DNA from: Schmidtea polychroa
Taxonomy: Eukaryota
DNA: 64,000 nucleotides
Assembly (NCBI GenBank): GCA_044892525.1
Contig: CM097885.1
Location: forward strand, 217,372,001 to 217,436,000
Direction of reading: 5' to 3'
Of the stretch, positions 1-64,000 are shown one piece after another. A program made the translations under genes and the position numbers. Under the pieces are notes generated by a model. That model was not told where the DNA came from. It ran no database searches and saw nothing but the letters and a program-made list of their open reading frames with translations. How positions within the stretch are numbered: the stretch's first letter is position 1; every line of letters starts with the position of its first letter.

Positions 1-433
1 TTTTGTCTTTGTTAAACATACACACGGATTACATGCCCACTTACAGACAAGCACCTTAGTTGTTCCTAGACCAACATTACCGGACAACACAGACTCTATC
101 TTAAAAGATTTTAACAAACATATATTTTATTAAATACATATATATTAAATAATAATAACTAAATGAAAATAATGAATATTTAAACAATTTAACCAATAAT
201 AATCACAATCAAATTGTATCAAACTAAAATATTTTAATAATTTTTTCCTTTATTTTTGAAAAATATAGTTTTATACAATTTTAATGCGATTATTATTGGT
301 TAAATATATTAATATTAACATTTTATTAACAATTTAAATAATATTTTAATATTTTTGTAAAATTTTCATATTTTTAATTAAAACTTACAATAAATTATAA
401 TCTTAATATTTTAAAAGAATCATAATTTTTTAA

Positions 434-730
434 GTTCGCTACCAACACGGACTTTTACTACCACATCCCAACGTCACACATGTGTGACAGATATTTTTTG
501 GCTTATTATCGATTTCTTCTAATTTAATGTGACACGTGGGCCACGGCATGTAGTTTCTATCTATAGCCCAGCGTCACATATTTGTGTCAGTTTAAATGAA
601 TATTTATTTTACGTTATTGGACTGTTCTAAATACACAAACGTAAAATCTATTCCAATTGATTTCGTATAACAAAGAAAAAAATTGGGCTATGGTGGATGT
701 TTTCTCCAGAAGACCTTGGTAGCGAACGAG
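434..730. mobile_element. piggyBac-type MITE (~300 bp), left TIR lacking its first 3 nt
   Basis: TTAA at 430-433 and 731-734. Left end GTTCGCTACCAA (434-445) matches the reverse complement of right end TTGGTAGCGAAC(GAG). No ORF. Confidence 0.6.
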
Positions 731-1484
731 TTAAACCCTCTTATAAGAAGTGGCTAATTTTAAAATATTTAAAAGCTAAATATTTGGAGAAGTTAATGTA
801 ATACAGATTTTAAAATTTTAACTAAAATATTTTATAAAGGCTACTAACTTCAAAATCTCCCATGTTCCAATTTTCCTGTCTTTCCTTATTATTGTTAAGA
901 TGCAATGAACAATAATGAAAATGACCAGCCAGCAAGTAACAAGGTATGATATAAACGCAGGACAGTTGTTATTTGACATCTAAAAATATGAAAATTTTTT
1001 GTAAATTTTACTTTAAATTGTCTAATAATTTTAAAATGTTCATAAATTTTATATTTTGGTGAATTCTAGTTAATTAATCAAATAACGTGATTGGCCGTAT
1101 GTTTTTTGCATTAAAGTTTCGGTAGGAACCAAATTTATCTCTGATTCCGGGTGTTCATTATTCAACACTAAAAAATATTAGATATTCATTTCTACACAAT
1201 TTTGTACAAATTTTTTATCAAATGTTATGGACAAAATATAATATTCTTGATTACAACTAATTTTCCAATATAAAAACTCGACAAATCTTCCAAAAATAAA
1301 TTATTTGACTTATTTTAATCATCACTAAAATCCTTTATTTTTATTCACTTTTGATCTGATTTTTTTTCTTTTAACATGTGAGTTATTATCATTACAACTA
1401 TAATAAGATTAAGTAACAAAATGTGAAAGAAATCTATTAATAAAAAGCAGACAATATGTATATATATATATATATAACACATGC

Positions 1485-2130
1485 AGATGAGACTGAGTAA
1501 TTCTTTTTCGTACTACAATGGAAGACATTCAGCTTCAAAAGTGAAGCCTATTATGGAGGAAAGTTATATAAAGTCAAGCTCCCTATTTTCTTGACTGCAA
1601 ATTCAGATGGCAGTGAGAAGTTGCCGCCGTTGGTAATTAGAAAGGTACAAAACCCATCGTGCTTCAAAATTGTTAGATCATTGTCAACAACGTATATTGC
1701 AAATTAGCGAACGTGGATGACTTCAAAATTTCAAAATTTCAATGTTTCTGTTTTAGAGGCAATGCATTGCACAGTATATGTATGGAATGATTCATTCCGA
1801 ATGAAGTTAGAGAATTGACAATAAAATATTATATAAGTAAAAATGGAATCGACAATATACAAGAAAACATTGAAACTGTTTAGAAAATTGTATAGACAAC
1901 ATTGATGGCTGAGAAAACATTTCTTCGGTGAAGACCCCAACACCTTGCCGACTTGCTTAGACGTTGACTCCAACATAATAACATGACGTAGTGGAAATTG
2001 ATGAAATATTGGACATTCATTTAAACGAAAACTTGACAGGTGATGTATCTTCTAACGAAGACGTTTCTGCCCACCCCAGTTCTTACAAATGATGATTTCA
2101 TGAAGCAATTTTGAAGGTCTCAAATATAAT
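1485..2130 (+). pseudogene. Tigger/pogo (DDE_1) transposase fragment
   Basis: Manual translation from ~1485: DETE*FF..FSFKSEAYYGGKLYKVKLPIFLTANSDGSEKLPPLVIRKVQNPSCFKIVRSLSTTYIAN*RTWMTS. This matches the Tigger core pattern DETGLF..GGK.SK.R..AN.DGSEKL.LVIGK..P.CFK..Y.AN..WMT. Contains stops; right boundary approximate. Confidence 0.8.
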
Positions 2131-4210
2131 TTACTATTATTATTAATATAACACTAGGAACATTTAAAATAATTTATAAAATAAAAAAACTTTACATTTT
2201 CCTTCCGTCTATATTTTTAGTTGGTCCCTCATTTATTTAAAGTCTGGGTTCCGCTGTCAATTAATTCCAATATTAATATAAGAAAACCCTTTTAATTTCT
2301 GGCACAAACTTATGTTCCTATGTGCTTGCGGTTTATGGGTAATTTTTTTCCGCGTCACATGAAATTCAGATCTAAACAGTTGGTTGACCAGACCTGATTT
2401 AGATAATTAGACATTTTTTATAAAAATTGTTTTTTGTGAACAATTTTCCTAAATAACTAATTGCGATTCATTTATTTTCATTCTGACAAAAAATAAAAAT
2501 TTAACTTAATGCAACACAAACTTTTGGCTTTGCCTTTATCAAGTGTTATTTTAATTAAAATGATATTTGATTAAGGTAAAGCGAAAAATTTGTGTTGCAT
2601 AGAATTAAATTTTTGATCTTTTATTTAAATGAAAATAAATGAAATGCCATCAAAAAAAGATAAAAACAAGTCAAAGGTGACCAAAAAAGTAAAAGATTTT
2701 ACAGATAATTATAGACTTGTTATAAATGTTAGGCTCGTTAAATTATCAAATATCATTGAGGTATATTAAAAAAATTAATTTTTAATACGTTGACTTTCAC
2801 GCATGTCTTACTTTAAAAGCCGAAGAAGAATTGTTTTTACATTATAAAAAATATTTTAATCATTGATATATTTATGTTTTCAGTATTCTAAAATTATTGT
2901 TATTCTAGTCATGGATGACTACCACTGTCTCACTGGAAAGGCAAGAGCCGGTCACAGGTGACAGAGGAGACAATCAGCGCGTTAATTATAAATCCAATTA
3001 AAATTAATAACTTACAGTCGAATTATTTAGGTTGCCATTTTTGTAGACCAATTTTACAGATTCAATTGTAACAGTAAAGCTACCGCTCATAAGTAGACAA
3101 CAAAATATTCCAATTGTTATTTGATTCATCAAAGATCCTTTTTTAGAATTGGTGAGTTTCTATATGAAAAAAAAGAATTCTGTTTGATAAAACAAATAAT
3201 TTCTTACCGATTTATCTGATCGAAAAGACACAAAATATGTCGCATTGTTATCAGTTTTGATATTCACATTGAACTGATCGAATGGATCTTTGGAATATTT
3301 CCTATATTCATGCATAGGAAGGAATGTTTTTTGGAAGTGAGGAAATCAATAAAAAGTAATTATTTTATTACCTATTTTTGACTCTTTAAATTATTTGAAA
3401 TAAATCAATTAATTTTGAGAAATATTCGATGTTAATTGGCATTTATAGGAGAAGAGAAATTTCGAATAAATAAGAAATCTCCATTGTTGGTTTATGGGAA
3501 GCGTGTATTTCCATACCAGTGACAGAAGGGAGGATATTCATGCAGGTTTTACTCAAATTTGTTTGTGGATTTTAGGAAAACTGATAAAATTTTATCAAAA
3601 TCACTTTAGCTATGATATTATTATCATTTTGCATGAATTTTCAAAATTTATATCATTCGAAAAAAATTGTTACAAAATGTGAGCAAATGGAGACCTTTTC
3701 TGCATAAGTTGTCAAATCTTTAACCATTCTAGTCAAGTGTACGTCGTATCAAGTTCTACAAGATCTATACAACAGTGCAGCACACCAGGTTTGATAATAT
3801 TCCTTAATTTGAAAAGGATGAAGTTTTTTCCCACATAACGGTGCTACAATAAGCCATTAACTGACGACTGGAAGCTGCGCTCAGATCTTTTACGAGCGCC
3901 AGCTGCGTGTTATTGTCAGAGAAAAAACAAGGTTTAAGATTGCTGGAGCTGGTTGGCATAATACCTATTAATGAGATGAAAAGAAACTCAAGAATAATTT
4001 CGTTAATTGTCTGATATTGGTGAAAATCTAAGTTAACAACTTGTTGATTATTTAGAAGATTCTTGACTCGGCACTCCTTGGGAAATTACCAGGTTTGCTG
4101 ATGATAACTTTAACTAGACGAGGATCTGAGATATCAATAACCTTGATATTTACCATCTGAGTGATAATAATGTCCTGATTAATACGCAACGGACTTTTAG
4201 GAAATGAAAA

Positions 4211-4930
4211 ATGGTAGATCCCACAATCTTTCCCTTTTTTCTCAACGATTTATCAGTATCATTGGAGGACCCCAAAAGGGCCCTTAAAGTTGATAACTGC
4301 GACACTACTAGTGATAATCGCGCTCCTAATAATCTCGATGCTAATAATAATACTAGGAGTACTAATGGCAACAATGATGATCATATTGAAATCAAGGGAA
4401 ATAATTATAATATTGATGCGAAGAAAAATCCTAATATTAATCATCCTGATGATTTTACTGTTCATAGAATTTGTGACCCTCATAATTGTGAAACTTATTG
4501 TGAATCATATTAAGGCGAGGGATCATTCTTATTGGTGACGGGGTAGTAGAGACAATGACTATAATGTCACGGCCACATTATTGTTACTCACAACGGAACA
4601 CGATCTATTTGCTGGTGATCGTGCTACTGATTGCCCTAACACTCAATGGGTATATAGTAGTAGTTGACGATAACAATCTTAGTTAGGGTGTTGGACAATG
4701 TAATTATACTTATAACTCTTATTAAGGAAAGTAGAAATTTTATAATGTATAAAATGCTTTCTAAGTAATTCTAACGATGGAAATCAATATTTGGTTAATG
4801 ATTACGGTGTTATGAATGATAATTGTGGGTAGTAGCTATTGATGTTACTATCGGTACTCATGTGGCGAAATGCCAAACTATTACAGTTTACAACTACCAC
4901 TAACGACATCGATGATTAGATAATTACCGA
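4211..4930. repeat. Degenerate AAT/GAT/ACT trinucleotide-derived low-complexity region
   Basis: Four overlapping ORFs on both strands that are N/D-rich or I/L-rich, typical of decayed (AAT)n sequence. Confidence 0.6.
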
Positions 4931-6694
4931 AGCATGATATACGAAGCAATCAGGATCGAGCATGTGTGTTTCAGATCGATTTTATTTTTTGTTTTATGAT
5001 CTGAAATTCTTTCTTATCTTATGAATAATTTAGTACTTTTGTATGCCTTTTTTAGCAATTTTTGTTATTTTTATGCTTTTAAAATATGTTTCTTGTGCAA
5101 CTGCGCGCAGTTGATAATTTTAGTATTTTAGTTTTATTCTTAATTTTGTTTTATTTGGTGTTTTTCGGTTAAAGTTAAGTATCTTATTGCTTTTTATCTG
5201 CAATGTAGGTTATCTTAGTCACCCTACTACTCGTCAGATTAAAACTGAAAATGTTAAAAGTGTTGGGTTTTAGCTAATTTAAGTCGGTAACTTCTGACTC
5301 CTCGTGTCCTTTTAATAAAAACAATAAATTACCCAACGTATATTTAAATCACAAAAATATATTTCTATCGACAATCAATTACCAAAGCTTTACAAGTTTG
5401 ACCGATTCTCCGCTCGGAGTTGATGCTTTGACAAAAGATAATATTCACCTTTTTATTTCTTCAGTTTCTTTCGACTAACGTTTCCTTTTGCTATTTGATT
5501 TGATTCCTTTTCACTTTTTCGTATCTCCTATTCTATATTTTCTTTTTCCCTAATCTCCTTAATTCGTTTTTAACGTTCGCCTATTCTCGTTTCTTCTTAC
5601 CCTAACTGAGTCAGAATGCCGATTATTTTGAATCTCGACTTTGCTTTTATACTGGAATAATCACTTTGATTAATCGGTTTTTGACCTCATTGTTCTTATC
5701 TGACAATGGTTTGACAACCGGCTTCTTGAACGTTGTTTGCACCATATCATGATTAATTGGCTCCCTTTGCTATTCCTTCGTAATAGTCCTAACTTTGTTT
5801 GTCTCCATTAATCATGCTGTCATGATAATGGTCTTCCGAGATTCTCATTTTGTTTACTTTTCATGTTAATCAATCTCGGGTTTCCTTCATCTCTCAGGTT
5901 CTCCATTGGATCGGGTTTCCTATTAGCTCGGGTTTTCTATTAGCCAATTAATTAATTAATTAACGATTTTCTGTTTCAGCACATTCGAACGCTTTTTGAC
6001 CCTCTGAAAAATCCCTAATCATCATCTTGTTGACCATCAGTTACTCTATACCTGTCCTGTTTTCCCAATTCAATTTCGATAACTTTACCATTTATTGATT
6101 TTTCTCGGATTTTCGGATTCTTGCCTTTCGCAACTGCTTTTGCCATTTCCTAATACTACTTCCATCATACTTTCCTTTACTATCAATCCTGTGCATGATC
6201 ATGCTTTTATTTGTCTTTCTCCTTCCTTTACTTTTTATTTAAATTTTCACCCTAAATTTATTTTAATTTGCTGACCTCAACAAAAGAAAGACAAAAATTT
6301 ATGTCTAGCCCAACATTACGTCGCCATTTTGAATTTTTTTTATTAAAGTGATTATTATTAATATTATTATCATTACTATTATTATTACTATTNNNNNNNN
6401 NNNNNNNNNNNNNNNNNNNNNNNNNNNNNNNNNNNNNNNNNNNNNNNNNNNNNNNNNNNNNNNNNNNNNNNNNNNNNNNNNNNNNNNNNNNNNNNNNNNN
6501 NNNNNNNNNNNNNNNNNNNNNNNNNNNNNNNNAATACAAATGAGACAAGATTAATTTATTCGATATATATATATAACGAACAGAGCGGGGTCAAAGTGTC
6601 TGGTTTAATCATAGTTTTCTTTGTATCATCAAAATACCTACACCATCATTATGTCAAGCATTATGTCATTTAAACTGTGTAATATCCGTTAGAT

Positions 6695-7339
6695 CAGTGG
6701 TTCCTAACCTTTATAATACTGCTATCCCTATAACCTGTTAGGAAATCAAATTTTACTCTAATTTTAAAATGTTATAGAAACACTCAATGCAAGCGAATTC
6801 TAATGTTTATTAATTACAAAGTTGTCATTGCCCAGCAGTTAGGCAGAAAACTGGATACATTGTGGCTACATAAAACCACAACAATATTACGAAATTTTAA
6901 CTATAAATTAATAATAATAATTAGTGTGAGGTTTGAAATTGTTTTGAGTTTACAAGTTTTTTCATGTTAGGTTTAGTGTCACTGAAAGCACATCTCATTT
7001 CATGTTCCACATTGAGACGGTTTCTGGTCTTTGTTTTCAATGAAACTAAAGTTCAAAAACCACTCTCGCATCTGAGTGTGGTGGCAAAAGGTACTATCAT
7101 TTTTAAAGCTCTGTTAGCTATAACAGGATATTCGGCACCTGCTTTAATCCAAAATCTGCTGAGATCATACATTTGATCTCAGTTCGGACAGGTTTATACA
7201 TGTCGAGTATTTGTTTCGAGCGCGGAGGATTCCGCATGCGTGATGCGCCATAACTCAGGATTCAGCCTTCGGTTAACAAATTGTTCTTTGTTTCTCTGTT
7301 ACCCCCGGGGGGTAATTACCCCTAGGTTCGGAACCCCTG
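6695..7339 (-). mobile_element. Non-autonomous Buster-type hAT (645 bp) retaining only the transposase C-terminal dimerisation segment
   Basis: TIRs CAGTGGTTCCTAACC / CAGGGGTTCCGAACC (13/15). Perfect 8-bp TSD CGTTAGAT (6687-6694, 7340-7347). Minus strand reads FWIKAGAEYPVIANRALKMIVPFATTLRCESGF*TLVSLKTKTRNRLNVEHEMRCAFSDTKPNM. Confidence 0.92.
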
Positions 7340-10300
7340 CGTTAGATGAACATTGAATACTGATATCGCAAGAATATATGAAGAACATGAGGATTGTTAC
7401 TGATTCGATTAATCATCTGATATAGAGGTGAAGCGATTCAATGTTCAACAAACGGCCGAGTTGATGATTGTAATATTGACATTTAAAATGATATATCTCC
7501 GGATTGAACAGATTTTTGACAAATTGATGAAATTACAGTTTGCATAGATTTTGAAATAAGTGGCAATGAAAAAATAAATATTTAAATAAATTTTTTGTAT
7601 ATTATATCGACAATGCTTTTAAAATTTTTAATTTAATAAAATAAAAAAAACAAAAAATAAAATTAAGTGTACATGCTTGGTTAACTAAAATATTTCTAAT
7701 ACTAAATATAATAATGCCTGTTTTGGAATTGTCATGGAATATTTGATTTCACTATCCCCTATATCAGCGGTTCTCAACCTTTCCCTTAGTTGTACCCCCA
7801 AGTGAAAAAGTATTTTTTGTGCGTACCTCTACCTAGAACAACATTTATAAATATTTATAAATGCACTAATAACATATAATTATATGCGTAATGAACAGTA
7901 CTAGTTGTAAACAAGCGAAAATTTAATCAATGCGAACATTGGGCTTGTTTTGAGCTGCATAATTTTGCAATGTCAGGCTTTAATTTTGTCAGTTTTGGAC
8001 GTAAATCTGGCTCAAGTTCAACTTTCGATCTGTATTTATTTTTAATTGACAACATTGCAGAAAATCCAGTTTCACAGAGATATGATGTACTGAAAGGAAT
8101 TAAAACTTTCAAAGCTCTGTCCGAAATTAATCCATATTCTCCTCTTCTTTTTAACCAGAAATCATTCAAGAAATCCTTGCTAAATTCACTTTTCAGTCCA
8201 TCATCACATGAAAGGTCGATGACCTGATCTCTTTCTTAGGTAGAAAGGTCAACTGGCAATTCAGCTTCAGCAAATGGATTTCGTATCCAACTTTTATCAA
8301 ACAAATTTTCTGGAAAGTAGGACCCGAAATTCAAAATCAATTGCAAACAATGATTTTCAATTTCTTCAACCAAGTCTGGATGCAGTGGAAGATCATTCTC
8401 TGTCAAAAATATTGACATGCCGCTATTTTAAAATATTCAACATCGGAATTCATAAGCGTAAGCTTCTTAATCATTGCATTTACTTTGTCAGCAACCACAA
8501 ATGGAGTTATATTTCGGCCTTGCAAACTCAAATTTAACTTATTCAGTTTACAAAAGATGTCAGCTAAATAGGCCAATCTCATTAGCCACAACTCATTCAA
8601 AAATAAGTCGCGTCTTTCATAGTTACTATCCATCAAAAACATTTGAGCTTCTTCACGAAGTTCAATGAGTCGATTTAACACTTTTCCTCGTTACAACAAT
8701 CCTACCTCTGTGTGCAAAAGAAATTTCTTGTGATCACTCCAAATTTCATTACACAATATTGAAAACATTCGAGAGTTGAGAGCCCGAGCTTTTCTGAAAT
8801 TAACTACTTTAACTGATTCGTTCAGAATGTGTTTTAAACTAGCAGGCATCGCTTTGGTAGCAAGAGTTTTACGATGGATACTGCAATGGGTAAACTTAAC
8901 TTCTGGTGCAACTTGTTGAATTTTGGTTACCACTCCTCCATGTTTGCCAGTAATTGCAGCTGCCCCATCAGAGCAAATTCCAACACAATTTAGCCAATTT
9001 ATTTCATTTACGGTCATGAAATCATCAATTTTTTTAAATATTTCTGTAGCAGATTTCCGACCAGGTAATGGCTCACAAAACAGAAATTCTTCTTCAACCG
9101 ACTGTTCAAATTCATACCTAACATACACCATCAGCTGTGAAAAGTTTGTAACATCTGTCCTCTCATCTAACTGAATCGCAAAGATTTGCTCTGCTGCATT
9201 TTTTGAGAATCGATTTAACTTGTGCTGCTAATTCTTCGAGAAACAGTACTATCTGACAAAGGAACGATATCCAGTTTCTTGGCAGCATTTGGTCCTAGTA
9301 CAGATGACATAATATCTTTTGCTTCAGGCAAAATCAGACTCTCCCCTATTGTATGCGGTTTTCCAATTTGAGCAATTCTCAGACTGACCAAATATCATGC
9401 CTCCAAGCTTTTCGAATTAGCTGATGTGAACAGCTTCAGTGTATTCCTACCGTTTTTTAATTCATTTTCTTTTCTTTTAAAAAATTCGAGTGGTTTATCC
9501 TTGAACATTTCATGCTTTGTGTTGGGCTAGAACTGATTTCTAGACCCAAACTTCTAATTATGACCGAAATGTGTAGGTACACAGCAAGTAAAAAAGCACA
9601 AAGTATAGTTAAATATTAAAATTACATCAAATAAACAATAGTAATTAAAGGAAAAACAACAAAAACCTAAAACACAGAAATTAAATAAAATTATACAAAA
9701 GCAAGAAGTGATGCAAAAATAGAACTCAAAAACAACCAAATAAACACAGATAAGCATAAAACAGACTCGAACAACTTAAAAGACGATAAAAACCGAAAAA
9801 ATTCCAGAAAAACCCAGAACATTCCATTAAAATGGCGATGACCATCACAAAAGCCAGCTAGAACAATAAAAGTTAGAGAAAATAAATAAATTAGTATTAA
9901 AAATAATAAATCTTAAAAAGAAATTCACAAAACATCAGTTTAAATGAAAATTGTATTAAAAATAAAATAGAATGTTCTGGAACCGTTCCAAATCCATCAC
10001 GAAAAATAATTAAAAAATAAAAATATAAAAATAAAAACAAAAATTATGGCACAAAAATTGCCATTAAAAATAGCAAAATCGTAAAATAGAAAATTCTGGA
10101 ATAAAAAGAATTCGAGTTTGTTTTAATGCATCAATACATACACGTGTACAAAATAGGTATATATACCGACACGTTTCGGGCATAATTTAGTCATTTATGC
10201 CAAAAATTTTTGTTGACCAAATTTTGAAGGAAGTAGGTATTTTTTTTTGATTGCATTGTTTTTATGTTAACCATGTATGTAATTATTTTAATGAACACCA

Positions 10301-11084
10301 TTCTATAATTAAATTATTCTTACTAAATTCGTTGTTATTTAGATAAATATGACTGATCAGCGGCGTCACTGTGCGTCGCTATTACGTCCTGCATTCGGGA
10401 ATATCGAATAAAAATTTTTTATGCAATCTACCAACATGCATTATTCGTACTATATTGATCGATACTATACGACTTTTTTTTGTTCGGGTCTTTCGGAGGT
10501 CGAACTATTTCATGGTCCTGCCATGGAGTTAGGTCGAGGAAAACCTCCGTCTGACTCTTTGTATTTATGTAAGGTCGACCGTAAATGGTTGACTCAACAC
10601 TCAACACTAAGGTTTGTGGAAGTGGTCACAGTGGGGCCATGGAAGCAATATTCTTCCCGACTTTGTACGTAATACAAATTTAAAATCAACATTAAAAATC
10701 AATGTCAAATATCTCTACAATAAGGTCTTAATCTGAGTAGAACTCATACCTAACCTTACACAATTCTGCAATCACCTTAATGAAGTCGGTTGATCAATAA
10801 TAGCCATTCCAGTTGTACTCAGACATATGCCGAATCCGATTTTGGTAATTGAAATTTGTAGTAACTCAAGTAATAGAAATGATAAAGTGTCCGGCATATG
10901 TGTGGGTATAACCTCATCTAGTTGGGACTTCGAGATTAATTACTATGCGAATAAATTCAATCTACCTATAGATATTACAAATCTAACCGATTAAATTACA
11001 GATCTATTAATTCAAGCGCCCATCTTAAATATTTATAAAGATGTTGATCAGAAAGGGTACTCATAAAGAAGTATACGAGTCGAC

Positions 11085-11760
11085 TATAAAATTATAAACC
11101 CTGAATTATGAAATGACGAGTGGTGAAGTAATAAAATGATAAATTGTAGAACCTAGAATTACTATTTATAAAGCATAAAATTACGGATTATAAAATATAA
11201 ATTTATAGATTACAAACTACGAAATTGTAAATAGAAAACGTAAAATTTCAAAGTACAAATTCGTAAATTGAAAAACATAAAACTATAAAAGATAAAATTA
11301 GAAATTATAGAATATAAACTTATAAATTGAAAAAAAAAATTAAAAACTATAAATCATAAAATGTAAAATTGGCAATTATAAAATATAAATTTATAAACTA
11401 CAAAATATAAAATTATAAATAGTAAAGCAAAATTATAAATTATAAAATATAAAGTTATAAATTATAATTAGTTATATATAAAATATTTAGGAATATAAAT
11501 TATAAATAATTATAAGTTCTAACTATAAGAGCAGGGAATACGAATAATTTGAGGTAAAGTCGTATTATAAAATATAATTTGTACCTAGGTATAACTACAA
11601 AGTATAAATGTAGAAATGAATTATAATTAGCTATAACCAAAATTTGACCATGAAGATATAAAGTACAAGTAGCTACCATAGCTTACATCGAAGCATTCGA
11701 CGTTAAAATTAGAAATGTAAATTAGTTTTGTTAAAATTATAAAGTATGAATTGAAAGTGA
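11085..11760. repeat. Degenerate AT-rich tandem array (AAATTATAAA-like units)
   Basis: Many imperfect ATTATAAA/AAATATAAA copies in succession. Confidence 0.65.
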
Positions 11761-11789
11761 TTATATTTCCAGTTATCATTCTAAATCGT

Positions 11790-11827
11790 CACCATTATTA
11801 TTATTAGTATCAGTATCATCTTTATTC

Positions 11828-11915
<88 letters not shown>

Positions 11916-12017
11916 CACTATCAATATTATAATTGATATTATCCTTATTATCATTATGATTATTATTATTATTATTAGTATTATCATTATTACCATTAAT
12001 GTTATCATTAAGATTAC

Positions 12018-12090
<73 letters not shown>

Positions 12091-12118
12091 TATTATTATT
12101 ATCATCATTACTACCATT
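11790..12118. repeat. (ATT)n microsatellite tracts
   Basis: Long perfect ATT runs at ~11828-11913 and ~12018-12100, ending at an assembly gap. Confidence 0.97.
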
Positions 12119-13346
12119 NNNNNNNNNNNNNNNNNNNNNNNNNNNNNNNNNNNNNNNNNNNNNNNNNNNNNNNNNNNNNNNNNNNNNNNNNNNNNNNNNN
12201 NNNNNNNNNNNNNNNNNNNNNNNNNNNNNNNNNNNNNNNNNNNNNNNNNNNNNNNNNATACTATCATTGTCCCTATTCATAAGTTGTAGTTCACAAAAAT
12301 GAAAATCTAAATCAAATATTGATTTAGGATTTCCTCCCGGAGCTAAATTTGGAATCAACCTTTTTGAACTAATAGGAATGACTGAAATACTAGAAGGTTA
12401 TTTTTAGCAACACCCCTCCCCCTAGAAAATGTTAACACCATCTAGGTTAGCTGAGAATATGGGTGGGAGTACCTGATCCAACATATAAACTACCCCCTTT
12501 AAATCCTGAATGAATGGCAAATATATAACTTCGTTTATTAGAAGATTAAATTACTATTAATAAAAACATAAGATTTTTCTTTTATTATGAACAACAAATC
12601 ATATTACCAAGCCACTAAGAATCAAAAATTATGAATCGTAGGATGATCTCCCAAAACTAGGCTCATCCATTTCCAACCAGGAAAAGTTATCATCCAACAT
12701 TCCTGGGAATCAAAATTTACGGTAAATAAATGAATTACCTCAAATGCATGAAAGTCGACTGTACCACTCATGACGAACACAACCAAGGGAGAGGTAAGCA
12801 AACGAGAAACTAAGCTCGTCGCTAATACCCATCACCCCGGCGTGCCCGAATTCAGTAGTAATTCGATAATTTCCAGAAAATGGCAAAGAATTGACATAAG
12901 AATTTTTAAATTACCAACTAGTGGTAAATAACTTTTGGTGAATAAAATAATGATTTAAAACAAAGTGACTTTTGGGGAATTATCGATCGGGGCATAAACT
13001 TTCTAGTATTAATACTCAACATTGAAAAAAATTTTTCTTTCATTTGATTAATTAAAAGGATGATAAAATTTTTCTTCCAATTAGTTAGTTAACAGGATAC
13101 CCAATAAATTAAATCGGAAGTTTCCCGTTAAATGTATGTATATTAATTATGATAGCTTTGATGATTAATTATTAAATGTATAGGCATTGATTGGGATAAC
13201 CTTGGTGATTAATTGTTGAATATATATACATATTAATAACTTTGGTGATTAATGCACTATTTGTGTAAAATGTTGTATATTTTATCGTACTTTAAATTTA
13301 TAAGTCACACGGGCTGCACACGGGTCTTAATATTTATATTACAGGC

Positions 13347-13712
13347 ATGTCGCAATCTAGCTCTAGCAGTGACGAGGGTACTGACCAGCAGACGATCACC
13401 CGTCTCCGGACCCGGTACATCTGGTACCATATACATCGGTGGGGTCAGGGAAGGGACCTGGATTGCGCAGCTTGAGTAATCCGGACGGGTCCCGAAGCGG
13501 ATGCCCCGGCATGGGTGAAGGTGGAGCCGGAGAATAACCGGTTGCAAGAGGCTCGAGATCAAGCGGCCTGGGACGTGGAAGCCGCACAGATTCGACTAAA
13601 GAAAATAGAGGCCCAAATCCGGGCCAAGCGAGAAGGAGTGTCCCTGGAGAAACTCGAAGAAGCCGAAGCAACTCCCCGAAAGAGAGGGAGGCCCCGCAAA
13701 CATCAGTCGTGA
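13347..13712 (+). CDS. Unknown small protein (121 codons, one in-frame TGA at 13473) with a short coiled coil and a C-terminal AT-hook
   Basis: MSQSSSSSDEGTDQQ..DCAA*VIRTG..LQEARDQAAWDVEAAQIRLKKIEAQIRAK..TPRKRGRPRKHQS. The GRP AT-hook core is flanked by K/R. Acceptor-like TTTATATTACAG lies 2 nt before the ATG. Visibly GC-richer than the flanks. Confidence 0.5.
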
Positions 13713-14036
13713 TTATTGGAGGACGATTAACGTAACCTAGTCTATTCCCTTAGTATTAGATATCGTCAAGTGTTTGTGTTTAAATAAAGTATTTTGATTT
13801 AGTCTATTTTATTAGTATCATAGTTGAGTATTAGAAACCGTAGAGTGGTTGTTCTTACGTAAAGTATTCTTCCTTTCTGTTGGTTGCATGAGTCAGTTGG
13901 TAGATGGAGGGGTTATAAAAATGGCCTAGCGATAAGCGCGAATAACAATATTATTTAATCTTACCAATAATTTATTCTATAAAATTTTTTTTTGGTATAA
14001 ACAAAACTAATGAGACTCCTTTTAGTGTACAAGCTA

Positions 14037-14495
14037 ATGGAGAACCTGCGTAAAGATCGAGAGCAGGCTCAGAAACGCGCTGACGAACTCCGAGTCCGAG
14101 TGGACAAATTGAAAGGAAAATGCCGGGAGTTCGAGGGGACCTGGTTAAGTCCCGAAGCGATGAAGAAGAAAACTGCCCAGATCCTCCAGCTACAAACACA
14201 GGCCGCTCAGGACCAAATGGAGATCCGCGCCCTGAAATTGCAGGTGCGGGCACTCGAGACCGAGCGAAATGAGCAGGTGGTGCAAGAGGCCGTGGCAAGA
14301 CAAATCCGGCCACTGACCGTTGAACTCGCGGCGATATATCCCCCAGCCGCCGAAAATAAGCCCAAAAGAAAACGGCTTGGGCGAAACATTCGGGAAAAAT
14401 TGAAGAAGGCCAGGCTGGCCGAGTACGAGCGGCAAGCAAATTCATCGCAAGCGTCTACGACGGGGTTGGCCAGCTCTACCAACAAGCCGAGTTGA
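14037..14495 (+). CDS. Unknown coiled-coil protein with a KR-rich NLS-like motif (ORF track starts at 14010; likely ATG 14037)
   Basis: Intact GC-rich ORF: MENLRKDREQAQKRADELRVRVDKLKGKCREFEGTWLSPEAMKKK..KPKRKRLGR. Homologous to 57781-58443 (see findings). Confidence 0.65.
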   Translation: MENLRKDREQAQKRADELRVRVDKLKGKCREFEGTWLSPEAMKKKTAQILQLQTQAAQDQMEIRALKLQVRALETERNEQVVQEAVARQIRPLTVELAAIYPPAAENKPKRKRLGRNIREKLKKARLAEYERQANSSQASTTGLASSTNKPS

Positions 14496-17266
14496 ACTTT
14501 TATTCTGGTTTATATATCCTTGTAGTGTGTTGTGAATATTTTGTAGTATTAAAAGAATATTTTTTTTGTTAAAATAATACATATTTCGTAGTACTAAAAT
14601 CATATTCGATATATTTTATGATTGCCTGAGAAATGAGAGTTTGTGCGTAAGGTTGGGAAAACAATTTTGATAAGGGACCTAAGAAATCGGACACACACCT
14701 TCTATCGGTAGTCCGTGAACCCATGGAGTACTCGACAATTACAGTGCCTCGATGCGCTCACTTTTTGCGAGTACTCAACCCTTGGTACAGTACCAACGTT
14801 GATTACTCAACGGGTACCAAGCGGAAAGACAATGTTGCATGTTGGGTTACGCTGGTAACAGCACTTAAACATTCGACCACCAGTAACCCACCATTTGTAT
14901 TGAAGTGACGCTGAGGTAGTGAAGGCTTCATCGAATGATTCGATAATTTTTCAGCACATATGACACATTGATGCTTTGAATTTCTTTCTTCGCCACACCA
15001 CGAAAATCCAAAAGATAAATAATTATCATCATATCGCTTAATTTTTGGCAGTTTTCGATTGTTATCATCTGAGTCTCGATGAGTTCTATCTTCACGGGCG
15101 TCTGCAGCTGTCTGTGTTGTTTCAGTGCTTGCGCGTGCGGCGCGAGAGTACTTTCTTTTTGACGGTTGTTGTTTGAGCCATTTATCCATATCTCAGTTCT
15201 GAAGTTATTTATTTAGTTGAAAATGTTAAAAAATCATTAATTATTTATTTCATATTGAAAATGTTTTACTGTTTTTCAATCGTTGGATAATATTACAAAT
15301 AGAGCGACGCTTGGCAGTGACATAGATTAACAAAGACCTTATACATTATGAAGTTATGAACCATAGAATTGCCAAAGACTATTTATTGAAGTTGATGCTA
15401 GTTATCGTTTATTTACAATTTAAATTTCAATATTCCAAGATTAACTGAATTAAATGAAGAATATTTATTTTAATTGCTAACGTTCTAAAATTGAAACATG
15501 ACGTCATACAGAACAAGAAATTCTTATCAACAAAAAAAATTATTATTGTAATTATTGTGTAACATTGGTAAGATCATGGGGTTGCGCGTACCCCTTTGCA
15601 ACAGCCGGCGTACCCCTAGGGGTACGCGTACCACCGGTTGAGAACCTCTGCCCTATATTATCCTAACCCTTATAATTAATGTTATGAATGACTGCATTTT
15701 GATTGATTGGGTCCTCACATTATGTCATTGTTTATTATTTATCCCAATGAAGTATGCACTGGGAACATGCATTTAGTCTATATAATGTCTACTTTTCGTG
15801 AGTAAAACTTTTTACGATTTGTTATTTAAACTTATTATAATGACAACATTATTTGTTCAGATATAGCACCTCAATACATAAAATGTATCATTACAGCCGC
15901 GAACATTTTCTATTGAATTTCACGTTTATCGAGTGACTTTGGATTACAAATGATAAACAAAATATTCCGAAATTTTAATAAAATTCTAATTTACTTTTTT
16001 ATTATTCATTAACATTTCTTCTTTTATGTGTAAAAAATAAATAAAAATAGCGTTACACGCAGAAAGACAGATGTAAATTAAGGGAGAATCTATATGACAT
16101 TTGAGCTGTATTGATAAATTAACATGAGTCGTTTTCCTGAGCTAAGTTGGATGTTCAGTATTTGTCAATTCCATCAAATTCTGCTGACACTATTTATACA
16201 GAAATGTTCCACAACACCTTGAATTAAATTTTGAAATCTAGGTCAGCAAGTTATGTGTATGATTTGAGCTTTTCTCAGTAATTAACAGTTTTACATAAAA
16301 TTGAACTTCTACCCTTAAATCAACATGGAGAAATGGAATAATGGTTCTGCATTATGGTACCTGTATTTTTTTAAAACTATTTTAAGGTTTGTATTCGTGT
16401 TTTTGTCTAGGCTTTTCATGTTTTATTGAGGCATTAATTATCATTTTATAAACCTTTTATCATTTANNNNNNNNNNNNNNNNNNNNNNNNNNNNNNNNNN
16501 NNNNNNNNNNNNNNNNNNNNNNNNNNNNNNNNNNNNNNNNNNNNNNNNNNNNNNNNNNNNNNNNNNNNNNNNNNNNNNNNNNNNNNNNNNNNNNNNNNNN
16601 NNNNNNNNNNNNNNNNNNNNNNNNNNNNNNNNNNNNNNNNNNNNNNNNNNNNNNNNNATAAAACTATTGTATTCTAAAATAATAATTGGTTTTTACTAAA
16701 TTAAATAAATTACTTTAATTTTAACAAAAGTTTATCAAATAGTTACCAAATAGTTGCGTGATAGGAAAAATTATGTGAATTTGTCTCTTCTATTCAAAAT
16801 GAAACAAAAAAATGTTTCTTAATTGGCGACTTTGTCTATTGGTATTGAATAAGCAAAAAAATCATCTGTTAGTGTGGTATATAAATGTGACAAAAAAAAT
16901 TTTGCTTCTATCAATTTTTCTATTTACATTAATACTAGTTGGTGGTCAACAAAATTAATTACATTGTACGTATTATAGAAAAACAATTATAAAAAAAATA
17001 GTATATGATATACAACTTTATGAGCTTGATGTAATTTTTTTCTATTTTGCAAAAGTATTTTGTAAACCTGTTTTATATTCTGTTGTTGACATAACTTCAT
17101 TAGTTGTTCGCGTCTCATTTCTTTTACTCGAATATTAAATTTTAGAAATTATAGTGAACCATCGCATATTTTATAATATAAGACAGTAATTTAGAGTTTT
17201 ATCAAAGAAAATACAACTTAATTTTGGATTAGTATATAGCTAATTATTCAATTTTAGATTTAGTTA

Positions 17267-17359
17267 TTGTATTTATTAAAAAGCTTGACTATGAATCAGT
17301 AAATATATCAAAAACATTGATATTTACTGATTCATAGTCAATCTTTTTAATAAATACAA
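17267..17359. repeat. 93-bp palindrome built from a Penelope-associated 3' terminal motif
   Basis: Arms TTGTATTTATTAAAAAGCTTGACTATGAATCAGTAAATAT(AT)C and GATATTTACTGATTCATAGTCAATCTTTTTAATAAATACAA around a ~9-nt loop. The same motif occurs at 32613-32660 and 51484-51526. Confidence 0.85.
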
Positions 17360-19889
17360 TGTCAATGGAAAAGAAAGTAGTGGTGAAATTTCAAAAAGTT
17401 ATTAGTTATTAACTTGAAAATTAAATAATACTGCAACTTAAAGGTGAAATTAAATCTAAAATGAGTCTATTTTTAAAATAGCTTCCAAAGTCAATTTATA
17501 AGTTTTATTGCCAAAAAAATTTAATTAAACAGCACAGCCAATGCAAATAGATTTAAATTACTTCGGAAGTTTATTCAAATCAGACAACTTTGATTATACA
17601 GTATATGACCTAGACATTCATATAGCTAAACAACCAAAGAAATCTCGATTTGATATTTGTTAGTAAATTCACCTGACATAGATATATTTTTTAAAAAATT
17701 AATCATAATATAATATGAAACCAGCTTTCAATTCTGAAATTAAAAGTTAATTTTAATTAAAATTCTAAATACTTCTGTCATTGATTCTAAAACTTTGAAA
17801 TTGTATAATCTGAGCATAAAATGGCCATTGAAAAGTCATTGAAAATATTATGAAACAACAGCCTTTACAAAATGAATAATTAATGTTTATACCAAAATTC
17901 AATTGAAAATCAATCTGATTGGCTGATTGGAAACAATGAATATCCTTTCGTTTTATAACAAATAATACAAGATACGATTTATTTCACGTAATTTTTCTCC
18001 ACAAGTCCCAGCATAATGATGAATGGAAACCCACTCCGAATTGAAATTATGATTAATGTATTCAAAATGAATATCAAATGATAATTAGATTTGAAATATA
18101 AAAAAAATTTACCTAAGCTGCTTTTAAATCCAAATAAATTCATAAAGCTTTGCATAATTTAATTGTATTATCAAAAAGGTTACTATGTTAATTTTTTTTT
18201 GGGAACAAATCAAAAACCGACTCCATTTTCTCATTAAATTAAAACAACAAAATTTAATACAATAATAAGTTCCGTTTTCAATGCGTTAAGTAAAGATTCA
18301 ATTGTCAATAGTAACCGATTAGGCTTGATTCCAATTTTCCATACATAAACTATGACGCCACAAACTTTTTTATTCTTTTCGAATCCGGCCTCCCACAAAC
18401 AAGTGAAATTTTCAGTATTAATTGTAAAACCATTTGATAAATCAAACAATTTCTGATACATAATCACATCACTACTTTCCTTAATCTTCATCTAAAATAA
18501 ATAACATAACGTTGATATATTTTGCCACTACATTGACTATCAAACTTGGAGGTTTTGTTTTCCTATTGAAATGATGGATATTACCAGCAATATATTTATT
18601 TATTAGTTTGTATTTTTGTATTTATTATGACGTAGGGACTCCCTGGCGACTTATAATATAAATATTAATATGTACCTTTTTCTTTGTTATCCACCCATGC
18701 CTTTCCTCCGAAAAATGTTAAATCTTCGAATATTTCATTTATCTTTCGCACTAAATTTCCTTTTTTTTTAATTTTACAGCATTTTAATTGATTTGCATTC
18801 GAGTTTTATGCTGAATTTATTTGCATAACTTCAATAATATAGTAAAAATCTCTTTTATGAACCAGGGTTTTGAAATTGTAATTATTTTGCACTATTTTTG
18901 TTATAGGAATTGTCAGTTTTCAAGTCAGTAAATCCACTATTTATAATAAAATTGAGAGGTCTCAAAATATGAGCTTCTCATTCTTGGTCACTATATATAA
19001 TATATAACGAATGAATCACAAATCAAATTAAACCATGCAATAGAAACCCATGTTTGAGATCTGATTATATTTTCCTTGTATATATAAATCTTTATGCGTT
19101 GATTTAATTTAATTTATTTATTTAAAATTGTGACATTACAACAAAGAACATAAATTACAGAACAATTATCTACAAATTAAGGTCTTAATTTATATATTAT
19201 AAGACAATAAATAAGGGCCTAAATTAGAAAAAAGAAAAGCCTCAATAATAAAAAAACTAATTAATAATATCCTGACAATAAGTAAGTTCCTGCAATATCG
19301 AAAGTTAGAAAATTTTAATGCGAGAAGAAAATAAATTCATACATTCAAGTACGATGCACAACATTTATATAATAGAAATACACACAGTTGAACAATAAAT
19401 AACTGCCCCATTCTTCAAGGAATTACAAATGATGTTTATACTTGCGAACGTTTTGGTAGTGTGTTTCTTGCAGATTTTTCCTTTCTCCTCGAGTTGTCAT
19501 TGTGTGAATATTTTCGGCGTAGTCGCCAGTTACAACAATCGGTTCCATCTAAATATTTATTAATTATTAACACAGAGTTATCACTTTTAAATATTGTATT
19601 GAACTATTGAATTATGCAATATACTCTGAACTGCTTCACATTTGGTCTTTAGCCTCTAATGTAATATCATTACTAATACTATATATGAATACTATAATTT
19701 TAGATATCACAAATAATTCACACAAATAAAATATTTTTATTGGTTCACTCTCACTTTTCAATGTTTTCATTCAACGTTTTCATTGTCATCCATTGTTTTC
19801 ATTCGATTCAATGAAAAGGCGATAAATGGTTTGTTTTTAAAATCCTCTTTTACACAAAAGAGAAACGAGCCTCGGCCGTTAAACATTTA

Positions 19890-19985
19890 TATTTTTAGTT
19901 CGGATTATGCCGTTCCCTTTTAAATTATTTGAATGGAGTTCATCCCAATATTAAGTTTACAGTGGAAGAAGTCAATTCTTTTCTT
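19890..19985 (+). pseudogene. Penelope-like RT C-terminal fragment
   Basis: Translates YLNGVHPNIKFTVEEVNS, matching the Penelope motif LN..HPNIKFT.E.E. Confidence 0.65.
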
Positions 19986-20018
19986 CAATTTTTACTCCTT
20001 ATATACTTATTTTACTAT

Positions 20019-23000
20019 TGTAAGACTAAACGTTTTTACAAATTCTATTTTTACGACATTTTTATAATATTAAAACAACATTAATTGTTTAATATTACAC
20101 TATTCCTACATTCCCACCAGATTCATCTGAATCTTTAACAACTCTTTTTCTAATATTGGCCACGTGCCGCGGCATATCATATCCGCTACACCTGACTAAA
20201 ATTTTTTGTATTTGATAATGGTTTAATGATATGCCCGTCTTTCCATCTTTCTGTGCATTTTTGATTCAAATTCGTTTTTATCCACACTGGGTCACCAGCA
20301 GAATATTTTGCTTCGATTATTATCTCTTTTTTATTGTAGCTTGGCAGATTCAGCTTTGGAGTGTATCTAAATATGGCTCTAGATGGACAAATATTATTGT
20401 TGTTTGGCGTATTATTGAACCAGTACACAGTTTCTGAGATCGTTCCTGAGAACCTAGCTGCAAGCGATTTGATTGTCCGATGGCTGCGTTCAATGATCCC
20501 GTTTCCCGTTGGGCGGTTCACTGTTCTAAATACCAACTCAACATTCTATGTATCTGCTAATTCTTGAAATGTTCGAGATCTAAAAGATAAGTAATTATCT
20601 AATAATATTTCACTTGGAGCTCCTCTTTCATAAAGCACTTCATTTAAAGCATTACATATTTCTTCTACATTTTCATTCTTAATTTTCTTCCAGATTGCAT
20701 ATCTCGATGGTCCACAATCAGTAATTGTCAAATATTTATCTTTAGCAAATTTAGCTACATCAATAGCTAAACGGCACCAATTTTCATCACAGTTTAGTTC
20801 ACCTTTTTCCCACGTTGCTGGCGCTGGGTCAATTGATAGGCATTGATTACAACTTGCAATTATTTCTGAGATCTCATTATCCACATTTAGTAGCCCCGCT
20901 TCCGATGCTAAGAATCGCATACGATTTTTCCCTACATGGTAGTTCTTGTGAATCTATAATAACACATCTTTCGAGCTTTTTTGATTGCCTTAGAGCTGCG
21001 ACTTCTTTTTTAATAATCATCCAGTTGGCTGGTACTCTCGTTAATACATTAGCCTTGTTATTTTCTGTAGATACAAACTCAATGCCCATTTTAAGTTCAT
21101 ACTCAATCGCTAGATCTTTTAAAAGCTCCAGCCTTCGTCGTATATACAACTCTGAATTTGCTTTTGTATGTATTTTTCTGTCGCTTGATAATATGCTGTT
21201 AACCCAACACACAACTGATTTACTTTCGGATTTAATTTTGATGTACTTTAGATTCCATTTAATACATAAATTAATACCCTTCACAATCGCTTCTAATTCC
21301 ACCAAATTAATGTGCCTTGAATCATCAGGTTTTTGCAACCAACACGCATCTTCAACCACTGAACCTTCCATTTCTAATACAATTTCAATGGCGATCGAAC
21401 TTGCATCGCACCAAATTATGCCTGTCTGATTGCTGGGAACACTCCAAATACCTGACGATGGATCTCTTTCATTTTATTTTTCTAATAACCATTTTACTTT
21501 GTCAACGATATGATTTTCTATAGAATCATCCCAATTTCCACTGGATAGCGTCTTGATATATGAGCAGGCTGGCCGCAACCACGCAGGCACAGGATAAATT
21601 ACAACTAACTGCCCACATAACGAATACAGCTCTCTTCTTGAAACCCCTTTATTTAATTCATTTATTCGTATATCGTCTGATCTTTTCCAATGTAGTTCGT
21701 TATTCTTTTTTCGTTGGCGCAAAATTCAATCCAAATCCCATTCTCGTAAGCGCATATCTCTCCCAATTAACTATACAAGATTGATATCACCAAATGCTTT
21801 TATCCACGTGTATTTGCATATATGCATCAGATAAATCTAAAATTGCAAATTCTTTACTTAAACATCTCCATGATCGTAATTTTTCAGAACAGATATCTGC
21901 ATTCCCACTATATACATCAATATATTTATTGATACTCCTAAAGTCAAATACTGGACGCAATTTCGCTTTATTTAACTGAATTAATACCATAAATAGGTAC
22001 TGATCCGATAGGTCTGCCCATTGTTTTCTCGTCGTAATCAACTAGATAGCTGTTAGATATCCAAGAATTCAAGATACGCATCGTCTCCTGATCTTTACTA
22101 CAATTATCATAAAAGTTTGAATTTCTATTAGGTAGAAATTTTTGCGGCTCTGACTTCCAATTCCATTTGACAATCCATTTCTCGTTTTCAAATCTCGCAG
22201 AGAAATTTTCTTTCAATATTTCTGGCATACTATTACTATAGCACGCTACGTGACAAGGTGCTTCTTCGCATCCGAACATGACTTTTTATTCAATCGAACT
22301 CCACCAAACCTATTAATAGCATTCACTCCTAAAATTACATCATAATTGGATACTAATTTCAGGTATATTAAACAACCAATATTAAATAACTTATCTCCAA
22401 CCCATATATCAACTTTAATTCTCTCAACATATATGATTGAACCATCAAGCATCGCTACCGCAGTCATAGATTTTCGTGAATTTCCTTTTACTATAGTGTA
22501 GTGCTGCCCGAATCAACTAAAAATGCTTTTTACATCACCATTTACTTTTAGGAGCATCACATATTCACAATTCTTGGGGCCACACTCGACACATTGTGTA
22601 TAGCCCCTTGATCTTTTCCCGACTTGCAAAACCTTGAAATATGTCCCATAATACCGCATTTTGCACATCTGATATTGCGTCTTTCTGGACAGTATCTTAC
22701 CACATGATTAGCACTATTGCATATATAGCATTTTCGATTGGCTTGTCTTCCACTATCTGATTTCGGTACTACTACTGCAACCGTTCATTGTCATAAAATT
22801 GATGACTTTCGATTTTCTTTGCCTGAGCAGCTAACTCATTCATTGTTGACGCTGTTGACATCTTTAGTTGATTTGACAAATCACTTGGTAAGCTATTTAC
22901 AAAAAATCAGGTTAGTAGATCACCTGAACATTCGAACAGTGATCTTAATTCATTTACATGAACGTCCAAGTTATCACCCATTATCTTTTTCTGTAAAAGT

Positions 23001-23352
23001 TTCGTAAAGGCTTCTTGCTCGCTTATCCCGAAAGTTTTCAATAATTCCTTCTGCAGCATTCCAAAATCCATTGTCGTATTGCTTTTCTTTAACTGTTTGA
23101 AAACTGCATAAAAACTGCCCTTCGGGTAAAAAATGGCATTACATTCATGACATTTTTTACATTCTTGGCTTCCAAAATAATTTCGAGTTTGTCCAATCAT
23201 TTTTCCACATCTGTATTTTTGCCATAGAATTATCAATTATAATCTTGTTGATTTCCATTGCCCATATAGCTTGTAAGACTAAACGTTTTATAAAATTCTA
23301 TTTTTACGACATTTTTATAATATTAAAACAACATTAATTGTTTAATATTACA
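20019..23352 (-). mobile_element. Compact Ty3/Gypsy LTR retrotransposon (3.33 kb, 81-bp LTRs), defective
   Basis: LTRs 20019-20099 and 23272-23352 (TG..CA, nearly identical). Purine tract GGTGGGAATGTAGGAATAG before the 3' LTR. TSD CTAT/TTAT. Gag with two CCHC knuckles (~22620-22737: CYICNSANHVVRYC, CAKCGIMGHISRFC), protease VDSGS (~22510), RT (LRPVFDFRSIN..LDLSDAYMQIHVD), RNase H (WCDAS..HINLVELEAI) and integrase (AIDV..TDCGPSRYAIW..LDN..GNGIIERSHRTIK). Several frameshifts. Confidence 0.95.
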
Positions 23353-23531
23353 TTATTTCTACACCTATTTTATTGCGTTCACTAATATTGGTAGATAATT
23401 TTCACGAGCTTGAATACAGAAATGTTGAGAAATCCCTTCAAATTATGTTACATTACATTCATGATATTTAAGTTGATAAACAGAGATCACAACACAATCT
23501 AACCGAAATTTTAGACTTATTAATAAATATA

Positions 23532-24367
23532 CAGGAATACCTCACATATTACGGTTAATGGGTTCCTCCAACTAGCCGCACTATATGAAACCGTACTAAT
23601 CGAGGAACTAACAACATACAAAAAACGATAATTCGTTCCAAACAAAATATGTATTCCTATTGACCAATAATTAAAACGATTGCAATATATTCAAATTGAT
23701 GAATGCATGTGACCATTTATAAAAATTAAGTAAAACAAAACAAAGTTTATTTAAAATTGCAATGTTTTCACATATATCATTATTTGTTGCTAAAATATTG
23801 CAGTAACGATGTCTGAATTATTTTCTTTTTGGGTTTTTTCTCCTCACACAGCTTTTTGTAGTAATGAATTGAATTGTTTATCTTTCGACGAACTGTCAAA
23901 ATACGGTCAATATTGAGATTAACTTCCATAATATGATTTGTCACTTTTTAACCAATTCAATAATTTCTGAAAGTTTTTCAGTCGTTAAGTCTTGGGCGGG
24001 TCTCTAAAAATAATCGTTGCATGAATTGTCCTCCTGTTCTTAATAACTTCGTTTCACTTCTATGTTGATAAGTGTTTCAATGTATTCAATCACGTTCTCA
24101 TAATCCAAATATTTAAAACCAAGTTGCTGTCCAAGTTTCACCATGTTATTAGTATCTTCAGCAAAATATGCTTCAAAACCTACGAAAAACATAATAGGGC
24201 AAAAAAACAATCAAAGTTTTGTTACAAGATGATTTTACTGTATATTAATTTTAAAAGATTTTAAGGGTTAGTTTTTAATATGTAAAATTATGCAAATTTT
24301 GGAAACTTTAAAACCGCACTATAGTAAAACAGCATAAATCGAAACCGTACTATGCGAGTTATTCCTG
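23532..24367 (-). mobile_element. Internally deleted Tigger/pogo element (836 bp)
   Basis: TIRs CAGGAATACCTCACATA / CAGGAATAACTCGCATA with TA at both ends (23530-31, 24368-69). Minus strand encodes a decayed Tigger-like C-terminus (LGQQLGFKYLDYENV..LTTEKLSEII..NIDRILTVRRKINNSIHYYKKL..KK..IQTSLLQYF). Confidence 0.85.
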
Positions 24368-25239
24368 TATTGTGTGCTTTACATGAATTAGACACGAGAT
24401 TATAATTTCAAATTTTCAGGTGCTTACTAATCATTCTCCTATAATATGTTTATTTTCCGTTCATATACTATCTCAAATGGTACATATTTTATGATAAAAA
24501 ACGAATGTATAAATATAGACATTTATGAATGATAAATATTTTTGTAAATAAACTAGTGTAGGTGCTTCAAAAAGATCAACTAAAGAAGATTACTTAACGA
24601 TAAAAGTAAATAAATATATAAATATGTCATTGAATTATTATAGATCATTGTAATCAACGGTCCCATTAAGCTGCGCACATGCGCAATAGCCCATAAAGAA
24701 TAGTTGTCACTCACAACATCCGTTGTTGGGCTCATAAAACAAATTAAAAATAACCGTTTTTAAAAAATAATTTTTAATATCGATCCAAGTAGGCTTATTT
24801 TTACATTGCTAAGTGCTATTATAAAGTGAATTGTTTAGTATATTTCGAACATAAACCGAATAAACTAAATATTTTTTATACAGTGCTGAGAAGTTGTAAG
24901 TAATGAATACGTGTTATATTTATATTTGTTAATAATAATTTGAACTTTTTTTTAAAAATGCATTCAATACCAATACTTCAACGATGTCTACAAGAAAATC
25001 CTAAACTCACCCAGAGTCATTATCCAAGAAAATATGCCCAAATTTAAAACCTGCTTGACTTTTGTTACTTTTTAAGACTAACATATCAACTTCACGTGAA
25101 CTCCAGAATGTGAAGCTAGATTATATATTCGAATTCAATGAAGAAGAAGGTACAGAAGAAGTCTAAATTTTGTAACAAAGCGAAAGTAGATGGAGAATTT
25201 TCCATTGGGAAAAAGTGAGATGATTAGAAATTGGATTAT

Positions 25240-25760
25240 CTAAAACGTCACCTAAATCACAAAATACACATTGAACCGATTGGAATTCTTACAGTTCATA
25301 GATGTGGTGGATTAGTTCGACTGCTTACTGAAACTCCTAAGGACCGTGAGGTACGAGTAAAGAAATTCTGAAAGACAAAAGACCGATTCAGAAATGGTAA
25401 TGGTTTTAATTGACAATGTAATTTTGGCGATAAAATTGAACGCTTCCATGAGTTCTGTGCAAGAAATCAATAGCCACATTGCAAAATATGTTCAAATTCC
25501 TGAAAGTTGGTGGAGCAAAAATTATGCATTTGAATTTGTGGAATGTATAAACCAAGTTGTTCAGAACGAAGATTTTGATGCTATTTAAAAATCACGATAT
25601 CATTGCTTAATAATTGATGAGACCATAGATGTTTCTGTTCATAAAATGCTCATAATTTATATAAAATTCAGAATTAAATTGGATTACTTCAGTTAAGTGC
25701 TTGCGATGCTTTATCAATAGTGGCAGCTATCAAGAAATTCTACTCTGATTTGACTTCTTG
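25240..25760 (+). pseudogene. hAT-like transposase fragment (ZNF862/C17orf113-like clade)
   Basis: SKNYAFEFVECINQVVQNEDFDAI*KSRYHCLIIDETIDVSVHKMLIIYIKF contains the first catalytic D motif (IIDETID) of hAT-like transposases. Confidence 0.7.
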
Positions 25761-26073
25761 TAAACTCCATATAATCTCTGTAAAATCAGTAAAATAATAA
25801 TAATAATTATTATAAAAATAATAACAATAATAACAAATAATAAATATTAATAAACAACAATAATAACATATAAATAAATATCATCATTTTCTATCCGTTA
25901 TTTTTTATAAAAGATAAAGTTCATGTATATTATAATAAACCAATAAATCAATAAAAATAAAATATATAATTACAGCTTAATAACATAAATAAAGAAATTT
26001 AGTAATCACATCCAAATTGTTAATAATCAAATATAAGTAATTATTACAATATAATAATGTTTATCTCGTCAAT

Positions 26074-26082
<9 letters not shown>

Positions 26083-26162
<80 letters not shown>
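26083..26162. repeat. (TA)n microsatellite
   Basis: About 40 perfect TA units. Confidence 0.98.
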
Positions 26163-26164
<2 letters not shown>

Positions 26165-26169
26165 CTCTG

Positions 26170-26780
26170 TTTACGATGTTGCGAGATCTGCTCTAATAAA
26201 AAGATCAATCAGAAAAGAACTAAGGAAACATTTATTCTTAGATATAGCTCTGAATTCCTAGAATAAATTGTTATAGACGTGGTCTATGTGGAAAAATACG
26301 CCATCAAAAATATATTGTAGTAATGGTGGACTGGTTTAGTAAACTGTTTTCTTTAACTGCAATCACAAAGCAAGACGAAGGGACAATTTTCAAGACGATA
26401 CTTAATAGTTGGATCTATCGATTCGGAAAACCGAAGAGCATTTTAACAGATAGATGCCGCAATTTCGAAATGAATTTCTAAGACAGAAGCTACAGAAACT
26501 TGGAATCAAATAGGAATTCAGCTCACCTTACCAGCACCAATCAAGTGGTTTAACCGAAAGAGATATACGAACGATAGATCTTATCACAACAACATTGGCA
26601 GGTGGATGTGAAGAGAGAAACTGGTATGAACTTCTACATAGAATAGAGTTCACTATAAATGGCAGTCGACAGAATTTAAAATTATCAGATTTCTATCACC
26701 TCATCTAGTCGAACTACGTTCACAAGAAGGCCCGAAAAAAAGAGAGATCGAGTGGCTGAAGAAATGGAAAAATTCTTAAG
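26170..26780 (+). pseudogene. Ty3/Gypsy integrase fragment
   Basis: CCEIC (zinc-binding end), KYIVVMVDWFSK, WIYRFGKPKSILTDRCRNF, FSSPYQHQSSGLTERDIRTI: rve D,D,E core with frameshifts and stops. Confidence 0.88.
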
Positions 26781-27244
26781 AAGTGGAGATATGGATATTT
26801 GAATTAATTTTTTCAAATAAAGGATTTGTCACGTTTTTTGAAAAATTAAAAGCTTGTGAATAATAATAAATTTATGACGAATTTGCAGAATTTTAAAATC
26901 GAGTTGGATTTAACTATAATAATTGTATTTTTTTAAATATTATTAACAGATGCTTGGGATCAACACTTCATAAATGTAGAATAATAATAATAATAATAAA
27001 TGATTACAATAATAATAATAAAACATGATAAAAATATAAGAATAATGAACGTCACATTGTCAATACCTCCTTTATAATTTAATTATTATTTAATTATTAT
27101 AATTTAATTATAATATTTTCAACTTGATAAGTTAAAAGTATATATTTAAAATTAAAGTTTTAATATCAAATGTAAAATAAATTAATTTTAAATATTTGTT
27201 TAAATAATCTAAGTAATTTTTTTGAAATATTTAATTCAAAAATT

Positions 27245-28979
27245 ATGCATCGGCATATTAGATCTCCCGGATTTAGAGATTCTTATTCTCCTGCCAATAT
27301 TTCAAAAGGAAATCACGAATATGACAGAAATTCTAGACAAACTAATCGCTATAAAGATAAAATACGATCATTATGCATAAGCAATATTCCTAATAAAATT
27401 TCGGATCCATTTTTAATAAATTTTATAGAGAAGGAGTTTTCACGTTTTGGAGATTATAATCTTAGTATTGCTCCATTCAATGGAGAGAGAGTTGCATATG
27501 TTAATTACAAGTATGGTTCAGTCTTGTTTATTAACCAATCATTGTTTGAATTAAAGAAATTCAGAAGATGCGGCAGAAGCTTTAGAATGCCTTCAAAATT
27601 TGGAAGTAGACTCCCGCTTAGTTACGATTACACCCGTATTTGCAAATTTACGACGCCATTCTCCACAAGTACAACATCGTCGGTCTAGATCTCCAGTACC
27701 TGTCAGGTACAATCGAAATAATCACAAAATTTTACACCGAGAGTCATCATCGGAAATTTCTGAAAGACGATCCCGATCTAATAGTCTGCGTATTGGGTAC
27801 CGAGATAAAAACCAATATGACACTTTACCAACGCGAACTTTATTTTTGGGAAATCTCAGTTATGATGTTGATGTTGAAATTCTACGAAGAAAATTTGAAA
27901 AATGTGGTGATATTAGTGACATTGACATCAAACGACCTGCTATAGGAAGACAAGGAAATACATACGCGTTTATTAAGTATGCGACTCTTGATATGGCTAC
28001 TCGTGCGAAACATGAACTTGATGGTCAATTTATCGGTGGAAGTCAAGTAAAAATTGGTTACGGTAAACCTCTTCCATCAACCTGTGTTTGGATTGGTGGT
28101 TTGGGTCCTTGGGTGATATTTGAAGAATTAGAACGAGAAATAATTCGATTCGGCAATGTCAAAAGAATAGAATGGCCACGCAATAAAAACTATGCATACG
28201 CTATTTATGATACTGTAAGCGATGCTGTCACAGCAGTTGAAAATTTACGAAATGTTTCACTTGGTAATGAGCACAAACGATTAAGGGTTGACTTTTCTGA
28301 TATGTCTTATTTTACATACGACTGTAAATTGGATCGATATCATAAAAAATCCCGAAGGTCAATTTCAAAGCCCTACAACTCTCCTCAATCTAAACCAAAA
28401 ATGTCTTTAGAAACAGCTAAAAATACTCTCCAATTGGCAGATTGTCTACGCGGAATCTGGACTGGGAAAATAATTTTGAAGAAGAATAATTTCGGTTGTA
28501 AATTTTATAAATTCAAGGGAGATGATTCGTTAGTGACGGATTTTATGTTTGAAGAAAAACGTAACTCTTTCCATCCTATTCCATTGGCCCTTACTATAAC
28601 ACAGAGAATGGTAATCGATTCAGAGAAAATAAAGGAAATCAGAACACGGATAGATTCATTGAGGAGTCGGGAATATTGTATCATGTTTGCAACGTCATTC
28701 GTTCTAAATACAACTCTAATGGACGACGCGCTCCACCCTCACAAACCGATCCAAAATTTAATTGATTATCTACGATTAAAAAACAGTTCAGGAGTCGTTT
28801 TTCTCAAGTCGAACTCATCTAATAATTCCGATGTGTCGAAAGGAACTCTGGCTCTTCATATTTTCCCGCCGTGCGATTTTGTATTCGATATTTTAAACTG
28901 CAAAGCTCCGAACTTGATACAAAAATGTATGATGGATGATTTTGTATTGATTTTATTAATGCAGCACGTTGTTGTTTAA
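27245..28979 (+). CDS. RBM15: RBM15/Spenito-like RNA-binding protein (3 RRM + SPOC), 562 aa; exons 27245-27510 and 27557-28979
   Basis: A 46-bp GT-AG intron (27511-27556) joins the two track ORFs in frame (..AYVNYK|NSEDAAEAL..). RRM2/3 motifs PTRTLFLGNL..YAFIKY..KIGYGKPLPSTCVWIGGLGPW and LRVDF. C-terminal SPOC-type region with ..LHIFPPCDF. Confidence 0.93.
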
Positions 28980-29341
28980 ACTGCTGTATGAGTGTATGTA
29001 TATGAAAATTGTTCGCTATATTCATTGTAATTTCCAATATATTATTTTTTTGTAATTTATTGATTTTGAATTTCATATAGAATTAATTTTTTCTGATTAT
29101 TGTATTGTCTTCTTATATTTGTCAGTATTGAAACAAACATTTTTCTTTAAATTTTATAAGTTGTTTCTGGTTAATTAATATAAAATTATATTTTATATTT
29201 AACGATCATATAATATATGCGATTATTTTAGTAATTAACTTGGTAAATAAAAATTGTTAGTCCATCATATTATTACTCGAAATAAATTGGCATCCATTGT
29301 CAACGTTAAAGCGTTTTGAATTTGCGAAAAGGCCACTAGAT

Positions 29342-29590
29342 CAGTGGTGGCCAACCCAAATCAATCGAAGGGCCAAATTTTCGGAAAAATACTATCACGG
29401 GCCACAATAAATTCATTTAAATAAATAATACTTCGTTTTTACGATTCAAGTAAACTTAGAATTAATTTTTTTAATTAAAAACATGCTTAATTCGAATATG
29501 AATTCTAAAAAGACAATTATTGATTTGATGTTTAAAATTGTGTCCGGGCCACATCAAAAGGCTTCGCGGGCCACCGGTTGGCTATGGCTG
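29342..29590 (+). mobile_element. 249-bp hAT MITE, copy 1
   Basis: Ends CAGTGGTGGCCAACC..GGTTGGCTATGGCTG. TSD CACTAGAT/CATTAGAC (6/8). Near-identical inverted copy at 49023-49271. Confidence 0.9.
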
Positions 29591-31188
29591 CATTAGACGG
29601 TAAATCGGTAACTTGGTCTTGTAAAATGATCCTTAAAATTGGAGCAGTCGAAGGCAATTTTACAAGAACAAGATTTGTTCACAATCACAGCCAGAACTTG
29701 CATTTTCGATTTCCTCTCATAAAATTATGCTGATCATTTTATTAACTTTTCAATTTCGCTTAAACAGAATATGTTTAATGAGTGTATAATTTACGATAAA
29801 TTCCGACTGCCGTATTTCCTAACAAACACAATTTACAAAATTATATACGATCTTTATATACTAATTTTAAGTGTAGCAATTTGTAGTGGAACACAAACAA
29901 AATATATGAGGACTTTAATGGACCGTAATGACCACATGGACCGTGAAGTGAATCGGACACATCTTCCATCAAAAGTCGGCTGACCCATGAAAATGTAAGT
30001 AATGTTTTTAATTTATTTTTGCATTTTGTTACCATGAAATGTTATTTTTATTTATTTGGAGATAAAAAATTAATTTTAATTTTTAACGTGTTTTATTAAT
30101 TAGGTGTTTTATTGTGAATTTTAAATAAACTTGGTGCAGCTGCATGTGTAGACATACAACTAATTCGAATAAAGATTTTATTCACAAGAACATTGAAATA
30201 AATAATTGATATATCTGCTCCAATAGTCAATGTACCAACGAAAGCATGGACACTCGATGTGGCGATTATATGGAGATTGTTGAAGATCTTGACCATCACC
30301 AGAGAGATCATAGCTAATAAAACGAAGGCTTCAGTTTCTTGAATGTCTGACATATTTGCCTTATTGATTCTTACGAGATTTAATGATTGGGAAATTGAAT
30401 GTTTCATTGTTTTTTTTATATTGAATTTGATTTTGGAAAAAAAGTGAGGACTAGTTAAGCAATGATTTTTAATTTAATTTTAATTTAATTAATTTAATAT
30501 ATGTTAAGTTCAATTATTAAATTGATAAAAATGGGAGCCAGAGGCATTACAGCATGTATTTTATGTTTCGACGATTTAAAACAATCCATAATTCCCCTAG
30601 TTCTAGCCCAACTAATATTTATCTTAATAAACATTATATTATTAATTATTAAAAGTATGTAAACCATTTGTTGGTATAGCCTGTGTATAAAATGACTGTA
30701 ACAATTATCAGGAATAAATCTCGTCTAAATAAATTATGTAAAGTAATTTTAAATCCTAAATGACATACTCTCATCGTTGAAATAATGGAAATTGAGAAAC
30801 CTTCATCAATAATTTTAATAGAATTATCTGAAATCAAACTCATCATAAATGAAATATATGGAAAATATTTATTAAAGCCTGTATTTATGAAACATGACTG
30901 CAAAAAATTTCAAAATAGGAAAAGAAGGTTGTTAGAAACGTTGGTACAAGTTCGGAATCTCCCCACAGCAAATGATGCATGTGACCTATACCCTTAGACG
31001 CTGTACCCCTAGGGGTCAAAACATCCTGTCGGATAGTCTACGACTATATAAGGTAAGACGAATAAATATTTTTATTTAATATTTATTTTTGCCCTCCAAA
31101 AATTGGCCAATCATTTGATGGGGGGAATTCCGAACTTGTACCGAAACGTTTGTGTTTATGCTTTATGATTAAATCAACTTCAGAAAAT

Positions 31189-34100
31189 ATGGAGATTTCT
31201 AAGTCCGAAGCAAAGAAAAGTCACTGGGACGCTGCGAATACAGTAGCAAGTCGGCTACCAGCGGTTGCCAGTAATAGAAACTCTAATTTTGGAAAACTAA
31301 ATAAAGTTGCTATTCAATCTTTAAAAGAGTATTCAATTAAACTATGAATATTTTAATATGTTTTAGACTCACAGATCTCATCGATGACATGAAAGGCAAC
31401 GTAATTCCTCGACATGAAATGCTTCTAACCTTGCATAAAGTTGTTGGTAACTTATCAGCAGTCATTGATATTAATAAGTGAGAATTAATTCCCAAAGTGT
31501 CTTTGTATTTAAAGTAATTTATTAGCCTAGATATGAATGATGCTGAATCAGAAGAGGAAGAAGACGACTATCAGGTTCCGAAAGAAGTGCAAGATTGGAT
31601 TCAATATACTTTCATGGTTCATGAAGAAAATCCAAATAGCCGAAAATCATCTTCCCAAAGAAAAAATTTACAAAAAAATGATTTTAAGTAAATAAAGGTT
31701 TTATATGCAACAAATATTATTAAATGAGAACAAACTTCATAACTTATTTAATTTTGTCTACGCTTAGAATATTTGTTAAATATTTACTACAATGAAGCTG
31801 AAAAAAGAACTAATTTGAAAGAGTTCAAAATGTCAAATAGTGCGAACATAGTTATGTTTGTCAAAAGTTTTCCACCAATGGAAATTTGGAGCGCTAACTT
31901 TCAGTATTTTGTATTATTTAATTCATCATTATGCATTGATAAACGTATGAATCAACTACATTCTCTTCATATTTTTATATTGTAAATAAAGCACGACGAA
32001 TTGTAGCCCAGCCATCTCATATACTCTGATCTCGCGGAAGAGCATCATGTGAAATATAAAAAATATTCTTTTACACAAACTTGTGTGTTGATTTTTACTG
32101 TTTCGTGGAACAATATAATTATATATTTCACATCTGGTCCCGCTTAATATCAATTTTTATAATGAAAAAATCAATAGATTTAACCCTTAATAATCTTAAT
32201 TATATTTTTAAAATATAATGAACGAACTATTATTTCTCAAAAAACCTCATTAGAATACATCAATTGCTCGTTACAGCTCGACTGAGGTTTTTGTACACAC
32301 ATAAACACTTCTCGACACAATTTGTTTATAGAAACAAGTACAAAGTGCAAATAACGAACCGATGCACTGTGATGCCAAATCGCATCACTAGGTTGATATG
32401 GGTTAATATTACACCAAAGCGAAATTGATAAGCGTATAAATGACATTTAGAGTTTCAATAATACACCTGATTTTATGGAATAGTATAATCTATAAGAAGG
32501 GAAAATTGACCTGATTCATCGTCACTCATAATAATTATTTCAATTATTATCATATTTTGAACGTATAGTTTATTAGGGTATCAGCCAGTCTTCCGATATA
32601 TATTTACTGAAACATCGATATATTTACTGATTCATAGTCTAAGCTTTTTAATAAATACAATGAAAAAGAAATCAGTGNNNNNNNNNNNNNNNNNNNNNNN
32701 NNNNNNNNNNNNNNNNNNNNNNNNNNNNNNNNNNNNNNNNNNNNNNNNNNNNNNNNNNNNNNNNNNNNNNNNNNNNNNNNNNNNNNNNNNNNNNNNNNNN
32801 NNNNNNNNNNNNNNNNNNNNNNNNNNNNNNNNNNNNNNNNNNNNNNNNNNNNNNNNNNNNNNNNNNNNNNNNNNNNNNNNNNNNNTTAATTTTACGATAC
32901 AATTTGATCTACATATTACTCTGAATTTATATTGTGATAAATACCTAAATATTTGATTTAAATTCAGATATACAGATATGTAATTTATATATAAACTACT
33001 TAATTTATATGTGAACTATATATGAACTACCTTATTTAAAATGTATACTTGACATACTTCAACAGGTGAATCAACAAGTAAATGGGAAGGAAGAATCACC
33101 TGCACTGGTGATTCTTCAATAATGGTGAAAATTATGTGTCGTAATTAATGTCGTGGTTGCTGGAAAGAGGTGTAAAGTGTTAGTAGACTCAGGGGACTTG
33201 CAGACAATTGTAAGATCCAATCTATGCAGTGACTTATCAAGAAGACACAAAATGGAGACAGTTAATGGGCAGGCAATTCGATGCAGGGGCGATGCACTAG
33301 TGATGGTTGGTGTAGGAGAGTATAAGGTAAAATCAATAATAATGGATAAGTTTGTTCAGAGGGTAGGTGTTATTATTGGGATAGATTTGATTCTGCAACT
33401 CGGCAGAATGAGAGTAACCAGAATAGGAATCGTATTCAACAATACAAGAAATAGCCAGAGTAGCGGCAGTAGGTACGAATCTGAATGTTGTTATTGAAAA
33501 TCCGGATTTTTGTGCTTCATTTGAAGGAGGTAAATGGAACGTAGTATAGAAATTGAAATGCTGAGCGGCCAGTTTTGAAAAGAAGAATTGAAAATTATGG
33601 AATCAAAAAAGAGATGAGACAAATTTGAAGAGGCAATCGAAAAGCGGATTAACATAGGTTGGTTGCAAAAGTACAGGGGCGATGAGTCCTGGTCCGCGAC
33701 TTCCGAGAACTAAATGAATATATTCAAAGTTACTCTGAAAATAGCACAGTCTGCCATGAAAGCTTACGAAAATGAAGGCAAATGGGTGAGAATTAGATTT
33801 TATTAAACTTAAAAAAAGTTTATCTACAATTGCACGTAGATGAATCACTGTGCAAATTTCAAGATATTAGGTTTAATAGTATTAATTACAATTGGACTAG
33901 TTTAGGATGTGGTCTTAGTAGTGCATCAAAAATTATGTCAGCAACTTTGGGAAAAGTGTTATAAATGGATGAATCAATCAATAAGGCGTGCGACCATTAT
34001 ATTGATGATATCGCGTAGATGCATCATCAATAAACGTTGAACGGGTCGTGGGACATTTGCAGAAGTTGTAATTAAACGACGGTTAGCAATAATAGGGGAG

Positions 34101-37100
34101 ATTGTTTTCGAATTCGAGTTGGAAATCATGGTTACATGGGTAAGATCAGAAATTAATAAACCTGATATAATTACTAGGATTAACAAAAATTGGATGAAAA
34201 TTTCTCAGAAAAGACATTGTCAATAAATGAAATCCGTACGAGACACATGAACCACAGCATTTTGGTATAGATAAATAAGTTTACTTTATACATAGTGAAA
34301 ATTCGGAAAAACCAAAATCCACATTCATAAAAGCGGTCAAAGAATGTAGAGCAATCGACGCTGTAATGTGGGACACAGGCACATCGGAAGTTCAGGATAA
34401 TTGGAAGAGAATCGCAATAGACACATCATAAGAATAAAACTTACATCAGTATCGTTGACTGTGCCTCATTCGGTTTGCTATTTGAAGAGGGGTAGACTGA
34501 AAGTTCACTGAGTGTGTTGTCTCAAATATCGAACAGATAATGAGGAAAAGAGGTCCCGTGGATGAAATTTCATGTGATAACGATAAAGTATTTTGATGTA
34601 CAAATTTAAAAACGATGTGATAAATTTGGAATAAAGCTAATATTTAGATGTATTAATCAACCATCTGGCAATGGAATCGTCGAACTCAATCACCGAACTC
34701 TCAAAAGAATGACAACAAGATGCAATAAAGTCCACTAGATATGGTGTTTTGGTACAATGTTGCGCCACTCAGAAATGGTGTTGCTTTTTTCAGCACCGAT
34801 AGCAGGAGTACATTCGTATTTATGGCGTTTTTTAAACCATCATGCTGAAGAAATACAAGTAAATTGTCGGTTTACATTAGGACAGCAGATATTTATCAAA
34901 CCTCTGGTAGTTAAGTGTACTTCGAAATGGGACATGAGAGTGGTAAAAAAGCCATTTCCGCCTCAAAGGTAGACGTTGTTGGTGTTCCAAGATCAGGTGA
35001 AGGGATCAATGCGGAACAAAAGTTGAACAAGAAAAAAGATAAGAAGGAATCAACCCAATGGTTTATGCCACAATCGAATTTGTTTTGATAATCAGATTTT
35101 GAAGCGGAATAGATTTTTAAATTGCATATATTATTTTTCGTTATTTAGATGAAATGTACATTAGACATACGCATATCCCAACCACTTTGTCAAAAAATTA
35201 TTATTTGGCTTATTTAGTTAACCAAAATATAAATTATTATTTAATAAAAAATGTCTGACAATTTGTATTTATTGTAAACAATTGCATTATAGCAGTGTTA
35301 CTCAACCTAAAACGTAATGCCGACCAAAAATCTATCTTTTCATTGTACGCGGACCAATTTTATTTTTTTCTAGGCCCACTATCGGGTCGCGGATCAGTGG
35401 TTGATAAACGCTGCATTATAGTATTTAAATGACATTTAGATCATTAGTTTTAGTAAGAATTATTATTTTCATGTTCATTTATCTGTTAATTTATCATTTA
35501 AACTAGATTTTTTTTTGCAAAAATGTATTAAAAATACTGAATCCTAATGATAGAAAGTCAAATAATATTTGTGAACTTTTAAATTTTTCAGTGATCTAGG
35601 AGGAAATTTGTCTATGAGCATTGATGTCGATCCCATTCCACCAGAAATCCTGATTGTTTTAGAGGTAATATATATGGGAATAGATGTATTATTAATAAAA
35701 AGTCTGTAAAATTATTGAAATCATATCTTTATTTTCAATTTTTTTTCAAAGTTAATTAAAATTAAATTATCTCAAATAAAGAAAAAGTAATAATGATAGT
35801 TTTGTAGGAACATAAGACTAATTGGTAAAATATATTGGTCATTGTTGGTTTTATAAATTTCTTCATAAGTAAATCGAGTAAATTTGAGCAGCTCCAACGT
35901 TTCCATTTCTATTGGACTAACGAATTCAAACTCTTTGTACAAAGTGTATTTGATGTTTTGGAGATTTTGCTTCACAATACATTTCATTGAGAATCTTTGA
36001 CCAATAACATATTGTTTAGGCGAAGATACGATATTTACAGAGTATCCTACTGATTGTATATTGTAATCGATTGATTTTCGTTCTTCTTATTCTTATTTAC
36101 GGTAATGACTTTCTGATGCTTCCAATTTCATTGTTGAACCAGTTTCAGTAGTTCATTTATAATATCTTTTTAAATGTAAAATTAAACTAAAAGTAGAAAT
36201 TCTAAATAATTATAAATATATATTATAAATGTACTATAAATAAACTTTTCAACTTTATTTCATGCCATTTAAAGTAACAGCACAATTCATCACACGCTCA
36301 AAACGAGCAGTATTTAGTTTAATTTTACATTTAAAAAAATATTATTTTATATTTTTCATTTTAAAAAATTGTTTTTTATTACGATAGCTATTATCTTTTG
36401 TGACCCAAATATTGGTCTTATAAAATTCTGATCTCATGACAAAATTATTTAATTTAATGATTAAACATTTTGATAAAGATGATGAAACATTTAGGAAAAC
36501 CCTGTATATCTATAATATATATATATATATATATTTTTTCAATTTTTTCCCAATTTTCACATTGATTTAATTCTATAATTTACATTGTAAATTTTTAATC
36601 CAATTTTAAAATCTTCATCAGTCCAACCACCACCATCTCCATATTTCTCTAGTTTGACCCTTGACTAAATATAATTGAATAAGCTTGATATATAGAAATA
36701 CTAATAAAATAATGGAAATTTTCACACCGGAAATATTTTATTTCCATTAGTAATAGTTTGTTATGTTAACAGACATATGTACTCATAAACAAGGTTAATA
36801 TAATGTCATAGGGTGATATGCGATTTGTTTTATTGTGTTCATAACTTAGTGATATAACTAATGCATTTATTAAAACAAATTGTTGCTAGTTAGTAAAATT
36901 ATTATTTAATATAATTTTAGAGCAATAAGTTGTGGTATTCTGATATTTTCGAAATTGGTGAATTATCTAAAGGCCATGCGTTGAAAATTGTATTTAACTA
37001 TTACCTACAAAAGTATAATTTTTTCAGCATCTTTCGAGTAAATATAGTAAATATATTTTTTACTATTTACATGTAAGTTTGTAGATTTCTCCTAAGGCAT

Positions 37101-40100
37101 TCAACTCATTTATGAACCATATTGAATTCGGATATGAAAGAAATAACAATCCGTATCATAATATATTACATGGAGCAGATGTTCTAAATACCATTCATAC
37201 ATTAATGGTTTTAAGTACCATTATAGTAATATTTTCTTGTTAATTTTGTTTAAATAAACGGAAAAACTTTATATAACGTAAATGTCAAATATAGCTGGGA
37301 AAGGATTACTGCTGAATCCGTGATCAAAAGTATTAATCTCAAAATTTTCTCTTCAAATACTTTCACTACCCCTCCATGTTTTTGACTTTTGATAATGGTC
37401 CATCCATTACTGATTCTAACCCTCAAATTTATTTGACATTTTCAAAATTGTTTGATTACTGGATCTCGTGGCAACAGAGGCTTTATTTTTTATCACATGT
37501 AAATTCAAAGTATTTCAAAAGATAATTAATTAAAATTTTTTAATAATTTTAAAGATATTAAAACAAGAATTTAAAATTTTCCCAAATTGAATAAACTAAA
37601 ATAAAATTTCTTTTGTTTATCATGCAATTATTTTTAGAGTTATCAATAACTTAAAATATGTTATGAAAAACTAAAAAAAATTTTTTAGAAATTTTGTATT
37701 TATAGAAGTTTAACTAAATCAATTCTGAACTATATTCGGTCGACTACAAAATATTCATTGAAATCTTCATAAGAGGCTGCATATGTATTTTAAACAATAA
37801 GTGCAAAATTCAGTTAATATTGCAAATTATCTTCATTAAAATTTAATGTTTCATATAAGTTTACGCTGTTGTCCAGAGTAGTACAATTATTATGGATATT
37901 AACCATTTGCGGTCCTATGTCGAGCCTGACTCGACAATCCTATAATTAGTCACTAGAAGGTTCAGATTTCGTATGTATTTTGTATGATTGTCATAAAATA
38001 AAATTTTAATTCCAAAAAATACTTTTATTAAAAAAACTCAATTTAATTCAAGAAAATCATATATACAAAAAATCATTAAAACAATTGTGGACCTGGTAGG
38101 TAACTGTTTTTTACGGACCGCAAAGGGTTAACAATAATTGTAGTGAGTCTGAAAAATTATATCGTTTTATGAAATCATATATAACTATTTGCTGAAAACG
38201 TAAGACTAGATGTTACATAATAAGTGTAGATATTTATTTTTTAAATAATACACGAATGCATGTATTGGCTCAAGATAATTTCTGCACTATTACACCCCCG
38301 GTTAACGTTGTTAAATGGTTCCAGAAAAATACGAAGTTAACTGTAACAGTGTCATACGACGCAATCCTTGTATAAAAATTACTGCTATTAAACAAATTTT
38401 GTGGCGATGAAAATTTACATAATTAAGAAAACATTGCGCAATTTAATAGATTTTTAAAAATTAAGATTGCGAAAAATAAGATTTTAATTGTATGAGAATA
38501 AAATAAATTTATGATAAAATATATTTTTTTATTTAATTAAATATTAAAAATAGATTAATTCAAATACTTAAAAAAATTATTAAAAAAAACTATTTTATTA
38601 CGATTTCAGACGATTCACTTGAATAACTAGAAATAAAACAAAAACTTCACTTGAGCAATGTGATTCAAATGAAAATTATGTACCAAAATAGATTTTGAAA
38701 AAACAACACTTGCTTAGAATTATGGAAAAAATTTACATATAAAACTTGTTACTGCGGAACCACGCGAAGTTATATGGGATTAAGTCTATAATGGTAGACC
38801 AACGATTATCGTTGAACGATATTTTCGGCAACGTTTATTGGGGCATTTCTGTATTCGTTGTTTCCCAATGTTTTAATTGTCATTAATTGTCTCCTGGTAG
38901 AATAGAAATTGAAATAATTGTACTTTGTTTAACCCAGATTTTTTTAAAAATTTTTTTTGCAGAAATAGATTTAATTGGTTATCAAAACGAAGTAAAAATT
39001 ACCAACAATATTTTGTTTACCTACCTGTAGAGATAAACTTGATAATATCGGTGGTAGTCAAATGATGAACGTGGGTCTTAAAGGTAACTAGATAAATTAA
39101 TATAATGGACATTCAATAATATAAACAATAGGGTCATCATTTGACTACCATGGGTGCTAATGGGTTAAGTTTAAGCATTTTATCGGCTGTTATTAGAAAT
39201 TAGACCTTAAATCTGAATATAACAATTATCATTCATGGTTATTTATGTGGTTCATAAGGTATACATGATTCATTTAGTACACGGAATCTTAAATAATACT
39301 CAATGTAGATGTCATAAATGTGCATTGTAGCATATTAAATACTTTTGAAATATTTTGCATTGTTAAAATCATGAGAAAAATAATGTTTAAAAATGTGGAT
39401 CATTGAATACAGATTTTGAATAGTTTGGATACTGAATGTGTTAATTGTCAGTGGTTAAATATCATATAATATATTTAAAACGACTAGGCGTCCCAGATTA
39501 TGCAGGACTTTCCAGGATTTAAATCATATGTCCTGCATTGAAAATTGTTCCGGAAAGTGTCCAGTATTGCACATTTTACCTTATTATTGCTATCTATTTG
39601 TAAAGTAACTTTTCCAAATTAAATAACACTGCGTTGGTTTAACTGGTAACAATTATTTAAATTCAAAAATTCAAATGTTTCAATTCAACTATGTCATGAG
39701 CTTTTAGCGAATTCATATTGCTTAAGTATTTAAAAAAAATCTATTTCTATAATTGCTATTTCAGTTTAAAAAGTTTAAGTGTACAATACAAAAGTGCAAA
39801 GTTTAAATTTTTTTTATAATTGTGTCTGCAAAAAGTTTTTTTGCTTCTTCTTCCTTCTGTTTTTTGTAAGTTGTGTACAATATGATTATATATACAATAT
39901 GGTTAAATTATTAGTATACAGTCATTTTAAAAATGAAAATATGCAATTTAACTACTCTTTTAGTGAAGAATAGTGTTCTTGTCAAATTATTCCATAATGC
40001 ACACATTATTAGTGTGTATTCATACATAGGTCTAATATAAAGTAACCAAACGTCCCGGATTAGGCAGTTTTGATTTGAACATGTCCCGCATTCCAATAAA

Positions 40101-43100
40101 GAATATTTGGTAACTTTAAATATATTATAATTTATATCTATATGAAATTCTGTAGTAATAAAAATTTACTATTAATTACAAAGCAAAAACACCAAATAAT
40201 AGAAATATATAAATCAGTGTCAACTGCTATATAGGGAAACCAACAATAATGCAATATGATATAATGAATTAATTAATTAAATAATTTCAATAAATTCGTT
40301 AAGATGGAATATAAATTGTATGGAATTTTATGTACATGTAAGATTATATTTATCTTCATTCTTTCAAACTATAGATCAATATATTAAGTAGAAAACAATA
40401 CATTGTTCCCTGATCTGAAAGAATAATGATCAAAATTGTAAATTGCAAATCAAAGAAAAATTTTAATGACAATTTGTATTTTTGAAAATTATCGAATTTT
40501 GAATACAATTTTTGATAAAATTTTTATTATAGAATTTTTTATCGCCGCTAGAAATATTTACCTCTCTCTTCGCAGCTGCTATTCATGATTATGATCATCA
40601 AGGAGTGACAAATAATTTCATTGTTGACAACAAGTAATTTCTTTATAATATTAATTGTTTCAGTACTTTGTCTTAAAAATTCTCGGTTTTTGTGTTTTAA
40701 TTTACTAGAAGTTAAAATCTATTCCCATTTTCTTCTTTACGAGACAATCTTATTTTTATTCGTCATATATTGTACAGTGCATATTTTATTGTTTGCCTAC
40801 AATCTTTTTGTAAAATTCTTTATCTTTTTCACTATTAATCTTTTTTTTCAATTTCATTTACCTTTATTTCTTTGTTTTAGATTATCGCTCAATATTTTAA
40901 GTTTAACTTGAACTTTCGGCACGTCCGTTTTTGAACATTTTAAAAATGGGAGTAAAAAAATTCACGTTAAAAGTAAAAAATATAGTGGTAATCGGTTATA
41001 GTTAAAGAATTGGTTATAATAAAAAGAAAATAAAATCCATGTAAAAATCATTTATAATTTTTTCAAAATCACCCATAAATGAAAAGCAAAAGAAAAAGTA
41101 TTAGTATTGAAAAGTTAAATATCATTCACGAGGTCGAAAATAGCACTTAAAAGTGAAGCAGCAAGAAAATATGGCATCAGCAGTTAAGTCAGTAATGAAG
41201 AATAAATCAAAAATCATCTTACAATCTAAACACAACAACAAAAGATCGAAAATACGATACTGGTGCTATAAAAACGTAGAAGATACATTATTTATTTGGT
41301 TCAATGAGAAGAGAAATCAAAGTATTCCAATATCATCAGAACTATTATCAATGCAAGCTGAGAATATGGCAGTTGCAATGGGCATCAATGATTTCAGGTG
41401 TAATCCCAGCTGGGGTCAAAGATTTCGGTCACGTTATAACATAGTCCTTGGTGTAGTTTCTGTCGATTCTGAACATGCCGATACAACTTCTGCTCGTAAT
41501 TGGGTGGGAAATACGTGGCCAATGTGTAGTGCAGGTTATCAAGCAAACGTTTTTAACGGAGATGAAACGGGGCTTTTTTATAAAATGTTGTCAAATATAA
41601 CATTAAAGTTTAAGGGAAAGAAGTATTTCAGGGGAAAATTATCGAAAGAGAGACTGACAATTTTTGTACGCGTCAATGCACTAGGTGAAAAGAAAGAACT
41701 TGTGATAATTGAAAAGCTAAAAATCCAAGATGTTTAAAAAATGTGCACAGTTTACCAATTAAATATTTTAGCAATAAGAAATCTTGGATGACATCGTGTT
41801 CTTATATCTTGGGATTTTGAGCTGGTTAGTAAGAACAGGAAAATTCTATTACTTGCAGATAATTGTTCCTATTATCCTGATATTCAAAATAAACTAAAAA
41901 ACATTAAAATAGTCCAGCTACCTCCGAATTTAACGAGTATTCTACAACCAATGGACCAATGGTGATAAGAAACTAAAAGATTTTTTATAGGAAATTAATT
42001 CCATTGAAAAAGGAATGAAGTTCAAAACAACTATCATGGATGCAATTTTAAATATTAACAGGGCTTGAAAATCATAACCTGTGAATATATTTAGAAGTTT
42101 TTTGATAAAGCTGGAATTTTAATAAACAATATTGATGATGTGGCAAATGAGAATGAGATGCCACAATCTCAGGAAATTGATCCCCAACTTGTTGATTTCT
42201 TTGATATAGATAATGATTTATCTTGTCACGGAACATTAAATGATGATGAAATTACCTAGGAAGTTGCATTTCAGAGGGATGAAGTTGAATATTGTAATGA
42301 TTTGGACCGGGAGGAAGATAAAGTAGTGAATGAACATGAAATTCTAATGTTTTTGCAGGATATTGAACGATATTTAATTGTTAATGATGCTTTAAGTTTA
42401 CCAATTGTTGATTCTTTAGACGTCCTTAAAGCATATTTTGAAAGAAAACTTTTCAAATCAAAGTCGGTCCAGAAAAGAAAAAAAGGATTATCTCAAATAA
42501 AATTCATGGTTAATAATATTGTTGTGTTTTTATAGACCTAGTAAATGTCTGCTTTACGATTACTATTCTGTAATATTGAATTTAATTTTTTATACTCTAA
42601 TATTGTAATACAAAATATAACATTGTGTTGTTATTTCATATTTATGTTAAATCGGTTATATAGCCGGTTTCCACTGTATTGATCAATAGTCTAAGAAAAG
42701 AAATAAAACCTTTTCATTCATATAAATATTTGTGATAAATATTCTTTTATTTCAACCAAGAAAGGTCTTATATAAAATATTACTTAAAAATACATATGTT
42801 TCAGTTACTTTATTGTTAAGTAGTGAATGAATCCGTTTTCTATTGCTTTATAATTTTATTCAATTGCTTTATAAAAGAGTTCTGTTTTTTTTAATAACCG
42901 TCGAAATTTATTTGAACGAATTTTCAGTTTAATAAAAATTTAACTATAATTAGTTTTTTTTCAGTTTAACAATATACTATTTTTTTTAATATTTTAATAA
43001 TTTTTTTATATTTTTTAATTAAATTTTAATTATTAAATTTAACAGAATTAAAAATTTCCCCCTGGGTGGAAATTTTTAATTCTGATCTATTATTTTTACC

Positions 43101-46100
43101 AATTGAAAGGCTTCGTTGGTTTAAAAGAAGTTTTAACATTTAACAGAAACTTCCAGATTTTTAAAATTAAAATTTTCAAAGTTATTATAAATTAATATTA
43201 ACTAAAATATATGTTTTAGATATCAATTAGCTATGACATATAATGATTCCTCCGTCCAAGAAAATCATCACGTCAGTGCTGCTTTTAAGTTAATGAAAAA
43301 GCCATTTCTAAACATCGTCTCTGGATTGTCAACAGCACAATTTAAGTTTGACATTAATTCATATATTATATAACAGCGCTGCCCAACTAACGGCCCGCGA
43401 ACAAAAACAATTTTTGACGTAATTTTTTAATAAATATCTGCAATTCATCTAAATTTTTATATATCAAATTCTGTGTCAAAATACCATCTTCACATTATCA
43501 AAGATACTAAGTGTTCTAAGAAAACGGACATAACATTTTTAAAAATTATAATTAAGAAATACGACCAGTTTCCCGTTCAAGTGTCTCTTAAATTAACGTT
43601 AGTGATAGTACGGATTCAATGGTGTTATGACCAAATAGTAAGACACTGTATGTTGTCAAACCTTTATCATTACCCACTCTTCAAGTCTATCTTGCTATTT
43701 TATAAAGTGTCTGTTGTTCGATCACGTAATAATTAACAAAATTTAGCATTTATTGATAGATTAAATTATTCAATAAATATGACTTCTAATAACAAAAGAA
43801 AACACAATTCTCAAAATAGAGAGTTTCAAGATCGCTGGGAGTTCGATTGTTTATTTATTATCAATAAAGGAAAACCACAGTGTTTGGAATGTTTACAAGC
43901 CGTAGCCGTGTGTAAAGAATACAAAATAAAGCGTCATTACGTTTCAATGCATGAAAAAAATATTTTTCATGCACAGGAGATGCAAGAGAAGCACAAGTAA
44001 ACATATTGAAAAAACAGCGGAATTATCAAACTAATTTATTTAACAATGTAACAAAATCCCAAGAAGCATCAGTAGCAGCATCGTTTGAAGTTTGCAAAGA
44101 AATAGCAAAAGCAAATTAATAAAAGCCTGTGCTATAAAAATGGTTAAAGTTTTTGATAACGAAGATCTTGCAAAAAAATTCAATCCGTTTCACGTTCACG
44201 TCAGACTGTAACTCGATGTATAGAAGAGATCGGTGTACATATAACCAATAAATTAAAAAATTAAGTAAACGATGCAGGTATTTTTCTGTAGCTTTGGATG
44301 AAAACACAGATATTTCTGATACAAGTCAAATGCTTGTTTTTATAAAAAGTGTAAATGAAGATTAAAGGGTATAAGTATACAATAGGGGGGCCNNNNNNNN
44401 NNNNNNNNNNNNNNNNNNNNNNNNNNNNNNNNNNNNNNNNNNNNNNNNNNNNNNNNNNNNNNNNNNNNNNNNNNNNNNNNNNNNNNNNNNNNNNNNNNNN
44501 NNNNNNNNNNNNNNNNNNNNNNNNNNNNNNNNNNNNNNNNNNNNNCTTTAGCTAGACTGGGACCGTATGTACACCAGTGGGTGAATCACTTGGAACACTT
44601 TATTGATCCCCTAACCGGCGTTAACACCAATGGAATAGAAGGTTCGTGGGCCTTATGTAAAAGGAAATTTAAGTATATGTTTGGGACTAGATGTAGCTTC
44701 ATTCCTTCGTACTTAGATGAATTCATGTGGAGAAGAAGATTTTGTCGAAATGAGCGTGCGTTTGATGTATTAATCAATCAAATACGTGAAAAATATGATT
44801 TTGGTGGTGTGTAATACCAAGTAAATATAAACGTAACTATGTTTTAATTACTTTAATATATTTAAATATTTATATCTATATATCTTTATTTATAAAAAAG
44901 TGGCCCCCCTATTGTATACTTATACCGATTAAAGCTGTTCAGAAGAGCTCTTACATTTGCGATCATTACACGGAACAACAAAATGTGAAGATATTTACAA
45001 GGAAGTAAAATGTGTAGTAACCCAGTATGGCGGATTTGATAAATGCACTGCTATTGTAATTGATGGCGCCAGAGCTGACAGGCAAAAATATCGGGCTTGT
45101 GGGACTCATAGAAAAAGAAGGAGTCAATTGTGAAATGTTTCACTGTATTGTGCACCAGGAGTCATTATGTGGAAATTCGATGCAACTAAAAGACATAATG
45201 GACAAGGTTGTCAAAATTACAAATTTAATTCGTGGAAGAAATCGATCTCTTACGCATAAAAAGTTTAAAACTTTATCAACATGTTACATGATTTAGAAAC
45301 AAGCTTAAGTTATTTAAGTCGACTTTACAAAAGTCGAATTTCAAATCTTGCAGAGAATGTCACAAAGAAATGAAGGATTTGAGCATTGTAGTGAACTTTG
45401 AAAAATTTGTGCCCAAACTAAATATCCTAATTGAAGATTTTAATACAAGATTTAAACAATTCGATGACTTCAAAGGCAGTATAAATTTATTCTGCGATCC
45501 ATTAAAAATTAATATTGATTTGGTAGATCCCAAATATCAATTGGAATTATGTGACCTTCAGACTGACCCCTTTATTATATCCAGTGGAACGACTGGAATA
45601 GAATTGTTTAAACTTTTGGAGAAAGAAAAATATCCAAAATTGAAGGATTTTGAGCTTCAAATTATTTCTATGTTTGGGATAACATACATTTGCGAGCGTG
45701 CATTCTCCGACATGAAATATATAAAGTCAAAATATAGAAATTCCATGAATGATTCCACCCTTGAACACTTGATTCGACTTGCAACGACTAACATTGATAC
45801 GTATATAAAAGAACTTGTTGCCCAACAAATAAAACCACAATGCTTTCAATAAAATTAAATTTAAATATTTTTTATTATTAATAAGTCACGTATTATTTTT
45901 TACTGTATTTTCTTCGTATAAACAAAATTATTCTTTTATATTGATTTTTTAATTGTTTATCTTTTTAGTCCGAAATCTTTGTAACATAAATTATATGGCC
46001 CGCTGACCACGAGAAGTTGGGCAGCGCTGTTATTTAATATTGCTATATATTACCACCGTTTAATAGTCTTCTTCTTGATAAGAATTGTATTAATTACAAC

Positions 46101-49100
46101 TAAATGAAAATAAGAATATTCACACAAATTAATCATAATAATCGTAATCATATTGTATCAAACTAAAAATTATTTTAATCGAATTTTTATTTTTTTTTGA
46201 AAATAAAAACATTTTTTAAAATCATATAAAAATTATTTAAAAAAAAAATAAAGCTTAGTGTATCAATGAGAACTATGTCAGGAATAATGCAACCAATGTT
46301 GAGAATTTTGAAAAGCACTTTTGAATCGAAGGGGACGGAAAATTTGGAACTCACGATGAGGAAATTTTGCGAAAGTTATTTTGACGTGAATCTTATATAA
46401 ATATAAATTTTTCTTGTTATGTTAATGAAATTTGTGATGAGATTTTAAAAAGTGCGAAACGTATATAAGAGTTCGCAAACTATTCAAAAAAATATTACAT
46501 TATCTTTTTTTAAAAAAAAAGACTCCACCCGAGGAGTATGCGTGCGCATACTCAGGGGATGGGAGACGACATGCATGAGGAGACATTTAAATATTCTTTT
46601 ATATAAGTTAAATTTTGAATTTTTCATAAAAATAATTGTAGTAGGCATAGTGAGAGAGCAACTATACCATTTTAAACATTTAAGAATATTTCATTTTTGC
46701 GTAGCGTAGAATAAAACGAGGAAAAGATGATAATGAAATTTCATCTATAATAATAACAAATAAACCAGTAAATAGTCAAGCTTCTACTTCGAATATTTCA
46801 AGTATTTTTAAAAGTCAAGTGGATGATTCATTTCCTGCTGTTGTCTCTCGGCTGATTGCACGTTATGGTTTACATTCAGTAAAATTTGCACTTCCTATGA
46901 TTTGCAGAAATTCTTGACGAATAAGTATAAAAATGTTCCAAGTTCTTCAAACACAGTTCGAGAAATCGTTTTAAAATACGGTGAAAAAATTTGCTATGAG
47001 GTTATAAAGCATATTTCAAAACACAAAATTGCAAAAAAGTGGGTCAGTCTTACCTTCGACGAGTGGGCATCTATTAGCAATCGGCACTATAGAAATATAA
47101 ATATTCATGCAGCTGACAATTTTTGGAATATTGATTTAACGCGTGTTTCTGGACATCTACTAGCAGAAAACTGTATTACATTGTTGAAAAAAGAAATCGA
47201 AGAATTGAACATATGTTTCGAAGATTTTATTGCTATGACCATGTATGGAGCTTCAATTATGCAAAAGGTAGCTAGAGACATCCAAATAATTCACCAATTA
47301 TGCATGATCCATGGCATACAATTGGCCGTTATAAAAATACTTTATAACAATATTAGTTTTTCCTAGTATAAAAAGGAACACATAAATGAAGATACACCAT
47401 AAATATTTGATTCGAATGCGGAAGAAGACGATAATGAATACGCCGAAGGTGTTAATATCTATGGTAGCACTGTAATAAATTCATATGGATTGGAAACTAA
47501 TCAGATTCGATACGCCGATTTGTGACCGCTAGTGACAAAAATACGAAAAGTAATAAAATTATTTCGAAGATCGTCAACCAAAAATGATGCCATATTCCAG
47601 AAGAATTTTGTAAAAAACGTAGCTTAATTTTAATTCCCACACTAGAATGAACAGTTTGCTGTCAATGTTGGAGAAGTTCTCTGAAATAAAGCTTTGTGTA
47701 AGAAAAAACCTAATTGATTTAATATCTGACATTACACTTTCTGTAAATTATGTTGCAAAAATATGGTAGATGTAACTCTTAATTTCATGCTTAACGAGAT
47801 AAGCGTGCAAAACACAATTATGAGTAATTGTAAATTGTAAAAAGAGAAATTTGGTTTTTGAAGGAATTAAGGGAAAATATTTAATGACGGCTTTAGAAAG
47901 TCTAAAATCTATTCGGCCAGCAAATGTGGATTCCGAAAGAGTGTTTTCTACAGCTGGAATGTTTTGTACAAAAATAAGGTCAAATATTTGGACGACAAAA
48001 CCCTAGACATATTATTAAACGCTTATTTCATTGAAAATAAGTAAAATAAGACCCTTGGAAATAAAATATGGTTATTGAATTTAATATCAATATTGTTTTA
48101 CTGAATATATTGTTTTATTTAATCATCTTTATATTGTAACACATATTTCCTTCTATTATTGTATTTCTTTTTTTTAATACCGGTATTCATAAAAACTAAT
48201 ACCGCAATACTGATATTGAAAAATCCCCTATTTTTGCAAATCCTAGTTAAAACCCTTTTATCACTGTAAGTTCCTGAGACAAAGCGTGAGTCCAGCGAAA
48301 AGAAATTCCCTACAGAAACGAGTTCTAGGAAGGTGAGATCTGTAACATTAATAAAATTTATTAAAAAACCTGTTTATTTAAACAAATTGTCTTCGTATAT
48401 AAATTACAAATTTCATTTTCTTCAATTGATGGTTTTCGATATCTATAAAATAAAAATAAATTCTTTTATAAATTTTTTTAATAATATTATCATATAATTT
48501 AGTGAATTTCGGTCGCTCTGTATCAAAATGGTTTTAGCAACTGATATGTGCCAACATTTCCTCCAAATAAAAAAATTCAACAGCCATGTTCAGGCAAAAG
48601 AACAGTAAGAAAATATTTTTGGAAACTTTAAATGGACTATTTTGTATTAAACTTTTCTGATATTTATATTATAATTTTGAGAGAACTTTGCTATTTTCAA
48701 AGTTTTCTAAATCATAAATTGAAAAAACATAGTTAAAGGATTTTATTGAGTTGCCTTGTAACAAGGAACATTTACAATCTTCCCGCACACATTTTTCAGA
48801 ACCATTTCGAAGGAATTTTATTCTTTTCCCAAAAGAAATGTCAAGCTTCACTTTCTATATATTTTCCTGATTCAATTTTCGATTCTAACAATCAGCAATT
48901 CATACAACTTTTTTAGTTTCTTTTTTTTTCGTTTGTACAATATTCTGTAAAATTACCTATTTTTTTCTTTCTAGTTTCTTTAGAATTTTCAATTCGTTGA
49001 TTTTCAAAACTAAGGTTTAGATCAGCTATGGCCAACCGGTAGCCCGCGAAGCGTTTTGATGTGGCCCGGACACAATTTTAAACATCAAATCAATAATTGT

Positions 49101-52100
49101 CTTTTTTAGAATTCATATTCGAATTAAGCATGTTTTTAATTTAAAAAATTGATTCTAAGTTTACTTGAATTGTAAAAACGAGTTATATTTATTTAAATGA
49201 ATTTATTGTGGCCCGTGATAGTATTTTTCCGAAAATTTGGCCCTTCGATTGATTTGGGTTGGTCACCACTGGTTTAGATGATATTCAAATTCTTTAATGA
49301 ACAAATCTTCACAACAAAGCGACAAAAATCAAATTTAACCAAGTTTCATGGAAAACAATAAATACAAATACTAAATTTTTTAACTTTGTATTAATTTGAT
49401 CGCCATTTGAATAAATGGATTTAAGTAAAATTGCTGGATCTTGGATCACTGCATTTTCGTTTTCCCTTTTGTTGTACATTGTGATTAGAGCTTGACCCTT
49501 TACCTTTATTAAGATTATTCGATATATTATTCCACAGACGAGAAATGGAAACTATTAATATTACATTTTTTATATTCTATTAAACTATTTTAATCAGATG
49601 ACATAAACGTACTTTTATCTAAAAATAATTATCAACCGGTTCGGTATTTTGATAAACCTGTCTACGTGTTTTTTTAATGATTACCTTAAAATGTGAACGA
49701 TAACTTAATTTTACCCTTGAGGCCATAAAAACTTTTAATGGACTAAAGATGCTTAATATTAAATTAATTATAACATTTAGAATCAATTTTTAATTAATTA
49801 ACTATTTAAAATTAGTTAGTTGTAAGGTGGGGCTAAAGCGCCTTTTGATAAACAACAAATACATCAATGTAATATACACGAAATATTAATTAGAAATTCT
49901 ATTTCTGCTAATATTATGCAAATTTAATGAAGAGCCTCTTGAAAAACTACATTGTTTGTGAATTGTCTCTGGTCATTCAATAATCTTCCTTGCTGTGGAT
50001 TCGATTCAATATAAACCTTCACTTCACCAGCAATTCTTGATAGCGATAAAGCCACATACAGTTGGTCATGTGAAAATACTGGGGTCTCCAAATTGATGCC
50101 AACTTGATCAAATAACCAAGATTGATCGCAATAAACAAAATAAAATTTTTTGAAAAAAATCTAAAATCCAAAAAATATTCATATATATAAATTATATTAG
50201 CGTTACACAGCCAGTGATGAATAAGTGATGAATATATTTCATATACTTCGATCGATGGAAGATATTAATACTAATTATGTGAAGAGTGTGTTGAGTTCGA
50301 GTATGATGTAGTATATCGATAAAAACATAAAGCATAATATTAACATTTTTCTGTATTAAAAAATTTAGCTAAGAAAAACATCAATATATGCAAGTTTGAC
50401 ATAGGAAATAGATGGGTAATTCTTGACCGTGATTTTTTTTGTGAAAAATAATTGTAAAAAAAACGATTGTGAAGAATAATTATTGGAGAAGAGTTGAAGA
50501 AAAGAATTAGTTGAAAAATAAAACGAAAAGAAGTTGCTTGAGTATTTGAATAAATTTGTGAAGAAGGTCAAAGAAAACAACCAGCTCAAAGTCCCAGTTG
50601 ATAAACCATTCAGTAATTTGTGATCTTTTAATCTGGTGGTATACGCAAGTGCTATTCCTCACTGAGTGTTGTAATAAGCATTGTATAGTCACCAAGTAGA
50701 GTGTTGAATTGATTGTCAGTGTAAAGTGAAAGTTATTTGTGATTATCAATAAAGATTTCTGTTGTCAAGTGTTATTTTGGGATCAGTCAAAAACACGCTT
50801 GGAGTCAGAGTAACATTTAACTTTATCACCAACTCAATAACCTAACACTATGATAAATCTCTTCTCCCAATGGGACCACGACCAGCAAATATAAAGCTCT
50901 AGAGATGGGAAGATAAGCAAGCAGTTAGGGAATTTTAACTATATGATTGTGTCAAATTCATGTAAAGTACGCAATATGTTTATTAATGAGTCTGAAACTC
51001 TGATTGGATTGTGTTCTGATATTGTTTATCAGTTTTCGTGTAATGGGTATAATGCCACATACATTGAAAATACTTCCAGTCATCTCTGTATTCGAGCTCG
51101 ACAACAACATAGATTGAAGGCATTGACCAATATTAGTGAGCACAATAAGGACTGTAAGAAAAAAATAGATATGTCTGATTTTAAAATTTTATTTAAAAAT
51201 TTAAATAATTATTGGGAACATGTAATTTGTGAAGCGTTATTGATAAAGTCATTGGATCCGAAAATTAACATGCAAAATGCAGTTAATTGTGTTTTAAATG
51301 TTTTTAAATAGTTTTTTTGTATAATGTATGTATGGATTGTTATTGTTAAATTAAAAAATTATTAAATTATTAAATTAAATAATTTTGAATTTCTATATTT
51401 TAAAATTTTATTTTTGATTGCTATAATTTACAAAAAATCATTTGAAAAAGGCAGTGCCGAAAATTCGCGAATATCAGAAAAAACATCGATATCTTTACTG
51501 ATTCATAGTCAAGTTTTTTAATAAATAAAACAATTTATTATTTGAATTATAATTTTTATAATTATTAAAGAATAAAATATTTTTATTAAAAATTTGATAT
51601 AATTAATATAATTAATAAATTTATTCAAAAATCTATAATATATATATAGTTATTATATCCTACCTGTTGATAACAGGAAAATTACTAAATTAAATTTTAT
51701 ACATATTTATATTATCTAATATTTGTATTAATTTAGCAATGTTAAAAAAATATCTAAATTCATTAAAATGAAAACTGTTTAAATATTTCATTTGACAACA
51801 ATCAGTTTTCGAAATGAGAAATAATAAACATGACATCTTTAATGTCTACACAGACAATAAACAAACAATGCTTATTTCATATTTATCTTTTGGTTTCACT
51901 TTTGATTTTATTTTAATTCAATAATTTTTATATTAATTTTTGTAAGATTATCGTTCGAAACAATAAATAAGATACACAATATTTGGGCACAGCCTTTATC
52001 AAGTGTGCTTATTTCAATTATTTTAATTCCTTTTTACATAAATATTATCCAAGTCCAAATTATGAACCTTTAAATGCTTTGTATATTTCGTTCCGAAACT

Positions 52101-52929
52101 TCGAATGACAATCATTTGCATATTTTGTTAATGGATTGTTTACTTATTCATATTTGAATTTTGAAAGCGTATAGTCCAGGACCATTGACCTATTCGGAGA
52201 TCATAAAATCTTCAGCAACCAGTTCAACCGTATAAGAATATACTGGCTATTAACATGTCCATCGGAAAGTATTAGACTTTATGTTTATGGTTCAGTTTTT
52301 ATTTACAATGAGATTGAATAAAACTTTTCAAAAGAGCTAAATTGCTTTGAAAATTTAAATTTAATAAATTAATTGGAAGGGAAATTACAAATGGCTTTAG
52401 AACTTGAAAAAGTACTTAAAACACTCTAATTGAAATTAATGAAAACCTCACTAGTATGTATATAGAATAGGCCGCCAGTTCCATAAATTCGTATTCTACT
52501 TATGGTTGTGCAATTAATAAAGTTATCCAGAGTCAATAAAAACCAACTTAAGACCCACGATATATAAAATATAATCACTAGAGTTAATAATTATTTCAAA
52601 AATTTAATTTCTTTGAATAATTTCCTGGATTTATAATAGTACTCACTTGTTCAATTAGGTTTATATTTTTCAGAATTAAAGTTCCCGAATATCTAGCAGT
52701 TTTGTTACACACTGCCGATCTTTCTAATCCAGCTAAGGAATGGAAAACCCACTTAAGATGGGTTATACATATATTTTGTGAATTCTTTTCTCAAGTAAAT
52801 ATTAAAAATTTTAAGTCTTTACTTTTATTATTTACTCTTTATCTAAGGGTGACCGTGAAAAGGCACTGGGGTTGCCAATTTCTCCTTTGTGTGATCGACA
52901 TGCAATTCACATTCATCAAAGTCAAATCG
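31189..52929 (+). CDS. PDE1: PDE1-like 3',5'-cyclic nucleotide phosphodiesterase, N-terminal and catalytic exons
   Basis: Phase-consistent GT-AG exons: 31189-31328, 31367-31477, 31526-31687 (VPKEVQDWIQYTF, like PDE1 VPSEVRDWLASTF), 35592-35664, 36921-37037, 37085-37225 (NPYHNILHGADV), 40533-40633 (AAAIHDYDHQGVTNNF), 43220-43345 (YNDSSVQENHH), 48503-48604 (MVLATDM), 52674-52794 (LHTADLSNPAK..RW..EFFSQ) and 52848-52929 (GDREKALGLPISPLCDR..QSQI). A likely non-coding exon ends at the 31052/31053 donor. Confidence 0.93.
33080..35000 (+). mobile_element. Heavily decayed Ty3/Gypsy pol, same compact family as 20019-23352
   Basis: Protease VLVDSG (33153-), IENPDFCASFEGGKW, LQLHVDESL, GCGLSSASKIM, HYIDDI (~34000) and integrase WKRIAID..RGPVDEISCDN..SGNGIVELNHRTLK. 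No LTRs found. Confidence 0.85.
35293..35413. mobile_element. 121-bp hAT MITE
   Basis: TIRs CAGTGTTACTCAACC / CAGCGTTTATCAACC. Perfect TSD CATTATAG (35285-35292, 35414-35421). Confidence 0.88.
37903..38127. mobile_element. piggyBac-type MITE (225 bp)
   Basis: TTAA on both sides (37899-37902, 38128-38131). TIR CC(A/C)TTTGCGGTCC. Confidence 0.85.
40983..42676 (+). mobile_element. Tigger/pogo element with decayed CENP-B-HTH/DDE_1 transposase
   Basis: ORF 41153-41737 (VEDTLFIWF..RNQSIPIS..W.QRFRSRYNI..FNGDETGLFYKML..GKLSKERLT), continuing to LPPNLTSILQPMDQ. Degenerate TIRs TAGTGGTAATCGGTTATA / CAGTGGAAACCGGCTATA with TA flanks. Confidence 0.88.
43374..46029 (+). mobile_element. hAT (SPIN/GTF2IRD2-like, Buster group) transposon, decayed
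   Basis: Perfect 15-bp TIR CAGCGCTGCCCAACT. TSD TTATATAA/TTATTTAA. Transposase pieces 43779-44360 (PQCLECLQAVAVCKEYKIKRHY; FSVALDENTD), 44935-45296 and 45370-45852 (FGITYICERAFS). Confidence 0.93.
44368..44926 (+). mobile_element. Merlin (IS1016/ISXO2-like) DNA transposon nested in the hAT
   Basis: 25-bp perfect TIR GGTATAAGTATACAATAGGGGGGCC. 8-bp TSD GATTAAAG (44360-67, 44927-34). ORF 44581-44814 VNHLEHFIDPLTGVNTNGIEGSWALCK..SYLDEFMWRR. Internal N-gap. Confidence 0.92.
46700..48245 (+). pseudogene. Decayed hAT transposase (Ac/ZBED-like)
   Basis: SLTFDEWASISNRHY.NINIH, HQLCMIHGIQLAV and the C-terminal SIRPANVDSERVFSTAGMFCTKIRS. Possible right end TTTTGCAAATCCTA (~48232-48245); left end not found. 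Confidence 0.82.
49023..49271 (-). mobile_element. 249-bp hAT MITE, copy 2 (inverted relative to 29342-29590)
   Basis: Perfect TSD GTTTAGAT (49015-22, 49272-79). Roughly 94-95% identical by eye to the reverse complement of copy 1. Confidence 0.93.
49812..50110 (-). mobile_element. Helitron 3' remnant (RepHel helicase C-terminus plus 3' end)
   Basis: DQVGINLETPVFSHDQLYVALS..TNNVVFQEAL* matches VFSHGQLYVALSR..T.NVVY.EVL. Followed by a weak GC hairpin AAGGCGCTTTAGCCCCACCTT and CTAA|T. Confidence 0.85.
50340..51530 (+). mobile_element. Penelope-like retroelement 3' part: GIY-YIG endonuclease and terminal repeat
   Basis: ORF 50943-51311: IVYQFSC..NATYI.NT..HL.IR..QH..ISEH..C..FKIL..ICEALLIKSLDPKINMQ (Penelope GIY-YIG pattern). 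Followed by an AT-rich UTR and the repeated terminal motif with AATAAA (51484-51526). Confidence 0.88.
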
Positions 52930-53838
52930 GTATATTTTTATTGCTTTAATTTTTACTACACATGTTTGATGTATATATTTTTTATTGAATTATATTATGA
53001 TCCTCATCGTTGGATTTCGACATTCTTGATATATTAGCAATTTCTCGTGTGACATAAAGTAGATAACTTTCAACTTAGAAAGACTTTCAGTTAGCCTTGA
53101 TAGGTTTTCCGAAACGTATATCACTGATACGACTAAAATCTTTTTCACAAAATCTTTTGTATCATTTTTACAACATTCTTTCTTTTACATAGAATCACAA
53201 TATACATAAAAATTCTTTTTTTGCTGTTTGTAATGTATTTTCACCTTTAAAAAAGCATAATTAAAAAAGCATCATTTTAAAATAAAAAGTTTTGTCGTTC
53301 ATCTTTAAATTAATAACAAAAAAAATTAATCTGAGAATGTCACAATGGAATCCAAACTAATATCACTCTGTAAAATCTTTAGAATGGTGATTAAATTTAA
53401 ATTATTTTGCATGTGAATTAAAAAAATTTTAAAATTTATTTGGAAATGTTTAATTTAAAAATAATTAATTATTTAAAATTAATTTAAAATTAATAATAAT
53501 AATTTTATACTTTGTTTAATAAATCTATAATGTATAGTTTTTTCTCTCCTACAATCGAAATAAACATAGATAACAAAAGGTAATACATTAATTTAGAGCC
53601 TCAATAATATAAGTAACCAATAATAAATAAATAAATTAATATATATATATATATATATATCATTGACAACCTGAGATTAAATTAGAACTTTGACATTAAA
53701 TAAAAGTTTAAAATGTGGGAGATGTGGGATGAATGTGGAAGATTACTAATAAAAGAAAGGCAAATAACTACACGTAAACACGGTTCAAAATATTGTTGTA
53801 TTTTACTTATTTTTTTATGTAAGTGCACTTATCGGATA

Positions 53839-54327
53839 CCAATTTGACGAAATCGTTGGTTATGTTCTTCTAATGATTTACCAAATATAAAAACATTTCC
53901 TAAATATATTACGCATCATGGCAAGTCCTCATTTTTCAAAATAATTGTCATTAAGTTTTGAAAGGTTTCGATCGCGACACATAACCCACATGACATTCCT
54001 ATGAATTCAAACTGCTTGCATCTAAGTGTTGAATGCCATTTTTTGAACATAGTTTTTATTTAAAGGTGCCTGATAATATGCATTTGTAATATCTAAAATG
54101 GTAAAATATTTAGCATCTTCAATTGAGTCAAATATTTCTAAACTTTTTGGTATTGGGAATGATGATCTACGTATCTTTGAATTAAATGATCTGTAATCAA
54201 TATATATTTTTAAATCTACGTTTTTCTTTTTTCCAACTACAACTTGAAAATTTCATGGCAATGTACTAATCTGTATTATCAATGATTCATTCACATCTTT
54301 TAGATAGTTTTCTATGTTAAGTTCTTG
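53839..54327 (-). pseudogene. Ty3/Gypsy reverse transcriptase fragment (different family from the compact element)
   Basis: P*NFQVVVGKKK..IDYRSFN..FPIP..AKYFTILDITNAYYQ..FEF.GM..GLC.A..TFQNLM..CVIYLGNVFIF-GKSLEEH. Confidence 0.9.
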
Positions 54328-55329
54328 GATATGGAAATTGGAATCACCAATAGAAATTCCCGTTGATAAAAGGAGAGAGACCGTTTATGATTGGTCGAGA
54401 AAATAACAGTAAAGAATCAAGAAGAAATTAAGTTCTAATAAATATTAAATTATTAATTATTGAAAATAAAATTCATGAGAATTAAACAAGAAAATATATA
54501 TATTGTAGTTCCTTGGAAATAATGAAAAGTTAATATATTAATACTGACGCTAAAGTGATGTAATATTAATGAGATTTTTGATTGACCATAACCTCTTATA
54601 ATTATTGTTTATAAATGCGCCTGTATGTTTTCTTGAATGTTGAATGTTTGAGTTTTTTATTATTTATTCCAAAGATATATAATGATACACGTGCTGTAGA
54701 TAACAACATGTTTCATGCATAATATTTGTCATGAATGTATTTTTAGCGTAGTTGTTAATTATTTTAATTTCATTAATAATTTTGATAATTATTTTCAACA
54801 ACATACTTTTTAAGGCTTCATTGATTTCATCATTCAACCAACTTTTGACTTATTTTCCAATGTCAGTGAAGCGATATTGAACCAATTTCATTCTAAACCC
54901 GTCGGTAAAGAAAAGATTCTCAAAAAAATTAAACCGAAAAAAGGAATAAATAACCTCGTTATGCGTAAGATTTGTTGTAACATAATTCATAATGTTTATT
55001 GTTGATGAAAATTTAATACACTCATCCCCCAAATTTACACAATTTCTCTTTTACAACGGTTTTCAAACTAAAAAAAGTTTTGCACATTTGAGAGAGTTAA
55101 AAAATATTTACTGTATTGTTATGGTGTATTTTGTTTCTGCCGTTCGTTAACATTTAGGTATTGTTCCGCGAGAACTTGGACAATACAAGAAGAGCATAAA
55201 CAAGTGAAAGTGTGAAATCTTACATTTGTTGGTCTCGAAGCCATAAAAGCTGGAATGGAGTTGTGAGAGCTTTCTGTTTTACAAATAACTTAAAAATTAG
55301 ATACCATATTAAATAAAATTAAGCGAAAT

Positions 55330-58300
55330 AGCTAAGTGTGAAAGAAAATTAAGTAGTTAAATGGGAAAAACAACAATCTAAAAAAACAGCCTAAGGAAAC
55401 CACCAACAAACCCCAAATCAGGCAACCATAGCAAACAAATAAAGGAAAATAATTAAATGAGATAACAACAAAACAGCGGAGGATCAAAATAAATAAGAAA
55501 ATAAAAAAAAGCCAGCATAAAAACATAAAATAAAAATAAAAGAAATTAAAATAACAAACCATACGCAGAATTATCAATAGAAACCCACCAAAAACTAGGA
55601 AAATATAAAAATTAAATAAATGAATAGAATAATTAAATAAAACAAATAAATAAATTAAGAAAAACAAATAAAAATCCAAAAATAAGGAAATAATGAAAAA
55701 TACACCCTAACTAAGTCCTGATTGGACGAAAAATACTATATAAAGCGGTAACTTAGTTAGTTCGCTTAACTTCTAAAAAAACTTCGACAGATAAAAATTT
55801 TTTAATAAAATGTAACTTCTAAAAAAACTTCGACAGGGAACTTCAACCAGGAACTCTAAGAAACTTATACGACCGGACTACAATCAATATTACTATATTA
55901 ACTACTATAGCTAGAACCTAGAAATTTTCAGCGGAATTTCGAGAAATACATTTCAGTCTACAACGATTTTAAAACACCGGAGCAATTGCCACAAACTCAT
56001 TCAGTGAATTTTGAGATAACAAAATTGGAAATTTGGAATTGAGATAACTAAATTTTTATTTTTAATTTTTATCATTATGAATTATTAATCATTGTAACTG
56101 TATTGATCAAAATATCATGAACTTGTTTATTTTAATTTTTCTTCACGGAACCCGGCGACGATACCGTTTGGACAGCTGTACATGATCTCGGGCACTATCA
56201 AAAAAGTGATGATGAAGTGCAATTATGAATTCCGAGCGTTATGAAATTTCAACAGGACTCGAATGTCGTTCATGGCACGGATTATAAATCCTAATAAAAA
56301 TTGTCGATTTGGTGAGAAATTGAATTGAATGCCTCGACATTGAGGTGATGGATAGATTCGGGAGTATCATGTGCAGAGGCAAAGGGTATGGTCACTGGTA
56401 AGAATTTATATATAATATTTCAATATTTCGAAGTAGTTTTATGATTTATGATTATATATGCCAATAGGGTTGAACCGTCTAACACGGTCGTTCGATAATA
56501 GTCGGTACTTGTACTGGTAGTTTTCGAGTGAACCATGCGAGGTAGAGAGACCGAGAGTAGATTGACAATTTCTGGAATGACGAGAAGAAGGTTCGGGGTA
56601 GATATGCGAATAATATCATCATGGACGATAAATCTAGGAAGTTTACAATATTTTGCATGCATAAAATTGTTGAGCGTAAAACGGCCACTAAAAGCATTCT
56701 GCCGACCTTTTTCGTCCAAATTCAGCGGATAATCCAAAAATCCATTTCTGCTAAGGGCTAGTATATCTTTCCATTATTTCTTAAAGATTCTGTTTGCTAT
56801 TCGATAACAAGGATTCCACGGCCAGCACTTAGATGCAGTTGGCGATCACATATAGATTAGTGGCAAATTTTCGCATAGATTTCAGTTTGCACATCAGTCT
56901 CGTTTAAGTTACCAATACGCGGTGAATATTTCGTTGCCGTAAAATTCTCCAATAGACACGATCATACATTTCGTCGAGAAGTAAACAAAGTTAGTTAATA
57001 ATTTTATAGTCACTTCCGTTTGAATCGAATAAATTTAGTTTATGGACATTGCTAATAAACATACAGAGAACCAACCATGACCATAGACTAGCTGTGTACA
57101 ATATACTTCCCTAAGCAAATCCGTCATCTGGTATAACAATCATCATTAACAGTTTCTCTTAAAAATTTTCTCATTAAAACCAATATTCAGGATCGACGAC
57201 CGGATAAACTGTCTATATGTGCATCTCCAAATAAACAAATTCTGATGATAAATAAATATCGAAAGTCTCGCATTAAATCCACCTTATCAATGATAGAACA
57301 AATAAATAAATACGAAATCGCAAAATTTAGAAAATTAAATTGTAAAATCTACACCTATATGAGATAGGCATCGAATTAGTGGTAGGTCGTATGGCAAGTA
57401 TCAATGATTTTCGACAAGCTAATTAACATGTAACAATTAACGAACATTTATCTGAAATTTTAATTTATTATGAACTCGAGTTCCGAAACAGGTGTTAATG
57501 ATAATAAGGGCATAGTGAAATTCAACCACTAAATCATGACCCACTTATATAGTTTTCTATTTATTCAAGTAACTGTCTTATTTGTTGATTGATCCAACCA
57601 TTCCCGCCATTAATTCACTCAGCAGTATAAATTTCCGCGCCAAATGTATGAAGGTGAAAGTGAAGGATGAATTTTTCGACTAAATTTGAATTCCTGAGTG
57701 ACCGAGAAAGTGATAAGAGCGTCTGAGTAGGGTTGAGATAAGTTCATTGACGAGGCATAAATTAGTTATTCTATTTAGATATGTCCGAGCCTAACTTACC
57801 TCCACGCGGGCCGAGACCGTGTTTCTCGTGCGCCGATAAAAACGTGGATATCAGGAAACTACACGAGCACATAGGGGTTCTCAAAAAGCGTATCGAGACG
57901 CTAGAGCACACGTGGTTCTCCTTGCCACAAATGAAGGAAGAGAAAATGAAGATTCTCAGATTAGAGCACTGTCGTGACAGTCTCTTAGAAGAAATTCGCT
58001 GTCAGCGACTAACCATCAAAGCACAATCAAAGGCCCTTCATCAGGTCTACACAGAGTCTGAATTACGGAAGAGGGTTAGAGAATACCCAATCAAGGACGG
58101 GGTAAATGCATTCCCGCTTCATCATCGAGCGGATAAAACGGACGTCCCATTATTGTCGAACTGTGCGGGACATGGGCCCGATCTTCCGAAAATCATAGAC
58201 GCCATCCTAAGCGGGGCGGCTGCAACTCCTCCTTCTATACATATTCTCCATGAGTCGCTTCACCGTGTTCCCTCAGTCAATATCAGTCAACCATTTAGCA

Positions 58301-58600
58301 TAAGAAACGAAAACGGCCGTCAAGCCGAACTTCAAAGAGGAGAGAAAAAATGGAAGCGCTCGAAGCATCGTTATTCGCTGCTCAGTCAGCGATTCCCAAA
58401 GCCAATACTAACCCCCAGCCAGCGATATCCCATGACACCTTAAGAGTGATCTCTTCAGCAACAATGACCCCACCAAAAGACCCTTGGCTGCAGGTTGACA
58501 TTGATGCCCTGTTGACAGAAGGAGATGTGATGTAGGGAGGTGATTCGGCCAAAGTACCTTGAACTACTCGATAATTCCACTCGTCGCGGATGAAGACTCG
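55330..58600. mobile_element. Unclassified ~3.3-kb intronic block resembling the 9525-14893 insert (boundaries approximate)
   Basis: A-skewed left block, TATA-like TATATAAAG and a 24-bp direct repeat, decayed GC-richer interior, and a GC-rich coiled-coil ORF on the right. No TSD or TIR found. Confidence 0.45.
57781..58443 (+). CDS. Unknown 220-aa protein: CxxC, coiled coil, basic C-terminal patch
   Basis: Intact, visibly GC-rich ORF. Acceptor-like TTCTATTTAG 2 nt before the ATG. Homologous to 14037-14495. Confidence 0.6.
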   Translation: MSEPNLPPRGPRPCFSCADKNVDIRKLHEHIGVLKKRIETLEHTWFSLPQMKEEKMKILRLEHCRDSLLEEIRCQRLTIKAQSKALHQVYTESELRKRVREYPIKDGVNAFPLHHRADKTDVPLLSNCAGHGPDLPKIIDAILSGAAATPPSIHILHESLHRVPSVNISQPFSIRNENGRQAELQRGEKKWKRSKHRYSLLSQRFPKPILTPSQRYPMTP

Positions 58601-58962
58601 CAATATTGTTGATAATATAAATGATAAAACTTCGTATTATATATGAAAATGTATGAGGATATTTGAAGATATCGATTATTTCAATGAAACCCTTGCCAAT
58701 ATCAAAACTGATATAAAAAATTCAGCACTTCTATTAAAAGAACTTTGAAAAATCTCTCATCAACCTGTACAATCGAAATTAGAATCATAAAACTCTGCAA
58801 ACAACTTAATAATATTTAAATTTTCATTATTTATTTTGAATTATTTTATAAATTATTTTATATTAAAATTTCGAAGGATAATAAAAACTCAATATTTGTG
58901 AAAAATTTATTTGACCTACATAAAATAATTGGTGGTGTACATAAAAATACTAGAAATTTTAG

Positions 58963-61541
58963 AAAAAAATACTTTCCCCTGTGGATGGGGTACTTGATCC
59001 AGCGGTGGCTAATCAATCTGCTGATATGTGAGCTAGTGTCTTGTATTGTAAACGCGAAGAAAGAATAATCAGAAAAAGTTTATGAAATTATTACGACCAA
59101 TTCATACATTTCTGACTAGGTGTTCAATGCTGGCTCTGTTTAGTACAGTTTTCAGACCAAAATATTATTCCAACTTTTAAAGCACTGCAAGGGAACTTTG
59201 AAATATTTTCTTGGTAATGATTGGAAATCATAGGAAATTAAGCAATCAGCACATTTTATTCTAGAAAACAATAAATTGTTAAAAGTGATATTTTTATTGA
59301 AGCGTTGGTGCAATAATATTCTAAAAAAATTTAGTTGGAACATTTAGGGAAAGGAATACGTTTTGAAGATATAGTAAAACAAACATTATAGAAGTTGTGG
59401 GGGATCAAGAACAAAATGAGAATTATTACGTCAACTTGATTGACTATATAAATGATCCTGGCAAAGATATGTTAAATGAGAATATGTGAGTTACATTCAT
59501 ATTAAAAGTCATTCACGAAGGATTTAAATTTAATACAAAATTGTAAGAAATTATTTGTATGACAAATGTGACTCTTGTTTCATCAAGACATTAACCAGTG
59601 TTAACTCGATATGGGGAAATCTATCAAAGTTTTATTATAAATAAAGCAACCATATGATATAATCCCTTCAAACTGGAATCATCATCAATTCATCAACTAT
59701 GGGGCCATAATCCACCCAAACCGTTTACAAATTAGAGAAAAAAAAATTAGGAATTTGTAATAATTATGACAGAAATTAAGACTCCGTACTGATCTTTTCG
59801 TATTTCAAGTTTGAATGCAATGAATTTGCTACATATTTATTTTATTTAATAGACAAAATTAATATTTTAATTTTTTCACATGACTTTAGCCAGGGCTCTG
59901 AAGAAACGCTCTTTTTGGGTTTTAGGTGCAGATTTCAATTAATTTTTAAACAAATGACTTGGTTCGAGTTTCGGTTCGTGTTTTAAAAAAATATTAAGGA
60001 AGAGTCTGCATTTTGAATCTTGTTTATTTTTATTCAAACTACTGAGCTGTGGTACCTGTGAAGTGTTTTCAGCTGAGAATTAAATATTTCAATGATTTAT
60101 TATGATAATTTAAAATGATAAATAATTGACTATTAAAATAACTTTTAAAATAATTTTTAAATTGAATTTTTTTAATTGAAATTTTAAAATTTTAAAATTG
60201 AAAATTTAAACAAGCTTTTTAAAAGAGGTTTTATTAGTAAATAATTTTTAAATAAATATATTTTAAATATCGAAATTTTAATAAATGGTTTTGAAAGTAT
60301 TTTATTCAACGCTGAAAAATTGTTTGAAAATTATACAATATTTCATTAAATAAATACTTGGAATTATGCCGTTAACTTTTGAACCGAATTTAAAAAATAA
60401 TTTAGAAGATGTGTTAGTAGCTTCTAATAGTGCCAAAATCAGCTTTAAGGCAAAAAAGATTCGCTCTACACTTACTTGAGATCCTGGAACTACAAGAACA
60501 ATTTGACCTGCTGCATGTAATCTTTTGAATTTCCAATTTTTGCTAATACATTCTTTTATATTTTTTTAATGCAAAAAAATTGAAATAAGGAAATTTTTAT
60601 GAACAAATGTGATTTCTGTGTATTCTGATAAAACGATCTATCATGTAAGTCAATGATAGGTATCTATTAAATGCATTTCTTATTTAAAGTTAAGGTATAT
60701 TTTTAATATTTAGAATATAGTTATTGTACTAACAGACCTTGGGAAACTTGCATAATGGAAAATAGATCTAATTGGAGAAGAAGACAAGATAAAGGTAAAC
60801 ATTGATAATAATAATAATTATAATAATAATTTATTATAACAGTCACTAAATAATGGCATTGATTTAAATATAACGAAAAACACTAAATAAATAACACTAT
60901 TACTACAATATATGAAAGTTTTTGAAAAAAAAGACGAAATTCGAAAACGTTAGGTCTATATGTCATAAGCTTTTCGTTTTTTGCGCTTGTCTTTTACAAT
61001 TTCTTTTTTGATCGATAGTTTTAAAGAGATATAATTTTTGCTGAGTTTCTATCATAGTTTTAGTTCGTGTGTTTTGTCTGTAGGATGAGTTAACAAATGA
61101 ACCGTAATATATTTCTTTCAATTTTATAAATTGATAGGTGTTTCCATTTAATTTGGACTAATGATACGATATTTATTTATAATATTACGAGGGAGTTCGA
61201 CAATAGGTTTTGTCACAATACAGAAATCAAGTATTTCTAGATTAAATGTTTTTTCGGAATTCCATGGACGTATTTTTTTACAGATCATCCAAGTATATCA
61301 TTATGAGTTTATGCAAAGTTCTCCTAAATAGTTTGTACTTCATCTTTATTCACTATTTTTATTAAAATATTTATCGAATAAATAAATCAATTCAAATTTT
61401 ATAAAATATAATTTATTAATTATTTTATATTAACAATTCATTAATATTCTAGATTACATTGAATTGAAAGCTAAAATGGATATTAAGGAAATTGATGAAA
61501 AATACAATTATGAAATTGAAACTTTTCATAATGTTCATTGA
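58963..61541 (+). CDS. PDE1: 3' exons of the PDE1-like gene
   Basis: Phase-compatible chain 58963-59027 (KKILSP, like PDE1 EKIVSP), 59149-59213 (uncertain), 59392-59485, 60736-60794 (PWETCIMENRSNW, like PDE1 PW..CI.EN...W) and a terminal exon 61453-61541 ending in TGA, with AATAAA at 61561. Confidence 0.65.
60400..60537 (-). pseudogene. hAT dimerisation-domain remnant
   Basis: WKFKRLHAAGQIVLVVPGSQVSVERIFFALKLIL matches LA..VL.VP..QVSVER.FS.LK.IL. Confidence 0.7.
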
Positions 61542-64000
61542 ATGTAAAAAATGAATGAATAATAAAAATAAATCTTTTCTTTGAAATTTCTTTTTTATGA
61601 TTTTTGTAGAAATTATTCTATTATATTGTCATTTGTTTATATGCACTACTTTAATAAAATATTATTTCGTGTATTTTTGAATATTTACATGAATTGCTAG
61701 TGTTATATGTGATTGTGTATCCTTATTCATTTCAGACAGTAATAAATTTCCATGCAATCAATTTTTGGAATTTTTACAATAATAATTTGTAAGTATTTTT
61801 CAATTTTTGAATTGTCTTTCACATAGACATTATTGATGAATATAATGATTACCGTTTGCTAATTATGATACAAATATGAAATCGAATTTTGTATTTACAA
61901 GCATCTAGTAATAAATAAATGTATTTCTTAAATCAAGGTTTTTTCGTATGTGTACTCAATATGAGATTATTAGCACCGTATATTTAGTTTACATCATTTG
62001 AATAATTCTAATAATTATTTTTTTGGAAATTTTCATTGATTAAATGAGGAAAATGAAAAAAATGAAACACTTAACACAATACAAAAATTTGGTATTTTAA
62101 ATTACATCTTACAATGAGATAATTCATATTTTTCGCATTAATCCCTTTTTTTTTATTTATTGATTTTCTTGTACTGAATTCATTTTTATGGAAAATTTTT
62201 TCATAAAATTTCTCATCTAATTTTGTTTAATAATGTGCGCTTTGAATTGTTTTAATAGCCGCTCAATTTTTTACGCTTGAGTGATTCAATCAATAAACTT
62301 AAGTGATGTCTCATTTAGTTTCTGGTCTCGTGTGGCAAGGTTTGGCATTGAAAATTTCCGCAGAACAATACAAGTCTGCGTTTCAACGATTTGAGAATCC
62401 CGGTGAATCTTCGCGAATCTGTGAGTGTTGGACATGGCCGTCATGCATCAGTAATTGCACATCAAGTAAAAAATTAGTTTGAATTATTTGACAGTTTAAA
62501 AGTAATTAAATTAATTACCAGAATTTTCACAGTGACATACATCCAACTCCTAAGTTGTTGGGCTGGCACATTTTTCGAAATTATATATTAGGACGAAAAG
62601 AAACTTTCGTATTTTTTTTTATAATTTTAGGATAATAATTTGGATAAGATATGCAAACGTAAGTTTCCTATCATAGTTTGATTTATTTTCGCAATATGTC
62701 ACTATACGGCTGTTATATTATTGCTGTGGACAACGGTTGAAAGTTAAAACTTGTTAATTCCTAGAAGATCCTTGTAGACGATGGCTATTATTATGCTAAC
62801 AGACACAAGCCATTGCATTTTTTGATATTTTTTTATGATTATGGAGTTTTTTAAGGTTTCTGCTTTAAATTTCGTCACTACTTTTTTTAAATAAAATTGT
62901 CACTGTACATCCTTTTTTATCATGAATTTTGATTTTTCACTATAAAATGTGAGTAAATCGATTTTATAGTGCAATTACAAATATGAATTTTATCAATCTA
63001 CATTTACAGTTATTTAAAATTTTCAAATATTTAATACAAATATTTAATAATATAAATTACTTAACACTGTACGAATGGAACTGTCATTTTATATGTAACA
63101 TGGCATATCAAAGTTAAGTTTAGTTGAATTATTTCGAGACACAAAAATAAGAAAGATTCCCTTTGAATTTAATACATTTTCAAAATTCAAATTTTTATCT
63201 TACAATTGAGTTAAATAATAATCAAAAGAAAATTTTAATTAATTAATGGAAAGATTTAATTTTAATAAAACAATACATTTTCTTCGAGTCATTTATCTTT
63301 TTTAGGATAAGTTTTAACAAATCACATTTGTGACTCATCCTGACCAAAACCAAGTTTAACTTATTTTTTTGACAATTCGAATGCCATATTTCATTTTAGA
63401 GGATAAAGTCTCCTTTTAAATAGCACAAACTTTATTGTTTTATCATGTTCCTGCCAAAACTTATTACTAAAAATGCGATTCAGTTGTTCAAATTATAATT
63501 CCTAGAAAACCACTTTTAAAGTTTTGTATGATTTTGAAAAAAAAAGTCTGTATGTTTCGAGTGATTTGATTAATCTACATTCAAAAAAGACGGCCGCAGG
63601 ATAGGCTAGATGGAAGTCTGTAATTACTACCAATATAAAGTGTGCTATGCTATTAATAGAAGGAAAAGGTTAATATTAATATTAAAACGAAGGCTACTTA
63701 AAAGTCATTCAAAATACCACCAAAAATTACTATTAATATTTTAATTGCATATTATGGGTTAAAATCATATTTATATATCCCTTTCTGTCAGAAATTAAAA
63801 ATTGGAAAAAATAAGTCTATCATATTTTGACCATTATCTCAATAGCGCCGTTTGTGACCTACACCTGGCTATGGTCAAATATCTATAGTTAATGGTACAA
63901 ACGTTACATGATATTTTTGAAATTAATTCCACATTGACAAGGAATAACCATTTGTATTTTTGGCTCCGAGATGTACATTTGAATTCTAAAACATTAATTG

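Follow-up and report, generated by a model that had tools for sequence, protein, structure and literature searches.

Two co-oriented open reading frames (ORFs) in a 64,000-nt stretch of Schmidtea polychroa DNA (hereafter the window) sit in the solo long terminal repeat (LTR) of a Burro-type giant gypsy element, and both are under strong purifying selection. We consider it fairly likely that they are conserved accessory genes that can reside in a solo LTR and that owe their expression to cis-splicing, with a single short first exon encoded in the same repeat (Table 1). In the copy carried by the window, ORF1 is dead and ORF2 is intact.

Table 1. Features of the solo LTR and of a second Burro-type LTR, in window coordinates
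Feature	Position	Strand	Remarks
Left 4-bp target-site duplication	9516..9519		tttg
Solo LTR, Burro-type giant gypsy element	9520..14893	+	5,374 bp, TGTTGGG...CCCACCA; sharp ends common to 17 copies
A-rich 5' part of LTR, likely U3	9520..10156	+	AATAAA signals ~9881-9890; tracks with element body
TATA-like box, predicted promoter	10157..10166	+	start inferred ~30 nt downstream
Predicted short first exon	10187..10232	+	start approximate; weak ATG 10197; ends in A
Predicted common splice donor	10233..10238	+	GTAGGT here, GTRAG in most alleles
GC-rich conserved block in predicted first intron	10477..10666	+	candidate structured RNA element
ORF1 splice-acceptor-like site	13333..13344	+	AG (13343-44) 2 nt ahead of ATG
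ORF1, 121-codon helical protein with C-terminal AT-hook	13347..13712	+	broken here by TGA 13473-13475
AATAAA past ORF1	13783..13788	+	possible polyadenylation signal
ORF2 branch-point-like CTAAT and acceptor	14007..14025	+	AG (14024-25), then TG
ORF2 exon, long coiled-coil helices and Lys/Arg-rich helix	14026..14495	+	intact; ATG 14037 in window allele
Hairpin-rich conserved 3' end of LTR	14644..14893	+	
Right 4-bp target-site duplication	14894..14897		tttg
Decayed, 3'-truncated LTR of second Burro-type family	55227..58615	+	end approximate; TATA 55737
Acceptor AG (57777-78) and ORF 57781-58443	57777..58443	+	distant ORF2 homolog

A DNA search of the organism's own genome returned 1,705 candidates, of which 40 were scored; 18 of these, the window copy included, match the 2.4-kb query at 95–100%. 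When longer flanks were compared, the sequence common to the copies spanned window positions 9520 to 14893, a unit larger than the two-ORF span described in the earlier note. Both TG..CA ends are visible in 17 of 20 copies, and the 4-bp target-site duplication (TSD) is exact in 16 of these 17 and has one mismatch in the seventeenth; the duplicated sites show no strict target motif. The 14-nt LTR end has 832 matches in the genome (control, 0), 209 of which are followed by the internal leader, and the matches often form same-strand pairs about 30 kb apart. The insertion splits a decayed hAT-type transposase on the minus strand (7927–9519 and 14894–15192), whose two halves are continuous and whose distal part gives a weak match to the hAT dimerisation domain (Pfam, E 0.001). 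Relative to its siblings the window LTR lacks 271 bp at 11041, and its predicted intron holds a degenerate 7/22-nt A/T tandem repeat (11131–11486) and an (ATT)n tract (11794–12110).

Four complete two-LTR relatives were found, each about 34 kb long (33,893 and 34,077 bp for element totals; internal region of 25.35 kb in copy B), with 4-bp TSDs and 4.3-kb LTR pairs that are 99.95–100% identical. All four contain a polyprotein frame of about 4,790 codons, unbroken in two (copies B and D), and the copies scanned with Pfam gave matches to CCHC, MATH, a mononegaviral-type fusion glycoprotein, protease, reverse transcriptase (RT), RNase H, integrase and ankyrin in the polyprotein and to RING, TRAF/MATH and BIR-RING in the accessory ORFs, whereas BCL2, SUMO and dUTPase motifs were absent from these Pfam matches. 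The LTRs of the complete elements are sister alleles of the window LTR (80% identity over matching parts), and each holds both ORFs. Among the loci examined, no complete two-LTR element had exactly the LTR allele of the window; elsewhere in the genome, in a tandem array, a window-type allele adjoins a primer-site leader and a body about 95% like copy B up to pol. A tandem array (L055–L060, G000:C1:39.42-39.48 Mb) has a period of 15.8 kb, and in it window-type LTRs with ORF1 deletions, together with the leader, alternate with another repeat.

Some features of the internal region recur in the two families described here. The primer-binding-like site (L104:6451-6476), presumably tRNA-Pro-like, starts 8 nt past the LTR end in the first family and about 6 nt past it in the second, and a conserved GC-rich motif without a purine tract precedes the 3' LTR in both (L108:3762-3801, L200:3498-3537). 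The leader between the RING ORF and gag (L135:6180-7700) is long and GC-richer, contains internal direct repeats and several TGATGA boxes, and gave no Rfam match. The gag frame is open for 103 codons (L105:3159-3467) and 185 codons (L197:2041-2595) ahead of its first Met in the two families, respectively, which suggests a non-AUG or spliced start.

According to the accessible text of the literature, Burro (GYPSM1; Jurka 2007; Grohme et al. 2018) exceeds 30 kb, has an internal region of up to about 25 kb and encodes a polyprotein of about 4,900 aa in the order CCHC, MATH, env-like domain, PR-RT-RH-IN and ankyrin, with a BIR domain present (PMC6431247). Our elements share the total length of more than 30 kb, the internal region of about 25 kb, the giant polyprotein with an env-like domain before the protease, and the BIR, RING and TRAF accessory ORFs; the parent element thus matches the published Burro type by description, the comparison being with published accounts. 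The plant Ogre elements, as described in the accessible part of the same source, likewise combine multi-kb LTRs (1.9–6.5 kb) with extra ORFs, but these are described in the internal region and not in the LTR (PMC6431247). In the accessible portions of the published Burro descriptions we found no protein-coding genes in the LTR, no common donor and no splice-made start; LTR ORFs may be shown in the figures of the review PMC6431247, in Grohme 2018 or in its supplement. Burro itself is already known; genes inside its LTR and the expression scheme proposed below are undescribed in the accessible text of the literature searched (PMC6431247, PMC11410931, PMC8532177, PMC2585583, PMC12582326, PMC6673714).

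ORF1 extends from the ATG at 13347 through a terminal RKRGRPRK to a stop at 13710–13712, and ORF2 (14037–14495, 152 aa) includes the motif KPKRKRLGR; the earlier note had read both frames, and the single TGA in the former, correctly. It had also described the ORFs as richer in GC than the DNA around them, and GC content is indeed 58% in ORF1 and 55% in ORF2, versus 30% in the AT-rich spacer and 29.5% in the window. A corresponding excess of CpG did not hold up: the observed/expected ratio is 0.89 in ORF1, 1.05 in ORF2 and 1.02 in the window. Since this ratio is close to 1 throughout, the CpG richness of the ORFs merely follows their GC content, and we rejected a separate enrichment.

The reading of the earlier note depended on conservation of the ORFs among copies, and such conservation is present. 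The dN/dS ratio is 0.13 for ORF1 (368 pairs with dS 0.8–5, from 37 distinct full-length copies) and 0.06 for ORF2 (259 pairs in the same dS range, 48 distinct full-length copies), values that refer to sets restricted to open frames, from which saturated pairs were dropped (83 for ORF1, 491 for ORF2) but which still include two or three frameshifted copies. Of the 20 close copies, 13 have a full-length ORF1, two have a late frameshift in it and five have it stopped; ORF2 is full length in 14. The TGA at codon 43 of ORF1 occurs in only three of these 20 copies (the window and one duplicated locus) and the codon is open in the other 17, as a comparison proposed in the earlier note could reveal; we therefore regard this TGA as a lesion. 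Readthrough or recoding of the TGA was rejected on the same counts.

The RGRP core is present in all 14 aligned ORF1 alleles, nine of which match the AT-hook family PF02178 at E<=1, the first member scoring 15.5 bits against a Pfam cut-off of 17.4. This invariant core with basic flanks resembles that of HMGA-type AT-hook proteins (PF02178); ORF1 differs from them in having a single hook, below the curated cut-off, on an unrelated helical body. Its predicted structure consists of two long helices and a disordered tail (pLDDT 68, pTM 0.30). For ORF2, helices are predicted at residues 2–33, 39–89 and 116–136, the last being Lys/Arg-rich (pLDDT 80, pTM 0.36). Protein searches with intact ORF1, with ORF2 and with the ORF2 alignment gave no match that reached E<=0.01 inside the length limits. 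In PDB sequences ORF1 had 0 matches and ORF2 matched generic coiled coils only; the Atlas search gave no usable match for ORF1 and a best value of 0.88 for ORF2; and Foldseek with both predicted models gave nothing at E<=0.001. No homology of either protein to a characterised regulator was found in Pfam, PDB sequences or Foldseek, nor was a match to a host gene found, and we set a host-gene origin aside as improbable.

A profile search with ORF2 gave 16 matches at E<=0.001, and in seven of the 14 that were read an arginine-rich motif, N-x-RRRERR, occupies the place of the basic helix. This motif may resemble the arginine-rich motifs of Rev-type proteins. Twelve of the 16 distant ORF2-exon matches, which are public gene models, contain an unrelated domain; these fusions are most likely prediction artefacts, i.e., chimeric gene models, and annotators should be aware that a distant homolog of the ORF2 exon may look joined to an unrelated host domain in such models. 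One tape-measure protein among the matches is expected to be a chance coiled-coil match.

A TATA-like core is present in all nine aligned LTRs, at LTR nt ~640–655, beyond which the LTRs diverge, and its 20-nt motif has 1,585 matches in the genome versus 1 for the control. When 55 distinct segments were clustered at 80%, a donor motif lay at +76 to +88 from the TATA box in 20 of the 21 clusters; shuffled sequences yield the motif anywhere in 110 nt in 13% of cases. The donor pattern had been widened to GTAGGT after the window was seen, and two of the 20 clusters depend on that form. Because the clusters are mutually related, p values here and below are optimistic. The base before the donor is A in 19 of the 20 clusters, compared with 22 of 81 for the background. 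In the window copy itself, the first-exon region is 7 nt shorter than in close siblings.

The sequences upstream of ORF2 are similarly constrained. Fifty-nine contexts, which form 25 clusters, have an AG at one offset in 23 of them, the two exceptions being a mis-registered match and a member of the second family. The AG is followed by TG in 22 of these 23 clusters, while the ATG at codon 5, the start codon in the window, is found in only eight. A fixed AG and TG with so variable an ATG indicates that ORF2 is an exon entered in phase 1, which in turn predicts an upstream exon that ends in A; the start of ORF2 is thus probably supplied by cis-splicing. The exon-1 ATG stands in a weak context. 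In 10 of 19 clusters, among them that of the single G|GT allele, its frame has no stop and is in phase 1. Counted by phase, the frame is open in 10 of the 11 clusters with phase 1, as opposed to two of eight in other phases (Fisher p 0.006, optimistic for related clusters). The remaining nine of the 19 have a stop or another phase, and on these grounds we rejected exon 1 as an obligatory coding exon. As the exon-1 frame is nonetheless open and in phase in many clusters, ORF2 can start either at the junction or within exon 1.

Acceptor-like AGs ahead of the ATGs, noted earlier at 13343–44, 14024–25 and 57777–78, are all present, and the pattern extends to the body of the element: the seven internal accessory ORFs each have an AG 0–3 nt ahead of an ATG, which for one of them is the first Met in copy D and the second in copy B. 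As a background, an AG precedes an ATG in this way in 30 of 125 cases in the element and in 16–17% in the window. We think it rather probable that transcription starts about 30 nt past the TATA box at 10157 and that an exon of about 50 nt, ending in A, would be joined to ORF1, to ORF2 and to the seven internal acceptors. The start codon of ORF2 would then come from the junction (A+TG) or from an in-frame ATG in exon 1, and both genes would be placed in an R/U5 of 3.6–5.4 kb. A start codon made by splicing has a precedent in Drosophila gypsy env, whose donor and acceptor, according to the accessible text, jointly supply the ATG of a subgenomic mRNA (PMC2585583). In gypsy the join is AT+G and serves an env gene outside the LTR (PMC2585583), whereas the join predicted here is A+TG, with both sites in the LTR and one donor for nine ORFs.

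The RNA-derived material can be read in more than one way. None of the runs recorded as RNA contains this stretch. Among assembled contigs of runs that we guess to be RNA (X1, X6 and X7), no GT..AG joint was found in the 15 of 49 joints listed. Run X1, also guessed to be RNA, gave no spliced joint in its contigs, and one X1 contig covers the spacer at 13812–14016, which marks it as unspliced RNA or DNA; splicing of ORF1 and ORF2 is what we infer from sequence. Contigs of X6, likewise guessed to be RNA, have poly(A) loose ends (1, 2 and 7 contigs) at LTR nt 353–392, in A-rich DNA upstream of the predicted start; these may be the ends of accessory mRNAs or artefacts of internal priming. Two short junction motifs for spliced retro-copies had 0 genome matches each, a result that we regard as neutral because the intron may hold a needed signal.

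Comparison of the parts of the LTR with the rest of the element bears on the position of its internal borders. Across 24 elements (276 pairs), ORF2 alleles have a median nucleotide identity of 73%, versus 96% for the internal RING ORF. The stretch from LTR nt 1 to 50 nt past the TATA box tracks the element body (rho 0.67–0.73) and the remainder tracks the ORF2 allele (0.68–0.94), in a set of 13 loci from about six lineages, duplicates included; across LTR alleles, the equivalent of 9520–10156 is 88–95% conserved. These values would fit a U3 that ends near the TATA box, a short R, and a gene-bearing U5 that is exchanged between elements, e.g., at first strand transfer, albeit in few lineages.

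Three other accounts of how these genes are expressed or where they came from have to be weighed against cis-splicing. The same LTR genes might lie on a polycistronic transcript that, like those of flatworm operons, is cut up through spliced-leader trans-splicing, with one cut per acceptor, a reading that we disfavour and consider improbable. Planarian spliced leaders end in AUG, and so do those of parasitic flatworms in the accessible text (PMC12582326). Joined at AG|TG, such a leader would not share the reading frame of ORF2, and an ATG at the start of ORF2 is missing from 15 of the 23 allele clusters although its N-terminal 41 residues are conserved across alleles. Trans-splicing would also leave the positionally fixed A|GT donor unexplained. 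What speaks for it is an operon-like layout, with acceptors 0–3 nt before each ATG and AT-rich spacers, and its occurrence in planarians; in the accessible text, moreover, flatworm acceptors for spliced leaders often double as cis-splicing sites (PMC12582326). It is about equally improbable, in our estimate, that the ORFs belong to U3, with the 3' LTR of full-length elements as their sole source of expression in the manner of nef or sag, or that both ends of the genomic RNA fall in the first ~400 nt and an additional, internal promoter accounts for the TATA box at 10157, in which case solo LTRs would be silent or expressed from that promoter only. The X6 poly(A) ends, which lie beside a conserved AATAAA, favour this arrangement, but the way in which the parts of the LTR track body and allele fits a U3/R/U5 border near the TATA box.

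The earlier note had likened the ORFs to accessory genes of Terminons and of DNA-virus-derived elements. Its view of them as mobile-element genes with conserved acceptors stands; the class does not, and we give Terminon, Penelope-like or DNA-virus ancestry almost no weight. The co-oriented coiled-coil and AT-hook ORFs and the absence of an RT nearby had pointed that way, but RT, RNase H and integrase, in gypsy order, and a fusion glycoprotein lie in the internal region of the full-length copies, and the elements are therefore neither Penelope/Terminon nor DNA-virus derived. The TG..CA ends, the 4-bp TSDs and the paired copies around a gypsy gag-pol refute that assignment by LTR anatomy; furthermore, two 10-kb stretches of a full element had 0 Rfam matches, hammerhead included, at E<=1, and no viral fold was matched by either protein. 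A proposal of another kind, compatible with cis-splicing but in our view doubtful, is that ORF1 and ORF2, instead of regulating transcription or export, are anti-silencing, host-manipulating or integration-site helpers, with the AT-hook tethering the element to AT-rich DNA. Divergence is far more rapid among the LTR alleles than in the body, as would be expected in an arms race (the ORF2 and RING identities given above), and other accessory ORFs are IAP/TRAF-like; in the accessible text of two reports, Burro is derepressed upon PIWI loss (PMC8532177) and a captured chromatin reader is described for CopiaMBD (PMC6673714). Against it, ORF1 and ORF2 are under purifying, not positive, selection, and the TSDs lack a strict target motif.

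If cis-splicing is the correct account, possible roles for the two proteins follow. Since one donor feeding nine acceptors needs an export route for unspliced RNA, we lean towards RNA export as the role of ORF2 and action on the promoter as that of ORF1, hypotheses that each fall short of an even chance. ORF2 may oligomerise through its coiled coil and, through its basic helix, bind unspliced element RNA for nuclear export, by analogy with Rev/Rex-type factors; its RNA target would probably be the structured block in the first intron. ORF1 may bind the A/T-rich U3 through its AT-hook and regulate the LTR promoter. In the fold of the intron block, 97.4% of cells are paired and only four of 38 pairs change on both sides, a number of covarying pairs reached by 214 of 500 shuffles; Rfam gave no match for the block. 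For ORF2, Pfam, PDB sequences and Foldseek gave no match of Rev/Rex type. Genes that overlap the LTR, and regulators, are familiar from complex retroviruses (MMTV sag, HIV nef, foamy tas/bet, Rev/Rex/Rem), where the genes in the LTR occupy U3 and are expressed from its 3' copy. Our elements would share with these viruses small spliced accessory genes and, as a working analogy, the pairing of an oligomeric export factor with a basic helix and a DNA-binding transactivator, although no sequence or fold homology to their regulators was detected. They would differ in the predicted place of the genes, which is R/U5, downstream of the promoter, and in that a solo LTR holds them complete.

The ORF at 57781, which the earlier note had connected with the cassette, is indeed related: it is an ORF2 homolog in the LTR of a second family. 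It is 20% identical to ORF2 and shares TW(F/L)SP..MK with it, and intact members of the family also have the basic motif. This family, too, forms pairs, with a spacing of about 26 kb. The 4.2-kb LTRs of three elements are 100% identical, with one 254-aa ORF and no ORF1 match, and the one element scanned with Pfam has the same kinds of body domains as the first family. The G|GT donor-like sites of this family, whose ORF has its own ATG, fit the splicing model but come from a single lineage.

Several other features were seen elsewhere in the window. A host gene with RRM and SPOC domains (27176–28979, plus strand) is one that we take, by domain layout, to be Spenito/RBM15-like. A small decayed LTR element lies on the minus strand at 20018–23363, where 93-nt direct repeats (95%) flank broken gag/pol-like frames, one scanned fragment of which gave no Pfam match. 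A repeat of about 255 nt forms an inverted pair (29336–29590 and 49023–49277) that is 19.4 kb apart and 89–95% complementary. The window also contains fragments of a Tc5/pogo-type DNA-binding domain (41144–41737) and of a hAT dimerisation domain (45292–45852), and an exon of a cyclic-nucleotide phosphodiesterase (52621–53037).

Solo LTRs are usually taken as non-coding promoter relics, and here each of hundreds of copies can hold a predicted promoter and first exon together with two genes under selection, in the kind of genome that is used for studies of stem cells and piRNAs. If the splicing model is true, even lone repeats would be small self-contained gene units, the expression of nine accessory ORFs by a 34-kb element would be explained, and a Rev-like export problem, together with its solution, would be predicted outside the vertebrate retroviruses. 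As a speculation that goes well beyond this, Burro elements could be invertebrate complex retroviruses, with the LTR as a self-contained regulatory gene unit: a mini-exon in a multi-kilobase U5 would feed at least nine acceptors and make the start of a Rev-like export factor whose RNA target lies in the common intron, an AT-hook protein would serve as transactivator, about 20 deeply diverged alleles of the cassette would be swapped at first strand transfer between near-identical bodies, and these regulators could be provided in trans by hundreds of solo LTRs.

Follow-up and report, generated by a model that had tools for sequence, protein, structure and literature searches.

Two orphan open reading frames of an AT-rich host, ORF1 and ORF2, are homologous and belong to one undescribed protein family. 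Both lie in a 64,000-nucleotide stretch of the Schmidtea polychroa genome (assembly GCA_044892525.1, contig CM097885.1, positions 217,372,001 to 217,436,000), hereafter called the window and numbered from its first base. With 13 relatives recovered from very large protein collections, the two ORFs now define a searchable family of 15 sequences, with six invariant columns in alignments of 12 and 14 of them and a common predicted architecture. Entries of the relatives are in UniParc (P0002-P0014) and in the ENA analyses ERZ2271643 and ERZ2270917. The family is rare, narrow in distribution, lineage-restricted and multi-copy. The explanation that we favor, at roughly even chances, is that ORF1 and ORF2 are deeply diverged but intact copies of a family of basic proteins carried or left by a selfish genetic element.

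The initial annotation proposed the relationship from an ungapped alignment of two peptides, at positions 14076-14252 and 57847-58023 on the + strand inside ORF1 and ORF2, respectively. Its 17 identities over 59 residues are an exact count, compared with 4.3 expected from the composition of both segments. Overall the two ORFs are about 20% identical, rising to about 30% within a core of 83 residues, and a composition-adjusted, single-pair BLASTP comparison gives 28 bits (E = 4e-5). We also ran the composition-adjusted shuffling suggested at the time. The Smith-Waterman score is 74, compared with 32-34 ± 5 for composition-preserving shuffles (n = 2000), none of which reach 74, and the Gumbel P is 1e-5 to 5e-5. 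Out of 6471 pairs of window ORFs of at least 70 aa, this pair ranks fifth, and only low-complexity pairs and true hAT pairs rank above it. Once all 6471 pairs are allowed for, chance would yield about 0.1-0.3 pairs of this kind, which leaves the pairwise statistic borderline by itself. At the scale of the window, tblastn and tblastx did not report the match. Based on DNA and translated comparison of both loci there is no likeness beyond the ORFs, and the flanks are unrelated.

The decisive test scanned all 1389 six-frame segments of the window with profiles to which only outside proteins contributed. When ORF1 or ORF2 alone was the query, word-indexed protein searches returned no matches. The relatives surfaced only with exhaustive profile searching, which identified nine among 1.84 billion proteins; a second search contributed four more. 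Exact-sequence queries with ORF1, ORF2, a SPEN-like ORF and P0005 gave no record in public assemblies. Using the outside profile of the ORF2 type (B-type), ORF2 is found with E = 1.2e-22 and ORF1 with E = 9.1e-6, and the next segment has E = 0.49. Using the outside profile of the ORF1 type (A-type), the values are 8e-23 for ORF1, 0.016 for ORF2 and 2.4 for the next segment. In bits, ORF2 scores 76 and ORF1 78 against the profile of their own type; across types, ORF1 scores 21-22 against the B-type profile (E = 9e-6) and ORF2 12 against the A-type profile (E = 0.016). The two ORFs are thus the best-ranked segments with either profile. In the PDB (177,635 distinct sequences, including coiled coils) no chain exceeds 15 bits against the family profiles. 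Based on these matches and the low scores of PDB chains, we conclude that the similarity survives correction for coiled coils and composition.

An alignment of 12 sequences has six invariant columns (Leu34, Thr44, Trp45, Glu71, Arg73 and Pro112 in ORF2 numbering), and a 14-sequence alignment keeps the identical six (the proline is Pro101 in ORF1 numbering). The first four residues of ORF2 match those of its relative P0005. Start and stop positions are equivalent in ORF1 and its relatives P0001 and P0010 (161 versus 157 aa) despite 63% amino-acid divergence. The family had not been recognised from the sequence of the window, and this is borne out by database searches: no Pfam family is above threshold for the module, and the family alignments picked up no relatives in IMG/VR, in JGI metagenomes or in GTDB genomes, nor any prokaryotic one. 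An ANG-1-like Pfam match of ORF2 (E = 0.004, below the cut-off) is absent in all other members and was taken as coiled-coil noise. Neither the out-of-frame tail after ORF2 (58350-58535) nor the C-terminal part of P0014 is significant as a further piece of the family.

Table 1 Features of the two ORFs and the surrounding GC-rich islands (window positions)
Feature	Position	Strand	Remarks
Second GC-rich island	13347-13712	+	GC up to 0.60; about 300 bp upstream of ORF1
ORF1	14010-14495	+	Complete ATG-to-stop, 161 aa; ORF1-type (A) family member
GC-rich island over ORF1	14030-14500		GC 0.55-0.58; coincides with ORF1
ORF1 region alignable to ORF2	14067-14324	+	Residues about 20-105; inside predicted helices 2-44 and 48-109
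ORF1 Thr44-Trp45 codons	14139-14144	+	
ORF1 C-terminal helix (predicted)	14382-14459	+	Residues 125-150; first part, residues 121-140, Lys/Arg-rich, net +5
GC-rich island over ORF2	57700-58610		GC 0.45-0.50 amid 0.2-0.3; extends about 170 bp past the ORF2 stop
ORF2	57781-58443	+	Complete ATG-to-stop, 220 aa; divergent B-type (ORF2-type) family member
ORF2 family-matching region	57832-58128	+	Residues about 18-116
ORF2 Thr44-Trp45 codons	57910-57915	+	
ORF2 C-terminal Lys/Arg-rich helix (predicted)	58309-58392	+	Residues 177-204

Both ORFs are stand-alone, intronless frames with their own start and stop (Table 1), and their reported intactness holds. ORF1 is within a gap-free stretch at 12258-16466 and ORF2 within one at 44546-64000; because no run of Ns occurs inside either ORF or within 1.7 kb of it, the reading frames are sound. 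Three assembly gaps separate them (16467-16657, 32678-32885 and 44393-44545), so the 43 kb spacing and the common orientation depend on scaffolding. An antisense ORF at 13972-14445 is also open. The open antisense frame of the relative L001 is in a different phase and the ORF is not conserved; we thus regard it as a by-product of composition.

The islands that contain ORF1 and ORF2 are compositionally foreign to the AT-rich host. GC content is 0.54 in ORF1 and 0.49 in ORF2, and third-position GC is 0.63 and 0.50, respectively, compared with 0.19-0.39 in the 13 other host and transposable element (TE) ORFs measured in the window. Similarly, the family module in the relatives has more Gly, Ala, Arg and Pro, and less Phe, Tyr, Met, Ile, Asn and Lys, than the adjoining host parts of these models. 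The second GC-rich island upstream of ORF1 contains a frame on the strand of ORF1 that is interrupted by one in-frame stop and whose C-terminus matches an AT-hook below threshold. It has no detectable relation to the family, and ORF2 has no upstream counterpart.

The AlphaFold models predict, in addition to the C-terminal helices in Table 1, helices at residues 2-44 and 48-109 of ORF1 with a break at Trp45-Ser47, and helices at residues 17-43, 48-89 and 92-101 of ORF2 with a break at Thr44-Ser47. The helix break falls on identical residues, 44-47, in both models, at the invariant Thr44-Trp45. The second helix of the predicted hairpin begins with a Ser/Pro-Pro-Glu-like cap, and a poorly predicted linker lies between the hairpin and the C-terminal basic helix. 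Net charge is +15 for ORF1 and +14 for ORF2. Several ORF2-type relatives contain a Pro-Pro-Pro-Tyr stretch. Structure searches of the PDB and BFVD returned generic helical hairpins only, and E never fell below 1e-3; the top fold match in BFVD (E = 6e-3, TM 0.27, rmsd 26 Å) is not meaningful. With a generic hairpin and no significant structural neighbour, function is read from architecture and charge alone; on that basis, the family protein is probably oligomerising, nucleus-directed and nucleic-acid-binding.

The genomic context of the relatives bears on how the family spreads. The 11 ORF2-type relatives are all in gene models of another AT-rich genome, and in 10 of them the module is fused with part of a host gene, a different one each time: SNF transporter, CRAL-TRIO, ribosomal L21, glycine-cleavage P protein, subtilase, actin, tyrosine phosphatase, MCM, sedlin/sybindin and ankyrin. 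In P0008 and P0014, the rest of the protein matches no Pfam family. The place of the join varies between the N-terminal side, the C-terminal side and the middle. Two metagenomic contigs with an ORF1-type gene, from different samples, end at the same base, 21 nt past the stop, as expected at the edge of a repeated unit. Where a genome is poorly annotated, however, ordinary families of host genes can also give rise to fused gene models.

The location of relatives beside 10 unrelated host genes fits a mobile sequence. We infer mobility of the family on this basis, and consider the element-borne status proposed in the initial annotation plausible. Around the two window copies, the only ones with DNA context, we found neither LTRs nor TIRs, and no target-site duplication, poly(A) tail or repeated flank. 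None of the 11 ORF2-type gene models joins the module to a transposase, reverse transcriptase, integrase or capsid, and the suggested check for a shared replicase, integrase or capsid found none, nor a transposase, linked to any copy. The initial annotation also placed both ORFs at the right-hand end of TE-like blocks whose left ends are A-skewed, which is not supported. A-rich stretches do occur (12558-12957 and 55500-55799), but they have no sequence in common. The latter is low-complexity DNA lying some 0.5 kb beyond an exon of a host phosphodiesterase, and nothing ties either stretch to the ORFs. The window is rich in TE debris, including hAT, Tc5/pogo and LTR-element fragments, and the hAT copies around ORF1 are too divergent to show whether it sits in a nested insertion. 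Under the explanation that we favor, the family would travel on, or be left behind by, a selfish genetic element, which would be either an enzyme-less mobile element or a virus-like source. Each copy is a single intronless frame inside a GC-rich island whose composition does not match that of the AT-rich host.

The intactness of the two ORFs despite their deep divergence had been taken to imply purifying selection. For ORF1 and its metagenomic relative, dS is saturated and dN/dS comes to about 0.36 overall, falling to about 0.22 within the helical core. As estimated from these sequences, this shows constraint on the protein along the lineage that connects them, but it is not evidence of selection by the host. 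Because their GC content is foreign, recent arrival can equally explain the intactness of both window copies.

Recent arrival is central to one alternative, that the ORFs are endogenised genes of a GC-richer virus-like agent, each island being a separate and fairly recent one-gene capture from a diversified outside pool. Separate captures would account for the deep divergence, intactness and foreign composition together. Consistent with this, third-position GC is far above that of every host or TE ORF measured in the window, and ORF1 and ORF2 are each isolated single ORFs that lack element ends. The combination of putative oligomerisation helices, a disordered linker, an Arg-rich motif and, in several ORF2-type relatives, Pro-Pro-Pro-Tyr would also fit; such architecture is common in small viral nucleic-acid-binding or matrix-like proteins. 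However, IMG/VR has no relatives, the predicted viral structures of BFVD give no significant match, and no viral Pfam family was found, two weak REV matches covering the Arg-rich stretch only. Further, every relative with context sits in a eukaryotic gene model. We consider capture from such an agent unlikely. An origin from a delta-like agent was rejected, given no delta-antigen match in Pfam or the PDB, no ribozyme in Rfam, and folding z values of -0.9 and +1.3, which are not rod-like. A further possibility, also doubtful, is that the islands are independent captures from a new, diversified virus-like or episomal agent, or a new non-autonomous mobile unit with the helical-hairpin protein as its only cargo.

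We judge it similarly improbable that the ORFs represent a lineage-specific host gene family, for example of nuclear or chromatin-associated basic coiled-coil proteins, that was duplicated and is not mobile. Such a family would explain the intact ORFs, the conserved start and stop, dN/dS below 1 and the absence of transposition machinery nearby, and TATA-like and polyadenylation-like strings occur near both ORFs, as judged by eye only. The codon composition, however, is unlike that of all host ORFs measured in the window, and the copies are dispersed beside unrelated genes and repeatedly absorbed into neighbouring gene models. The ORF1-type contigs come from very low-coverage metagenomes and share their break base in two samples, a repeat-like behavior, and the family is distributed extremely narrowly.

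It is far less probable that the ORFs are the first ORF (ORF1 or gag) of an autonomous retroelement family that is already known, with its downstream portion absent here. Numerous LINE ORF1 proteins share a generic plan of a coiled coil plus a basic tail, a subject discussed in PMC3905857. The family resembles this layout, and the TE debris described above abounds in the window. Against this, no L1 ORF1p, Gag, capsid or zinc-knuckle match was detected in Pfam or among solved structures, which sets the family apart from known TE gag/ORF1 proteins, and, among the ORFs listed, neither ORF1 nor ORF2 is followed by one resembling an RT, endonuclease or integrase. Moreover, such a domain is fused to the module in none of the 11 ORF2-type gene models, where a neighbouring retroelement ORF2 or pol would have been the likeliest partner. 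Lastly, a chance resemblance between two unrelated coiled-coil ORFs, as the borderline pairwise statistic and the silent window-scale searches might suggest, is effectively refuted by the reciprocal outside-only profiles, which place each ORF second-best of 1389 segments, and has almost no probability given the helix break at identical residue numbers, the six invariant columns across 12 and 14 sequences, and PDB coiled coils that all score 15 bits or less.

The family may thus mark either an unrecognised type of selfish element or the traces of a virus-like agent in an AT-rich invertebrate lineage, because its copies are foreign in composition and dispersed, yet lack a known mobility or viral gene. 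If either the capture or the mobile-unit reading is true, the family would be the first handle on that agent. At least 10 unrelated host genes in a public protein set have gene models contaminated by the module, and its recognition would clean up their annotation. We consider the significance moderate, as the family is narrow and we infer its biology.

Comparison with known systems helps to place the family. It shares a basic segment and long helices with bZIP/leucine-zipper proteins, and weak HALZ matches, below the Pfam cut-off, occur in 3 of 16 members. However, its basic helix is far C-terminal of the long helices rather than directly N-terminal to a zipper. The small delta antigen is of similar size and has N-terminal oligomerising helices, downstream Arg-rich motifs and a GC-rich coding sequence; in contrast, the family loci have no antigen match in Pfam or the PDB, no ribozymes and no rod-like self-complementarity of the kind shown by the delta-agent unit of about 1.7 kb. 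Retroelement Gag and capsid-like proteins are element-borne, as the family plausibly is, and also basic, and the Pro-Pro-Pro-Tyr of several relatives resembles Gag late domains, but the family has no capsid-like fold, zinc knuckle (CCHC), Pfam or PDB match, or pol gene. In the literature on the ORF1 of Penelope-like elements we found nothing applicable to the family.

LINE ORF1 proteins (L1 ORF1p, Pfam Transposase_22; HAL1) are likewise small and combine N-terminal coiled-coil self-association with a basic nucleic-acid-binding part, roles that the corresponding parts of the family protein would have. The family lacks sequence or profile similarity to them: no such Pfam family is found at E up to 10 in 16 of 16 members, and no solved ORF1p is among the PDB matches. 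Instead of an RRM and C-terminal domain it has the poorly predicted linker and one basic helix, and the window copies are not followed by an endonuclease/RT gene, nor do they carry a poly(A) or repeat tail. ORF1-only non-autonomous derivatives of LINEs exist, such as HAL1. The family protein would do a job akin to that of a LINE ORF1 protein or a Gag-like chaperone while belonging to neither of those families.

Both peptides on which the initial annotation based its proposal of a new protein family lie inside complete ORFs, ORF1 (161 aa) and ORF2 (220 aa), and neither ORF is touched by an N run (continuous blocks 12258–16466 and 44546–64000, respectively). Three gaps lie between the ORFs, so their spacing and mutual orientation are known through scaffolding. 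The reported 17 ungapped identities over 59 residues are exact, against an expectation of 4.3. A single-pair BLASTP gives 28 bits (E = 4e-5), and the Smith–Waterman score of 74 compares with ~32 ± 5 in 2000 composition-preserving shuffles (P ~1e-5 to 5e-5). Since the pair had in effect been chosen as the best among many, we corrected over 6471 ORF pairs in the window. It ranks fifth, behind low-complexity and true hAT pairs, and the expected number after correction is 0.1–0.3. Window-scale tblastn and tblastx did not report the similarity. Given this corrected expectation and the silent translated searches, the pairwise evidence is borderline by itself.

A profile of the two sequences was searched against 1.84 billion representative proteins and retrieved only nine matches at E ≤ 1e-3, consistent with the proposed novelty of the family. 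One is ORF1-type (P0001, 157 aa, E = 2.5e-14); this protein and its near-identical cluster mate P0010 derive from two short ENA metagenome contigs. The other eight are ORF2-type modules from UniParc (P0002–P0009), and a second search with the ORF2-type alignment as query added P0011–P0014. Profiles built from outside proteins only were then run on the window's complete six-frame translation (1389 segments), and each picked out both ORFs. The ORF2-type profile matched ORF2 at E = 1.2e-22 and ORF1 at 9.1e-6 (next segment 0.49), and the ORF1-type profile matched ORF1 at 8e-23 and ORF2 at 0.016 (next segment 2.4). Coiled-coil composition had been named as a possible source of the similarity, and among 177,635 PDB sequences no solved structure exceeded 15 bits against the family profiles. 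Six columns (Leu34, Thr44, Trp45, Glu71, Arg73 and Pro112 in ORF2 numbering) are invariant in the 12-sequence alignment, and the same six in the 14-sequence alignment. Based on the outside-profile scan, the PDB result and the invariant columns, we conclude that the homology is real; chance resemblance is effectively excluded. The family comprises subfamily A (ORF1, P0001 and P0010) and subfamily B (ORF2 and, apart from P0010, P0002–P0014).

The start and stop of ORF1 are equivalent to those of P0001 and P0010 despite just 37% identical residues. Differences from a relative at codon positions 1, 2 and 3 number 75, 60 and 90 of 156, and dN/dS (Nei–Gojobori, with dS saturated) is ~0.36 for the whole protein; it falls to 0.22 in the helical core and rises to 0.73 in the tail. 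In partial support of the purifying selection initially proposed, these substitution patterns indicate that constraint has acted on the protein. The long antisense ORF at 13972–14445, whose phase is not conserved in L001, one of the two metagenome contigs, is a compositional by-product.

AlphaFold models made with the family alignment predict helices at residues 2–44, 48–109 and 125–150 of ORF1 (pLDDT 80) and at 17–43, 48–89, 92–101, 135–143 (short) and 177–204 of ORF2 (pLDDT 67). In both models the sole break in the long helical region is at residues 44–47, the site of the invariant Thr-Trp (GTWLSPE in ORF1, HTWFSLP in ORF2). The final helix is Lys/Arg-rich in both. The net charge of the whole protein is +15 for ORF1 and +14 for ORF2. 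The B profile match in ORF2 is confined to residues ~23–116; in ORF2-type relatives the helices are also followed by a conserved Asn/Ile-Pro/His stretch, an Arg-rich tract is present, and some carry Pro-Pro-Pro-Tyr. The predicted fold is a generic helical hairpin, and Foldseek searches of PDB and BFVD returned no significant structural neighbour.

The window (29% GC, five N runs) looks like an AT-rich animal genome loaded with transposable elements; fragments of hAT, Tc5/pogo and LTR elements (integrase and RNase H-like) are among the debris. The exons of a cyclic-nucleotide phosphodiesterase gene span at least 18 kb, with large introns packed with element fragments. They cover PDEase_I positions 1–21 (a weak match, E = 0.041, under the cut-off), 26–56, 149–182 and 182–211; the fifth exon is likely, by motif recognition. 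The SPEN-like ORF and the shorter one that overlaps it probably belong to a host gene carrying a frameshift or short intron. Two inverted 256-bp sequences are probably copies of a short dispersed repeat. AT-rich tandem arrays are also present, and the 9-nt units translate as poly-Asn and extend into the gap at 12119.

Features of the window and their coordinates
Feature	Position	Strand	Basis or remark
ORF1	14010–14495	+	Subfamily A
ORF2	57781–58443	+	Subfamily B
Second GC island (up to 0.60 GC)	13347–13712	+	~300 bp upstream of ORF1
Phosphodiesterase exons	37085–37240, 40533–40634, 52702–52791, 52815–52946, 54814–55002	+	Pfam PDEase_I; last by motif
Two overlapping ORFs	27245–28979	+	Include the longer ORF of the next row
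Longer of the two ORFs, SPEN/RBM15-like, 459 aa	27600–28979	+	RRM domains and SPOC domain; host-like AT-rich codons
LTR-retroelement remnant	20018–23363	−	Integrase-core and RNase H-like ORFs
Flanking 93-bp direct repeats of the remnant	20018–20110, 23271–23363		94.6% identical
hAT transposase fragments	7930–9227 (−), 14803–15189 (−), 45060–45852 (+)
hAT dimerisation domain	7930–8235, 45370–45852		Domain match
256-bp inverted copies	29336–29590, 49023–49277		94.5% identical, 19 kb apart
AT-rich tandem arrays	11135–11516, 11728–12138		22-nt units; 9-nt units
Near-perfect palindromes	2467–2643, 17266–17360

Sharp GC islands coincide with ORF1 (0.55–0.58) and ORF2 (0.45–0.50) over a background of 0.2–0.3. 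Third-position GC is 0.63 and 0.50, respectively, versus 0.19–0.39 in the 13 other ORFs measured (host and element). Among the relatives, GC-coded residues are commoner in the module than in the remaining, host portions of each gene model. In composition the second island is no less foreign than ORF1. On the same strand as ORF1 it contains a reading frame that has a single in-frame stop codon and, at its C-terminus, an AT-hook match below threshold. Searched piece by piece, this frame showed no detectable similarity to the family; nothing corresponding to it was found near ORF2.

Around ORF1 and ORF2 we found no LTRs, TIRs, tails or repeats, and their flanks are unrelated to each other. The proposed A-rich left ends are present, but nothing was found to connect them with either ORF, and the argument from element-like blocks is not supported. 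An N-terminal hAT-like fragment (14803–15189, opposite strand), recognised by eye with no Pfam match above threshold, lies ~300 bp away from ORF1. This fragment and the C-terminal hAT pieces at 7930–9227 may be parts of a single element into which ~5.5 kb, including ORF1, was inserted. ORF2 is 2.8 kb downstream of the likely fifth phosphodiesterase exon, on the same strand. Eleven ORF2-type modules sit inside gene models, 10 of them joined, at either end or in the middle, to fragments of different host genes (including an SNF transporter, MCM, actin and a tyrosine phosphatase); these models are likely annotation chimeras. The ORF1-type contigs L001 (1–638) and L002 (1–549), from different ENA samples and at very low coverage, stop at the same base, 21 nt past the stop codon. 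Such behaviour is expected at the edge of a repeated unit, and points to the boundary of either a multi-copy unit or a linear molecule.

The family, being dispersed, intronless, compositionally foreign and diversified with a constrained protein, resembles the cargo carried by a selfish element, the favoured reading, which we regard as about evenly balanced. The original observation is confirmed and its interpretation supported in part. Of the element-borne new family first proposed, the homologous new family stands, whereas element carriage is plausible but unproven, with neither element ends nor enzymes found. Capture of the genes from a virus would fit foreign composition but seems unlikely; delta antigen and known viral proteins were considered, and the family fails every membership test for both. 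Equally doubtful is a lineage-specific host gene family, which would fit the constraint on the protein; in 10 of the 11 gene models the module adjoins part of a different host gene. That the ORFs are 5′ ORFs of a known retroelement is highly improbable: no transposase, reverse transcriptase, replicase, integrase, capsid or other element domain is joined to the 11 ORF2-type modules. The family may already be catalogued inside some transposable-element consensus. Judged by its predicted architecture, the protein is most likely an oligomerising, nucleus-directed nucleic-acid binder. Although it fails every membership test for LINE ORF1p and Gag, this architecture would give it the same kind of role as LINE ORF1p and the Gag-type chaperones.
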